Position numbers and translations under genes: made by a program
In this document: piece after piece, positions 1 to 52,088 of the stretch
Position numbering within the stretch: the first letter of the stretch is position 1
Layout: each line of letters opens with the position of its first letter
Notes under the pieces: generated by a model
Told to the model about the DNA's origin: nothing
Databases searched by the model: none
What the model saw: only the letters and a program-made list of their open reading frames with translations
DNA from: a virus
Taxonomy: Duplodnaviria > Caudoviricetes
Direction: 5' to 3' (one strand)
Length of the DNA: 52,088 nt
Virus record (IMG/VR): IMGVR_UViG_3300020044_006097
Coordinates: 1-52,088 of that record

Positions 1-28
1 GCCCAAGCTTGGTTAGCTGCGATGCCAT
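1..28 (-). CDS. o-spanin (Rz1-like), 5' fragment running off the window
   Basis: ATG at 28 after an AGGAG RBS gives MASQLTKLG, matching MLSKLTKIG of 41055..41270. Confidence 0.6.
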
Positions 29-242
29 GATTTATCTCCTGCCTTTGCACGTTAGCTTCTTGAACTACCTCTTGCACATACACCTGAGAGGCCCGGTACG
101 CTGCAGCAGTCGCTTTTAGCTCTACTATAGTACCCTTGGCCTCAGACAGTTCAGATCGTGCCTGTATCAGCAGGTAAAGGCTTCCAGCGCTAACTAAAAG
201 CATGATGATAAACACAAGCACCAGTACTAGTCTAGCCTGCAT
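1..242 (-). CDS. i-spanin (Rz-like), partial
   Basis: Read by hand: MQARLVLVLVFIIMLLVSAGSLYLLIQARSELSEAKG..., an N-terminal TM helix plus coiled coil; orthologue of 41155..41484. Confidence 0.8.
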   Translation of the reverse strand, partial: MQARLVLVLVFIIMLLVSAGSLYLLIQARSELSEAKGTIVELKATAAAYRASQVYVQEVVQEANVQRQEINHGIAANQAW

Positions 243-723
243 AAACACCTCTCAAACAAAGAACAGTCTCTTCATGCCTACGTGTAATCAAACCAGGAAG
301 TACCTTACCCTTAGCGTACCGCCATCTAGGTAGCTGCTTACAGGCTGCCTCTAGGTCGCCTTGCTTAGCGAGCTTAGCTAGGGTACTACTGCATAGGTTA
401 CCCTCGCCTACGTTGAACGTGAAGCTGATTAGAGCCGCTTCGGTCTCCCTATGGAGGGTAGTACCTACGCAACGGTGTACAGCCTTCTGAGCGGTGCGTA
501 AGTCCTTTACAAAGAACTCTGTGCATTGCTCCTTAGAGAAGTGCTGACCTAACGCTAAGCGCGTACTGGTATGACCAACACATGCAGTAAGGATACCTAC
601 CGGGTCTACGTAGACCTTCTGCACCTCACCTTCGTACTTATAAGCTACAGAACCGCCCAGGGCTAATGCCCCGGACAGCCCAGCAGCAGCTAGTCTTGCT
701 TTGATCGCCATGACTTCACCCAT
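232..723 (-). CDS. SAR endolysin, GH24 lysozyme (start may be 711)
   Basis: Gly/Ala-rich N-terminal SAR segment, E-x8-D-x5-T triad (EGEVQKVYVDPVGILT), FNVG and GLxxRRxxE motifs. Confidence 0.92.
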   Translation of the reverse strand: MGEVMAIKARLAAAGLSGALALGGSVAYKYEGEVQKVYVDPVGILTACVGHTSTRLALGQHFSKEQCTEFFVKDLRTAQKAVHRCVGTTLHRETEAALISFTFNVGEGNLCSSTLAKLAKQGDLEAACKQLPRWRYAKGKVLPGLITRRHEETVLCLRGVYAG

Positions 724-896
724 GATTTGATCTGATTGTACGCCTTAGGCGCAGTGATGATAACTAGACAAATACCATAAACTAACATAACAATAGAAAC
801 TACATCCGCTATACTAACACCAGCAATATAAAGGGTACCATAGCCCACCATTGGGGCAGCTTTTGCAGTCTCGACTGCTACATCACTATGAATCAT
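690..896 (-). CDS. holin (pinholin-like)
   Basis: 68 aa, hydrophobic segments with a basic C-terminus, directly upstream of the SAR endolysin. Confidence 0.75.
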   Translation of the reverse strand: MIHSDVAVETAKAAPMVGYGTLYIAGVSIADVVSIVMLVYGICLVIITAPKAYNQIKSWVKSWRSKQD

Positions 897-2680
897 CTAC
901 TTAATCCTCTGCGTCTTAGCGCTTTAGGGGTACGTTTATCATTAACAGGTACTCTTCCAGTACCCATTGGGTCTTTAATGAAGGCTAATGCCTCCGCTTT
1001 AGCCCTAGCACGTTGGCATTTGTCCTCGTCTAGTACTAAATTAGGCGATAAGATACGTACCAGCATTTCTAAGGAGTCCAACCGATCATCTTTATTAAGG
1101 CAACTCCGGTCGGTAGTGATGTTGTGCATCTGATGAAACAGCGAACGGGTAACACGTTTGTCCATAGGGTACTGTTTTAGGTACTCTAAGTCCATATCTA
1201 AAGCTTTACGGTGCACTATCAAGCGATGGCGTTGGATAACAGGGCGTAACGTATCAATAATACGCTTCTCTTTCTGACCCGACGAGTGTATGTCAGAGAC
1301 GCCAACACCTGGTACACGTTGCCTACCGTTCTCACCAGCACCTAGGAAGTAATTAAGTACTAGTTTACCGACTACACCCGCACCCATGTTGTCTTCAATG
1401 TGTACCTGCTTAACGTTAAACGCTAGTACAAGCTCAGCTAGACGCTCTAAATTGTCATCTGATAGACCCCCGCGCAAACCACCAACACCGATTAAGTGTA
1501 TGTACGGCCCTATATTACCGCCAATAGAGAACGCAAGTTCATCACCACCGTCACCAGCGGGATCAACCGTCATTGTAATCTGGTTTAACGGTACAAACTT
1601 ATCGGACATAAAGCCAGGGCGGTACAGCTCAGGTTTAGATACGGGGAATGAAGCATCGAACTCTAAACGCAGTCTAGGCTCAGCGGCCCAACCAACTACC
1701 TCAGGTACATGCTCAGCGGTTAAATCGGCTACAATTAAGTCACGTAAGCGTAGCTGTTGCCGTGCCGCATCCATTAAGGATGTATCTAACATGTATTGAA
1801 GTTGGTAATACTCTGGACCACCTTCTAATTCCTTACCTTGTGCGGCTTCCTCATCATAACGTTCAGGGTCACTAACCCAACCACGTTGACCAGTTAAACC
1901 ACCACCAGACTGGCAGCGATCACCTAGGACTTGCATACGCTCAACAACAGCAGGAGCTAAGTGCTCGCCGTAGTGTTCCATTTCCTCTAACGTAGGGAAC
2001 CGCCCAGGCCAGATACGTACAGTGTAACCACGTGCTGGTAGGTTGTTGTAAATGGATTCCTTAGTTTGAGGCGTACCTAGGTACAGAATACGGCTACCTT
2101 TATCAGCACAGATAGCTGAGAACTCTTTAGTCAGATGCTCTAAGGTCTCGCGCTGCTTAGCTGTTAAACCATTCTTATTAGTCTCTACGTCATCGGGAAT
2201 CAATAAGTCAGCCCGATACCCCGCGATACCTGCGGTAATACCTTTACATACCACAGATGCAGATTTGTTGATACCCTTCAATACCCAGTGTACATCGAAT
2301 TCTAGGAGGGATGTTTTATCCCCTGCGGTACCATCAGGTGTTAGGTAATCAACTAACGGCATACGTTTAATAATCCGATAGATGAGCGTACCGTTTTCGG
2401 CGGCCTTATCCTCACCGCCTGATACTAGCATAACCCGTTTACTGGGGTCTTGTATCAAAGTCCATACCGCGAAGATACACGCAATAGTACTTTTAGCCTC
2501 ACCACGCTGAGCTGACACCATCGCCAGCTCAGGGCAGTCTTGCATAAAGTTAGCTATATCCCGCTGCATCCACGTCATCTTGAAGTTAAGGAACGTCATC
2601 ACGTACTCACAGAAGTCCACGAACCGGGGGTACAGCTCCTTAACTAGTATTGCTTTCTGAATGCGTTCCTCAGGGGTCAT
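893..2680 (-). CDS. terL: terminase large subunit
   Basis: Walker A AQRGEAKST, Walker B LLIPDDVE, LGTPQ motif, nuclease DPAGxGGDE and DDRLD; T7 gp19 family. Confidence 0.95.
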   Translation of the reverse strand: MTPEERIQKAILVKELYPRFVDFCEYVMTFLNFKMTWMQRDIANFMQDCPELAMVSAQRGEAKSTIACIFAVWTLIQDPSKRVMLVSGGEDKAAENGTLIYRIIKRMPLVDYLTPDGTAGDKTSLLEFDVHWVLKGINKSASVVCKGITAGIAGYRADLLIPDDVETNKNGLTAKQRETLEHLTKEFSAICADKGSRILYLGTPQTKESIYNNLPARGYTVRIWPGRFPTLEEMEHYGEHLAPAVVERMQVLGDRCQSGGGLTGQRGWVSDPERYDEEAAQGKELEGGPEYYQLQYMLDTSLMDAARQQLRLRDLIVADLTAEHVPEVVGWAAEPRLRLEFDASFPVSKPELYRPGFMSDKFVPLNQITMTVDPAGDGGDELAFSIGGNIGPYIHLIGVGGLRGGLSDDNLERLAELVLAFNVKQVHIEDNMGAGVVGKLVLNYFLGAGENGRQRVPGVGVSDIHSSGQKEKRIIDTLRPVIQRHRLIVHRKALDMDLEYLKQYPMDKRVTRSLFHQMHNITTDRSCLNKDDRLDSLEMLVRILSPNLVLDEDKCQRARAKAEALAFIKDPMGTGRVPVNDKRTPKALRRRGLSR

Positions 2681-2976
2681 TGTATAACACCACTATAGAG
2701 TCTTAATATATCCGCCTCAGACTCTTTGACAGCAGCTAAGGCGGAACCTGTGCGTGCCCCTTTCTCAACCAACTGCTCACGTAAAGCGGTGAGCGCGTCA
2801 GTATCGCCAGGGGTGTACGCCATGTTGTTAATTTGAAGAAAACGAATAATTGCTGCTTTATCGGCAGCAGGTATTGGTAGCCCTTCAGCTACCGCTACCT
2901 TAACCTCATTGAGTAGTTGTTGGGTGAATAAACCAAACAACTCTTCAAGTTGGCTACCTACATCATTGTTTGGCAT
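2677..2976 (-). CDS. terS: terminase small subunit
   Basis: 99 aa, overlaps the terL start; PAADKAAIIRFLQINN resembles the T7 gp18-like motif. Confidence 0.82.
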   Translation of the reverse strand: MPNNDVGSQLEELFGLFTQQLLNEVKVAVAEGLPIPAADKAAIIRFLQINNMAYTPGDTDALTALREQLVEKGARTGSALAAVKESEADILRLYSGVIQ

Positions 2977-3014
2977 AGTAATATCCTTGACTGTTAAATT
3001 TTAAGCAGTATCGA

Positions 3015-5045
3015 TCATGTCTTGATCTGAGTTATACATATATCAATTGATCGCGGATCAACTTGTGTTGATGTTGCGCCGTTTTGCGCATAGAAAACGA
3101 TGCGCATGTTTGAGCTGGACCTAGATAACATTGACCAGCCACCCATGTGCCCGCTTGCATTTGTGTCGAGTGAAATTGACACGGAATACGTAGGCATTGT
3201 AGCGGGGAGTGTTATAGTATAATCTCCGACTCCAGTTCGCGCAAAATTAGAAGCGGTTAAATAGTCACTAACAACGATAAATGCAGACCCATTCCAATAG
3301 AATTGAGCAGAGATAGATAGTGGTTTTTTGTTGTAATAATCTCGCAGGTTTTTATTGCCTACACTACCTGCAAAATAAGCAACGGAGTTTTTCGTTCCTA
3401 AGTCAGATAGAATTTTGGATTCGGTGTTGTCATGATAAAACGGACGAACAACATTGTTGTCTGCTGTAGAGTCGAGTTTGATCAAAAAATCCATACTTGA
3501 ATCACGCGTCTCAATATATCCACCTTCAATTCTATTTTCATAACCGGCCAATCTATAGCAGTAAACAGGGTCAGAATCCCCAGCTCCAGCCATCATATCT
3601 TGTATTAGATTATCAATAAAAGATGATCCAGTTCCATACTGAGATTCTTGAGATATTGCCATACCGCATGTTTGTATATCCATGTTCGCGATAATTGTTT
3701 TATATGCTGCTGAAGCAGGGCTTAGGGTGCTATCGTCGATTACAACGGCTTTTTTTATCCACCAGCTTTTACTATCCCTGTTTGTGTGAACCTCGCCACC
3801 AGCGTAGGCTGGGTCAGAGCCTGACACATTCCCGTAAACGTACCCATAGCCCCTGACGGCTTGCGATTTTACCCCTGCGTTTGGATAAAGCGCAGCCGAA
3901 ACCCCAAACCGATAATTGCCGACATAGGTATTACTTGAGTCTGTGCGTGTTATATTTCGGAAATCAAAACCTATTTGGATGTTTGCAGGGATTGATGACT
4001 GATGAATATGATTGAGATAAACAGCAAAATCATTACACTTTACATTTGTAACGTAAGAGTTCGATGATAATGGGTTAAAGCTTCTTTTTATCACGCTCCC
4101 AGACGTATTATATTTTGCAAGAAGCGCAGACTTTTCTGTCCCATATCCGCGCAACACAGTGTTTGACTGCAATATGATGCTTACGGACGGATCGATTATA
4201 TACGTACCAAGAAACCTAACTGGCAGGCCAGTTGCAATACATGTGTTAAATGCGGACGTGCTGTCAGGAGTGTATAGCAGGGTGATCGGTTCTGCTCCGG
4301 CCTGCGTTACGTCTATTTCTTCCATGTTTAGTCTTCTGAAATACCCCCCCGATCCAGCAAATGTTATAGCATTATCATATGTTGTTGACCCTGCAACGCC
4401 AACTAGGTCACCGCCACCAAACCCAGTCCCTGCATGATACTCTTTAAGATAATAAGTCCTCCCTACTACTACTGGTGTTGATGCTAGTGCAGCTACATTA
4501 GGTATTACTTGCAGCCTATCAGCTATATCAGCGGCATCTAAGTAGGTCGCCTCCACATTTGACAATCTAATATCTAATGCAGGTACGCTGCTGGCACTAG
4601 GCTCCACTGCTAAGGGTTGCCCATCCGCCCCAAACCCGAGTAGCTTGTTAGCGCGATTATCTGGTATAGGGTTAATGGGTGTAGTGGCACGTAACGTCCG
4701 CAAATAGTTGGTAGCATTATTTTTAAATTCCGCCCACGCTTCCTGAAAAGCGTAAAGGAGTGCCTTCCAATTAAAATCGGAATAGCGCGTTAAGAACGGT
4801 ACGCCATCTGTAAACACATAGGGTACTACCGTTGCATCGGTGTTGCGGAATACCCGGACCCGCGCCCCATTAGCTGGGGCCGGGGTTACACTGACTATAC
4901 CTGATGTTGCAAATGTAAAGCTGACAAGTACCTCATCGACACTTACAGCTACATCACCTGCATTTAAATAGTCGAAACCAATGGCAAACTGAGTTGTAGT
5001 GCCATTACCTGTATAAACATTATCAGTTGTTGGCACTATAGCCAT
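3015..5045 (-). CDS. tail fibre/tail spike with T7-gp17-like anchor and probable beta-helix depolymerase
   Basis: N-terminal YTGNGTTTQFAIGFDYL...VRVFRNT anchor; pectate-lyase-3-like start (VTQAGA...DSTSAFN); AT-richer C-terminal part. Confidence 0.88.
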   Translation of the reverse strand: MAIVPTTDNVYTGNGTTTQFAIGFDYLNAGDVAVSVDEVLVSFTFATSGIVSVTPAPANGARVRVFRNTDATVVPYVFTDGVPFLTRYSDFNWKALLYAFQEAWAEFKNNATNYLRTLRATTPINPIPDNRANKLLGFGADGQPLAVEPSASSVPALDIRLSNVEATYLDAADIADRLQVIPNVAALASTPVVVGRTYYLKEYHAGTGFGGGDLVGVAGSTTYDNAITFAGSGGYFRRLNMEEIDVTQAGAEPITLLYTPDSTSAFNTCIATGLPVRFLGTYIIDPSVSIILQSNTVLRGYGTEKSALLAKYNTSGSVIKRSFNPLSSNSYVTNVKCNDFAVYLNHIHQSSIPANIQIGFDFRNITRTDSSNTYVGNYRFGVSAALYPNAGVKSQAVRGYGYVYGNVSGSDPAYAGGEVHTNRDSKSWWIKKAVVIDDSTLSPASAAYKTIIANMDIQTCGMAISQESQYGTGSSFIDNLIQDMMAGAGDSDPVYCYRLAGYENRIEGGYIETRDSSMDFLIKLDSTADNNVVRPFYHDNTESKILSDLGTKNSVAYFAGSVGNKNLRDYYNKKPLSISAQFYWNGSAFIVVSDYLTASNFARTGVGDYTITLPATMPTYSVSISLDTNASGHMGGWSMLSRSSSNMRIVFYAQNGATSTQVDPRSIDICITQIKT

Positions 5046-5049
5046 GTGA

Positions 5050-8000
5050 TCAATCCTCTTTCATTGCGTTAATTGCGTAAGTAGTACCCGGTATAGCACC
5101 GAGCACTGGGATCAGTGCAGCGCTACCTTTTACAACACCAGGTAATGTCTCATCATCATCCTTAGGGTCATCATTGAATTGCTTAGCTACACCGCCTACT
5201 ATATGTGCAGGCGCGCTAGCAGCGGCCAATAACGGGGCACTTAAACCACCTCGCCCAGTAACACCGAGTATACCAGCCAAATCACCCGCAAAGCCTAAAC
5301 CCGCAGTATAGCCTATAGCTTTCTTAGCTAGTTCCTTTTGATAATCCTCATCACTAAGGTCCCCTAAGGCACCCTTACGGGCTTCGTTAGCGGTCACCAT
5401 TAGAAGTGTGGCCGGGTACTGGTAGGATAGGAGTATTGCATAAGCCATAGGACCCTGATTGTGCAAAGTACCACGCATCAGCTTATTATTGGCTAAACTT
5501 ACGAAACTACGGAATTGGCCTAATACTTGGCCAACCGCAGTACGGGAGAAAGCCGCGCCTTGGCCGGTACGCCCAAATAGGATAGTATCGTCGACATACC
5601 GTAGTACAGTATCTACTACAGCATCAGCATCTGTTCTTTTCCAGGTATCCCAGTTCATACTACGCACTGGCCCTGTATTATCCACATATGTGACTTTCCC
5701 GCCGTTCCGGGCAATAATCCCGTCCCAGTCCAAGTCCTTACTATAAGACTTTAGTACAGCTAAGGCTTCAGTATCCCCACGCATAGCCTTTGCGGTGGTG
5801 CTTATAGCTAAGTTACTAACAACCCGTACCTGATGACTATGCACGTACTTCATCGCAGTAATGAACGGCATAGCCTGCTTACCCATATGTAGCACACGGT
5901 CTATTGCTGAATTATTAGCCGCTACAAAGGTATCGTGCTGAGCATTAAATGGCCTAAAGCGTATATCCCTAGTGAGGTCTACGTTCATTAAGTGTTTAAG
6001 CTCATCAGCCATATCGGGGGTCATACCCTGTAAGGTTTGCCTAAATCCAGGCAAGGCTTTAAACATATGCTTGGCTGTCTCAAACACACCGAAGCGGGCT
6101 GCTACAGTAGCGTACTCCGCAGCCTGCCAAACACCCTGGGCCGCTAACATGGTGGTGTTAGCTAACGCAGCAGCACGTGCCGCATTTGGGCCAAGTATAT
6201 TACGATCTGGTATAGCACCAGTGAAGTCCCCTAACATGGCGTCAAACTGTTGGATAGCCTCATCATACTGTGCCTTTGGTAAGTCTGCTATAGTTTTGGT
6301 AAATTCATTTCTAAAGCTGCCAATTTCAGCATCATCTCTACCAATCCCAGCCTTAGCTAATGCAGCACGACCATTCATAGCAGATAAGTAGTTACCATTA
6401 ATACGGCTTAGGTTAGTATCTAGTAAGTCAATCATACGGAGCACCGACCCATCTGCTGCGCGATATTGCGCTGTAAGGTCCATAGGGATGCGCTTACGTG
6501 CGTACTTAACTACCCCTTTCTCACCTAATTTAGACTCTAGGCGGGATGTAATGGCGACCTTATCTGCCTCCTTCATAGAACTCTTTGATATCAAGTCTAT
6601 TAGGGAGTCAGTATCAATCCTACCTAGCATGCCCATAAAGTCGGTGTTCATACCAGCTTCTTTAGCAATAGCGCGATCAATCCATGCACGTGCAATGGCA
6701 CCAGCATCAGCCTCGTCAATCCCCTTTATGCCCCCCATAATGGCCTGCCGTACTACACCAGTCACAGCCTTCTTGCCGAAACGGGCATCAGTTTGGAATG
6801 CCCTAATCTTATCTGGCATAGCAACACGGTGCACATAACCCGGACGTGGTGTGAAAGCTTCAAAACCAGGTAGGTTAGCCTCCTGTGAGGTCTTACCACT
6901 GCGATTCATCGTAGCTTCTTGTTGAGCCACTAACTTACGTATATTAGGTGCTAGGTTGGGGTTATCTGTAGCGTATCCAAAATTGTTGAACTCCGCATCC
7001 CGTCTAGCAATTTCTGCGTACACCTCAACCTGTAGAGCATCCCGGTCGCGTGTATAACTACCATTTAGGTCTGTAGTACGAGAGAGGAAACTGTGCCCAT
7101 AGGAAGCAGCTAACTCGTCATCTAGCATTTTATCGAACGCAATCTTATCCCCCTCGCTAATGTTATTTAATCTACGGTGGATACTGGCTGCGTTATCAGA
7201 CTGGAAGTAATCTTCACGACGTAGTGGGTCATCTACCATCTTCTTCATATGCGCCCTAGCAGCGGGGGTAGGTGCTACAGCATCAGCCTCCGATGTAAAA
7301 CGGGCAATAGCACCAGCCCGGTCTGTGCTCTTACCACCAAACCAATTACGTTGACCGGTAGCAATCTGCCTACCAACCTCACCACCGAACAAGCCGAACG
7401 CTGCGCCGGATAAGGCAGCGGTAGCAGCGTATTCCCAAACATCAACTTCTTTACCAGCAGCATCCGCAGCGCCTAGTACACCCACGTTAGCAGAGGCACC
7501 TGCAACAGCAGAGGCCATACGGCCCATACGCAATGCACGGGTTGCGCCAAATGTAGCTATATCTGCAACTAAAGTAGCAGGGTCTACCATACCAGTGGCA
7601 AATGCTATGGCACCATGCTCTTGGAGCACTTGCATATCAAAGCTGTGTTGCTTCAAACGCTTAGCTACCGCTGTCATATCCTGAGTAGTACCAGCCTCTC
7701 CTAGCGCTGATAGGTTCTCGTCTGATAGGGGTAGAGCGTACTCTTCCAGTAACGAGCGCGCTAACTCCCCACGGTTCAGGGTAGGATCGATCTCAGAGAA
7801 TTCACTAGATACTTGATTGTTCAGTAACACGTTACTAATAAAGTGCGTGTTGGTGTTACGACGAAAAGCATCCCACTTCTCCCGAGCACTGAACTCAGTA
7901 GTCAGGGTTAGTAAAGCTTGTTGCTCGGCTTGTGCATTTAGTACATCAGTTTGTACAGTACCACCAGTGAACGCTGTGGGTGCTGCTATCAACTCTGCAC

Positions 8001-8067
8001 CCGTCTGGGCATTATCTACCTTAGAGAGTAACTCTTCAGGTGTAAATACTGTGTCAATGGTGGCCAT
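5050..8067 (-). CDS. internal virion (ejectosome) protein C
   Basis: 1005 aa, last of three internal virion genes before the tail fibre; GQVLGQFRSF-type motif seen in gp16-like proteins. Confidence 0.8.
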   Translation of the reverse strand: MATIDTVFTPEELLSKVDNAQTGAELIAAPTAFTGGTVQTDVLNAQAEQQALLTLTTEFSAREKWDAFRRNTNTHFISNVLLNNQVSSEFSEIDPTLNRGELARSLLEEYALPLSDENLSALGEAGTTQDMTAVAKRLKQHSFDMQVLQEHGAIAFATGMVDPATLVADIATFGATRALRMGRMASAVAGASANVGVLGAADAAGKEVDVWEYAATAALSGAAFGLFGGEVGRQIATGQRNWFGGKSTDRAGAIARFTSEADAVAPTPAARAHMKKMVDDPLRREDYFQSDNAASIHRRLNNISEGDKIAFDKMLDDELAASYGHSFLSRTTDLNGSYTRDRDALQVEVYAEIARRDAEFNNFGYATDNPNLAPNIRKLVAQQEATMNRSGKTSQEANLPGFEAFTPRPGYVHRVAMPDKIRAFQTDARFGKKAVTGVVRQAIMGGIKGIDEADAGAIARAWIDRAIAKEAGMNTDFMGMLGRIDTDSLIDLISKSSMKEADKVAITSRLESKLGEKGVVKYARKRIPMDLTAQYRAADGSVLRMIDLLDTNLSRINGNYLSAMNGRAALAKAGIGRDDAEIGSFRNEFTKTIADLPKAQYDEAIQQFDAMLGDFTGAIPDRNILGPNAARAAALANTTMLAAQGVWQAAEYATVAARFGVFETAKHMFKALPGFRQTLQGMTPDMADELKHLMNVDLTRDIRFRPFNAQHDTFVAANNSAIDRVLHMGKQAMPFITAMKYVHSHQVRVVSNLAISTTAKAMRGDTEALAVLKSYSKDLDWDGIIARNGGKVTYVDNTGPVRSMNWDTWKRTDADAVVDTVLRYVDDTILFGRTGQGAAFSRTAVGQVLGQFRSFVSLANNKLMRGTLHNQGPMAYAILLSYQYPATLLMVTANEARKGALGDLSDEDYQKELAKKAIGYTAGLGFAGDLAGILGVTGRGGLSAPLLAAASAPAHIVGGVAKQFNDDPKDDDETLPGVVKGSAALIPVLGAIPGTTYAINAMKED
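5681..5695 (-). promoter_or_regulatory. putative phage RNAP late promoter upstream of the tail fibre
   Basis: AGTCACATATGTGGA, identical to the copies at 15709, 18301 and 47276. Confidence 0.75.
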
Positions 8068-8076
8068 ATAAACCTC

Positions 8077-10635
8077 TTAGTTAGATTGCCAATACTCTGT
8101 ACTACCGAATGTAGCTTTAAAGTTGTCAGGGTTTGCGATAGGTAATGCTTGGCGTAGCTTCTGCTGTAATACAGGGCTAGTCACTAAACTCAATGCTTCG
8201 TTAAACGCTTCCTTGTCACCGGCTGCTATAGCAGCATCAGCAGCTTCTACAACTGCCTGCATCTTATCAGCACCTTCTACGTAAACCGCTGCTACAACAG
8301 CAGCCTTGGCTTGTGGGTGTGTATAGTGCGGAGATACAAAGCGTTTGGTTGCAGCTACCGCTACATCAGTATCCTCACGGAAGGCTTTCTGCGCGTTAGC
8401 TCGCCCTGCGAAAGTTGCTACCTTATCAGGCGCTACTTCATTGATAAACAACCGTGCGTTCTGTACAACAACCTTAGCCTCGCCTTGACTATTTCGCCCG
8501 TCAATGTGGAGGGTACCCGCAGACGTCTGTACTGGTGTACCAATGGTCTGAGATAAGCTAGCATCAAGTAAAGCCTGCTGCTTCTCTAACACTTTAGCCC
8601 GTACTGCCTCTACAGGTATAGCCGCTGTAGTAATGTAGTGCCCATCAGGTAATTGCTCGTCTTGTACAAAGGATTTATTAACCTTATCCCAGCGTACAAT
8701 ACTAGTAGCACCCTCTAAGCTAGGTGGGGCCAGTTCAATTAAGGCCTTACCTATAGCACTAGCATCTGCGTTAGCACCAAACAGTTTACCTATAGATGTA
8801 TCTGCATCCAGAATAACTGGACGGACATCCCTAGAGTCAGGGGTTACAGGTACTGGGATGGTACGGTTGTAAACTTTACCTACTGCAATCCGCACTTTAT
8901 CCTCTTCGGATGCACCCCAGTACGCTGGGTTTGAATCCATACGATTTAACTCAGCCCATACATTATCTTTTACAGGGATATCTGTGAAGGTAGAATCCTT
9001 ATGGAACCGCCCACCCCACGTGGTATCAAAGGCGCCCTCATCCTGTATAGTGCTGCGATGTTCATCCCACCAGGTTTGTTTAGTTCTTGCTAACTGGGCG
9101 GGGGTCTGTGCCTTCACCTCTGCTTCTTTGGCAAGGAAGGTACGTAAGGCAGTAGTAGGCTCTACCCCGAACTTAGCCTGCCCCAGGATGTAGGACATAG
9201 CCCCTTGTGTATCATCAGGTAAAGCACCTAACAGTACACTACCCTTAGCGGGGTCGGTCTGCATAGCTGTACTGACTATACTAGTTACAGTGTTGAGGGT
9301 GTCTGTGTATACAGGGTTGGTTTCAGCATCAGGAGAGGTTGCACCAACTGCACGCAAAGCCTGCCCAACGGATTCCCCATATTGGGCAGGGAATGTACCA
9401 AAACGCAAACCAGCTTTAGTAAGTACAACCAACCTCTCAGTAGTACCTACACCAGTTTTACGTAGCAAGGTATCTACCTTAGTTAAAGCCTCTTTCGGAC
9501 CGCCATGCTGCCATACGCCCTCGGGCCCATCTTCAATACCTCGGTTCACAGCGTTTAGTAAAGCTTCGTGCGAGCTTTTATCTGCCCCATTGCGTTCTGC
9601 TTCCCGTAGTAAAGCGATACCCCGAGACACGCTATAAACAGGGGGGTTACGGCTCATCCCATCTTCAACATGATCTGCGAACTCATCTAGGCTAATATCG
9701 CCTTTGATACCAGCATCTTCCATAGCCGCGAAGTGTGCAGTTTCAGCCGCAAAGTCCTTAGCCTTTGTCCTATCTTTACTGGCGCGCAGGTTATCAATAA
9801 CCTTCTCACGCTTATCAAATGCTAAATTGTCTAAGAGGCCCGCATCTAACATAGCCTCTACAGGCTCACGTTGATCCGCTGCAATTAAAGCATTGACGAA
9901 CTTCTCCCCGATCTCCTGCCGTAGTTCCTTAGGTACATCAGTGTTTGCTACTATACTCTGGTAATAAACTACCGCACGACCTTTAGTCGCATCATAAGTC
10001 ATACCATCATTAGCTAGCATGGCATTACCAAGCTCGGATATGATGCTGTTACCTTCGGGGGTAATCTTACGCACAGCCTCTTCTATGATATGCTTACGAT
10101 GCGCAGTGTAGTGCTTACTTACTCGCGCAGCGCTAGCTTGAGAAGCACCAGCCAATAGACTAATCTCCCCATTGCGGGTTAAGCCCCCATTACTGGATAG
10201 GTCTAATACCTGTGCGTTCCCGCGTGTCAGGTACTCCTTGACTTTAGGATCATCTGGGCTTAGTGTCTTACCCTCGGTCTCTAACCAGCGATTGTACTCT
10301 TGATCAAACTCTGCGGTCTTGATACGTGCATCTGCATCATTAAACCCACCTTGGGCAAATGGTCGCATAATAGGGTCTACATCCATAGACTCAATGGCGT
10401 TACCTTGTTGCCGAGCAAGCTCCCCTTTTATGTACGTGGTCTTTACATCATGCTGGAACTTGTCAAGGGCGATCCCCTGCCCCATACGTAGTAGTCCCTG
10501 TAAAGCTACATCAGCGGTACTTGGACCTTCTGGTTGAAAATCCACTGTGTCAACTGTACCTTGATAACCCTCTGCATTTGTAGCCAGGACGCCACGGCTG
10601 AGGCCCAACGCCTGCTCATTTCTTCTTTGGACCAT
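8077..10635 (-). CDS. internal virion protein B
   Basis: 852 aa helical protein in the gp15-equivalent position. Confidence 0.75.
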   Translation of the reverse strand: MVQRRNEQALGLSRGVLATNAEGYQGTVDTVDFQPEGPSTADVALQGLLRMGQGIALDKFQHDVKTTYIKGELARQQGNAIESMDVDPIMRPFAQGGFNDADARIKTAEFDQEYNRWLETEGKTLSPDDPKVKEYLTRGNAQVLDLSSNGGLTRNGEISLLAGASQASAARVSKHYTAHRKHIIEEAVRKITPEGNSIISELGNAMLANDGMTYDATKGRAVVYYQSIVANTDVPKELRQEIGEKFVNALIAADQREPVEAMLDAGLLDNLAFDKREKVIDNLRASKDRTKAKDFAAETAHFAAMEDAGIKGDISLDEFADHVEDGMSRNPPVYSVSRGIALLREAERNGADKSSHEALLNAVNRGIEDGPEGVWQHGGPKEALTKVDTLLRKTGVGTTERLVVLTKAGLRFGTFPAQYGESVGQALRAVGATSPDAETNPVYTDTLNTVTSIVSTAMQTDPAKGSVLLGALPDDTQGAMSYILGQAKFGVEPTTALRTFLAKEAEVKAQTPAQLARTKQTWWDEHRSTIQDEGAFDTTWGGRFHKDSTFTDIPVKDNVWAELNRMDSNPAYWGASEEDKVRIAVGKVYNRTIPVPVTPDSRDVRPVILDADTSIGKLFGANADASAIGKALIELAPPSLEGATSIVRWDKVNKSFVQDEQLPDGHYITTAAIPVEAVRAKVLEKQQALLDASLSQTIGTPVQTSAGTLHIDGRNSQGEAKVVVQNARLFINEVAPDKVATFAGRANAQKAFREDTDVAVAATKRFVSPHYTHPQAKAAVVAAVYVEGADKMQAVVEAADAAIAAGDKEAFNEALSLVTSPVLQQKLRQALPIANPDNFKATFGSTEYWQSN

Positions 10636-10648
10636 TGTGGCCTCCTAG

Positions 10649-11197
10649 TTACTTCTTAGTGGTTGGTTTAGAACCACCAAATTGGATTAAACTTGATGCG
10701 TAAGCCCCTAGTGTCTCCATACCTGTAGATATAGCGGCATTGCGCCATATCTCACCAGATGATGGTACACGTTGTGTCTGCCCTAGTTGAGCCTTCCGAG
10801 AGGACACCAAACTGCGTAAACGCTGTGACATGTTGAACTGCTCTACTTCTAGGCTCTGGGATACCTCTGCTTGTACTGTACTTACTTCCCGATCCATATC
10901 CATAGACACGGCATCTACACTAGCACCCTTTACGCCACCAGCAGCCGCCACTGTTTCAGCAGATGACTTAGCTACCTGCCCAGCCTGAGTCGCATTCTTA
11001 TACGCATCCGCAGCTTGTATGCGTAAGGTAGTCTGCCCAGCTAACAGCCCGGAAATCTCTAAAGCGGTCTCCTGGGTTGTCCGTAAGTTGTTTAAGCGAA
11101 TGTTGGCGTTCTGTGCCTTGATATCCTGCTGCTGAGCTTTACCCGCCTGATACTTCTGTGCTAGGCCTAGGCCTGCACCTACTAATAAACCTAGCAT
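10649..11197 (-). CDS. internal virion protein A
   Basis: 182 aa, Gly/Ala/Gln-rich, AAAGGVKGASVD motif typical of gp14-like proteins. Confidence 0.8.
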   Translation of the reverse strand: MLGLLVGAGLGLAQKYQAGKAQQQDIKAQNANIRLNNLRTTQETALEISGLLAGQTTLRIQAADAYKNATQAGQVAKSSAETVAAAGGVKGASVDAVSMDMDREVSTVQAEVSQSLEVEQFNMSQRLRSLVSSRKAQLGQTQRVPSSGEIWRNAAISTGMETLGAYASSLIQFGGSKPTTKK

Positions 11198-13539
11198 TAA
11201 GCCCTCCTAGATTTTAGCTTGAGCCTAAAACCGTATTCAATGGATGTTACATTAAAGTCATAATAATCACTTGTCCATAATTGCAGGTTAGTGTCCTTCG
11301 CCTCAGTACGGGCAGGAATATGCACAGTACCAGATACCGCTAAGGGTACATCACCTAAGGTCTGCAAGGCGGAGTGCGGTACGATGGGTGCATCAAACAC
11401 ACCAGAATCGTAAACCCGATCAGAGACACGTACTTTAAGTTCCCCGGTATTCACTACCTGTAATATAAAGCGCACGACGGGGATATGTTCACTTGCTAAG
11501 AAGTTGTCACTACGATCCCGTACTATAGGGGCTGTAGGTGAGAACAAAGACTCGAATTTTAACCCAAGTACGAACTGTTCCCCGTTAGCTCCTGATGTAC
11601 GGAATGCTGTACCGACAACAGCAGGTACCTCCCCTAAACCTGCACCTACCCCAGTGAGTTTAAATGCATGTACCTCGGCGTCTAAGAACGCTGAAGAAGA
11701 TGTAGTAACCCCAGCAAGTTGCCCGGCACCACCTGTGACGGTGGCTGTGACAGCATAATCTAGATAGTGCTTAGGTACTGCACCTCTAGCTAAACTTATC
11801 TTACACAAGAGGGTACTACTAAAGTACTGGCTGAGGGTGTACAAGGTATCCTCCAAGATGTATGCAAACACCACATCATGTTGGAAAGTCCACTTATGCC
11901 AAGAGCTATGCACCTTCTCGGTACTATCCCAAAGGTATTGGTGTATGTACAGGTGTTTAGCACTGCTACCATCAGTCGTGTCCTTAGCACCAAATACTAC
12001 TGTATCAGCGGTATTAGATGCAGATACGTATGATAGTTCCCCTTTTACCAGCGTAGGTATATGACTAGTTACTGAAGTTGCGCGTAAGGTTGCCTCAGAA
12101 TTCTCAGGGGGTAATGCCTCAACAAACCCAACATGACCAGATACGGGGTTTGTAGGGAGCATTAAACTTCGCCCTAGGGGTATCGCATCAAACTTACTAC
12201 GAATACCATAATTGGCCACAAGATAAAGTGCAGCATTACTGGGGGTGATCGCTACATCACCAGGCACTTGTACTTGATGCGTGTCCGCTAGAATGAGTAA
12301 GTTACCATCAAATACAGCGCCTGATTGGTAAGGTGCGGAGTACGCCGTAGTTAGTGCTACTTCAATAGGATCAGAATCAAGCACTGCTGTAACGGTGGAG
12401 CGGAACCATGCCGCCGGATCGTTCGTCGCAGACATACAAACGTACTGATCTGACAGCAGCACAAGCCGCCCCTGAAATGAAGTAACACCAGTTATAAGCC
12501 TGCTGCAAGCAAGTACAGGATTACTCACATCATCACCCGCTGCACGGGTATATGAGTTCAGTACATCAATTGACAGATAAGGTGCTGCGGCTCTGATAGT
12601 CAACCCAATGTGCTTTATATATGCACGCTTGTCAGGCTGAGCATCCTCTAGCCATGCTCGGGTACTCGCGTTATAGCGGTAATGCAAAGCGGATACATCA
12701 CTACCTACACGTACTGTATAACCGTCTGCTGCGGAAGGTAATCTTGCAGGTAGCACATTCGCGGTCTTTACTGTACTTCTGTTAGACGTCTGCAAATACA
12801 CAGTGCTTGTGTCTGATAGCACCTCAAAGGGATCACCGGATGATTTTATAAATATATATGCCCCGTCCCGGAATACTTGATAAATCCCACCGCCCGGCAA
12901 CGCTGCTACAAGAGCGGTTACTAAATCCTCCGCTATACTGTCCGGTGTACTATCCACTACGTGTGCACTAGAGGTGCCATTAGGTGTCTGGATGGATGCT
13001 GTGTAAACCACACCAGTGGTAATATTTCGTACCTTAACCGTAAAGTCCTGGCTGTACGCACCAGATGCTACATAACAGTAACCGCTCTTATTTGAGTCTA
13101 TGGGTAGCGGTCCCGTGAACTGAATAGTAGGTTGGATGTTATTACAAACCAGTACAGCAGTGTCACTAACCGTGGTAGCTGAAAACTGAGAAAACGAGTT
13201 TACACCCGCCAAGTATGTAGCCGCCTCTGTGGATATGAGGGTGCTGTACTGTGCACCTGTACGCGGTGTAAATGCGCGTATAATGAAGTCTGTGCCAGGT
13301 GCAGATCGATCTATACATAATAACACATCCTCCCCACCAATACGGGTCACCAACCACTGAATGTTAGGTGAGGGTGTGCCTATCGAGCGTACAAAGTCAA
13401 TACCACCTCTACGACACACACCCCGTACAAGGTCGCTAACCATATTCGTCTGTGCATTAACCTGGCCAGGTAGGCGGCTCTGTGGTAATTGCTGACTTAT
13501 ACCGGATAGTAAACTAGGGTAACTAGTCTTGTAATACAT
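11197..13539 (-). CDS. tail tubular protein B (nozzle)
   Basis: SLLSGISQQ N-terminus, FQGRLVLLS and SWHKWTF motifs of the T7 gp12 family. Confidence 0.92.
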   Translation of the reverse strand: MYYKTSYPSLLSGISQQLPQSRLPGQVNAQTNMVSDLVRGVCRRGGIDFVRSIGTPSPNIQWLVTRIGGEDVLLCIDRSAPGTDFIIRAFTPRTGAQYSTLISTEAATYLAGVNSFSQFSATTVSDTAVLVCNNIQPTIQFTGPLPIDSNKSGYCYVASGAYSQDFTVKVRNITTGVVYTASIQTPNGTSSAHVVDSTPDSIAEDLVTALVAALPGGGIYQVFRDGAYIFIKSSGDPFEVLSDTSTVYLQTSNRSTVKTANVLPARLPSAADGYTVRVGSDVSALHYRYNASTRAWLEDAQPDKRAYIKHIGLTIRAAAPYLSIDVLNSYTRAAGDDVSNPVLACSRLITGVTSFQGRLVLLSDQYVCMSATNDPAAWFRSTVTAVLDSDPIEVALTTAYSAPYQSGAVFDGNLLILADTHQVQVPGDVAITPSNAALYLVANYGIRSKFDAIPLGRSLMLPTNPVSGHVGFVEALPPENSEATLRATSVTSHIPTLVKGELSYVSASNTADTVVFGAKDTTDGSSAKHLYIHQYLWDSTEKVHSSWHKWTFQHDVVFAYILEDTLYTLSQYFSSTLLCKISLARGAVPKHYLDYAVTATVTGGAGQLAGVTTSSSAFLDAEVHAFKLTGVGAGLGEVPAVVGTAFRTSGANGEQFVLGLKFESLFSPTAPIVRDRSDNFLASEHIPVVRFILQVVNTGELKVRVSDRVYDSGVFDAPIVPHSALQTLGDVPLAVSGTVHIPARTEAKDTNLQLWTSDYYDFNVTSIEYGFRLKLKSRRA

Positions 13540-13540
13540 A

Positions 13541-14095
13541 TTAAGCCCTCAGATTAGCGCGCCATTTAGCAACGGTCTTACGCCTGTAAGAGTTAAAATT
13601 CTGTGATCGGGTATGCGCTGCGCTCAGTTGTTGGATGTACCCAGCGTAACGTTCCAGTAAGGTTGCTGCGCTTTGGTCTGCACCGCTATCACTAACATAG
13701 ACCTGATAAGCCGTGAGGTATGCAATAGCATAACGTGCGGTACTTGGGCAGTTCTCAAAGGCCATAGAGGTTACTAGTTTACCCTTGACAGGTGTGTTCA
13801 CTAGTGCGTCACCAGTATCCTTATAAACAAATCGGGTACCCTCAAAGGTAATGCTCTCGTCCTCAGGATAGAAGGCTATAGTAGCCTCAGGTACAACAGT
13901 ATCACCTGATACACTAGGTTGTAAAGTAACAGCATAACGGGTGTTGAACCACCAACCTTCCGTGAGCACTTCATGGGTGGCCTCTTCTAGCGCAGGTATA
14001 ATTATATCTAGTGTAGGGTACTGTATATCTAGGGATGCTACAGGGTTCTCCCCTATACTACGTAGTACAAGATTAACTGCATCAGTCTTGTTCAA
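13541..14095 (-). CDS. tail tubular protein A (start re-called at TTG 14095)
   Basis: DAVNLVLRSIGENPV and GWWFN motifs of the T7 gp11 family. A GGAGA RBS precedes the in-frame TTG at 14095; the ORF-track start lies in the terminator U-tract. Confidence 0.88.
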   Translation of the reverse strand: MNKTDAVNLVLRSIGENPVASLDIQYPTLDIIIPALEEATHEVLTEGWWFNTRYAVTLQPSVSGDTVVPEATIAFYPEDESITFEGTRFVYKDTGDALVNTPVKGKLVTSMAFENCPSTARYAIAYLTAYQVYVSDSGADQSAATLLERYAGYIQQLSAAHTRSQNFNSYRRKTVAKWRANLRA

Positions 14096-14117
14096 GTTAT
14101 TTCTCCGAATAGAACTC

Positions 14118-14149
14118 AAAAAAAACCCACCACCTAAAAGGCAGTGGGT
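14118..14149 (-). terminator. intrinsic terminator after the major capsid gene (T-phi equivalent)
   Basis: Minus strand ACCCACTGCC-TTTTA-GGTGGTGGGT hairpin followed by a T run. Confidence 0.9.
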
Positions 14150-14177
14150 CAGTTGTATTAAGAGACTTAACTCTTAA

Positions 14178-15164
14178 TTAGGAGACGGTTACGTCTACCA
14201 CGGCTACAGAGTCAGGACGACGCTGGCCGATGTTATAAGCTTGGTAAGTTTGGAGGTACCAAGCGAAGTCTTTCTTTTCCTCCCAGTAATCTGCGGTGAT
14301 GCCAGCAACTTGTGCGACAACCAGCGACATGCTAGGTAGGATAGTGATCATACGACGACGTGCTTCAGCAGCAGTCACAGTAAATGCCTCACCAAGGGGG
14401 TGGCTAGCGATTGCAGTAGTAGGCACGCGAGGGGTGCTGGTAATACGCACACCATTGAGCATACCGATCTTAGCTTTCGCGAAGTCATTACCTACTTGTT
14501 GGTACTCTACGTTAAGCAGTTTCTTGTGCTCGAGCAGTACGCTGAAGATCACAGGGTCAACGAAGGTTACACCCTCAGAGTACAGTTGGTCACCCAGGTC
14601 ACGCAACTCCAAAGCCTCAAGAGACTTACGATGTGCAGCTACCAAAGCAGCAGCGTTCGCTTCACCATCTGCTACAGCAGAAGTGATAGTTACTGGTACC
14701 AAGATACCAGGGAAGAACGCACCTTCCAAGCCAGTAGGTACCTGGAAGTCAGCGCACTTCGCAGCTTGAATCAAGCAAGCCTGGTCAAAGGTCTTAGCCA
14801 ACTCAATACCGTGCAGGCGACCGTGCTCACGGCGTACATCCAAATTACTTACCCACTCATCGAACTGATCAAAGGCATGGCGGATGTAGATAGTGGTGTC
14901 CACTGACATATTCCACTTATCTTGACGCACCTTACTCAAGTTCAAGTCTTCGCCAGCCTTACGACCAGATACGTTAGCCTTGCCGAGACGATCCAAACGC
15001 AGTTGGTTAGTACCACGCAAGGTGCGGATATCCGCTAAGGAAGCAAACTTGGAAGTGTACATGAAGCTGGTATCAACTAAGCCCAAATGCTCTTCAATGT
15101 GTAAATCCAACAGGTTATCAGAACCACCCCAGTCAGGACGGGTTAAATCAGCGATAGCTACCAT
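14178..15164 (-). CDS. major capsid protein
   Basis: 328 aa; LHIEEHLGLVD, FDQACLIQ and IGQRRPD motifs of phiKMV-like capsid proteins; followed by a terminator. Confidence 0.93.
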   Translation of the reverse strand: MVAIADLTRPDWGGSDNLLDLHIEEHLGLVDTSFMYTSKFASLADIRTLRGTNQLRLDRLGKANVSGRKAGEDLNLSKVRQDKWNMSVDTTIYIRHAFDQFDEWVSNLDVRREHGRLHGIELAKTFDQACLIQAAKCADFQVPTGLEGAFFPGILVPVTITSAVADGEANAAALVAAHRKSLEALELRDLGDQLYSEGVTFVDPVIFSVLLEHKKLLNVEYQQVGNDFAKAKIGMLNGVRITSTPRVPTTAIASHPLGEAFTVTAAEARRRMITILPSMSLVVAQVAGITADYWEEKKDFAWYLQTYQAYNIGQRRPDSVAVVDVTVS

Positions 15165-15176
15165 AATAATTCCTAA

Positions 15177-15977
15177 TTAGTTAATACCATTTTGTGCACC
15201 AAGTAATCTTAACTTACGCGCATTCTGATACTCAGTATCAGTTATACGTGGGTTATTGATAATCTTGGTGTACTCTGCGCGGGTTAAACCCCGCTCGTAC
15301 GTGTTACCGCCTAAAGGTGGTGCAACGTGTTTAGTTGTAACACCGCCCTTGTTCGCAGCGTCAAGCACTTGCTGTACTGCATGATCGATACTAGCTTGAT
15401 TGCCGCTAGCTATCAACGTCTTCATAGCCTCCTTCTCACCAGCAGTAGCTGACTTGTTGAAGTACGCTACTGCCGCTTTCCAGTTAGCCTCGCCACCAGC
15501 TTTTGCGTAAGCATCTTGTACCACTTTAGCAGCGGCGGTACTCTGGTGATCGATCACACCCTTGAGCATACGTATAACGTTATCTGCTTCAGCCTTATCC
15601 TTGATAGTGTCACGGATATAGGCTTCATCAACAAACGTAGAGTTATTCTGCTCTAGAGAATGCCCAACCGCTCTTTGAAGGTCCAAGGCATTCTTCTGTG
15701 CTACTGTATCCACATATGTGACTACCACCCCGATGTTTGTATCTACCGGGTTTACGCCTAAGTCTTGTAGGGATGCAACCTTACTAGCAGGGGCCGGTTG
15801 CGCTACTGGTACAGGGATAGCATCAGGTACCACAGCAGGGGCTGGTGTTGTAACAAGGGCTTCGGGTTTAGGGGGTACCTGTGCAGGGGCAATAATCATG
15901 GGGTTTGGTTTAGGTGCTTCAGACGCAGGCGCTGGGGCTACAGGTGGTACAGCGGTACTAATTACAGTCTCGGTCAT
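15177..15977 (-). CDS. capsid scaffolding protein
   Basis: Pro/Ala-rich N-terminus, AGGEANW motif, lies between portal and capsid genes. Confidence 0.88.
   Translation of the reverse strand: MTETVISTAVPPVAPAPASEAPKPNPMIIAPAQVPPKPEALVTTPAPAVVPDAIPVPVAQPAPASKVASLQDLGVNPVDTNIGVVVTYVDTVAQKNALDLQRAVGHSLEQNNSTFVDEAYIRDTIKDKAEADNVIRMLKGVIDHQSTAAAKVVQDAYAKAGGEANWKAAVAYFNKSATAGEKEAMKTLIASGNQASIDHAVQQVLDAANKGGVTTKHVAPPLGGNTYERGLTRAEYTKIINNPRITDTEYQNARKLRLLGAQNGIN
15709..15723 (-). promoter_or_regulatory. putative phage RNAP promoter upstream of the capsid gene
   Basis: AGTCACATATGTGGA within the scaffold gene. Confidence 0.75.
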
Positions 15978-15987
15978 GATAAAATCC

Positions 15988-17511
15988 TTACATTTGTTGT
16001 AGGTTAGGGTCGGCTATACTTTGTGTAAGACTAGCCTGCATATCAGCTTGCGCTGTTTTCGTTGCTGCCTCTTTACGTAGAACGTCCTCAGATTTGAATA
16101 AGCCAGTTACATCTACGGAGCGGTTACGGTAGAACAGGTCCATAAGCTTTTGAGGATCAATACGTGTATCCAGTTGCAGCAGGGCTGGGACTACTACCGC
16201 TGCCTCCTGGGTAGCCGCTACTAGGTTCTGTACCTCTACATTGCGGTTAAGGGCAGGAATACCGGTGATGATTTGCGGGTAGAAGGTTTTACTGATCAAC
16301 CCGGTCTGGGTATCGGGGCTAACCTCGTACATCATCAGGTAAGCTAAAGGGGTCTGTAACGTCTCGGCTAGTACAGAGTAAGCACCGCCAAGCATGTTCT
16401 CAGCTTCTTTAGCCTGTGCCCGTATCTCTTCGGCAGTTACCCGCTCGGCATCGCGGGTGTTACCAGAGTACATGAAGGCAATGGATAATCTAGAGGTAAC
16501 CTCTGCAAGCCCACCACGTACCGAGTCCATCTTCTGGTAGCTACCGGTCTCATAGGCTGTGATAGCATTAGGCTTACCTGGTACGTAATCCCCCACCTCA
16601 GCATCCTTGATATCATCTATCACAGCGCCAGAAGCTTCATCTACTAGGTTGAGTACCTGCAAGGCATCTAATTCATAAAGACCTAGCTGCTCACTGAGGA
16701 TGGATAACTTACTGAAATCACCGGCGTACTCTTCCACCATACCACGAGCGTACTGCTCACCATCAGCAAGGCTCCATACCGGTAGTATCCAAGGACTTAG
16801 ATGCTCCGGGTATTGTGCCTTATCCCCAATGGACTTACCATCTAGCTGGGAAGTAACTACCACGACCTTACCCGCAGGTTTATCCAACTTCTCAATCTTA
16901 GTGAACAGGTATATATCCTGGGTCAGTTTAAACCCCGGATTCTTAGAGATAAACCGCTGTGCTTCCTCTAGCCCTATATCCTGCAACTGCATCTTCTGCT
17001 TCAGAATAATACAGTTCCAATCCCCATAAGCGTTGCGGTGTACTGCAAAGTTATGCATTGACCATACCCGGAATTTACGGGTATCACGATCACGGTAGAT
17101 TAGGGCTTGCCCGGTTGTTAGTAGCAGCTTGATGGTACGTGTAAGCTTAGCAAAACTTCCACCCACGAACAGGTTCTTTGTAGCTTCTTGCTCTAACAAG
17201 GATAAGCGGCTAGCCAGGGTGCTTTCAGGTACCCCTTGAGCGCTAGCAGCGGCTTTTAGCTCATCCGTAATAGCGTTCTTAAAGAATGGTTGATTACTAG
17301 GAAACAACAAGCTCGTAAGCTTAGCAGCTAGATTATTAAGTAACAGGCTGCCTACGCTTTGAAAATCCCGTTGTACCTTGGATTGTTTAGAGCCACCGTT
17401 CTCCAATGCATTAACCATTAGAGCGGGGTCTGTGTACGTTGCAAAATGCTCAGCACGACTAACCGCTACTTCATCCCGGTAACGGTTCCATAGGGATTGA
17501 TGAGTGCTCAT
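15988..17511 (-). CDS. portal (head-tail connector)
   Basis: FQSVGSLLLNNLAAKL and RDAERVTAEEIR motifs of the T7 gp8 family. Confidence 0.95.
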   Translation of the reverse strand: MSTHQSLWNRYRDEVAVSRAEHFATYTDPALMVNALENGGSKQSKVQRDFQSVGSLLLNNLAAKLTSLLFPSNQPFFKNAITDELKAAASAQGVPESTLASRLSLLEQEATKNLFVGGSFAKLTRTIKLLLTTGQALIYRDRDTRKFRVWSMHNFAVHRNAYGDWNCIILKQKMQLQDIGLEEAQRFISKNPGFKLTQDIYLFTKIEKLDKPAGKVVVVTSQLDGKSIGDKAQYPEHLSPWILPVWSLADGEQYARGMVEEYAGDFSKLSILSEQLGLYELDALQVLNLVDEASGAVIDDIKDAEVGDYVPGKPNAITAYETGSYQKMDSVRGGLAEVTSRLSIAFMYSGNTRDAERVTAEEIRAQAKEAENMLGGAYSVLAETLQTPLAYLMMYEVSPDTQTGLISKTFYPQIITGIPALNRNVEVQNLVAATQEAAVVVPALLQLDTRIDPQKLMDLFYRNRSVDVTGLFKSEDVLRKEAATKTAQADMQASLTQSIADPNLQQM

Positions 17512-17981
17512 TACATGATCCCTAAGTTGTTAGCCCAGTTAGCCCCACCTTGCGGGGTACCTAGTCCTAATGCAGTAACTACTGGACTGCCGTTAGGTCT
17601 TTGTATTTGACGCTTACCCTTAGTAGCTTTTGCGGTACCTCCTGCAATAATCTCAGGTATGTTCTGCATACTTAGATCAAGCGTTGCCGTAGCTACTCGC
17701 TCTTGTTGTCGAATAGGTTCCTCTTGTTGCCAAGTTGCCCAAGCATTTGTAAGATCACCGCCGGTTACCCCTGCGAATTCTTTTAGGAACTCTGTACGCT
17801 TGTTGGCATCCTGTAACAGTGGGCGGATGCTCGTCCAATCAGGGTTATCTTCTCCGTTACTACGTACAGCATAGCTTCCTTGGTATTTCGTACCTGTAAT
17901 ACCTAGCTCCTTAGCGAGGGCTTGTTCCTCCTTGGTTAGATCGAACCAACCAATATACTTAGCCATCTGCAATACCTCCAA
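17511..17981 (-). CDS. hypothetical protein, possible virion assembly protein (gp7.3-like position)
   Basis: Directly upstream of the portal gene; basic, Gly-rich C-terminus. Confidence 0.55.
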   Translation of the reverse strand: MEVLQMAKYIGWFDLTKEEQALAKELGITGTKYQGSYAVRSNGEDNPDWTSIRPLLQDANKRTEFLKEFAGVTGGDLTNAWATWQQEEPIRQQERVATATLDLSMQNIPEIIAGGTAKATKGKRQIQRPNGSPVVTALGLGTPQGGANWANNLGIM

Positions 17982-18165
17982 TGGTTATAGGGTTAATGTT
18001 TTGTTGGTGAGTACCTTCTGTGTTCTGCTCAATGTACCTAAGTACATGCGCAATACCTGCTTGGTACTGCACCTCCTGCATAGTACATGTAGGAGATATA
18101 ATATGCTTAGGGAATACCTCTTGTAGTTTACGTAGTTGTTTAGTATGAAACTTAACTGTACTCAT
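17959..18165 (-). CDS. small conserved hypothetical protein, first late gene
   Basis: 68 aa, directly after RNAP as in phiKMV-like genomes. Confidence 0.65.
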   Translation of the reverse strand: MSTVKFHTKQLRKLQEVFPKHIISPTCTMQEVQYQAGIAHVLRYIEQNTEGTHQQNINPITIGGIADG

Positions 18166-18172
18166 AGTATAC

Positions 18173-20695
18173 TCAGCTAAAGAAGAATGGACTATCTAAT
18201 ATATCAGTAAGTATTAGAGTACCTATAGATATATTATTAGTATCTAATGTATTACTAATATATATACTAGTATTATTACTCTCTGCTTCTGCTCTCCCCA
18301 TCCACATATGTGACTTACAAGAATTGAATATCAGATTAGGGTCTTTGTACAAGTCGATGAACTGCTCTTTTGTACATGCTAAGAGGGTATCTACATCCGC
18401 AGCATGTGTCCCAAATGAGTCATGTATTGTTACGATACTCAACCCTTTAGCAGTACAAGCGTTGACTGTTTTAACTAGGTGGGAAGCATCTAGGCTATGC
18501 ACAAAGTTGGGTGCAATGCCATTACTCATCTTACCGGGATGTAGGTTATCGGTTTGCTTGTAACATACAGCGTACACAATACCGCAAGACCTGATCTTAA
18601 CACGGGTCTGTTCCACCTTGTAGTATTGCTGCTGTACAGTGAACCCGGTAGGGGTAACCCAACCTAACTTACCATCCTTGGTAGCGGCCTTAGCCAAGCC
18701 TTGTAGGTACTTCATAGCGGCGGCAGCGGCTGGTACAACCTCTGCGATAGCCTTGAACATCAGCTTAGCCATGAAGTTCGCCATACCGAACAGGGATACA
18801 CCAGGTTGATACCAGCCAATATCAATCAGGTAATCTTCCACATCCTGGGTCACCCCATTGATTGTAGCTGAATATACGTAAGTCATCACAGGCTTCTTGG
18901 CAAGCGCTCTAGTCACTTTTAGCTCCTGCCATATACTAGCGTATACCCCAGGCAGTCCTTCTTCCCCAGATCGCTCCCTAACGCGTTCATTGAGGATATC
19001 TGCTAACCTCTGGTATATATCCTCACGCTTACCGGTGTTTATTAAGTTGACGTACCGGCCACCAACTGGGTCGCGAAGCATGGCTGAGAAGTGCTGTAAC
19101 CCACTACAAGTCGCATCCATATGCACGACCATACCGGACTGGAAGGTTTCCGGGTTACCACTACGAAAAGCTTTATCAATCTCTAAAACTGCTGCGAGTG
19201 CAGACATCGGTGCATCTGCGTTACGGAAGATATCGCTATCCTCTGGTGATTCAGAGTCCCGCAATAGCGCATCCCAGCATTGATCTACGTAAGCTACACG
19301 CTCGTTGAATGTAACCTTATCATAACCTAAGGAGTTCGCTAAGTGCACCTTTAGCCAAAACAAACCGCGTTTACCCAGTGGTTTCTTATCGTGGAATTGT
19401 AGCACAGCCCGTTCAAAGTCAGCACCTTGCGGGTTAGGTGTACCTCGGTAGTAAATACGCCCACGCCAATCCATGAACACAGGGCACCATACAGGCTTAC
19501 CGTCTAGCTCTTTCGCACGGTGTATAAGGCGGGATACCGCCAACACCTTAGACTTATTCTTACTGACTGCTGTATGGTGCATTGCGGTTGCGCGCTTCCA
19601 TGTGTGGAATACTGCCAGTTCCTCTTCGCTTGCTGAAGCTTTATCAAACGGCTCAGGTAATGGGAATGCTGGGGGACTTCCTAACGTTATGCTAGGGATA
19701 CCTAACACACCGCCACCATTACCCCACACCCGAGCTACCACTGCTACGATATCCGAGCTAAGCGTAAACGCTGTACCCTGTAAAGTATTACAGGCGCTGT
19801 ACACCATAGGCATCTTTTCCTGGGTGTACGCTTTATCAGCCCCAGCCTTGTACTGCTGCCTATTGAGGGCTATCAGCGGACACATCATCTGGCGTCGTTT
19901 GGAGTAGTAACCGCCATCCGTTAGGTTTGTCCAGGGTTTCGGAGGGGCCAGCATAGTCAGGGTGCTTGAGTCGGTAATCTTCAGGATATCAGAATCCTTG
20001 ACTTTTAAGAACTCAGCTACTTCCGGTACCAAGTGGTAGGACACCATCTTACCCCGAGAGCCAATCCCATGCTGTATCGTAAGCAAGCCAATATCCAACG
20101 CTATTTGCAGTAAGAGTTTACCAATGTGCATCAACTCATTATCTTCTAGCTGACGAGCGGATTCTAACTGGAGTACGTTTGTTACAATAGCATCTGTGGT
20201 GCGCTGGATATGATTCTCTGCAACAGTATTAGCTTTCTTGAGACTGCTATAAGCGCGATCAACATACACCGGATTAACTACAGTTGCGTCCGCTAATAAA
20301 GCTTCCCGTTCCACATCCCTACCAAGCGCAATAGCTAGGCGCTGAAACGTCATAGTCTCATGACTAAAACCGTCCGCTAGTAAACCCGCCTTCAGCGCCC
20401 TACGTAGTAGCAGTACCGTAAGTACATCCGCCTTAACACGTACTAACCACTTAGCCCAAGTGTTACGCCGGAACTTAGGTGCCGCTGCTGAGCCGTCCCT
20501 TGGCTCTAGGGCTTCCTGTAAAGCTTGAACGCTTGTACAAGCATCCGTGAATAACCGCCCGATGAGCACCTTTGCCCGAGGTAATCCATCCAGATTACCA
20601 CTAGCGGCGGCATCTGCGTACTGCTGGAATACCTTTGCTGCGGCTGCTTCATCGGCTGTAACCTCACGCTGTACTTGCTCATCGAAACTGATCAT
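18173..20695 (-). CDS. single-subunit DNA-directed RNA polymerase
   Basis: DWRGRIY, motif A DATCSGLQH, motif B RALAKKPVMTYVY, PNFVHSLDA, motif C IHDSFGTH, C-terminal FFFS. Confidence 0.97.
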   Translation of the reverse strand: MISFDEQVQREVTADEAAAAKVFQQYADAAASGNLDGLPRAKVLIGRLFTDACTSVQALQEALEPRDGSAAAPKFRRNTWAKWLVRVKADVLTVLLLRRALKAGLLADGFSHETMTFQRLAIALGRDVEREALLADATVVNPVYVDRAYSSLKKANTVAENHIQRTTDAIVTNVLQLESARQLEDNELMHIGKLLLQIALDIGLLTIQHGIGSRGKMVSYHLVPEVAEFLKVKDSDILKITDSSTLTMLAPPKPWTNLTDGGYYSKRRQMMCPLIALNRQQYKAGADKAYTQEKMPMVYSACNTLQGTAFTLSSDIVAVVARVWGNGGGVLGIPSITLGSPPAFPLPEPFDKASASEEELAVFHTWKRATAMHHTAVSKNKSKVLAVSRLIHRAKELDGKPVWCPVFMDWRGRIYYRGTPNPQGADFERAVLQFHDKKPLGKRGLFWLKVHLANSLGYDKVTFNERVAYVDQCWDALLRDSESPEDSDIFRNADAPMSALAAVLEIDKAFRSGNPETFQSGMVVHMDATCSGLQHFSAMLRDPVGGRYVNLINTGKREDIYQRLADILNERVRERSGEEGLPGVYASIWQELKVTRALAKKPVMTYVYSATINGVTQDVEDYLIDIGWYQPGVSLFGMANFMAKLMFKAIAEVVPAAAAAMKYLQGLAKAATKDGKLGWVTPTGFTVQQQYYKVEQTRVKIRSCGIVYAVCYKQTDNLHPGKMSNGIAPNFVHSLDASHLVKTVNACTAKGLSIVTIHDSFGTHAADVDTLLACTKEQFIDLYKDPNLIFNSCKSHMWMGRAEAESNNTSIYISNTLDTNNISIGTLILTDILDSPFFFS
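18301..18315 (-). promoter_or_regulatory. putative phage RNAP promoter for the late operon, inside the RNAP 3' end
   Basis: AGTCACATATGTGGA followed by a purine run and an AT-rich tract. Confidence 0.75.
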
Positions 20696-20703
20696 TGCTA
20701 CCC

Positions 20704-20904
20704 CTAAGCAGTTAAACTATCACGGAAACGCAGTATATCAAACGATAATTCACCGCACTGCTCTGGTGTAATCTTACCGTCTTCATAGGCTGTAGCAAGA
20801 CGGTTTGCTACAGCATCTAGCTCATCACTATTACCCGTATCGATTATGGCTTGAATATCGTTACTCAAGTTCCAATATTCAGAGTTGTCACTCACTAGTT
20901 GCAT
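20704..20904 (-). CDS. hypothetical protein (start re-called at 20904)
   Basis: In-frame ATG at 20904 after AAGGTG; fills the gap between neighbouring genes. Confidence 0.6.
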   Translation of the reverse strand: MQLVSDNSEYWNLSNDIQAIIDTGNSDELDAVANRLATAYEDGKITPEQCGELSFDILRFRDSLTA

Positions 20905-21451
20905 TAGTGTCACCTTTAAGAATTTGATCTGCTTGGGCTTCAAGTTCTGCCACGAACAAGGCGTTTGTTGCGATGTGGAAGTCATGCAACAATCCTGATT
21001 CTACATCGTAACGCTCCCCTCTGGCCTTAGCATTACGATGCCGGGCAAGCGCTGCGCTGTAACGGCGGATACCATCTTGCACCTGCTTCCAAGAGTGTGG
21101 TACGTAACCCTTACCACCCCGCTCCTTAGGCTCAACCGCAAAGGTGAGCACCTTAACCACCCCATCTATTGCTAGTGCACACCCATCATCTAATAGATCG
21201 AATTGGGGTTTACCCGCATCTGCTTTAAATGCCTGACTGGGCACAGTAGATATTGGGTGCGTACTTACTCTTTCACACAGGAGGTGTGCATGCTGGAACG
21301 GAATATGTAATCCACTATCTAACCAGTATCTACCCTCATCAGTACCACCCTCTACATGTACTGATGTAATTTTGGCAGTCTTCGCCCCATACACAAAATT
21401 ACCCCCATCTTTGTATCGAATGAGATCATCCACCTTAAACAACTCGCCCAT
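20888..21451 (-). CDS. dATP/dGTP diphosphohydrolase-domain protein (DUF5664-like; start re-called at 21451)
   Basis: KADAGKPQFDLL...VLTF...Y...W...RYSAALARH...DVESGLLH..H...N pattern. Confidence 0.75.
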   Translation of the reverse strand: MGELFKVDDLIRYKDGGNFVYGAKTAKITSVHVEGGTDEGRYWLDSGLHIPFQHAHLLCERVSTHPISTVPSQAFKADAGKPQFDLLDDGCALAIDGVVKVLTFAVEPKERGGKGYVPHSWKQVQDGIRRYSAALARHRNAKARGERYDVESGLLHDFHIATNALFVAELEAQADQILKGDTNATSE

Positions 21452-22361
21452 ACTTCCGCTCCAAATAATCAAGTGAAACAAACATTGGTACCGCTGAGCC
21501 TTTATGAACCTCATGTAGTACCGTTATACCCCGGAAATGCGCATTACCTTGTGGGCCTTTGTACCTTTCATTAAACGGGTAACACGCACCATTAACAATA
21601 CCAATCTGCTGCGTACCATCTAAGGTATTACGAATAGCAATATCTAGCTTTTGTGCATGGCCTACAACAAAAGACTTACCAACCTTCTGTAGTTGATTAA
21701 GCGCGCCACCCCCATAAGGCTTACCAGACATAGGATTAGCCAGGAAATGTACAAAGTAAATACCACCAATCTCAATTGGTTGTAGGAACGGCGCAACTTC
21801 CCACCCTAATTCATTTAATGGTAACAACTCTGTACCGACAAAGCCGCTAAGCTCCGGGATGTTCTCCGCTAATCGATCAATACGTTCTTCGTGGTTCCCC
21901 ATGCAAAACACTAAGCGCGGGGTGTGCCCCTTACTAGTGATTGCATCTGTAAGCACACGCATACCCTTAGAACCTACTGCAATATCCTCAACTAAGCGGC
22001 GCCCCTCAAAAGATTTCTTACCCTTATCGTACATAGATAATGAGGGGAAATCCCAGTTATCCCCAATGTGCACCACTACATCCGGCTTTTTATCTGCAAT
22101 GTACAAACCAATCCACCGCATGTAATCCAGGTCTTCGGTGGGTTTGTTCTGGGTGTCTGCAATTACAATGATTTTTAAGTAGTCCTTTGCTTTATCCGCT
22201 GCTGTAGGCCCAGGCTGTGTCTTTCGCCAGTACGCGACATTTTGCCTAGTAACTGTACCCCGTCCAAGCTTTGTCAATGCTATAGCCACCTTAGACATTT
22301 TATAAGGCCCAAACACACCTGCGTCATAGAGTTCTGTAGTTGTAAATTTATTAAGTAGCAT
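21435..22361 (-). CDS. calcineurin-like metallophosphoesterase
   Basis: IADTQ, HIGDNWD, GNHEER and VGH motifs. Confidence 0.88.
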   Translation of the reverse strand: MLLNKFTTTELYDAGVFGPYKMSKVAIALTKLGRGTVTRQNVAYWRKTQPGPTAADKAKDYLKIIVIADTQNKPTEDLDYMRWIGLYIADKKPDVVVHIGDNWDFPSLSMYDKGKKSFEGRRLVEDIAVGSKGMRVLTDAITSKGHTPRLVFCMGNHEERIDRLAENIPELSGFVGTELLPLNELGWEVAPFLQPIEIGGIYFVHFLANPMSGKPYGGGALNQLQKVGKSFVVGHAQKLDIAIRNTLDGTQQIGIVNGACYPFNERYKGPQGNAHFRGITVLHEVHKGSAVPMFVSLDYLERKYGRVV

Positions 22362-22776
22362 CAGTACCTCGCATAGCTTTCATGGCTGCCTTGGCTTTAT
22401 CAGCCGCCCGGCGTTTGCGTTCTGCTAAGTTCTTAGCTTCGCGCTTCTCCGCTTCCGTTTTATGACTAGGGTACATAAGCCCGGTTTCTGCTTTGTGTAT
22501 AAACTCTACAGCATTAGCCAGCCATGTTTTATGTGAACCATTCCGCTTAGCACGGATAGCAGCACCCTCTACCTTACCTAACTGACCATTACACCAACGG
22601 TGCAAAGTACCACGTACTTCTCCCGTCTCGTGATCATGATCTAGTACACCCTCCCCCTTGATAGTGAAATCTATGGGTTCCTTGCACACAGCACAGACAT
22701 TGCCCTGCTCCTTGTACAACTTGAGCACAATTGCCCGCATCTGAGAACGGGCTAGCTTAATCAATTTCTTTTGCAA
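22351..22776 (-). CDS. endonuclease VII-like recombination endonuclease
   Basis: CAVC...LDHDHETGEVRGTLHRWCN..LG signature. Confidence 0.92.
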   Translation of the reverse strand: MQKKLIKLARSQMRAIVLKLYKEQGNVCAVCKEPIDFTIKGEGVLDHDHETGEVRGTLHRWCNGQLGKVEGAAIRAKRNGSHKTWLANAVEFIHKAETGLMYPSHKTEAEKREAKNLAERKRRAADKAKAAMKAMRGTDAT

Positions 22777-23719
22777 TGGAAGCCTCCTGTGTTTTGATTT
22801 TGAAGATTTCTTGATGGTACTTATGCTGTTCTTCCAACCATAGCCTTAAACCAGCATCCAAGTCTAGTGACTTAATGTACTCATAAGCACTGTCTTCAGG
22901 GTGTCTACGCAACCATAATACTTCCGCCTCTGGTAGGAACTGCTGCCCAGCCCTTGCGTAAGCCCATAGGATTTGATTACAGGCCTCGCTCTCATCCTGG
23001 ATAGGTATGAGTAGGTCTAATGCTGAACGTTTACCACAGAGCTTCCCATTAAGTTTGGTGATACCCTTGACATTATCAGCCTCATCACCTGCCAGCATTT
23101 GCCACCAGAAGAACTTAGTACCATGCCCCTTCGCTTTCAAGGAACCACCTTCAGTAAAGGCTTCACTGATCCAGCCAAAGCGGTTATCAATGAAATCAGT
23201 ACGTCCTGTGTATATATCGTATAGCGGCCCAGGAGATAAACATAAGTCCTTATCCTCTGACCAAACAACACCCCTATCTTTGTAGTGCCCGCTATCCATC
23301 ACAATACCGTCATCTGCTTCCCAGTAATCATGCAGCATGATGGGCCAGTTTAGCGGTATGATACCATCTTCTAAAGAGGCATGATGCGCAATACCGTTAC
23401 GCAATGACTCTAGCAGGGGTGGTTTAGGTTTACCAGCACGATTACCTTGATAGGGTTTAACGGTGGGGTACCAATCCCGGTTAGCCTTCAAGGACTTACG
23501 GGAAGTTAAATGCACCCGTACATCGGTACAGTTGGCTAAGAACATTGCCTCCATCACCGCCTTAACCCAACGACGTATGGCGGTATCTAAGGTTTTAGCT
23601 GTACTAACCGCCTTGTAGCAAGCAGCATCCGCATCCATGATAAGTGTACGTCCTTGTACACTTACATCAAACTGCGGTTTCAGGCTGCTGGTATCAACAC
23701 CAAGCAGCTTCATTATCAC
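22757..23719 (-). CDS. 5'-3' exonuclease (T7 gp6-like)
   Basis: DAD, YQGNR, EADD, DKDL and GDEADNVKG motifs. Confidence 0.92.
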   Translation of the reverse strand: MIMKLLGVDTSSLKPQFDVSVQGRTLIMDADAACYKAVSTAKTLDTAIRRWVKAVMEAMFLANCTDVRVHLTSRKSLKANRDWYPTVKPYQGNRAGKPKPPLLESLRNGIAHHASLEDGIIPLNWPIMLHDYWEADDGIVMDSGHYKDRGVVWSEDKDLCLSPGPLYDIYTGRTDFIDNRFGWISEAFTEGGSLKAKGHGTKFFWWQMLAGDEADNVKGITKLNGKLCGKRSALDLLIPIQDESEACNQILWAYARAGQQFLPEAEVLWLRRHPEDSAYEYIKSLDLDAGLRLWLEEQHKYHQEIFKIKTQEASIAKEID

Positions 23720-24576
23720 ATGCCCGGCAGGTTAGGTATAGTCGGGATGGCAGGTACTACCGGGGTGACTGGTACTTGGACAGGTACAACGGGAGCCACA
23801 ACCGGTGCCGCTACAGGCGCTACTACTTGAGCAACCACAGGGGCAGCAACCGCTACAGGTTGAGTAATATCAGGTACACCACCACCTAACAGACGTTCTA
23901 GGGCGGAGCCTTGAAAGTCAGTGGCGTTGATAATCTTCTCCTGGATAAAGTTTTTAGACTTTGTTACCTTCTTCCCGTCTTGCTCAAATTCACTGGTACC
24001 ATCAATAAACAGAGAATCCCAACCTTCTTGAGTCGGTACATCCCATAGGAACAGGCGATAAGTGCTTTCATTATCAGCGGGCAATGGATAAGGTTGACGG
24101 GAGATCGGCTCAATTGGTGGGTTGATTGTAGCAAACACGATCTCATTACGCTCTTTACCGTTCTGCTTACCCTTGACGATATCCACCTCAATTAAGTAAG
24201 CCTCTCCCAGTAACTCTGCGAAGTGCTTCGCAGTCTGCTTATAGTTCATACGGTCAAAGGCGATCTTGGCTTTTGCCTTTTCGTTGTTACCAATAGCCAG
24301 ATCAAATGAGCCTAGTTGATAGGTCTCAATGGAGCCATCGGGTTGACCAGCATACAACTCAAAGCCGATACGTGCATTAAGCACAGGTGGCTTAGCTTTA
24401 CCTTGGTATTCCCCCGCGTGTTTACCTAACTCAATGTACTCTTTGAAGCGGGCAAGGTATACGCCCTTAGGTAACAGGGCGCGAGGGCCGCCAGTGGAAG
24501 TTTCAGACATATCCACTGACGCGGTTTCAACTGCCTGTGCTGCTAGTGCTTTAATTTGTGCTAATGTTAAACTCAT
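23716..24576 (-). CDS. conserved replication-region protein, possibly ssDNA-binding, with Pro/Val/Ala-rich tail
   Basis: ARFKEYIELGKH motif; lies between DNA polymerase and exonuclease as in phiKMV-like phages. Confidence 0.65.
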   Translation of the reverse strand: MSLTLAQIKALAAQAVETASVDMSETSTGGPRALLPKGVYLARFKEYIELGKHAGEYQGKAKPPVLNARIGFELYAGQPDGSIETYQLGSFDLAIGNNEKAKAKIAFDRMNYKQTAKHFAELLGEAYLIEVDIVKGKQNGKERNEIVFATINPPIEPISRQPYPLPADNESTYRLFLWDVPTQEGWDSLFIDGTSEFEQDGKKVTKSKNFIQEKIINATDFQGSALERLLGGGVPDITQPVAVAAPVVAQVVAPVAAPVVAPVVPVQVPVTPVVPAIPTIPNLPGM

Positions 24577-24613
24577 AGTAATTACTCCAGATTAATTGAT
24601 TTTAAATGCGCAG

Positions 24614-24814
24614 CTAGTCAGCAGTAACGCCAGTAGTAGCGTCTTCACTAGGCACCTCCGCAGGCTTGAGTATTGCAAGTAAATCAAAGGCGTGTAGTGT
24701 AGCCACCTTCTCTTCAATAGTTCGGTTAGTACCTTCAGGTACAGGTCTAGCCAGAAATGCCTCCAACTCCTTAATCAGAGAAGCATCATCCGATACCGCT
24801 TTAGTTTTAGCCAT
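24614..24814 (-). CDS. hypothetical protein
   Basis: 66 aa, translationally coupled to the DNA polymerase stop. Confidence 0.6.
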   Translation of the reverse strand: MAKTKAVSDDASLIKELEAFLARPVPEGTNRTIEEKVATLHAFDLLAILKPAEVPSEDATTGVTAD

Positions 24815-27132
24815 TATACAATTTCCTCTTTTTCATACATAGATGGGCCCATCTCAGCTTTTGCCGGGAATGGTACGTGACTTATGTTGTAACCTAACTG
24901 CTCTGACATATACCGACTAGCATCTGCCATGATTGCTGCTGCACCCAAACCAACTTCACGGGCTACAGATTTATGACAGTCGAAGTAAAGCGCATCATGC
25001 ACGTTATTGATCAGGAGTGCCTTACCATCGAAGAAGTCTTTGCTAATTAACCAACGAGCTACACGACCAGCGCTAAGCGTCATTAAATAACCTGACTCGC
25101 CCTGACACCAGTAGTTAGCGATTTGAGTATCTTTGAAGTCCAGTACAACCTGTCCCTCCTTCCACTGCTCGAACTGCCGGAAGCTATACCGTGTACCACC
25201 AGGCGCTTGCCAGTACCCTCTACGGTAGATTTTCCAAGAGCCATCATCTGCCTGCTCACGGTGTAAATTCCCTGGTAGCTGCGCAGTTTTCTCGCACTCA
25301 TCACGGACGACTTGACGGAATGCGATAGCTCGTGGGAACAAGCGGGCTTCTGTATCTAGGAACTCTTGAGCGTACTCAACCGATACGCCCGTGGCAAATG
25401 CAATACCCTTAGCACTAGCCCCGTACTGCGCAGCAAAGCTTGGGGACTTAATATCTGTACGCATTTGCTTGTAAGCCTTATGCTCTGGGTGCTCTTTATT
25501 ATTAACCTTCTCTAGTACAGACTCATAAGGCTCTTTTAGCTTGGCTGCTAAGCGTAGGCTGTGCATATCAGTGCCAGCCTGCAAGTGCTTTAGTAAGCCC
25601 TCATCGCCGGACAATGCTGCGAGCATTACAACTTCTAGCGCAGTGTAGTCAACCTCAATAATCACACCATCATCACCGAAACGGGATGTGAACATCTGCT
25701 TAACCTTACTGGTACCATCACGTGGCAAATTTTGAAGGTTGGGTTTCGACGCAGATAGCCGCCCTGTCACTGTACTAGTAATATTCAATTGGTGATGGAT
25801 AATACTAGTTACTGGGTCAACAAAGGGTAGCATACCTGATACTTTCTTGACAGTACCATCTTTGTTGTAATCCACTTTACGATAATATGTGCCATTATCT
25901 TTCTGCAAAGAGCCTCTACGGTTAAGGAGCTTCGCAGCTTCAAAGCCGTGTACCGCTAACGCTTCCAGCACTTCACCGGATGTACTATACACCGGGGTAC
26001 CGCACACCAAGAACCTTTTACCAGCGTACTCTGGGCGCTTACCAGTGAACTTATCCCGTAGTACCGGTGGGAAGTCAGTGAACTTCAGGATACCAGGGAA
26101 CTTGAAAGTAGCATCAGCCCACTTTAGTTTTTCCTCTGAAGTATCCTCACGGAACTCTTTGAGTTGCCCTTTACTTTTACCAGACTTGTACGTAACGTAC
26201 TGCGCAACAATCAAGGGGTCAAAGGTATCCCCCAGTAACGCCAATACATCCGCCTTACGCTCGAAGCTCCCGTCAAGGCGCTGGTAAAAGTCATCCTTAA
26301 CGTACTGCGGCGGGTCATAAGCTACCTTCTCTTGGTACTTAACCTCACCGCCGAATAAAAGCGCACTTAGGTGGAAGTCACTTCCCCAGTTGAACTCTAA
26401 AGTTGGCGGGAGTGCAGGCAGCATTTGGTTGATCTGTGCATCAATAGCAGCTAGCTCCGCCTCTTGCTCAGCAAGGTTAGCTTCAGCGATTAGGGTGTTG
26501 ACATAAAGACCGTTGTACTCACAGAGAGCAAACGCCACCATACCTTCACAGCGCTCAAGGAACATACGCCACTGACCACGCGCCACAAGCTGCTGCATTT
26601 GACTATAGAAGGTTAGGGCTGTATTGCTTACATCCCCTTCAGGGCCGACTAGGTACTCGGCTAATAGTGCTGGGTCTATCTCAGAGGTCTTGTACCCCTG
26701 CTCCCACAATAACTTTACACCATCGACCTTGTGCGTACCACCGTGCTTAGGCGCTACTTCATCCAGTGCTGGGTAGGTCCAGTTCTGATCACTTAGTAAA
26801 TACTCTGCGAGTTGAGTACAAAGCACCCGCCCGCCACGCTTCAGGAACTTAACGAACTCAGCGTTGTACCGGGTTAAGAACCATGACATTTCATACATAG
26901 CGTTGTGTGCTACAAGGTACTCAACGCCATCTAGGTTGAACCAAGGGTTAGCTGGGTCTTCTGCCTCAGCGCGGCTAAGGAAATGTCGGAGTTGGTTATC
27001 CCCGGCGGGTTGCCCCGATACATCATCACGCCATCCCGCCATGACAATGTAGTTATCAGGGCAGTGCGGGGACGCCTTAGCGCCTAGGTACTCATGGTTC
27101 TCCGTCTCTAAATCAGTTATACGGATACTCAC
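24814..27132 (-). CDS. family A DNA polymerase with 3'-5' exonuclease domain
   Basis: Exo I DLETE, AHN; TGRLS..PNLQN; motif A DYTALE; motif B RTDIKSPSFAAQYG; motif C VHDAL. Confidence 0.97.
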   Translation of the reverse strand: MSIRITDLETENHEYLGAKASPHCPDNYIVMAGWRDDVSGQPAGDNQLRHFLSRAEAEDPANPWFNLDGVEYLVAHNAMYEMSWFLTRYNAEFVKFLKRGGRVLCTQLAEYLLSDQNWTYPALDEVAPKHGGTHKVDGVKLLWEQGYKTSEIDPALLAEYLVGPEGDVSNTALTFYSQMQQLVARGQWRMFLERCEGMVAFALCEYNGLYVNTLIAEANLAEQEAELAAIDAQINQMLPALPPTLEFNWGSDFHLSALLFGGEVKYQEKVAYDPPQYVKDDFYQRLDGSFERKADVLALLGDTFDPLIVAQYVTYKSGKSKGQLKEFREDTSEEKLKWADATFKFPGILKFTDFPPVLRDKFTGKRPEYAGKRFLVCGTPVYSTSGEVLEALAVHGFEAAKLLNRRGSLQKDNGTYYRKVDYNKDGTVKKVSGMLPFVDPVTSIIHHQLNITSTVTGRLSASKPNLQNLPRDGTSKVKQMFTSRFGDDGVIIEVDYTALEVVMLAALSGDEGLLKHLQAGTDMHSLRLAAKLKEPYESVLEKVNNKEHPEHKAYKQMRTDIKSPSFAAQYGASAKGIAFATGVSVEYAQEFLDTEARLFPRAIAFRQVVRDECEKTAQLPGNLHREQADDGSWKIYRRGYWQAPGGTRYSFRQFEQWKEGQVVLDFKDTQIANYWCQGESGYLMTLSAGRVARWLISKDFFDGKALLINNVHDALYFDCHKSVAREVGLGAAAIMADASRYMSEQLGYNISHVPFPAKAEMGPSMYEKEEIV

Positions 27133-27854
27133 TCTACATGCTCCTTAGCGAAGGCTGCTGCCCGCTCCCGTTTAGACTCATACTGCTGCTGCAACGCAAT
27201 GATCGCCTGATTAAGTTCTACTTGCTGCTGCTTTAGTTTAGCATAACGTGCCCCGTACTTAACCTCACGTCGGAGGTCGGCCTTGTCGAACACGCGCTTA
27301 GGTATCGTAGGCTGCTCATTAATTTCAATACGGTACTGCGTATCACACCGCCAATTTGGGTACTGTACATACACCCATTTACCCGTGGATGTACAGGCTT
27401 GTATCCTAGCACCATCCGCCCATGCCTTAATAAGCTCAGCGTGAAAGTGTGCTTTTGGCTTTTGGACAGTAGTTAGAGGTTCCCCTTTTACCCAAGCGGT
27501 GTACTTAGGTACATCATCAGGATGTACTCTGTATTCGTGGTCGGGGCAGTCGAACTTGGGCATCCAATGTACATCCACCCAAAACTCCCGCCGCACCTGT
27601 ATGCGGAAGCCTTTCTTTTTAGCTTCTCGACAGGCTGTTATACCTGTGGTAGGGACTTCTGGCTCGTGAAGCGTTAATAAATGGCTCCATAAGTTATCCA
27701 CATCTGTACCTACCGGGCAGTCCCCATTATAACTCTGTACCGCAATGCAGTGCCAACCAGGGTATGTTGAATGATATACTCGTGCAAGGAGTTCCCATAC
27801 TACACCTGGGTAACTTTTATGTATTACCTTATCCCCAACCTTGAATTGACTCAT
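27129..27854 (-). CDS. hypothetical mosaic protein (start re-called at 27854)
   Basis: FKVGDKV N-terminus; two related W...P.[WF]...YR modules; coiled-coil C-terminus. Confidence 0.65.
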   Translation of the reverse strand: MSQFKVGDKVIHKSYPGVVWELLARVYHSTYPGWHCIAVQSYNGDCPVGTDVDNLWSHLLTLHEPEVPTTGITACREAKKKGFRIQVRREFWVDVHWMPKFDCPDHEYRVHPDDVPKYTAWVKGEPLTTVQKPKAHFHAELIKAWADGARIQACTSTGKWVYVQYPNWRCDTQYRIEINEQPTIPKRVFDKADLRREVKYGARYAKLKQQQVELNQAIIALQQQYESKRERAAAFAKEHVE

Positions 27855-28726
27855 GACTTTACCCCCTCTGCACCTTGGATATCCCGAAAACATTTAAAAT
27901 GTGGATGCCTTGAGTTACCATCTTCGGTAGCCTGCATCCGTTGAACTTCTACATAGCGCCCCTTGAACAACCCAGGGTTGGCGGAAACTTCAGCCATTAG
28001 CGCACGACTAATACCTGTAGCCTTGCACTTACTACCATCCTCTAACTGCACCTCAAAGCCAACGATCTTGCCTTCGTTAGCTTTACCTTCTTCACCCATT
28101 ACAAACCCAATGACTACACCGTCAACAGTTTCAGATGGCTTCATCTTCCACCAACCCTGCACCTTATTAGCTGTGTAGTGCTGGCTTGGGTCTTTCACAA
28201 CAATACCTTCATAACCATCAGCTACAGCCTGCTCGAACAGGGTGTTCAACTCCGCTAAGGATGTAGCTTTCACAGCCTGTACCCAGTAAACAAGTGTATT
28301 ACCAGTGACCCGCGAGAACAACCGACTACCTTTTAATGCATTGATACGTGCTTCACAAACGCGGGCGTCTCCAAGTACGTCAAACACATAGATATGTAAT
28401 GGGTATTCAGCGGGTAGCGTAGTGTGTCGGCGAAGTAAACCACTGGCTTCTTCAAAAGATATACCTGGAATAGTGAATTCAGTATCCAGTGGGTAATCAA
28501 TAACAGGCGCGCTTACCAGACGCTCCCCAACTGATAAAATTTCGATGTTCTCACGGGTCACTGCAATGGTGGAGCCGTTGTGGGATGTAATAATCCCTCG
28601 GATACCATCATGCTTGATCTGCACCAATACATACCCATGCTTATCAATGCACTTCTGAATTGCCTTCTCGTCATAGTCGATAGGGCGCTGCACTTTAAAA
28701 TCTGTAATACGTTCACGTTTAGCCAT
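27851..28726 (-). CDS. ATP-dependent DNA ligase
   Basis: KHDGIR adenylation motif, EGIVVK, WWKMKP and RHPHF motifs. Confidence 0.95.
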   Translation of the reverse strand: MAKRERITDFKVQRPIDYDEKAIQKCIDKHGYVLVQIKHDGIRGIITSHNGSTIAVTRENIEILSVGERLVSAPVIDYPLDTEFTIPGISFEEASGLLRRHTTLPAEYPLHIYVFDVLGDARVCEARINALKGSRLFSRVTGNTLVYWVQAVKATSLAELNTLFEQAVADGYEGIVVKDPSQHYTANKVQGWWKMKPSETVDGVVIGFVMGEEGKANEGKIVGFEVQLEDGSKCKATGISRALMAEVSANPGLFKGRYVEVQRMQATEDGNSRHPHFKCFRDIQGAEGVKS

Positions 28727-28767
28727 AGTAATTAACCCCTTGTACTGAATTGCTGAATGGTGCCTGA

Positions 28768-29049
28768 CTAGAACCAGGTATATCCTCTAGTCGTATATAC
28801 CCCACCCTGTGCCCAATCGTTAAACGGCGCCTGACTCACATGGCTAAGGATTTGGTTGGTATTTAGTTTATGCAACCGCTTATGCACACGGTAAGAACGC
28901 CCTGCTATACGGCACATAGTCAGTCTAGTGGCTTTCTGCTGGTGGTACTTTCTTACTAAACGTCTGTAACCACCCTGCTCAATAAACGACCTTACTTTAG
29001 AAGTAGCTTCCTTTAAGAAGCTTAACGATAACTCATCAACTGTACTCAT
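28768..29049 (-). CDS. hypothetical protein, basic
   Basis: 93-aa ORF packed between helicase and ligase. Confidence 0.55.
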   Translation of the reverse strand: MSTVDELSLSFLKEATSKVRSFIEQGGYRRLVRKYHQQKATRLTMCRIAGRSYRVHKRLHKLNTNQILSHVSQAPFNDWAQGGVYTTRGYTWF

Positions 29050-29051
29050 AA

Positions 29052-30302
29052 TTAACCCTCATTGAACACACAACGTTCTGCATCAAAGTCCACCTCGCCT
29101 TGTACATGACTAGGTTTACCCGCCATTTGGAACTTATTCTTAGCGGTACTAAGCCCGCGAAGACGCTGTAAGGTGGGATCATTCCGCGCGCCCATCATCA
29201 GAATAATATCAGTGGCGCCCTGAATACCCGTCTTACTATCTTTAAGTGCGCTGTAAGGGGGGTACAATTGATCGTCCCCATCAGCAGACACCTGTACTGT
29301 ACCCAGCGATACGAAGTCATGACGCACTGACATCTCGCGAATATCCTGCCACTTCTGTTCAGCTTCTTCCGCTTTATTACCACTACCGCCTGGAAGTTTG
29401 ATGTTCGCCACCATATCCCATGCTACCACAGCAGGCTTCATGACCTCTATTATCTGCTCAATCTGGGCAAGGCTTGCGCCATGGATATCCTTAACACGTA
29501 TGCGGTCTGCGCGCCCAACGGCCTTCGTGTACGCACGCACAAGCTCACCTGCGTTGGATAACGCCTTAACTTCATCAATAGATAACCCGAGGGCTGCCTG
29601 ATAGATGCGGGGAATAATGCGCTGACCTCGGCCCTCGTTATTAAGCCAGAGAATAGGGCGCTCTGGTAAGAAGTACGTGTCAAGCTGCCGCGCGAATGTG
29701 GTAAGGATACATGCCACGAGACTAGTCTTGCCTTTATCCGGGCGTGCGCCAAGCGCGATTGAAGTACCACCGAGTACGCCCTTGATATGCTCACTGAGGA
29801 TACGTGTAGGTAATTTGAGGCCATAATCTCCCGCTTCCTCCGCTAAAATCGATTCAATACTGTCCTCAATCCAGGATGCAGGCGAGCTATTACTAATAGC
29901 CCTCATGCTGTCTTGGCTGAGCTTTGCTAACTCATAGGAAAGCTCAATCTCTTCCCCCGCCTGATAGCGGGATATCAGGGCCGCAGATCGCCCAGCTAGA
30001 TCAAGTTCGTGCAACTGCCCCACGATCCCCTTGATCGTCCCCTGATCAATTGGTTCCTTGAGTTTATTAACCATGTGCATAACGGTGTGCATAGTCTCAG
30101 GGTTATAACCTGAGCGTAATTTAATTAGGGATTCCAGTGCAGGAACATCTATAAAGGTGTGATCGGGGTAGGCATTCCAGTATTGACTGTACCACCCGAT
30201 GATAAACTGCGCCTCTTGACCTATAGCTTCCATAGGCACAGCACCCTTTAGTGTTCTGAATTTCTGCTTATCCCGCAGTGCATGGAGAATTGGTAGCTCC
30301 AT
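29052..30302 (-). CDS. DnaB-like replicative helicase
   Basis: Walker A GARPDKGKTS, LNNEG, SKTGIQGATD and AKNK motifs. Confidence 0.93.
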   Translation of the reverse strand: MELPILHALRDKQKFRTLKGAVPMEAIGQEAQFIIGWYSQYWNAYPDHTFIDVPALESLIKLRSGYNPETMHTVMHMVNKLKEPIDQGTIKGIVGQLHELDLAGRSAALISRYQAGEEIELSYELAKLSQDSMRAISNSSPASWIEDSIESILAEEAGDYGLKLPTRILSEHIKGVLGGTSIALGARPDKGKTSLVACILTTFARQLDTYFLPERPILWLNNEGRGQRIIPRIYQAALGLSIDEVKALSNAGELVRAYTKAVGRADRIRVKDIHGASLAQIEQIIEVMKPAVVAWDMVANIKLPGGSGNKAEEAEQKWQDIREMSVRHDFVSLGTVQVSADGDDQLYPPYSALKDSKTGIQGATDIILMMGARNDPTLQRLRGLSTAKNKFQMAGKPSHVQGEVDFDAERCVFNEG

Positions 30303-30474
30303 TAGTCACCTCGTCTAGTGGTAAGTTTAACTGTGCTGACTCTACCCACCTAAGGAATTCAGATAAGCACATATCCCTCAGTTCTCTAGGTGTACAGTAC
30401 CACTCATCTCGATAGTCATCTGGTACTGTCTGTAGGTACGCATCTATTAGAGGTTTAACTTTACGAGTGTCCAA
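30268..30474 (-). CDS. hypothetical protein
   Basis: 68-aa ORF bridging primase and helicase. Confidence 0.5.
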   Translation of the reverse strand: MDTRKVKPLIDAYLQTVPDDYRDEWYCTPRELRDMCLSEFLRWVESAQLNLPLDEVTNGATNSPCTAG

Positions 30475-31259
30475 GGTGCCTCCCGAATTAATTGTAGTAA
30501 TGCCCCGCGCCGTAAATCCTTAGGATCACAGCCTGGCGGTGTGTTAATAGCAAATGCATGAATGCCGAGACCTTGAAGGCGTTGTATAGCGGGCTGGTGC
30601 CCTTTAATACCTGCTTTATCCCCGTCAAACATGATACCCACTTCCTGTACGTTCGACTGCAACAACTTAGCCACTAGCTTAGTGTGCACTTTAGTACCTA
30701 ATGCCGCTATCCAAGTGACGTTAGGTACCGCCCAACTACCCTTCAGCTTACTAAGGTAATCTTCAGTAAGCACCACACGGGGCTGTATTAATTCACCAGC
30801 CCCTAAGCCGTACACTGCATAAGCACTACCATAAGTACACCACTTAGGTGCCTGTCCACGCAATGCCCGCCCTATCCAACCTTGATCGGTCTCGAAGATC
30901 AACCGACCGTGCTTACTGGAGTAATAAATCTGTACATGCTTCAGCATTGCGTTGTAGTCAATGCCTTTACTAATTAAGAACTCCCATATTTTTAAGAGTT
31001 CCCAATCCTTCACGTGCTCAAACAGTACAGCATCATCAGGCCAAGGCATGAATTGATCTTGGGTTTCTATTGGCGTAAGTGCAGCATGCTCCTTTAGATG
31101 CACTGCGCCTTCATGGCAGCGGTGGCAGTACGCGGTGTATCTATCCGGTAGGTTACGTACTGTCATAGCAGCGGTAGCTTCCTGCTTGTGCTTTACGCGC
31201 TTACTCTGCCCAACTGCGCACTGTTTAGCAAGGTGCAACCACTCCGCCAAGGGGATCAT
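30447..31259 (-). CDS. DNA primase (Zn-binding plus TOPRIM domains)
   Basis: YCHRC zinc motif, VVLTEDYLS and FDGDKAG TOPRIM motifs, DPKD. Confidence 0.9.
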   Translation of the reverse strand: MIPLAEWLHLAKQCAVGQSKRVKHKQEATAAMTVRNLPDRYTAYCHRCHEGAVHLKEHAALTPIETQDQFMPWPDDAVLFEHVKDWELLKIWEFLISKGIDYNAMLKHVQIYYSSKHGRLIFETDQGWIGRALRGQAPKWCTYGSAYAVYGLGAGELIQPRVVLTEDYLSKLKGSWAVPNVTWIAALGTKVHTKLVAKLLQSNVQEVGIMFDGDKAGIKGHQPAIQRLQGLGIHAFAINTPPGCDPKDLRRGALLQLIREAPWTLVKLNL

Positions 31260-31855
31260 TAGTAATGGTCCTCTTCTATGAAGTAAGGTGCGTTATTTAC
31301 TGGAAAGTCCACATAGATTAAGCCCAGGATATCTGCGCGCTTCTTCATGCGGTGTGCACGTACAGTGGGTAACTGTTTAAGCTCAACACACGCGTTCATG
31401 TTAGTCAGTATAGGATGGACCGCCCTCCCGTGAACCAGTAAAGCCTGCTGATTCATACTTACGTCAAACTGATCTAGGACAGATTCAACTGCATCTATGT
31501 ATTTATTAAGTGGAGATAAAGTTGTTAAGGTAGTATCTATGAACGCATGCTCTGGCTTCAACAGATCAATGAGTAACCCATCATCATTTTCGAGTTTAAC
31601 CCAATCTGACCACCGGTTTAGGAAGTCTGTATCCTCAGATGGGTATGACTGATTAAGCGAGTCAGCAACATTCATATCAAACCTATTTATAAGGAAACTT
31701 TGTAACTTCCCGCTATCCGCCTCTGACCATACAACAATATCGAAATCCTTAGGTGTAGCACCGAAGTAACAGTCCCGTACCGCACCACCTACAATAGCGC
31801 AGGGCACACCTGCTTCAGTGATGATGTTAGCTAATCTTAAAGCTGTCATTTTCAT
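31259..31855 (-). CDS. nucleotidyltransferase (CCA-adding/poly(A) polymerase head domain)
   Basis: IVGGAVRD...PKDFDI signature and FDVSMNQ. Confidence 0.85.
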   Translation of the reverse strand: MKMTALRLANIITEAGVPCAIVGGAVRDCYFGATPKDFDIVVWSEADSGKLQSFLINRFDMNVADSLNQSYPSEDTDFLNRWSDWVKLENDDGLLIDLLKPEHAFIDTTLTTLSPLNKYIDAVESVLDQFDVSMNQQALLVHGRAVHPILTNMNACVELKQLPTVRAHRMKKRADILGLIYVDFPVNNAPYFIEEDHY

Positions 31856-31856
31856 G

Positions 31857-32210
31857 TTAATTTCCTAGTGTTATATACGCGATAAGGGTAAAGACTGCGG
31901 CACATAATAACCAGTTAATGGCATATGCAGTCTGACGACGAAGCTGCTCGTCAGCTAAGTCTTGTTGCAGTACATCATTAGTTGCACGCGCCCACTTAAC
32001 TTGGGCAGTACGTTCCACAACGTATTTATCAGAGCGCCGCTTCCTCTCTTTTAACACGTCGTACTCATCACCAAGGCGCTGGAGTGCATTATTACACTCC
32101 ACTAGTTCATCCTGTTTAGCAGCCAAGGCTAACAGCACGTCGCCTTTAGATCGGCGTTCATCCTCCAACGCTGTGCATAGTTCCGCAATTCTTTCTTCAG
32201 GTGTCTTCAC
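31857..32210 (-). CDS. hypothetical coiled-coil protein with C-terminal TM helix
   Basis: Heptad-rich body and hydrophobic tail. Confidence 0.6.
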   Translation of the reverse strand: MKTPEERIAELCTALEDERRSKGDVLLALAAKQDELVECNNALQRLGDEYDVLKERKRRSDKYVVERTAQVKWARATNDVLQQDLADEQLRRQTAYAINWLLCAAVFTLIAYITLGN

Positions 32211-32536
32211 TAGTCAATCTCCGTTAGTTCAGGTAATGCAGTAACTTCAAAGTCGCGCACTACGTCAATATAAGAGAGTTCGGGTTCATTGCACTTGCGC
32301 AACACCTTAAACTCATACCGGTTGAAGTTACTGTCATACCGCTTCAACAACACCTCACAGTAATCAGCGCCAACATACACAAACGCACCCTGCCCAACGT
32401 CTTCAATAACCCGCTGAAGCACCTGTGCTTGTAGTATGATGCGGTTGTATTCCTCTGTGACCTTAGTGAGTTTGTTATGCAGCACGTCAGCTTTAGCCAT
32501 TAGTGACGCAAGGGTTATTGATTTAGCGCGAGGCAT
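32210..32536 (-). CDS. hypothetical protein (start re-called at 32536)
   Basis: In-frame ATG (MPRAK) minimises overlap with the upstream gene. Confidence 0.55.
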   Translation of the reverse strand: MPRAKSITLASLMAKADVLHNKLTKVTEEYNRIILQAQVLQRVIEDVGQGAFVYVGADYCEVLLKRYDSNFNRYEFKVLRKCNEPELSYIDVVRDFEVTALPELTEID

Positions 32537-32876
32537 AGTTACCCACCATAGCATGATAAGTGCTATCAATCGGTTGCAAACGTGCGGCCCAACCATGTGT
32601 AAACGCCCGCTTGTAAGCCCGCGCTTCGCGTTTAGCCTGCGCCCTGAGCTTTAAGTCTTGCACCTCAGCGGCGGTGCGCTCGGATTTACGTGATGGTACG
32701 TACTTAGTCTGCCGGTGCTGGAAGGCAAAGCGGGTAAGCCAGTTATCTTCATTTGTTGGCGGGAGTGCAGCATGCACTGTGCTATCTCGAAAGCCTGACA
32801 AGCTGAAGTTACCAAGTAAAGCTACAATACGTTTGAAGAATCCAGGAGTACTATTAATGATTGACATAATTACCAT
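32523..32876 (-). CDS. hypothetical protein
   Basis: Co-oriented, tightly packed ORF. Confidence 0.5.
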   Translation of the reverse strand: MVIMSIINSTPGFFKRIVALLGNFSLSGFRDSTVHAALPPTNEDNWLTRFAFQHRQTKYVPSRKSERTAAEVQDLKLRAQAKREARAYKRAFTHGWAARLQPIDSTYHAMVGNYASR

Positions 32877-33346
32877 ACCTTTGAGAGTGTTGAGTGATCA
32901 CTGTGTGTTAAAGCGTGTTCCAACATACCACGCTGATCATCAGGGTGTTGCTTCCACAAATGATAATGCATGATATGCAACCGTAAATCTAAACCGACAA
33001 GCCTAGCGCTATGGTAAGACCAGTGGAGTTCACCATATGCTTCCTGTTCTAGTAAAAAGCTCAGCTTTAGCTCCGATTCTAAGCTGAAATCTAGGTTGTG
33101 CCTCAGGTGCATACTGTCATGCCATATACGGTAATTCCAAATGACCTGTGCCTCCACCATACCCCGCGCTGCAAACATGGTATTCCGACTACCACCGCCA
33201 AAGCACTTAGGCGCACCAGCAGCACGGTCAGCCTGAAGTTCTGCATAACTCGGATTGTACTTACCCATAACCTGAAATGAGCCTACACTATCCGACACCC
33301 AGTCGATTAGGCGACAAGCCTCGCCGTGGCTGATTATAGTGCGCAT
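32870..33346 (-). CDS. hypothetical protein, His-rich (possible metal-binding)
   Basis: NYRIWHDSMH...DFSLESE motif; tightly packed. Confidence 0.6.
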   Translation of the reverse strand: MRTIISHGEACRLIDWVSDSVGSFQVMGKYNPSYAELQADRAAGAPKCFGGGSRNTMFAARGMVEAQVIWNYRIWHDSMHLRHNLDFSLESELKLSFLLEQEAYGELHWSYHSARLVGLDLRLHIMHYHLWKQHPDDQRGMLEHALTHSDHSTLSKVW

Positions 33347-33348
33347 AG

Positions 33349-33624
33349 CTAACCCTTTAACAGTTCGTTAATTGCATATACCTTAGCATTAACTTTCGTA
33401 AGCTCATCCTGCCACTGCATGGCTACTTCCTTAAAGACAGCCTCGATCTTTGCAAAAGTCTCTGGATGTTCATCGCACCGTAACTTGATACTTACACGGC
33501 AGGCGCCTCCATTACGTGGCCCGTATAATTCAATAATAGGGAACACATCCCCCAGTACAGCAGAGGCGTCACTAGTCAACTTTAACAACGTCTCTTGTCT
33601 TTCTAATAGTTTTTCAACTTGCAT
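33349..33624 (-). CDS. hypothetical protein
   Basis: Tightly packed co-oriented ORF. Confidence 0.6.
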   Translation of the reverse strand: MQVEKLLERQETLLKLTSDASAVLGDVFPIIELYGPRNGGACRVSIKLRCDEHPETFAKIEAVFKEVAMQWQDELTKVNAKVYAINELLKG

Positions 33625-33625
33625 A

Positions 33626-34003
33626 TCACAACCCTCTGCACTTAGTACAATTACAATGAATTTCAGCAGCTATGAACGCTTCGATATCTGCCTCCGTATA
33701 ACCAAACAATCTACCCATACGGCGGTGGTATTCCTTAATACCATAGTTACGCACACCATACCCTAATAGGTCTAGGTACTCGTCAATTAGGTGACGGTTC
33801 TTCTTAGATGTGATGATCACTTCACCTTCTGGTGAGTCATACGATTTGTGAATATGGTGCGCTAGCATACCAGCCTTAGCGCAAGACACCGCCAAACTGT
33901 ATAGGATGGGCTGCTTACGCTTTTCTATCGTGGCTAATGGTTTGGTACCAGCCAAGACTAAACGCACCTCATTAGAGGCATGCGGCGCTATACGACCGGT
34001 CAT
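33626..34003 (-). CDS. hypothetical protein with C-terminal CxCxxC
   Basis: GRLFGY..ADI..F motif and terminal Cys cluster. Confidence 0.6.
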   Translation of the reverse strand: MTGRIAPHASNEVRLVLAGTKPLATIEKRKQPILYSLAVSCAKAGMLAHHIHKSYDSPEGEVIITSKKNRHLIDEYLDLLGYGVRNYGIKEYHRRMGRLFGYTEADIEAFIAAEIHCNCTKCRGL

Positions 34004-34338
34004 ACCTCCACCCGCTGAAGATCAGCTAACATCTCCCGTACCTTTTGATCCCACACCCCTAACTCCATGAGTCGAGACTCAATGTTATACGCTGCTTTTA
34101 TAACATCCCCGTACAGCATATGCATAATATGCGCTTCAGCCCGTCGTCTGGCGAGGCCTGTCTCATCATATACATGCTGGGTGTACTCGCAATAAAGCTT
34201 CAGTTCCAAGCAACACACCTGCATAGGCTCATAAGTAGACTTTGCTAGCGACTGCTCGTTAAGCTCCACGAAAGCAGGCATTGGCCCTGCTATACGGCGG
34301 TTAGTACCATAATCCTGTAGCTTTTGCTTCAATTTCAT
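34000..34338 (-). CDS. hypothetical protein (start re-called at 34338)
   Basis: ATGA overlap with the upstream small ORF. Confidence 0.55.
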   Translation of the reverse strand: MKLKQKLQDYGTNRRIAGPMPAFVELNEQSLAKSTYEPMQVCCLELKLYCEYTQHVYDETGLARRRAEAHIMHMLYGDVIKAAYNIESRLMELGVWDQKVREMLADLQRVEV

Positions 34339-34496
34339 GATGGCCACGTCCCGTTTTGTATGAAAAACACTAGGTCTTCGTCATGCCTCTCGCCCAGTAA
34401 CTCTCGGATTGCCGCCGCGTTGTGTGGTGCAAGTGGTGAGTTTCGCCCGAGAAGCACCGCCGCGAGTAGGCTGGTGAGCATTAGGTCCATAGTCAT
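34335..34496 (-). CDS. small hypothetical protein, 53 aa (not in ORF track)
   Basis: MTMDLMLTSLLAAVLLGRNSPLAPHNAAAIRELLGERHDEDLVFFIQNGTWPS; ATGA-coupled at both ends. Confidence 0.6.
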   Translation of the reverse strand: MTMDLMLTSLLAAVLLGRNSPLAPHNAAAIRELLGERHDEDLVFFIQNGTWPS

Positions 34497-35164
34497 GTAG
34501 CCCCCACTTCAATTATATTCGTGTAACCTCGCAACCCTGTGCGTAAAGTGTCAATAGTATAGGCTAATAAATCACGGCGTAAATCACCATATACACCTTC
34601 CCATTTTGGTAGGGTGTGGTAGCAGTCTTGGGCATCTAAACCCTCAACTACACTTGGGACAGGGTACGCGACGCTGCCGCTGTAAAGGGGCCAGCCAGCA
34701 AATACCTTACCTAACTGAAATCTAGCATATACAGGTAACGCCGCGTCAATTAGTGAAGGCTGGCCGCATATACCCCGATTTGGACTTGCAGGCCCATGCA
34801 ATGCCACATCCTCTAAGCACCTTAAAAGGGTATACCAGCTATGTAACTGAAAGCTTATTGATTTTATGCAGTGAGTGAGCAAGTCACGCCGCAACCTACC
34901 GTATTCAGTATTTGCGCTCCAAAGAGCGCCCGCAAAATGTGCTGCACTGTAATCCCCAGCTATAGGAAAAGTGCGAGAACCTGAGTAGTGCAGCCAACTC
35001 TCAAAATGATCCCGTAAACACAATGTTGAACTAACCCAACCGCATATACCAATCTTACCTATTAGAGGATCCCCCAAGGTCACCCTCTCATTCAGCGCCC
35101 GCAACTCACCAAGCGTTCGCACCATTTTCTGAATATCTCTACTTTTAAGGGTTGACATAACCAT
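34493..35164 (-). CDS. hypothetical early protein with two tandem homologous domains (start re-called at 35164)
   Basis: GAGG RBS before ATG 35164; GICG...W..YSGS...P...W...YG.LRRDLL occurs twice. Confidence 0.7.
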   Translation of the reverse strand: MVMSTLKSRDIQKMVRTLGELRALNERVTLGDPLIGKIGICGWVSSTLCLRDHFESWLHYSGSRTFPIAGDYSAAHFAGALWSANTEYGRLRRDLLTHCIKSISFQLHSWYTLLRCLEDVALHGPASPNRGICGQPSLIDAALPVYARFQLGKVFAGWPLYSGSVAYPVPSVVEGLDAQDCYHTLPKWEGVYGDLRRDLLAYTIDTLRTGLRGYTNIIEVGAT

Positions 35165-35351
35165 AATAACCTCTTGTTGGTTGTAAGATTTTAGAGAACG
35201 CCAGTAGCTCAGCATCCGCCGCTTCTTTTGTGCAATGCCGTGCACCCTTGATAGGCTTACCATCAAGGAGTACATCCCAGTTTTTCTCAATACTAAATGG
35301 CCCTTGCACAGTGACAGGGGCTACAGTTAAAACCCGTGCATTAAGCATCAT
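35145..35351 (-). CDS. hypothetical protein
   Basis: 68 aa, ATGA-coupled to radC. Confidence 0.55.
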   Translation of the reverse strand: MMLNARVLTVAPVTVQGPFSIEKNWDVLLDGKPIKGARHCTKEAADAELLAFSKILQPTRGYYGYVNP

Positions 35352-35800
35352 AACAAACCCCGTTGCGCAAAGGAGACGTACTCTTCACCGCACACAATTA
35401 CATGATCTAGCACCTTCACATCTACCAACGATAAAGCATGAACTAGGCGCTCAGTTATTACCTTATCAGCGGTAGATTCTTCAGCATGCCCGCTTGGGTG
35501 ATTATGCCCAAGGATTACAGCCGCCGCGTTGTGTTGTAAAGCAGCCTTCACGACCTCCCGAGGGTACACCGTAGCCCCGTCAATAGTACCTAAGAACATT
35601 TCCTCATAGGTAATCAGGCGGTTCTGGTTGTCCAAAAACAAGACAGCAAAAACTTCCCGCGTTTTCGGGAGTAGGTGCAAACGTAAATAATCAACCACTA
35701 ATTCAGGGCTAGTGAGCGCCGCGCCAGGCGCAGCTAACCGCTGTAATAAAATACGTTTTGCGAGCTTTATTACAGCATACTCATATTGAGTATGATTCAT
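35348..35800 (-). CDS. radC: RadC-family JAB/MPN domain protein (short form)
   Basis: REVFAVLFLD, GTIDGATVYPREVVK.AL..NAAAVILGHNHPSG...S.AD, LDHVIV and SFA.RGLL motifs. Confidence 0.95.
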   Translation of the reverse strand: MNHTQYEYAVIKLAKRILLQRLAAPGAALTSPELVVDYLRLHLLPKTREVFAVLFLDNQNRLITYEEMFLGTIDGATVYPREVVKAALQHNAAAVILGHNHPSGHAEESTADKVITERLVHALSLVDVKVLDHVIVCGEEYVSFAQRGLL

Positions 35801-35803
35801 ACA

Positions 35804-36052
35804 TTAATCCCCCACTGTATAAGTATAGATAAGGTAACGCATAGCAAGCCCTACCCGCCGGTTAATGCGGGCATGTAAAGAGGAACTTGTGTACACCCAT
35901 GAACCATTAAATTTAGCATAGCCGCGATGCGGCTTTACAATCTTTGCTAGCCGTGATGCTGCGAATTCACCGTACTTGTAATGGTCATACACACAGTAAT
36001 CGCGCCGGTAGGTAGCAGTTTTGCTATGACGTGGCATGATTAATCTACCCAA
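35804..36052 (-). CDS. hypothetical protein (true start may be 36034)
   Basis: Co-oriented ORF filling the gap. Confidence 0.5.
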   Translation of the reverse strand: MGRLIMPRHSKTATYRRDYCVYDHYKYGEFAASRLAKIVKPHRGYAKFNGSWVYTSSSLHARINRRVGLAMRYLIYTYTVGD

Positions 36053-36543
36053 TAACCTAGGTCAAACACTTGTTTGAATTTAATTGCTTGTGCAGCCCCA
36101 GCAGCAGCCCCAGCAGCAGCCCCAGCAGCCCTAGCAGCATCCCTAGCAGCATCCCTAGCAGCTACTAGCTGCTCATGTGTGGCCTGTCCGTCTGCATACG
36201 CCCAAGCCACGTCTAGCGCTGCTACAGAACGCGCATCCAACATGAGGTGCTGCACTTGCCTAGCGCACCACACAGCGTATTTGCGGCATAAGGTTTGGTG
36301 TGCAGGTGTATTGACACACCGTAAGGCCCAAAGTGCATCCACCAAATCATTAGACTCTAAAATCTGGGTTATTGGGAATTGTGTATCGCAAGCGCGTTTA
36401 GAGTAAGACAACGGTACATGATCAGCATCTATGCAGTCTGCTAATTCTGCTTTTGTGATTTTACCCTGCCCATGCAATACCTTCGCCCACCCGTCATTAC
36501 ATGGTGAGCACGCTAGAATTTGTTTTAAGGATACAGTAATCAT
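36040..36543 (-). CDS. hypothetical protein with Ala-rich AARD/AAGA repeats (Imm5-like phage family)
   Basis: PC.DGW..., DALWALR, AVWCARQV and AARDAARDAA pattern. Confidence 0.65.
   Translation of the reverse strand: MITVSLKQILACSPCNDGWAKVLHGQGKITKAELADCIDADHVPLSYSKRACDTQFPITQILESNDLVDALWALRCVNTPAHQTLCRKYAVWCARQVQHLMLDARSVAALDVAWAYADGQATHEQLVAARDAARDAARAAGAAAGAAAGAAQAIKFKQVFDLGYWVD
36091..36162. repeat. degenerate 12-bp tandem repeat (GCAGCAGCCCCA / GCAGCATCCCTA)
   Basis: Read directly; encodes the Ala-rich tail of 36040..36543. Confidence 0.85.
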
Positions 36544-36545
36544 GA

Positions 36546-37088
36546 TTAAGCCGCCTCTTGCTCAGTTAATATAGAGCTATCATTGAACGCTGTAGGAACT
36601 GCACCAGCGCCTACAGTACCAGCCAGTACACGCAACTGCAAAAGCTTATCTGCGCCCTTGATGGTCAAACCTTTTTTAGCGGCGGAATCGGCGCGAGTGA
36701 GTAGCGCTTCCATTGCCTTAATTAAATCGAACTCTTCTGAAGGATGCTTCTCAGGTTTGCAGTTGTACCATGGGTTAGCATTAGCCGCTTCTAAATCCAG
36801 CGCCTTGGTGCGATCTAAGATGAACGGCAACTCCTTAGCCTTCAGGCCGGTGTTTACAGTCAGTTGACTGTACTGTACAAACCATTCAGTCAATGCCTTT
36901 GAACGTGCACCTTTAGGCAGTGCCTTAAACAGCTCACACGCCAAGGTTACATCACCATGCTCGGTTGCATGACTGACGCAGGATAATGCAGCCAGTTGAA
37001 TAGAGTCGTCCAGCACCTTACCATCGGCGCGGATGGTGTTAATCAGTTGAGCAATTGCCTTTGCGCCTTTAACTAATGCTATAGCCAT
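36546..37088 (-). CDS. conserved phiKMV-like early protein
   Basis: LDDSIQ...HGDVT...LPKGARSKALTEWF resembles phiKMV gp3 as recalled (not searched); strong GGAGA RBS. Confidence 0.75.
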   Translation of the reverse strand: MAIALVKGAKAIAQLINTIRADGKVLDDSIQLAALSCVSHATEHGDVTLACELFKALPKGARSKALTEWFVQYSQLTVNTGLKAKELPFILDRTKALDLEAANANPWYNCKPEKHPSEEFDLIKAMEALLTRADSAAKKGLTIKGADKLLQLRVLAGTVGAGAVPTAFNDSSILTEQEAA

Positions 37089-37417
37089 GATAAATCTCCA
37101 GTTGTCAATTAGTGAATTAAACTCACAATAAACCCTGATTAATTACATATAGTAAGTCAAGGTTTATCAGGTGTTCAACTCGCCACGATTTGCGCCATGG
37201 CGCTACTAGGTGGCCGATTGTAGGCTATTCGCCCGATATGGTGCCAGTATGCACCGCAAATGCTGCTAACTCATGGTTAGGGTGCTAAGCACTCAACAGC
37301 TACCACTTTGTGCCAGTAATGTTACATAACTAACCCTTAATTAAGGCCTCTAGGGACGCGCCTAGCCGCATATATTAGGTGAAGGTAGGTTACCCTATAG
37401 ATAACTTACTAAATTTA

Positions 37418-37645
37418 TTAGCGAGCAGTTAAAGCGCCGTTAGGTTGCCAGTACAGCCCTGTATTACCGCCTCTGTGCTCCCACCTATCGGAGAGCTTCT
37501 TAGCAGCCTTCCTAGCCTCTGGTGTATTTTCTGAGGTGAGTGCCGCCTTCACCACGAAGTAACGCGCCTCCTTCTTGAAGCGCTCGAACTGACTACGTAA
37601 TTCAGCGGCGCGCTGGGCGCCTGCTTTGCGGGTTGCTTTACTCAT
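37418..37645 (-). CDS. small early protein
   Basis: C-terminal NTGLYWQP resembles a phiKMV early protein as recalled; GAGG RBS. Confidence 0.65.
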   Translation of the reverse strand: MSKATRKAGAQRAAELRSQFERFKKEARYFVVKAALTSENTPEARKAAKKLSDRWEHRGGNTGLYWQPNGALTAR

Positions 37646-37785
37646 AAACTAACCTCGTAATGTACGTAACCAAGCGGGCGGTATAGTTCCCCGTCTGATA
37701 AAGTTACCGCGTCTAACCACCCAAAGCCTAGCGCCCTGAACACATCGAACCGTTCCCACCAATACCCGCTTCTTATGTATGGCAT
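37642..37785 (-). CDS. small hypothetical early protein, 47 aa (not in ORF track)
   Basis: MPYIRSGYWWERFDVFRALGFGWLDAVTLSDGELYRPLGYVHYEVSL; ATGA overlap with the next gene. Confidence 0.55.
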   Translation of the reverse strand: MPYIRSGYWWERFDVFRALGFGWLDAVTLSDGELYRPLGYVHYEVSL

Positions 37786-37991
37786 TTGTATATCACCCAA
37801 TTTGATTTATATAACAGGCCACGGTGATCTTCGTACACATCATAGTGTTTAGTGATACGTTCTAACCATACCCACCTACCATCATGTAACCGTACAGGAT
37901 ACCAAGCAAACCATATAACGCCGTTTTTAATAGACTTTAGGTACTCTTGTTCAAGTGCTTGCTTAGCCTGCCGATCTTCACCCCACCGCAT
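37773..37991 (-). CDS. first early gene, hypothetical protein
   Basis: WFAWYPVRL.DGRWVWLE motif common in small phage proteins; AGGTG RBS. Confidence 0.7.
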   Translation of the reverse strand: MRWGEDRQAKQALEQEYLKSIKNGVIWFAWYPVRLHDGRWVWLERITKHYDVYEDHRGLLYKSNWVIYKCHT

Positions 37992-38012
37992 AGTGTCACC
38001 TATTTGATTGTT

Positions 38013-38095
38013 ACATTTTAAAGTGCCTCTAACTACCGACCTAAAGGACAGCTATATCTATTGGCTTAATCGTGCTAGCAGGCACTTTAAAATGT
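38013..38095 (-). promoter_or_regulatory. 16-bp perfect inverted repeat, probable RNase III processing stem
   Basis: ACATTTTAAAGTGCCT (38013-38028) pairs with AGGCACTTTAAAATGT (38080-38095), just upstream of the first gene. Confidence 0.6.
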
Positions 38096-38381
38096 GTCTA
38101 GAGATAACAGGCTCCCTAGACTAATCGCCGGTTTTCGGTGGCTAAAGGTCACCAAGGCTTGTAGCTAACAGTATTACTACTGCGCTTCCGTAAGGAACGT
38201 ATTCCCGAGTTTGATGCAATCGCTCTCTGCCTCTTGCCTGTTACTAGTGCAGGCTGCCCCACTGTCTCTAGTCTCTCACCGTTCACGCTATACCGCTTGC
38301 ACCTTGCAGCTTGGGCGGTTAGTCCGTGTCTAGTTATCAGACCACCTAGTCAACATCACTAGGGTTTGTTTACTTGAGTTA

Positions 38382-38410
38382 AGCTTAAACCCGCTGAATG
38401 TATCTGTCAA
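38382..38410 (-). promoter_or_regulatory. sigma70 early promoter
   Basis: TTGACA-17 nt-TAAGCT with an AT-rich UP-like tract upstream. Confidence 0.8.
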
Positions 38411-38505
38411 CAAGTAAATTAATTTATTTATCGACTGCATTATCTAGCGGGAGTGCAAGCAGCTTACCTAATCCCTTGCTTGCCTTGTGTCCTTGTATGT
38501 TGCTT

Positions 38506-38533
38506 AGTATAAACAATCGGTGCTTACTGTAAA
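38506..38533 (-). promoter_or_regulatory. second sigma70 early promoter
   Basis: TTTACA-16 nt-TATACT. Confidence 0.55.
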
Positions 38534-38598
38534 CCTAATAATAACTATAGTAATTGATGTATCTAATAGCTTAACTCTATACCTAATCAATAACTCTA

Positions 38599-38676
38599 TA
38601 TAAATCAATAACTTATACTATAAGCATAGTATATTATTAATACTTAATTTAGTACCTTGTAAGTTATTGATTTATA
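38599..38676. promoter_or_regulatory. inverted pair of IHF-consensus sites
   Basis: 17-bp perfect inverted repeat TATAAATCAATAACTTA / TAAGTTATTGATTTATA; each arm matches WATCAANNNNTTR. Confidence 0.65.
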
Positions 38677-38690
38677 AGGATAAAAGAGAA

Positions 38691-38705
38691 AGTCACATAA
38701 GTGGA
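38691..38705 (+). promoter_or_regulatory. putative phage RNAP promoter in reverse orientation
   Basis: AGTCACATAAGTGGA, one mismatch to the four minus-strand copies. Confidence 0.65.
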
Positions 38706-39110
38706 AGAATACCACTTAGAAGAATGAGAAGAGGGATGAGGACAGGGCGAGGGCTGGAAACGACCAATACCACTCTGTACTCTGCTGCGCAGGAAAGCTA
38801 ATAGCTCTATAAGTAATAGATTAAGTAGTAGTTAGATAATAATAATACTTGTATAACTTATGTACTGTACTACTATATATATAAGTAATTAACTAATAGA
38901 GAATATATCTATGTGTGTATTAATCAGTGTATTAACAGTAGTAGCTGTATTATTTGTATTAACTACAGTAGCATTGTATATAGGTTATGTAATAGTTAGT
39001 AAGGTTAGTAACTAATACCGGTAGTAAGTAATCTACTAAGTAAGCTAATAAGTGTTTATAAGTAGATACCAAAGGATGTAAGCGGGATATGTAAGCTATA
39101 TGAATAGGGC

Positions 39111-39167
39111 AAAATAGGTAAGTATCCTAGGTGATAGAAAAAGAGGTAAGCTACCAAAATAGGTAAG
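39111..39167 (+). repeat. three 12-bp direct repeats AAAA(T/G)AGGTAAG
   Basis: Copies at 39111, 39139 and 39156; further GTAAG cores at about 39000-39100. Confidence 0.75.
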
Positions 39168-39328
39168 CATCGCAGCCCTCCTCACCAGCCTTACAATCTG
39201 TACTTGACTACCGCTAGAAGACACAGGAAGCACTAGCACAGCGCCGAAGGCGAGTTACTATAAACTACTGCCTAAGGTACTCAACTACTACTCAACCGCC
39301 TCACGGCGAGCTATAGGAACTACTCACT

Positions 39329-39508
39329 ATGTACTATGTAATTCAAAGCAGCACTACTCAATGCATACACTTGGTATATGCTGATTCACTACCGCTTGCA
39401 ATTGCTAAAGCAGCATGTTATAAAGCTTCTGAACTGTTTGCTTCCGCTAACAAGCAAGAAGCTAAGCAGGTGTTCAATCAACTAACTCAGGATCATCAGC
39501 ATGCGTAA
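39329..39508 (+). CDS. small plus-strand hypothetical protein, 59 aa (not in ORF track)
   Basis: MYYVIQSSTTQCIHLVYADSLPLAIAKAACYKASELFASANKQEAKQVFNQLTQDHQHA; AGGA upstream. Confidence 0.55.
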   Translation: MYYVIQSSTTQCIHLVYADSLPLAIAKAACYKASELFASANKQEAKQVFNQLTQDHQHA

Positions 39509-39623
39509 GCTAATCATCTTCCTCATTATCATTGGTCTCATTGGTTACGGTGCTAACGACCTTGCTCAATGGATAGCAGGAGACGCTATTAAGGCTCACC
39601 ATACTGCATTACAGGAGCTTTAA
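39501..39623 (+). CDS. small plus-strand membrane protein, 40 aa (not in ORF track)
   Basis: MRKLIIFLIIIGLIGYGANDLAQWIAGDAIKAHHTALQEL; AGGA RBS; 8-nt overlap with the preceding ORF. Confidence 0.6.
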   Translation: MRKLIIFLIIIGLIGYGANDLAQWIAGDAIKAHHTALQEL

Positions 39624-39724
39624 GGCTCAAGGATAGGCTAAGGTAGCAGCAGAGGGCTAGGATCGCTCAAAACGCAATACAGGAGCTTCTGGCTCAGGTA
39701 GCGCAATGCAGGTAACGCAAGGAG

Positions 39725-39869
39725 AAGCGACCCCCCCCCTACCCTCTTCAAGCGAGACATCTAAGGTGTCATGGGGGAAGGCTGGGTGGAGTAGGATCGG
39801 ATGGGGTCACGCATAAGTATAGCATTTTTCAGCGCTACTTTACACTCCCATCCCAACGCATCCCCAGCA
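39725..39869. other. probable genome-end / terminal-repeat region
   Basis: Non-coding G/C-run-rich segment (CGACCCCCCCCCTACCC, ATGGGGGAAG) between the last late gene of B and the early region of A; exact ends cannot be determined. Confidence 0.5.
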
Positions 39870-40109
39870 CTACTCAGTATCCGGGTAGAACACAGCATCG
39901 GCTAGCTCTGCCTGCAAAGCTGCACTAGCACCAAGTAATTCCAGGGTACTAGGCGCTTCATAAGCAGACATAAAGCCATCATCCTTCGTTATACACGCTA
40001 TAGCAATGCCTTTAAGCTCACCAGCACAAGCTAGGGCTAAGACACTTCGTAAGCACTTAATGACCGCAGCGGCATCCTGGGAGACTTCTACAGGCTTTAC
40101 TAGTTGCAT
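39870..40109 (-). CDS. hypothetical protein, last late gene
   Basis: 79 aa with GAGG RBS; A..GE..GIA motif. Confidence 0.65.
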   Translation of the reverse strand: MQLVKPVEVSQDAAAVIKCLRSVLALACAGELKGIAIACITKDDGFMSAYEAPSTLELLGASAALQAELADAVFYPDTE

Positions 40110-40110
40110 G

Positions 40111-40485
40111 TTATACCTCGGCGTAGGTAATGGTTAGGAAGATTTCAGCAGCGTTCGTAGCGGTGGTACTAGCAGGCGCTACACCGTTTGTAATAGTTAA
40201 GGCTAAGCCGTTACTAAATACTAGACCGTCTGAGAAGGTCCAATGCACACTGTTGTTAGGTGCACAGAACACATCTAGTAAAGATAATGCACTGTCGGTA
40301 GCGGGGTTAGGTACAGTACCCATGTTGAATAAATGCGTAGTACGCAAGGTACCTGCGGTTGCAACGGTCATACTTACACTGAGTACAACACAACGCCCAG
40401 TAGTAATTACCTGGGCGTTTGTACTAGCAGCACTTGTAATACGGGCAACCTTCACAATACGTTTGTAAAGATTAGCGTTAGACAT
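40111..40485 (-). CDS. beta-rich hypothetical protein, paralogue 2 (possible virion decoration)
   Basis: 124 aa; aligns end to end with 40488..40862. Confidence 0.7.
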   Translation of the reverse strand: MSNANLYKRIVKVARITSAASTNAQVITTGRCVVLSVSMTVATAGTLRTTHLFNMGTVPNPATDSALSLLDVFCAPNNSVHWTFSDGLVFSNGLALTITNGVAPASTTATNAAEIFLTITYAEV

Positions 40486-40487
40486 TG

Positions 40488-40862
40488 TTATATCTCAGAA
40501 ATGACGAAAGTCAGGAAGACTTCACCTAAGGCTACACCGGTTGAACTACTAGGTGATAAGCCATCAGTAATAGTCACACCTAAGCCGTACTCAAACACTA
40601 ACCCCTCGGGGAAGGGTAAGTGCACGATGTTATTAGGTGGGCAGGGTATATTTAATACACAAGCGAATTCAAGTGCAGGCCCAGGTACACTAGTAGAGTC
40701 AAAGAAGTGTGCAGTCCTGTTAGTACCTGCGCCAAATACTATCATAGTTATACTGTGCACTAAACAACGGCGGGGAAAGTTCACATGTGCACTTATACCC
40801 CCGTTGGTACTAGTCACCCTCCGAGTAATAGGCTTACGCTTATACAAGGTGGCGTTAGACAT
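40488..40862 (-). CDS. beta-rich hypothetical protein, paralogue 1 (possible virion decoration)
   Basis: 124 aa; shares MSNA.LYKR, PNN.VH, GLVF..GL..TIT.G and E.FLT motifs with its neighbour. Confidence 0.7.
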   Translation of the reverse strand: MSNATLYKRKPITRRVTSTNGGISAHVNFPRRCLVHSITMIVFGAGTNRTAHFFDSTSVPGPALEFACVLNIPCPPNNIVHLPFPEGLVFEYGLGVTITDGLSPSSSTGVALGEVFLTFVISEI

Positions 40863-41053
40863 TATGCAGCTACCACGATATCAAGAGCGGTCTTCAGTGC
40901 AGTCAACTGTGCGTTGATAGCAGTACGCTCGTTAGTGGTCAGTTTAGCTTGAGGACGAGAACCTTGAACGATTTGTTGAAGGACGTGCTGAGTTTTCTCT
41001 ACAGCTTCACGGGTAGCGTTGATTTGAGCAAGAGTTGCGTTTTGAATAGCCAT
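40862..41053 (-). CDS. small helical hypothetical protein
   Basis: 63 aa with AGGTG RBS; two amphipathic helices. Confidence 0.65.
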   Translation of the reverse strand: MAIQNATLAQINATREAVEKTQHVLQQIVQGSRPQAKLTTNERTAINAQLTALKTALDIVVAA

Positions 41054-41054
41054 G

Positions 41055-41270
41055 TTACTTCACCTTTGGATTATGCCCGTTTTGGGCGTTACATAAATCT
41101 ACAGCAGCACTGTATTCAGTTACTGCATTTACTAAACCAGCATTAGTGCTGGGGTTAATTACTGGATGATTGCACTTTACCGGTTTTACAATTACTGTTC
41201 TTGCACAACCCGGCAACAACAGCATCAGGCACAGCAGTACCGGCCCAATCTTGGTTAGCTTCGAGAGCAT
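41055..41270 (-). CDS. o-spanin (Rz1-like lipoprotein)
   Basis: Lipobox LPGC; overlaps the Rz 3' end; C-terminal Cys. Confidence 0.85.
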   Translation of the reverse strand: MLSKLTKIGPVLLCLMLLLPGCARTVIVKPVKCNHPVINPSTNAGLVNAVTEYSAAVDLCNAQNGHNPKVK

Positions 41271-41484
41271 TAGTTACCTCCTGCCTTTGGATGTTAGCTG
41301 CCTGCGCAACTTCTTGTACATACTCCTGAGAGGCTCTGTACGCTTCAGCAGTCGCTTTTAGCTCTACTATAGTACCCTTGGCTTCCTGGAGGTCTGAACG
41401 TGCCTGAAACAGCAGGTAAAGGCTTCCAGCGCTAACTAAGAGTAGTACAAGAAATACTAAAGCTATAATTAGTCTAGTTTGCAT
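41155..41484 (-). CDS. i-spanin (Rz-like)
   Basis: N-terminal TM helix, coiled coil, WAGTAVPDAV motif. Confidence 0.85.
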   Translation of the reverse strand: MQTRLIIALVFLVLLLVSAGSLYLLFQARSDLQEAKGTIVELKATAEAYRASQEYVQEVAQAANIQRQEVTNALEANQDWAGTAVPDAVVAGLCKNSNCKTGKVQSSSN

Positions 41485-41965
41485 AAACACCTCTTAGGCA
41501 TAGTGCAGTCTCTTCGTGTCTGCGGGTAATCAAGCCGGGGAGCACTTTACCCTTAGCGTACCGCCATCTAGGTAGTTGCTTACAGGCTGCTTCAAGGTCA
41601 CCCTGCTTAGCGAGCTTAGCTAGGGTACTAGAGCATAGATTACCAGCGCCTACATTGAATGTAAAGCTGATTAAGGCTGCTTCAGTCTCTAAGGGTAGGG
41701 TAGTACCTACACAGCGGTGAACGGCCTTCTGAGCGGTGCGCAAGTCCTTTACAAAGAACTGTGTGCATTGCTCCTTAGAGAAGTGCTGACCCAAGGCTAA
41801 CCTAGGACTAGTATGCCCTACACAAGCTGTTAAGATACCTACTGGGTCTACATAGACCTTAGGCACCTCACCTTCATACTTATACGCTACAGAACCGCCC
41901 AGGGCTAATGCCCCAGACAGCCCAGCAGCGGTTAGTCTTGCTTTGATCGACATGATTTCACCCAC
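41474..41965 (-). CDS. SAR endolysin, GH24 (copy B)
   Basis: Orthologue of 232..723. Confidence 0.92.
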   Translation of the reverse strand: MGEIMSIKARLTAAGLSGALALGGSVAYKYEGEVPKVYVDPVGILTACVGHTSPRLALGQHFSKEQCTQFFVKDLRTAQKAVHRCVGTTLPLETEAALISFTFNVGAGNLCSSTLAKLAKQGDLEAACKQLPRWRYAKGKVLPGLITRRHEETALCLRGVYAN

Positions 41966-42138
41966 AACTTGATTTGATTGTACGCCTTAGGCGCGGTGAT
42001 GATCACTAAACAGATACCATAAATCAACATAACAATAGAAACTACGTCTGCGATACTTACACCAGCTATATAAAGGGTACCATAGCCGACCATAGGTGCG
42101 GCTTTTGCAGTTTCCACTGCTACATCATGCTGAATCAT
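41932..42138 (-). CDS. holin (copy B)
   Basis: Orthologue of 690..896. Confidence 0.75.
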   Translation of the reverse strand: MIQHDVAVETAKAAPMVGYGTLYIAGVSIADVVSIVMLIYGICLVIITAPKAYNQIKLWVKSCRSKQD

Positions 42139-43922
42139 CTGCTTAGGCCTCTGCGCCTCAGCGCTTTAGGGGAACGTTTATCAATAATTGGTACTCTGCC
42201 GGTACCCATAGGGTCTTTAATGAAGGCTAGAGCGTCTGCTTTCTCCCTAGCGCGCTGACATTTCTCTTCATCTAACACTAAGTTAGGTGATAAGGTACGT
42301 ACTAGCATTTCGAGAGAGTCCAACCGGTCATCTTTATTGAGACAACCACGGTCGGTGGTGATGTTGTGCATCTGATGGAACAAAGAACGGGTAACACGCT
42401 TATCCATTGGGTACTGTTTTAGGTACTCAAGGTCCATATCAAGAGCTTTTCGGTGCACTATCAAGCGGTGACGTTGAATAACAGGGCGCAGTGTTGCTAT
42501 AATACGCGCTTCTTTCTGCCCAGTAGAGTGAATATCTTCGACACTTACACCAGGTACACGCTGTTTACCGGTGGTACCTGCACCTAAGAAGTAGTTAAGG
42601 ACAAGTTTACCTACTACACCTGCACCCATATTGTCTTCAATGATTACTCGCTTAACGCCAAAGGCTAGTACAATATCCGCTAGCTTCTCTAAGTTATCAT
42701 CTGATAGGCCACCACGTAAACCGCCAACACCAATTAGGTGTATGTAAGGCCCGATGTTACCACCAATAGAGAACGCCAGTTCATCACCGCCTGCACCTGC
42801 GGGGTCAATAGTCATTACAATCTGCCCTAAGGGGACAAACTTATCAGACATAAACCCAGGGCGGTACAGTTCCGGTTTAGACACTGGGAAGGATGCATCA
42901 AACTCTAAGCGTAGCCTGGGCTCAGCAGCCCAACCAATTATCTCTGGTACGTGCTCTGAGGTGAGATCAGCTACAATTAAGTCACGCAACCGCAGTTGTT
43001 GCCTTGCTGCATCCATCAAGGATGTATCCAGCATGTACTGTAACTGGTAATACTCAGGACCACCCTCAAGCTCTTTACCTTGTGCTGCCTCTTCATCGTA
43101 GCGCTCTGGGTCACTAACCCAACCTCGTTGCCCAGTAAGACCACCACCGGATTGACAGCGATCACCCAAGACTTGCATACGCTCTACAACAGCAGGGGCT
43201 AAATGTTCACCGTAGTGTTCCATTTCCTCTAAGGTAGGGAAGCGGCCAGGCCATATACGAACAGTGTACCCACGCGCCGGGAGGTTGTTATAGATTGACT
43301 CCTTAGTCTGGGGTGTACCTAGGTAGAGGATACGGCTACCTTTATCAGCACAGATAGCAGAGAACTCCTTAGTAAGGTGTTCTAACGTCTCGCGCTGCTT
43401 AGCGGTTAAACCATTCTTATTGGTCTCTACGTCATCAGGGATAAGTAAGTCAGCCCGGTAACCAGCAATACCAGCGGTAATACCTTTACATACCACAGAT
43501 GCAGATTTGTTAATACCTTTCAGCACCCAATGTACATCGAACTCTAACAGGGATGTTTTATCCCCAGCAGTACCATCTGGTGTAAGGTAGTCAACTAAAG
43601 GCATCCGTTTAATAATGCGGTAGATAAGGGTACCGTTTTCAGCGGCCTTATCTTCACCGCCAGACACAAGCATAACGCGCTTACTAGGGTCTTGTATTAA
43701 AGTCCATACTGCAAATATACAGGCAATTGTGGATTTTGCCTCACCACGCTGGGCTGACACCATGGCCAACTCAGGGCAGTCTTGCATGAAGTTCGCAATA
43801 TCCTGTTGCATCCATGTCATTTTGAACCCAAGGAACGTCATTACGTACTCGCAGAAGTCTACGAACCGTGGGTATAGCTCCTTGACTATAATAGCTTTCT
43901 GAATACGTTCCTCTGGTGTCAT
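42135..43922 (-). CDS. terL: terminase large subunit (copy B)
   Basis: Same length and motifs as 893..2680. Confidence 0.95.
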   Translation of the reverse strand: MTPEERIQKAIIVKELYPRFVDFCEYVMTFLGFKMTWMQQDIANFMQDCPELAMVSAQRGEAKSTIACIFAVWTLIQDPSKRVMLVSGGEDKAAENGTLIYRIIKRMPLVDYLTPDGTAGDKTSLLEFDVHWVLKGINKSASVVCKGITAGIAGYRADLLIPDDVETNKNGLTAKQRETLEHLTKEFSAICADKGSRILYLGTPQTKESIYNNLPARGYTVRIWPGRFPTLEEMEHYGEHLAPAVVERMQVLGDRCQSGGGLTGQRGWVSDPERYDEEAAQGKELEGGPEYYQLQYMLDTSLMDAARQQLRLRDLIVADLTSEHVPEIIGWAAEPRLRLEFDASFPVSKPELYRPGFMSDKFVPLGQIVMTIDPAGAGGDELAFSIGGNIGPYIHLIGVGGLRGGLSDDNLEKLADIVLAFGVKRVIIEDNMGAGVVGKLVLNYFLGAGTTGKQRVPGVSVEDIHSTGQKEARIIATLRPVIQRHRLIVHRKALDMDLEYLKQYPMDKRVTRSLFHQMHNITTDRGCLNKDDRLDSLEMLVRTLSPNLVLDEEKCQRAREKADALAFIKDPMGTGRVPIIDKRSPKALRRRGLSR

Positions 43923-44215
43923 TGCATACTACCCTTGTATAAATCTAGTATATCCGCCTCGGATGCTTTAACCGCAGCTAAAGCAGAACCTGTACGACCC
44001 TTATCCACTAACTGCTCACGAAGGGCAGTTAAAGCGTCCGTATCCCCGGGGGTGTACGCCATGTTGTTAATCTGAAGGAATCTGATAATAGCGGCTTTAT
44101 CAGCCGCTGCTATTGGTAAACCTTCCGCTACAGCGACCTTAACTTCGTTGAGTAACTGTTGGGTAAATAAACCAAACAATTCATCAAGCTGATCACCTAC
44201 ATCTTTGTTTGGCAT
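43919..44215 (-). CDS. terS: terminase small subunit (copy B)
   Basis: Orthologue of 2677..2976. Confidence 0.82.
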   Translation of the reverse strand: MPNKDVGDQLDELFGLFTQQLLNEVKVAVAEGLPIAAADKAAIIRFLQINNMAYTPGDTDALTALREQLVDKGRTGSALAAVKASEADILDLYKGSMQ

Positions 44216-44218
44216 ATA

Positions 44219-44257
44219 TTACCCTTGATTGATTTTTGATACATCACCATTTGGCAT
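44219..44257 (-). pseudogene. abortive terS 5' remnant (MPNGDVSKINQG*)
   Basis: AGGAG RBS; MPNGDV matches the terS starts MPNKDV and MPNNDV. Confidence 0.6.
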
Positions 44258-44270
44258 TTAAACTCCTAGA

Positions 44271-44523
44271 TTACATTAAGGATATACTCATGTACGATGT
44301 AGCGACGCGCAGCCCGGGGCTAGTGCCAGTGATTTGACTCACAAACGCTAATGTATCACCTACCGCTAAGAGTAAATCAATAGCACCTGACGCGGTGAAA
44401 AAAGACGCGGACACAGTTGCAGCAGGTATTGGCATACCTTCCTCCTTAGCCACTTTTACTTCCCCTAACAACTGCTCAGTAAATATTTCAAACAGTTGCT
44501 CTAGTAACTGCGCCTTTGTCCAT
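44271..44523 (-). pseudogene. chimeric remnant: frameshifted terS 5' fragment fused to a probable tail-fibre C-terminus
   Basis: LEQLFEIFTEQLLGEVKVAKEEGMPIPAA aligns with terS; ATG at 44523 is one base out of frame; the remainder is an unrelated beta-strand segment. Confidence 0.75.
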
Positions 44524-44524
44524 A

Positions 44525-46642
44525 CTATGATCCAGTCAAGTAGTACATAGGCTCCCAATCAATATTTAATACATGATTAGAGCCGGTTGTTAATCTTTTG
44601 TATCCAAAAAGCCTGCGCACTGATCCGGCACTTCCTGCTGTAGCTCCAAGCTCAATAAAATGAGTATACCCAGCAGCATAACTTCCTGTTGTTGGCATTG
44701 CTGTTCCGCTTGCGAATCCACCATTGCCTGAACCACCCAAAACTATTCCAGCAGGAAGATACCATGATCCTTGCTTTAGGTTTGTGCTTGCAACATCAGA
44801 ATAAATAATTCTGGCGCTTTCAATAACTCCCATATACAACGAAAGGCCATTACTGGAATGCTGTGAAACGAACTCAGGAACAGATGCTGCCCCACGAATA
44901 CGAAAACCTTCTTTACTGAATCTCGCTGATTGTCCCGGATTCCCGGCGCCTCCGTTGGTATTAGCAATATCCGTGTTTGCAGCAAAACAAATAGGCCTAT
45001 TTGAATAAAGCCCGTTAGACGGGGTCGCCTGTAAAGTTGTCCCTGTTCCCGCCGCATCAGTTACCTGATTTCCTCCAAGCGAGTTATATATTACGCTCCT
45101 ATTTCCAACATTAAATAATACCGGCTGATTTCCTTCGACATAGCAATTTATATAAGCAGACCATTGAGGTTTTGATGAATTTCCAAAATAACCACCAACA
45201 CTATTTATGTCAGCCTCACAAGATATGTAAGTATTCCCTAGCAAAGAGTCATCGTAAAAGCCCCAGCCTGTATTTTGAAAGGTACGACATCCATCAAATT
45301 TACAGGCATTGGCGTCATTGCCAAAAATGTAGAACCCTGATATGGTATTAGATACCGCTGAGCAGTTTTTAAGTTCACACCCATTTGCGTTTCCATTAAC
45401 CCCAGTATCTGATCCGGCAATAATAGCAAAAGGATTTCCGCTTAAACCGGTAACATAAATCTCATCAGCATAGATAGGGCATGTTGTCATTAACCCGCGA
45501 ACACCAGTAGGCGCCGTTGTTTTTGGCTTAATGTAAAATCCTTTCAATGAGGATCGCCTAGCGTCACCAGAATACCCCGGAACAGATGTTGAGCTATGAA
45601 TAAAAAGAATTGCCGCATTGAATGGTGACGCTAAATAGGCCCCTGAAGACGCTAAACTAAATCCAACATTTTCTCTTGTCCTACCAACTAATTTGACAGG
45701 CTTATAAAATACTAAAGTTTCACTGATTAGATATTTACCTAAATTTATTGTTGAGCCAGAAGGGGCGGCAGCTATTAGATTTTTCCATGTAGCAGAATCA
45801 TCATTAACTTCATCACCTATAGCCCCGAACATTTCGGGGGTATAATACCCGTCTAATATCGCATCCCAATAAAACCCAGGAGTTGCTGTATTGCAGCGTG
45901 TGCCCCCATTATTAGTAATAGAACCCGATTTACTAATGTAGCTTAATGTACCTATCCCTGCTACAGTATGCCCTTTCGTCTGTACTACCTGGCCCGCTCC
46001 CACTGTAGGGGTATTTAGTAAATCCGCATAAGTATTTACCCTACGAGGGAAAAGGTTATATAGCGTAATAATAAAATCACTCAGCGTAGGGCCGCGCTTT
46101 AATAGCTTACCAGTGGTTCCGTTATATAACGCAATCTCATCGGTCAAAGATGATACAGGCCCTGAAACCTCAGACCCAGTCAACTCACTATACGGACGTA
46201 TCGCAGGTTGCCCTTGATCGTCAAATAATAAGGCACCATTAGCTCGCGTAGCGGCGTCTGGTAACTCGTTTAAATTATCATCTGCGCGCAAAGTCTTTAG
46301 GAAGTTGTTGGCATTATTTTTAAATTCCGCCCAAGACTCTTGAAACGCATACAGTAAAGCCTTCCAATTATAATCCGCAAGCCGTGTTAGGAACGGTACA
46401 CCCTCTGAAAATATATAGGATACTTTAGTGGCATCAGTGTTACGAAAGACTCGTACTATAGCTCCAGCCGCAGGGGCTGGGCTAATACTCACGACACCGG
46501 GTGTAGCAAAAGTGAACGCCGTAGGTACAACGTTCACTGTTACAGATACATCAGAAGACTTCAGGTAATCAAAGCCGATTGCAAATTGGGTAGTAGTACC
46601 ATTACCTGTGTATACATTATCAGTTGCTGGCACTATAGCCAT
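44525..46642 (-). CDS. tail fibre/tail spike with probable beta-helix depolymerase (copy B; start re-called at 46642)
   Basis: Anchor homologous to 3015..5045; TPEMFGAIGDEVNDDS pectate-lyase-3-like start; C-terminal region unrelated to copy A. Confidence 0.88.
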   Translation of the reverse strand: MAIVPATDNVYTGNGTTTQFAIGFDYLKSSDVSVTVNVVPTAFTFATPGVVSISPAPAAGAIVRVFRNTDATKVSYIFSEGVPFLTRLADYNWKALLYAFQESWAEFKNNANNFLKTLRADDNLNELPDAATRANGALLFDDQGQPAIRPYSELTGSEVSGPVSSLTDEIALYNGTTGKLLKRGPTLSDFIITLYNLFPRRVNTYADLLNTPTVGAGQVVQTKGHTVAGIGTLSYISKSGSITNNGGTRCNTATPGFYWDAILDGYYTPEMFGAIGDEVNDDSATWKNLIAAAPSGSTINLGKYLISETLVFYKPVKLVGRTRENVGFSLASSGAYLASPFNAAILFIHSSTSVPGYSGDARRSSLKGFYIKPKTTAPTGVRGLMTTCPIYADEIYVTGLSGNPFAIIAGSDTGVNGNANGCELKNCSAVSNTISGFYIFGNDANACKFDGCRTFQNTGWGFYDDSLLGNTYISCEADINSVGGYFGNSSKPQWSAYINCYVEGNQPVLFNVGNRSVIYNSLGGNQVTDAAGTGTTLQATPSNGLYSNRPICFAANTDIANTNGGAGNPGQSARFSKEGFRIRGAASVPEFVSQHSSNGLSLYMGVIESARIIYSDVASTNLKQGSWYLPAGIVLGGSGNGGFASGTAMPTTGSYAAGYTHFIELGATAGSAGSVRRLFGYKRLTTGSNHVLNIDWEPMYYLTGS

Positions 46643-46644
46643 GA

Positions 46645-49600
46645 TCAATCCTCTTTCATTGCGTTAATTGCATAGGTTGTACCAGGGATAGCCCCTAGCA
46701 CGGGTATTAAGGCGACACCTCCTTTTACAACATCGGGTAAGGTCTCGTCGTCATCTTTTAAGTCATCATTGAACTGCTTAGCTATACCGCCAACGATGTG
46801 TGCAGGGGCACTAGCAGCAGCTAATAAGGGCGCACTTAACCCACCCCTACCCGTAACACCTAGTATACCCGCCAAGTCACCCATAAAGCCTAAGCCTGCT
46901 GTGTAACCAATAGCCTTCTTGGCTAGCTCCTTCTGGTAGTCCTCATCACTGAGATCACCTAGAGCACCTTTACGGGCCTCGTTAGCGGTCACCATCAACA
47001 ATGTAGCTGGGTACTGGTATGCTAAGAGTACAGCGTATGCCATTGGGCCTTGGTTGTGCAAGGTGCCGCGAAGTAGCTTGTTATTAGCAAGGGATACGAA
47101 GCTTCTGAATTGGCCTAGTACCTGACCTACTGCGGTACGTGAAAACGCGGCACCTTGACCCGTTCTACCAAACAGGATAGTATCATCAACATACCGCAGT
47201 ACAGTATCCACTACAGCGTCAGCATCGGCACGTTTCCAGGTATCCCAGTTCATACTACGCACTGGCCCTGTATTATCCACATATGTGACTTTCCCGCCGT
47301 TCCGGGCAATGATCCCATCCCAGTCCAAGTCCTTACTATAAGACTTTAGTACAGTTAATGCTTCAGTATCCCCTCGCATAGCCTTTGCGACGGTGCTTAT
47401 AGCTAAGTTGCTAACAACCCGTACTTGATGACTATGCACGTACTTCATAGCGGTAATGAACGGCATAGCCTGCTTACCCATATGTAGCACACGATCTATT
47501 GCTGAATTATTAGCTGCTACAAAGGTATCATGCTGAGCATTAAATGGCTTAAAGCGTATATCCCTGGTGAGGTCTACATTCATTAAGTACTTAAGCTCAT
47601 CAGCCATATCAGGGGTCATACCCTGTAAGGTTTGCCTAAACCCAGGCAAGGCTTTAAACATATGCTTGGCTGTCTCAAACACACCGAAGCGGGCTGCTAC
47701 AGTAGCGTACTCCGCAGCTTGCCAAACACCCTGAGCCGCTAACATGGTGGTGTTAGCTAATGCAGCAGCACGCGCCGCATTTGGGCCGAGTATATTACGG
47801 TCCGGTATAGCGCCAGTAAAGTCCCCTAGCATGGCGTCAAACTGCTGGATAGCCTCATCATACTGCGCCTTTGGTAAATCCGCTATAGTTTTGGTAAATT
47901 CATTTCGGAAGCTACCAATTTCAGCATCATCCCTACCAATCCCAGCCTTAGCTAATGCAGCACGACCATTCATAGCAGATAAGTAGTTACCATTAATACG
48001 ACTCAGGTTAGTATCTAACAAGTCAATCATACGGAGTACGGAGCCGTCTGCTGCGCGATATTGTGCTGTAAGGTCCATAGGGATGCGCTTACGTGCGTAC
48101 TTAACTACCCCTTTCTCACCTAATTTAGACTCTAGGCGGGATGTAATGGCGACCTTATCTGCCTCTTTCATAGAACTCTTTGATATCAAGTCTATTAGGG
48201 AGTCAGTATCAATCCTACCTAACATACCCATAAAGTCGGTGTTCATACCAGCTTCTTTAGCAATAGCGCGATCAATCCATGCACGTGCAATGGCGCCAGC
48301 ATCGGCCTCGTCAATCCCCTTTATGCCTCCCATAATGGCCTGCCGTACTACACCGGTCACAGCCTTCTTGCCGAAACGGGCATCGGTTTGAAATGCTCTA
48401 ATCTTATCTGGCATAGCAACACGGTGCACATAACCCGGACGTGGTGTAAAGTCCTCGAAGCCTGGTAGGTTAGCCTCCTGCGAGGTCTTACCACTACGGT
48501 TCATCGTAGCTTCTTGTTGAGCCACCAGCTTACGTATATTAGGTGATAGGTTGGGGTTATCTGTAGCATATCCAAAATTGTTGAACTCCGCATCCCGTCT
48601 AGCAATTTCTGCGTACACCTCAACCTGTAGAGCATCCCGGTCGCGTGTGTAACTACCATTTAAGTCTGTAGTACGGGAGAGGAAACCGTGCCCGTAAGAC
48701 GCAGCTAACTCGTCATCCAGTATTTTATCGAACGCAAGCTTATCCCCTTCACTAATGTTATTCAATCTGCGATGGATACTGGCTGCATTATCAGACTGGA
48801 AGTAATCTTCGCGACGTAGCGGGTCATCTACCATCTTCTTCATATGCGCCCTAGCAGCGGGGGTAGGTGCTACAGCATCAGCCTCAGATGTAAAACGGGC
48901 AATAGCCCCAGCCCGGTCTGTGCTCTTACCACCAAACCAATTACGTTGACCGGTAGCAATCTGCCTACCAACCTCACCACCAAACAAGCCGAACGCTGCG
49001 CCAGATAAGGCAGCCGTAGCGGCGTATTCCCAAACATCAACCTCTTTACCAGCAGCATCTGCTACACCTAATACACCCACGTTAGCGGAAGCACCTGCAA
49101 CAGCAGAGGCCATACGGCCCATACGCAATGCACGAGTAAATCCAAATGTAAAGCCATCTGTAATTAAGGTAGCAGGGTCTACTGCACCCGTGGCAAATGC
49201 TATGACACCATGCTCCTGGAGCACTTGCATATCAAAGCTATGCTGCTTCAAACGCTTAGCTACCTCTGTCATATCCTGGGTAGTACCAGCTTCGCCTAGC
49301 GCTGATAGGTTCTCGTCTGATAAAGGTAGAGCGTACTCTTCCAGTAATGAGCGTGCTAACTCCCCACGGTTCAGCGTAGGATCAACTTCAGAAAACTCAC
49401 TAGATACTTGATTGTTCAGTAACACGTTACTAATGAAGTGCGTGTTGGTGTTACGACGAAAAGCATCCCACTTCTCCCGAGCACTGAACTCGGGAGTTGG
49501 GGCTAGTAAAGCTTGCTGCTCGGCTTGCGCATTCAGTACATCAGTTTGTACAGTACCACCAGTGAACGCTGTGGGTGCTGCTGTCAACTCTGCACCCGTC

Positions 49601-49662
49601 TGGGCATTATCTACCTTAGAGAGTAACTCTTCAGGTGTAAATACTGTATCAATGGTGGCCAT
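46645..49662 (-). CDS. internal virion protein C (copy B)
   Basis: 1005-aa orthologue of 5050..8067. Confidence 0.8.
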   Translation of the reverse strand: MATIDTVFTPEELLSKVDNAQTGAELTAAPTAFTGGTVQTDVLNAQAEQQALLAPTPEFSAREKWDAFRRNTNTHFISNVLLNNQVSSEFSEVDPTLNRGELARSLLEEYALPLSDENLSALGEAGTTQDMTEVAKRLKQHSFDMQVLQEHGVIAFATGAVDPATLITDGFTFGFTRALRMGRMASAVAGASANVGVLGVADAAGKEVDVWEYAATAALSGAAFGLFGGEVGRQIATGQRNWFGGKSTDRAGAIARFTSEADAVAPTPAARAHMKKMVDDPLRREDYFQSDNAASIHRRLNNISEGDKLAFDKILDDELAASYGHGFLSRTTDLNGSYTRDRDALQVEVYAEIARRDAEFNNFGYATDNPNLSPNIRKLVAQQEATMNRSGKTSQEANLPGFEDFTPRPGYVHRVAMPDKIRAFQTDARFGKKAVTGVVRQAIMGGIKGIDEADAGAIARAWIDRAIAKEAGMNTDFMGMLGRIDTDSLIDLISKSSMKEADKVAITSRLESKLGEKGVVKYARKRIPMDLTAQYRAADGSVLRMIDLLDTNLSRINGNYLSAMNGRAALAKAGIGRDDAEIGSFRNEFTKTIADLPKAQYDEAIQQFDAMLGDFTGAIPDRNILGPNAARAAALANTTMLAAQGVWQAAEYATVAARFGVFETAKHMFKALPGFRQTLQGMTPDMADELKYLMNVDLTRDIRFKPFNAQHDTFVAANNSAIDRVLHMGKQAMPFITAMKYVHSHQVRVVSNLAISTVAKAMRGDTEALTVLKSYSKDLDWDGIIARNGGKVTYVDNTGPVRSMNWDTWKRADADAVVDTVLRYVDDTILFGRTGQGAAFSRTAVGQVLGQFRSFVSLANNKLLRGTLHNQGPMAYAVLLAYQYPATLLMVTANEARKGALGDLSDEDYQKELAKKAIGYTAGLGFMGDLAGILGVTGRGGLSAPLLAAASAPAHIVGGIAKQFNDDLKDDDETLPDVVKGGVALIPVLGAIPGTTYAINAMKED
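47276..47290 (-). promoter_or_regulatory. putative phage RNAP promoter (copy B)
   Basis: AGTCACATATGTGGA, unchanged relative to 5681-5695. Confidence 0.75.
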
Positions 49663-49671
49663 ATAAACCTC

Positions 49672-52088
49672 TTAGTTAGATTGCCAATACTCTGTACTAC
49701 CAAATGTAGCTTTAAAGTTGTCGGGGTTTGCAATAGGTAACGCTTGGCGTAGCTTCTGCTGTAATACAGGGTTAGTCACTAAACTCAATGCTTCGTTAAA
49801 CGCTTCTTTGTCACCGGCTGCTATAGCAGCATCAGCAGCTTCTACAACTGCCTGTATCTTATCAGCACCTTCTACGTAAACCGCTGCTACAACAGCAGCC
49901 TTGGCTTGTGGGTGTGTATAGTGCGGAGATACAAAGCGTTTGGTTGCAGCTACCGCTACATCAGTATCCTCACGGAAGGCTCTCTGTGCGTTAGCTTGCC
50001 CTGCGAAAGTTGCTACCTTATCAGGTGCTACTTCATTGATAAACAACCGTGCGTTTTGTACAACAACCTTAGCCTCACCTTGACTATTCCTCCCGTCAAT
50101 GTTGATACTACCGGCAGATGTTTGTACTGGTGTACCAATGGTCTGGGATAGGTTAGCATCAAGTAAAGCCTGCTGCTTCTCTAGCACTTTAGCCCGTACT
50201 GTTTCTACAGGTATAGCCGCTGTAGTAATGTAATGCCCATCCGGTAATTGCTCGTCTTGTACAAAGGATTTATTAACCTTATCCCAACGTACAATACTAG
50301 TAGCACCCTCTAAGCTAGGCGGGGCCAGTTCAATTAATGCCTTACCTATAGCACTTGCATCCGCGTTAGCGCCAAACAGTTTACCTATAGATGTATCCGC
50401 ATCTAGAATGACTGGGCGGACGTCCTTAGAGTCAGCGGCTACAGGTACTGGGATAGTGCGGTTGTAAACTTTACCTACCGCAATCCGCACTTTATCCTCT
50501 TCAGATGCACCCCAGTACGCCGGGTTTGAATCCATGCGGTTTAACTCAGCCCATACGTTGTCTTTTACAGGGATATCTGTGAAGGTAGAATCCTTATTGA
50601 ACCGCCCACCCCACGTGGTATCAAAGGCGCCCTCATCCTGTATAGTGCTGCGATGTTCATCCCACCAGGTTTGTTTAGTTCTTGCTAGCTGGGCGGGGGT
50701 CTGTGCCTTCACCTCTGCTTCTTTGGCAAGGAAAGTACGTAAGGCCGTAGTAGGCTCTACACCGAACTTAGCCTGCCCCAGGATGTAGGACATAGCTCCT
50801 TGTGTATCATCAGGTAAAGCGCCTAACAGTACACTACCTTTAGCGGGGTCAGTCTGCATAGCGGTACTGACTATACTAGTCACAGTGTTGAGGGTGTCTG
50901 TGTATACAGGGTTGGTTTCAGCATCAGGAGAGGTTGCACCGACTGCTCGTAAGGCCTGCCCAACGGATTCACCGTACTGGGATGGGAATGTACCAAAACG
51001 TAGACCAGCTTTAGTAAGTACAACCAATCTCTCAGTAGTACCTACACCGGTTTTACGCAGTAAGGTATCTACTTTAGTTAGAGCCTCTTTTGGACCACCA
51101 TGCTGCCATACACCTTCGGGCCCGTCTTCGATGCCCCTATTCACAGCGTTTAGTAAAGCTTCGTGCGAGCTTTTATCTGCCCCATTACGCTCGGCTTCAC
51201 GTAGTAAAGCAATACCCCGAGATACGCTATATACAGGAGGGTTACGGCTCATCCCATCTTCAACGTGATCCGCGAACTCATCTAAGCTAATATCCCCTTT
51301 GATACCAGCATCTTCCATAGCAGCGAAGTGCGCAGTTTCGGCCGCGAAGTCCTTAGCCTTTGTCCTGTCTTTACTGGCGCGCAGGTTATCAATAACCTTC
51401 TCACGCTTATCAAATGCTAAATTGTCTAGGAGACCTGCATCTAGCATAGCCTCTACAGGCTCACGTTGATCCGCTGCAATTAAGGCATTGACGAACTTCT
51501 CCCCGATCTCCTGCCGGAGTTCTTTAGGTACATCCGTGTTTGCCACGATACTCTGATAGTAAACCACTGCACGACCTTTAGTCGCATCATAAGTCATACC
51601 ATCATTAGCTAGCATGGCATTACCAAGCTCGGATATGATACTGTTACCTTCAGGGGTAATCTTACGCACAGCCTCTTCTATGATATGCTTTCGATGTGCT
51701 GTGTAGTGCTTACTTACTCGCGCAGCGCTAGCTTGAGAAGCGCCAGCTAATAGACCAATCTCCCCATTGCGGGTTAGGCCACCGTTACTTGAAAGGTCTA
51801 ACACCTGTGCGTTCCCGCGTGTCAGGTACTCTTTGACTTTAGGATCGTCAGGGCTTAGTGTCTTACCCTCAGTCTCTAGCCAGCGGTTGTACTCTTGATC
51901 AAACTCTGCGGTCTTGATACGTGCATCTGCATCATTAAATCCACCTTGGGCAAATGGCCGCATAATGGGGTCTACATCCATAGACTCAATGGCGTTACCT
52001 TGTTGCCGAGCAAGCTCCCCTTTTATGTACGTTGTCTTTACATCATGCTGGCACTTGTCAAGGGCGATCCCCTGCCCCATACGTAGTA
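49672..52088 (-). CDS. internal virion protein B (copy B), 5' end outside the window
   Basis: Orthologue of 8077..10635 lacking about the first 47 codons. Confidence 0.78.
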   Translation of the reverse strand, partial: LRMGQGIALDKCQHDVKTTYIKGELARQQGNAIESMDVDPIMRPFAQGGFNDADARIKTAEFDQEYNRWLETEGKTLSPDDPKVKEYLTRGNAQVLDLSSNGGLTRNGEIGLLAGASQASAARVSKHYTAHRKHIIEEAVRKITPEGNSIISELGNAMLANDGMTYDATKGRAVVYYQSIVANTDVPKELRQEIGEKFVNALIAADQREPVEAMLDAGLLDNLAFDKREKVIDNLRASKDRTKAKDFAAETAHFAAMEDAGIKGDISLDEFADHVEDGMSRNPPVYSVSRGIALLREAERNGADKSSHEALLNAVNRGIEDGPEGVWQHGGPKEALTKVDTLLRKTGVGTTERLVVLTKAGLRFGTFPSQYGESVGQALRAVGATSPDAETNPVYTDTLNTVTSIVSTAMQTDPAKGSVLLGALPDDTQGAMSYILGQAKFGVEPTTALRTFLAKEAEVKAQTPAQLARTKQTWWDEHRSTIQDEGAFDTTWGGRFNKDSTFTDIPVKDNVWAELNRMDSNPAYWGASEEDKVRIAVGKVYNRTIPVPVAADSKDVRPVILDADTSIGKLFGANADASAIGKALIELAPPSLEGATSIVRWDKVNKSFVQDEQLPDGHYITTAAIPVETVRAKVLEKQQALLDANLSQTIGTPVQTSAGSINIDGRNSQGEAKVVVQNARLFINEVAPDKVATFAGQANAQRAFREDTDVAVAATKRFVSPHYTHPQAKAAVVAAVYVEGADKIQAVVEAADAAIAAGDKEAFNEALSLVTNPVLQQKLRQALPIANPDNFKATFGSTEYWQSN

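What the first reader, a model, noticed from the sequence alone, without database searches (positions are those of the whole stretch)
1..52088. Two non-identical genomes of a lytic-type phiKMV-like phage joined head-to-tail, with no integrase or att site
Seen: 1-10.5 kb recurs at 41.2-52.1 kb with all frames intact, many synonymous changes and a different tail spike. The join passes seamlessly through the end region (~39.7-39.9 kb) with no host DNA. A normal terminal repeat or circular overlap would be identical and short. Established: T7-like phages replicate as head-to-tail concatemers, and phiKMV-like phages are regarded as strictly lytic. Inference: this is (a) an assembly chimera of two co-occurring strains, which is the most mundane option, (b) a mixed concatemer from co-infection, or (c) a stably maintained tandem array of phage variants with different receptor specificities, which would be new.
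Basis: partly seen in the sequence, partly recalled or inferred. Interest (0 to 1): 0.8.

Follow-up and report, generated by a model that had tools for sequence, protein, structure and literature searches.

The report
Over-lapped phage contig, two strain variants
This record is one roughly 41-kb lytic freshwater phage genome plus a second, diverged copy of its last quarter, and it most likely arose when an assembler stitched two co-occurring strains into one over-long contig, not from a real double genome.

Summary
Window 1-10493 recurs at 41243-52088: 83% identity over the lysis and terminase genes, 91% over the internal virion proteins. All frames are intact, changes are mostly synonymous, and the tail-spike receptor domains are unrelated. 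It is 1.26 genome units, not two genomes. The window is a whole IMG/VR metagenome record with both ends inside genes. Gene order is classic phiKMV/Krylovirinae type. No integrase, resolvase, host gene or tRNA was found.

The best reading (about 0.85) is an assembly artefact. A terminal-repeat phage gives a circular graph. The 30.7-kb single-copy backbone is far longer than any short-read insert, so a short-read contig cannot show that both arms sat on one molecule.

Independent data show a multi-variant population: a third mosaic TerL, variant backbone genes on 1-2.5-kb contigs, and 90-99% relatives in four lake runs. The source reads were not available, so the coverage test could not be run. 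A mixed concatemer or a stable tandem array is not excluded, and neither has positive support. Interest is low.

The parts
1..10493 (-). Arm A: right-hand (late) 10.5 kb of variant A. Rz partial 3-248, SAR-type endolysin 232-723, holin-like 68 aa 690-896, TerL 893-2680, TerS 2677-2976, tail spike A 3015-5045, internal virion protein with endolysin domain 5050-8067, and most of internal virion protein 8077-10635.
   Evidence: Self-BLAST; PHROGs; ORFs; dN/dS.
10494..41242 (-). Single-copy backbone of 30.7 kb, listed here in the order early to late. ORF-poor end region and early genes. Then primase, DnaB-like helicase, ligase, DNA polymerase, exonuclease and endonuclease VII. Then RNA polymerase, portal, scaffold, major capsid, tail tube A/B and a small internal virion protein. 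Its high-coordinate end holds the tail of arm B's Rz/Rz1 and four small right-end ORFs.
   Evidence: PHROGs; no k-mer (k = 21 to 141) shared with either arm.
18173..20695 (-). Single-subunit phage RNA polymerase, placed directly before the structural genes (phiKMV-type position).
   Evidence: phrog_414, E = 2.9e-214; portal at 15988-17511.
38000..39870 (.). ORF-poor, AT-richer stretch where the right and left genome ends meet in the assembly. It presumably holds one collapsed copy of the terminal repeat and early promoters.
   Evidence: Sequence read; GC 0.41-0.42; no Rfam or tRNA hits. In the relative phi-2, TerL ends about 3.3 kb before the right end of the record, which places the end in this stretch. 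The exact termini were not determined.
41243..52088 (-). Arm B: right-hand 10.8 kb of variant B. Rz 41155-41490 with embedded Rz1 lipoprotein ORF 41055-41270, endolysin 41474-41965, holin-like ORF 41932-42138, TerL 42135-43922, TerS 43919-44215, extra 95-aa ORF 44271-44558, tail spike B 44525-46648, internal virion protein 46645-49662, and an internal virion protein cut by the contig end 49672-52088.
   Evidence: Self-BLAST; PHROGs; ORFs; spike comparison.
2994..4681 (-). Receptor-binding part of tail spike A, unrelated to that of B.
   Evidence: Pfam finds only the N-terminal PF03906 domain.
44232..46278 (-). Receptor-binding part of tail spike B plus the extra small ORF. It has a weak, sub-threshold pectate-lyase-like match.
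   Evidence: PF12708 scores 22.4 bits against a cut-off of 27.

Best explanation
The 52-kb record is an assembly product, not a molecule. The real object is an uncultured freshwater phiKMV/Krylovirinae-like lytic podovirus with a unit genome of about 41.2-41.6 kb. It was present in the sample(s) as at least two variants. Their right arms (internal virion proteins, tail spike, terminase, lysis cassette) differ by 6-20% in nucleotide sequence, and their tail-spike receptor domains are unrelated.

A linear genome with direct terminal repeats collapses to a circle in an assembly graph. A walk can therefore run past the genome end. Here it covered 1.26 laps. It took variant B's arm first, then the single assembled version of the 30.7-kb backbone, then variant A's arm.

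Shown:
- the repeat structure;
- intact, purifying-selected alleles in both arms;
- phiKMV-type gene order;
- absence of integrase and host DNA;
- existence of further variants elsewhere.

Inferred:
- that the B-backbone and backbone-A links come from different genomes;
- whether the backbone is truly shared by both variants (a bubble on a circle, which I favour at about 0.55) or hides a strain switch somewhere inside it (about 0.3).
For: (1) The window is an entire IMG/VR metagenome record classed linear. Both ends cut genes: Rz at position 1, and the 852-aa internal virion protein at 52088. They are therefore assembly ends, not genome ends or host junctions.

(2) Repeat spacing of 41,239-41,597 bp equals one genome of this phage type. 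The 12 closest cultured TerL relatives listed have records of 41.3-43.1 kb.

(3) The arms are old alleles: dS is 0.28-1.52, dN/dS is 0.03-0.09 in 5 of 6 pairs, and there are no internal stops. This is expected of two phage lineages, not of a duplication inside one replicon.

(4) Identity between the arms changes in blocks: about 83%, then unrelated, then 70-82%, then about 94%. That is the mosaic pattern of recombining phage populations.

(5) More than two variants exist.
- A third TerL (P0003, on a 4691-bp Logan contig) is 93% identical to both A and B and mixes A-type and B-type residues.
- 3 of the 10 backbone proteins found in the protein collection have cluster mates at 90% identity or more on short JGI contigs. 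These are the capsid protein at 92.4% on a 1152-bp contig, the helicase at 415/416 residues on a 2499-bp contig, and the 180-aa protein at 175/180 on a 1932-bp contig.
- All 4 lake or freshwater runs laid carry 200-700-bp contigs at 85-99% identity.

(6) Two independent Logan contigs bridge 41243 with B-type sequence on both sides: X2 record 12, 41121-41540, 9 differences; X4 record 26, 41139-41418, 5 differences. The B arm is therefore naturally continuous with the right-end region, as in an ordinary unit genome.

(7) The arms share no k-mer at k of 127 or more (longest exact run 126). The whole-contig 21-mer multiplicity is 1.03. A de Bruijn assembler can thus keep the arms as separate paths, and exact-repeat checks would not flag the record.

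(8) The CheckV paper (PMC8116208, passages read) reports IMG/VR contigs with repeated genomes as 'probably artifacts of metagenomic assembly'. It also removed 6,543 contigs with a duplicated region of at least 20% of contig length.

(9) From established knowledge (recalled, no call): T7-type terminases cut concatemers to unit length with short identical terminal repeats, and the capsid does not hold about 126% of a genome.
Against: The decisive data are missing. The source run is not among the runs served (best share of words 0.09), so depth of arms versus backbone and alternative junction reads could not be examined.

The contig ends do not look like a textbook de Bruijn bubble. Only the last 36 nt (10458-10493 = 52053-52088) and the first 6 nt are identical between the arms, not a full k-mer. 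I cannot reconstruct the assembler's path and do not know the assembler or read type.

7 of the 10 backbone proteins found in the 15-billion-protein collection have no second haplotype at 90% or more anywhere. That fits a shared or collapsed backbone, but it is equally what a single molecule with one backbone and two arms would give.

Close relatives may have been withheld from the collection searches. Each search output warns that near records may be left out, so negative searches are weak evidence.
Confidence: 0.85

Rival explanations
1. Mixed replicative concatemer. In a cell co-infected by variants A and B, T7-type replication joins genomes end-to-end through their terminal repeats, so a B-A heterodimer is a normal transient intermediate. 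The contig would be a piece of such a molecule captured from infected cells.
For: The order is what a B-A concatemer would give: B right arm, then one end region, then a full left-to-right genome ending in the A arm. Contig ends at arbitrary points inside genes with no k-mer overlap would fit ends of long reads. T7-like phages do replicate through concatemers (recalled knowledge).
Against: A given heterodimer is a one-off molecule among A-A, A-B, B-A and B-B forms. An error-free consensus over 52 kb, with no internal stop in the six arm gene pairs tested, needs many reads of the same arrangement. Short reads cannot link arms across 30.7 kb. Nothing shows that long reads were used. Even if true it would be expected biology, not a new entity.
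Confidence: 0.07
2. Stably maintained tandem heterodimer or partial duplication. A replicon that keeps two diverged right arms with two different tail spikes would give the lineage two receptor specificities.
For: Both arms have intact, purifying-selected genes and different receptor domains. No second backbone haplotype was found for 7 of the 10 backbone proteins in the protein collection.
Against: No integrase or resolvase (0 of 50 ORFs in PHROGs), and no host flank. No partition or plasmid-replication gene appears among the 34 ORFs with a PHROG hit. 52 kb is about 126% of the unit length of this phage type, which a T=7 T7-type capsid cannot be expected to package (recalled). The concatemer-cutting region lies between the arms, so the terminase would separate them (inference). 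Direct repeats of 5.8 kb at 91-94% identity, with exact runs up to 126 nt, would recombine out in a recombination-proficient phage that carries exonuclease and endonuclease VII (inference). dS of 0.3-1.5 would require the array to be ancient and yet stable. Phages known to use two spikes encode both within one unit genome (recalled).
Confidence: 0.02
3. Other laboratory or pipeline artefact: an amplification chimera, or a co-assembly or contig-merging step that joined contigs from different samples through an approximate overlap.
For: The contig ends lack exact k-mer overlaps, which an approximate-overlap merger or chimeric template would explain more easily than a pure de Bruijn walk.
Against: There is no adapter, no inverted junction and no abrupt breakpoint. 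No inverted repeats of 40 nt or more were found, and gene order is seamless. The method used for the source sample is unknown to me.
Confidence: 0.05

Closest known systems
Repeated-genome ('concatenated') viral contigs in IMG/VR described by the CheckV authors (PMC8116208; passages read)
   Same: A metagenome contig longer than the expected genome, with a large duplicated region (each copy about 20% of the contig). The authors interpret such contigs as assembler artefacts.
   Different: There the copies are the same genome and are detected by k-mer frequency above 1. Here the copies are 9-17% diverged, so the 21-mer multiplicity is only 1.03, no identical end repeat exists, and the record stays labelled linear and 100% complete.
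Pseudomonas phage phi-2 / phiGM22-3 (Autographiviridae, Krylovirinae, Tunggulvirus) and other phiKMV/LKA1-like phages
   Same: Same gene order in the right arm: internal virion protein with endolysin domain, tail fibre, small ORF, TerS, TerL, lysozyme with N-terminal membrane helix, Rz-like protein, a few small ORFs, then the end. Records are 41.3-43.1 kb. The RNA polymerase sits next to the structural genes.
   Different: TerL is only 61.5% identical at amino-acid level. At DNA level only about 70-100-nt patches match any cultured phage. This is a different, uncultured lineage, with relatives in freshwater and lake runs.
Concatemer junction / terminal-repeat region of T7-like phages as it appears in circularised assemblies
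   Same: An ORF-poor stretch between the last late gene and the first early gene through which an assembly runs without a break.
   Different: The terminal repeat, its length and its cutting signals could not be located here. No conserved relatives or reads were available.
Phages with two tail spikes in one genome, such as K1-5 or KP32 types (recalled, no call)
   Same: Two different receptor-binding proteins that share one N-terminal anchor type.
   Different: Those phages encode both spikes inside a single unit-length genome. Here the second spike comes with a second copy of seven neighbouring genes, as two separate genomes would give.

Membership tests
phiKMV-like / Krylovirinae-type Autographiviridae | Single-subunit RNA polymerase gene at the end of the DNA-metabolism block, directly upstream of the structural genes | tested here: met
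   RNAP at 18173-20695 (phrog_414, E = 2.9e-214), followed by a 156-aa ORF and the portal at 15988-17511.
phiKMV-like / Krylovirinae-type Autographiviridae | All genes on one strand in the order early, DNA metabolism, structural, terminase, lysis | tested here: met
   ORF list; PHROGs (34 of 50 ORFs with a family hit).
phiKMV-like / Krylovirinae-type Autographiviridae | Unit genome of about 41-44 kb | tested here: met
   Repeat spacing 41,239-41,597 bp. Relatives are 41.3-43.1 kb.
phiKMV-like / Krylovirinae-type Autographiviridae | Holin, signal-anchor endolysin, Rz and Rz1 cassette after TerL | tested here: met
   68-aa membrane ORF, 163-aa endolysin (phrog_7), Rz (phrog_5151), and an embedded ORF with an LLLPGC lipobox-like motif. 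Function was not assayed.
phiKMV-like / Krylovirinae-type Autographiviridae | Short direct terminal repeats at the physical ends | not testable with these tools
   This needs read ends or virion DNA.
phiKMV-like / Krylovirinae-type Autographiviridae | Membership of a named genus by nucleotide similarity | tested here: not met
   Megablast of 24.5 kb of backbone found only 72-98-nt patches in 20 records. Best TerL match is 61.5% aa.
Repeated-genome assembly artefact (CheckV sense) | Large duplicated region, at least 20% of contig length | tested here: met
   10,493 and 10,846 nt of 52,088.
Repeated-genome assembly artefact (CheckV sense) | k-mer frequency clearly above 1 (identical copies) | tested here: not met
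   21-mer multiplicity 1.03. The copies are diverged, so this would be a strain-mixed variant of the artefact.
Repeated-genome assembly artefact (CheckV sense) | Read evidence: backbone depth equals the sum of the arm depths, and reads close each variant's own circle | not testable with these tools
The 4 runs laid are other samples and hold only Logan contigs.
Integrated or episomal temperate element / stable tandem array | Integrase or other site-specific recombinase | tested here: not met
   Six-frame PF00589 and PF00239 searches: 0 matches, with controls positive. 0 of 50 ORFs hit an integrase.
Integrated or episomal temperate element / stable tandem array | Host flanks, att sites or tRNA target | tested here: not met
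   Both ends lie inside phage genes. No tRNA was found. The record is a whole contig.
T7-type replicative concatemer (mixed A-B) | Single molecules longer than one unit carrying both arm types | not testable with these tools
   No reads from the source sample were available.

The most novel reading that the evidence does not exclude
The two arms really sit on one replicating molecule. This would be a heterodimeric, more-than-unit-length form of a strictly lytic-type podovirus, maintained for example in a carrier state. It would keep two diverged late modules with different tail spikes and so switch or broaden receptor use. The evidence here does not exclude this, because arm and backbone depths could not be measured, and 7 of the 10 backbone proteins found in the collection show no second haplotype.
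Probability: 0.02. Interest if true: 0.75.

Novelty: not a real feature. Interest (0 to 1): 0.12.

Why it matters
The main value is as a data-quality case. A viral record labelled linear and 100% complete is in fact 1.26 genome lengths. It carries two tail spikes that probably never share a virion. Because the duplicated arms are 9-17% diverged, exact-repeat and k-mer checks would not flag it (21-mer multiplicity 1.03). Anyone using it for genome-size, host-range or dual-depolymerase inferences would be misled.

The real biology underneath is ordinary but usable. It is an uncultured freshwater Krylovirinae-like phage lineage whose co-occurring variants differ mainly in the right arm. They show a complete swap of the receptor-binding domain and block-wise divergence that points to recombination. 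If the tandem form were real it would be a new way for a lytic phage to carry two host specificities, but nothing here supports that.

Tried and rejected
(1) Read-level test. The look-up of sequencing runs on 36500-46400 returned only 4 runs, with 5-9% of the sampled words, and none is the source. Laying them on 32100-52088 gave 23, 28, 62 and 42 short Logan contigs at 85-99% identity. They show relatives in lake and freshwater data but cannot give depth or linkage. No run covered 44773-46106 (the spike B receptor part). The one listed joint (38677 to 50994, side 21 nt, one contig) is too short to count.

(2) Searches for close relatives that might show A-only or B-only genomes.
- IMG/VR: the 852-aa internal virion protein gave 0 relatives. 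The TerL alignment gave 1 locus at 26% identity. An exact 38-mer conserved between both arms gave 0. The portal gave 2 loci, at 59% and 31%.
- JGI metagenome contigs: the internal virion protein and tail tube B each gave 0 (both scans used).
- GTDB genomes: TerL gave 0.
- Each output warns that records very near the window may be left out, so these blanks do not prove absence.

(3) I tried to explain the contig ends as de Bruijn-graph vertices. The arms share only 36 nt at one end and 6 nt at the other. metaSPAdes 'weak edge' disconnection removes only one k-mer (PMC5411777, passages read), so it would still leave about k-1 shared bases. I therefore dropped any claim about which assembler or step made the join. 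That the arms share no 127-mer (longest run 126) is compatible with a k = 127 graph (that k-list is recalled), but such a longest run is expected by chance at this divergence.

(4) Locating the terminal repeat. Repeat and promoter/terminator scans of 37000-41300 found only short repeats and no more promoter-like sites than shuffled sequence (6 versus 7.7). The termini are not placed.

(5) Earlier-findings look-ups: by place, nothing; first word search, nothing; second word search gave analogous cases only.

Supplements of the cited papers were not seen.

Full report
WHAT THE RECORD IS

The window is the whole of one IMG/VR virus record of 52,088 bp. It is classed linear, with a CheckV completeness of 100. 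It contains no N. All long ORFs lie on the minus strand, so the phage reads from 52088 down to 1.

THE OBSERVATION

Self-BLAST finds two collinear direct matches. One pairs 1-2993 with 41243-44231 at 83.3%. The other pairs 4706-10493 with 46303-52088 at 91.1%. The repeat finder gives spacings of 41,239-41,597 bp and no inverted repeat of 40 nt or more.

In 200-column windows of a MAFFT alignment, identity changes in blocks:
- 77-90% over the lysis and terminase genes;
- 30-42% (unrelated) over about 2994-4681 versus 44232-46278;
- 70-82% up to about 5680;
- 88-98% from there to 10493.

The repeat runs to both contig ends. The last 36 nt of the record equal 10458-10493, but only the first 6 nt equal 41243-41248.

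In the six arm gene pairs tested there are no internal stops. Nei-Gojobori estimates are:

| Gene pair | dS | dN/dS |
|---|---|---|
| Rz (partial) | 0.53 | 0.30 |
| Endolysin | 0.64 | 0.085 |
| TerL | 1.07 | 0.039 |
| TerS | 1.52 | 0.058 |
| 1005-aa internal virion protein | 0.42 | 0.051 |
| 852-aa internal virion protein | 0.28 | 0.032 |

The two tail spikes (676 and 707 aa) share 104 of 151 N-terminal residues and nothing significant beyond that. Both carry only the T7 tail-fibre N-terminal Pfam domain. Spike B also has a sub-threshold pectate-lyase-like match. In the PDB, both match only a 132-residue 'phage particle protein' over the same N-terminal part.

WHAT KIND OF PHAGE

PHROGs gave a family for 34 of 50 ORFs scanned. 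Searches used E of 1e-5 or less; searches used 1e-3.

The gene order, read from early to late, is:
1. Early small ORFs.
2. Primase, DnaB-like helicase, ligase, DNA polymerase, exonuclease and endonuclease VII.
3. The single-subunit RNA polymerase (18173-20695).
4. Portal, scaffold, major capsid and tail tube A/B.
5. Three internal virion proteins.
6. Tail spike, TerS and TerL.
7. A 68-aa membrane ORF, an endolysin with a hydrophobic N-terminus, and Rz with an embedded lipoprotein ORF.

This is the phiKMV/LKA1 arrangement. The closest cultured TerL is 61.5% identical, in Pseudomonas phages phi-2 and phiGM22-3 (Krylovirinae). The 12 best records listed are 41.3-43.1 kb. The right arm of phi-2 has the same gene order, including a small ORF between the tail fibre and TerS. 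At DNA level nothing cultured is close: 20 records matched, each over only 72-98 nt.

No integrase or resolvase was found in six frames, with positive controls. No tRNA was found and no Rfam family.

After Rz of arm B come four small ORFs (63, 124, 124 and 79 aa). They are followed by an ORF-poor stretch with about 41% GC, from about 39870 to 38000, before the early genes. By comparison with phi-2, the genome ends must meet there, but I could not place the termini.

WHY AN ASSEMBLY ARTEFACT IS THE BEST READING

Several lines point the same way.

- The ends. They cut genes, so they are neither genome ends nor host junctions.
- The spacing. It equals one unit genome.
- The arms. They are old, independently evolving, functional alleles. 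This is what two related phages look like, not a duplication within one replicon.
- The population. It is demonstrably multi-variant.
  - A third TerL (P0003, on a 4691-bp Logan contig) is 93% identical to both A and B and mixes their residues.
  - Of 13 backbone proteins looked up, 10 are in the protein collection. Three of those have cluster mates on other, short JGI contigs. These are the capsid protein at 92.4% on 1152 bp, the helicase at 415/416 on 2499 bp, and a 180-aa protein at 175/180 on 1932 bp.
  - Four lake or freshwater runs from three studies carry 200-700-bp contigs at 85-99% identity to the stretch laid.
  - Two of those contigs bridge 41243 with B-type sequence. Arm B is therefore naturally continuous with the right-end region.
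- The mechanism. A terminal-repeat genome collapses to a circle in an assembly graph. The arms share no k-mer at k of 127 or more, so they can persist as two separate paths. A walk that takes one path and then, after the backbone, the other gives exactly this record.
- The linkage problem. The backbone between the arms is 30.7 kb, far beyond any short-read insert. The contig itself therefore carries no information on whether both arms were on one molecule.
- Precedent. The CheckV authors found IMG/VR contigs with repeated genomes, called them probable assembly artefacts, and removed 6,543 contigs with a duplicated region of at least 20% of their length (PMC8116208, passages read). A strain-resolved assembly paper describes how de Bruijn assemblers either fragment or produce inter-strain chimeras at conserved stretches (PMC11443906, passages read). 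Here the copies are diverged, so the 21-mer multiplicity is only 1.03 and such a check would not fire.

WHAT SPEAKS AGAINST THIS, OR STAYS OPEN

The ends do not carry a full shared k-mer (36 and 6 nt). The metaSPAdes disconnection rule would not remove that much (PMC5411777, passages read). I cannot say which assembler step produced the walk.

Seven of the 10 backbone proteins found in the collection have no second haplotype at 90% or more. This fits a backbone shared by, or collapsed between, the two variants, which I favour. It is also what one molecule with two arms would give.

Searches for close relatives in IMG/VR, JGI metagenome contigs and GTDB genomes were blank or distant. These tools may withhold near-identical records.

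RIVALS

A mixed B-A replicative concatemer from a co-infected cell is biologically plausible for T7-like phages (recalled). However, it is a one-off molecule, and such a molecule could not yield an accurate 52-kb consensus. It would also not be new biology. I give it 0.07.

A stably maintained tandem heterodimer (0.02) faces several objections:
- there is no integrase and no host flank, and no maintenance gene among the ORFs with a family hit;
- the packaging limit and unit-length cutting of T7-type terminases argue against it (recalled);
- 5.8-kb direct repeats at 91-94% identity would be unstable in a phage that encodes an exonuclease and endonuclease VII (inference);
- a dS of up to 1.5 would need a long-lived array.

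Another laboratory or pipeline artefact, such as an amplification chimera or approximate-overlap merging, gets 0.05.

VERDICT

The repeat is real in the record but most probably not in nature. What is real is an uncultured freshwater Krylovirinae-like phage of about 41.2-41.6 kb. It occurs as at least two variants, with a swapped receptor-binding domain and a block-wise diverged right arm.

Interest is low (0.12). The case is useful mainly as an example of an over-lapped, strain-mixed viral contig that exact-repeat quality checks would not be expected to flag.

Noticed in passing
window 40111-40485 and 40488-40862 (minus strand): Two adjacent 124-aa ORFs downstream of the lysis cassette are paralogues (57 of 125 identical, E = 1e-35). 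Neither has a PHROG or Pfam family. This is a tandem gene duplication near the right genome end, of unknown function.
   Followed up: partly
window 44271-44558 (minus strand): Arm B has an extra 95-aa ORF between the tail spike and TerS. Arm A lacks it, with only 38 nt between the two genes there. In Pseudomonas phage phi-2 the same position holds an ORF annotated as a tail fibre assembly protein. The swapped cassette may therefore be a spike plus its helper. The ORF has no family hit.
   Followed up: partly
window about 5680 / 47277, inside the 1005-aa internal virion protein gene: Identity between the arms jumps from about 80% to about 94% within one gene. This looks like an old recombination boundary, so the diverged block extends from the spike into the C-terminal part of the neighbouring gene.
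   Followed up: no
TerL, window 893-2680 and 42135-43922; protein P0003: A third TerL variant from a 4691-bp Logan contig is 93% identical to both A and B. It carries A-type residues at some positions and B-type residues at others, which points to recombination within the population.
   Followed up: partly
window 38000-39870: This ORF-poor stretch (about 41% GC) holds two perfect inverted repeats (38599-38615 with 38660-38676, 17 nt; 38013-38028 with 38080-38095, 16 nt) and a run of ten G at about 39731-39740 on the minus strand. It has no Rfam match. These are candidate end-region signals and were not analysed further.
   Followed up: no
whole window: The record is labelled linear with CheckV completeness 100, although it is 1.26 genome lengths. 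Its 21-mer multiplicity is 1.03, so diverged over-laps of this kind are unlikely to be flagged by k-mer and identical-end-repeat checks.
   Followed up: yes
window 32100-52088 laid on coded runs X1-X4: Relatives at 85-99% identity occur in four freshwater and lake runs from three studies. None of the four runs covers 44773-46106, the receptor-binding part of spike B. That fits this part being the most variable, but a gap in contig cover proves nothing.
   Followed up: partly
backbone genes 14178-15164, 29052-30302, 36546-37088: Full-length variants of these three backbone proteins (92.4%, 415/416 and 175/180 identical) sit on JGI contigs of only 1152, 2499 and 1932 bp. Short contigs of this kind could be strain-variant fragments. 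Their DNA could not be fetched.
   Followed up: partly
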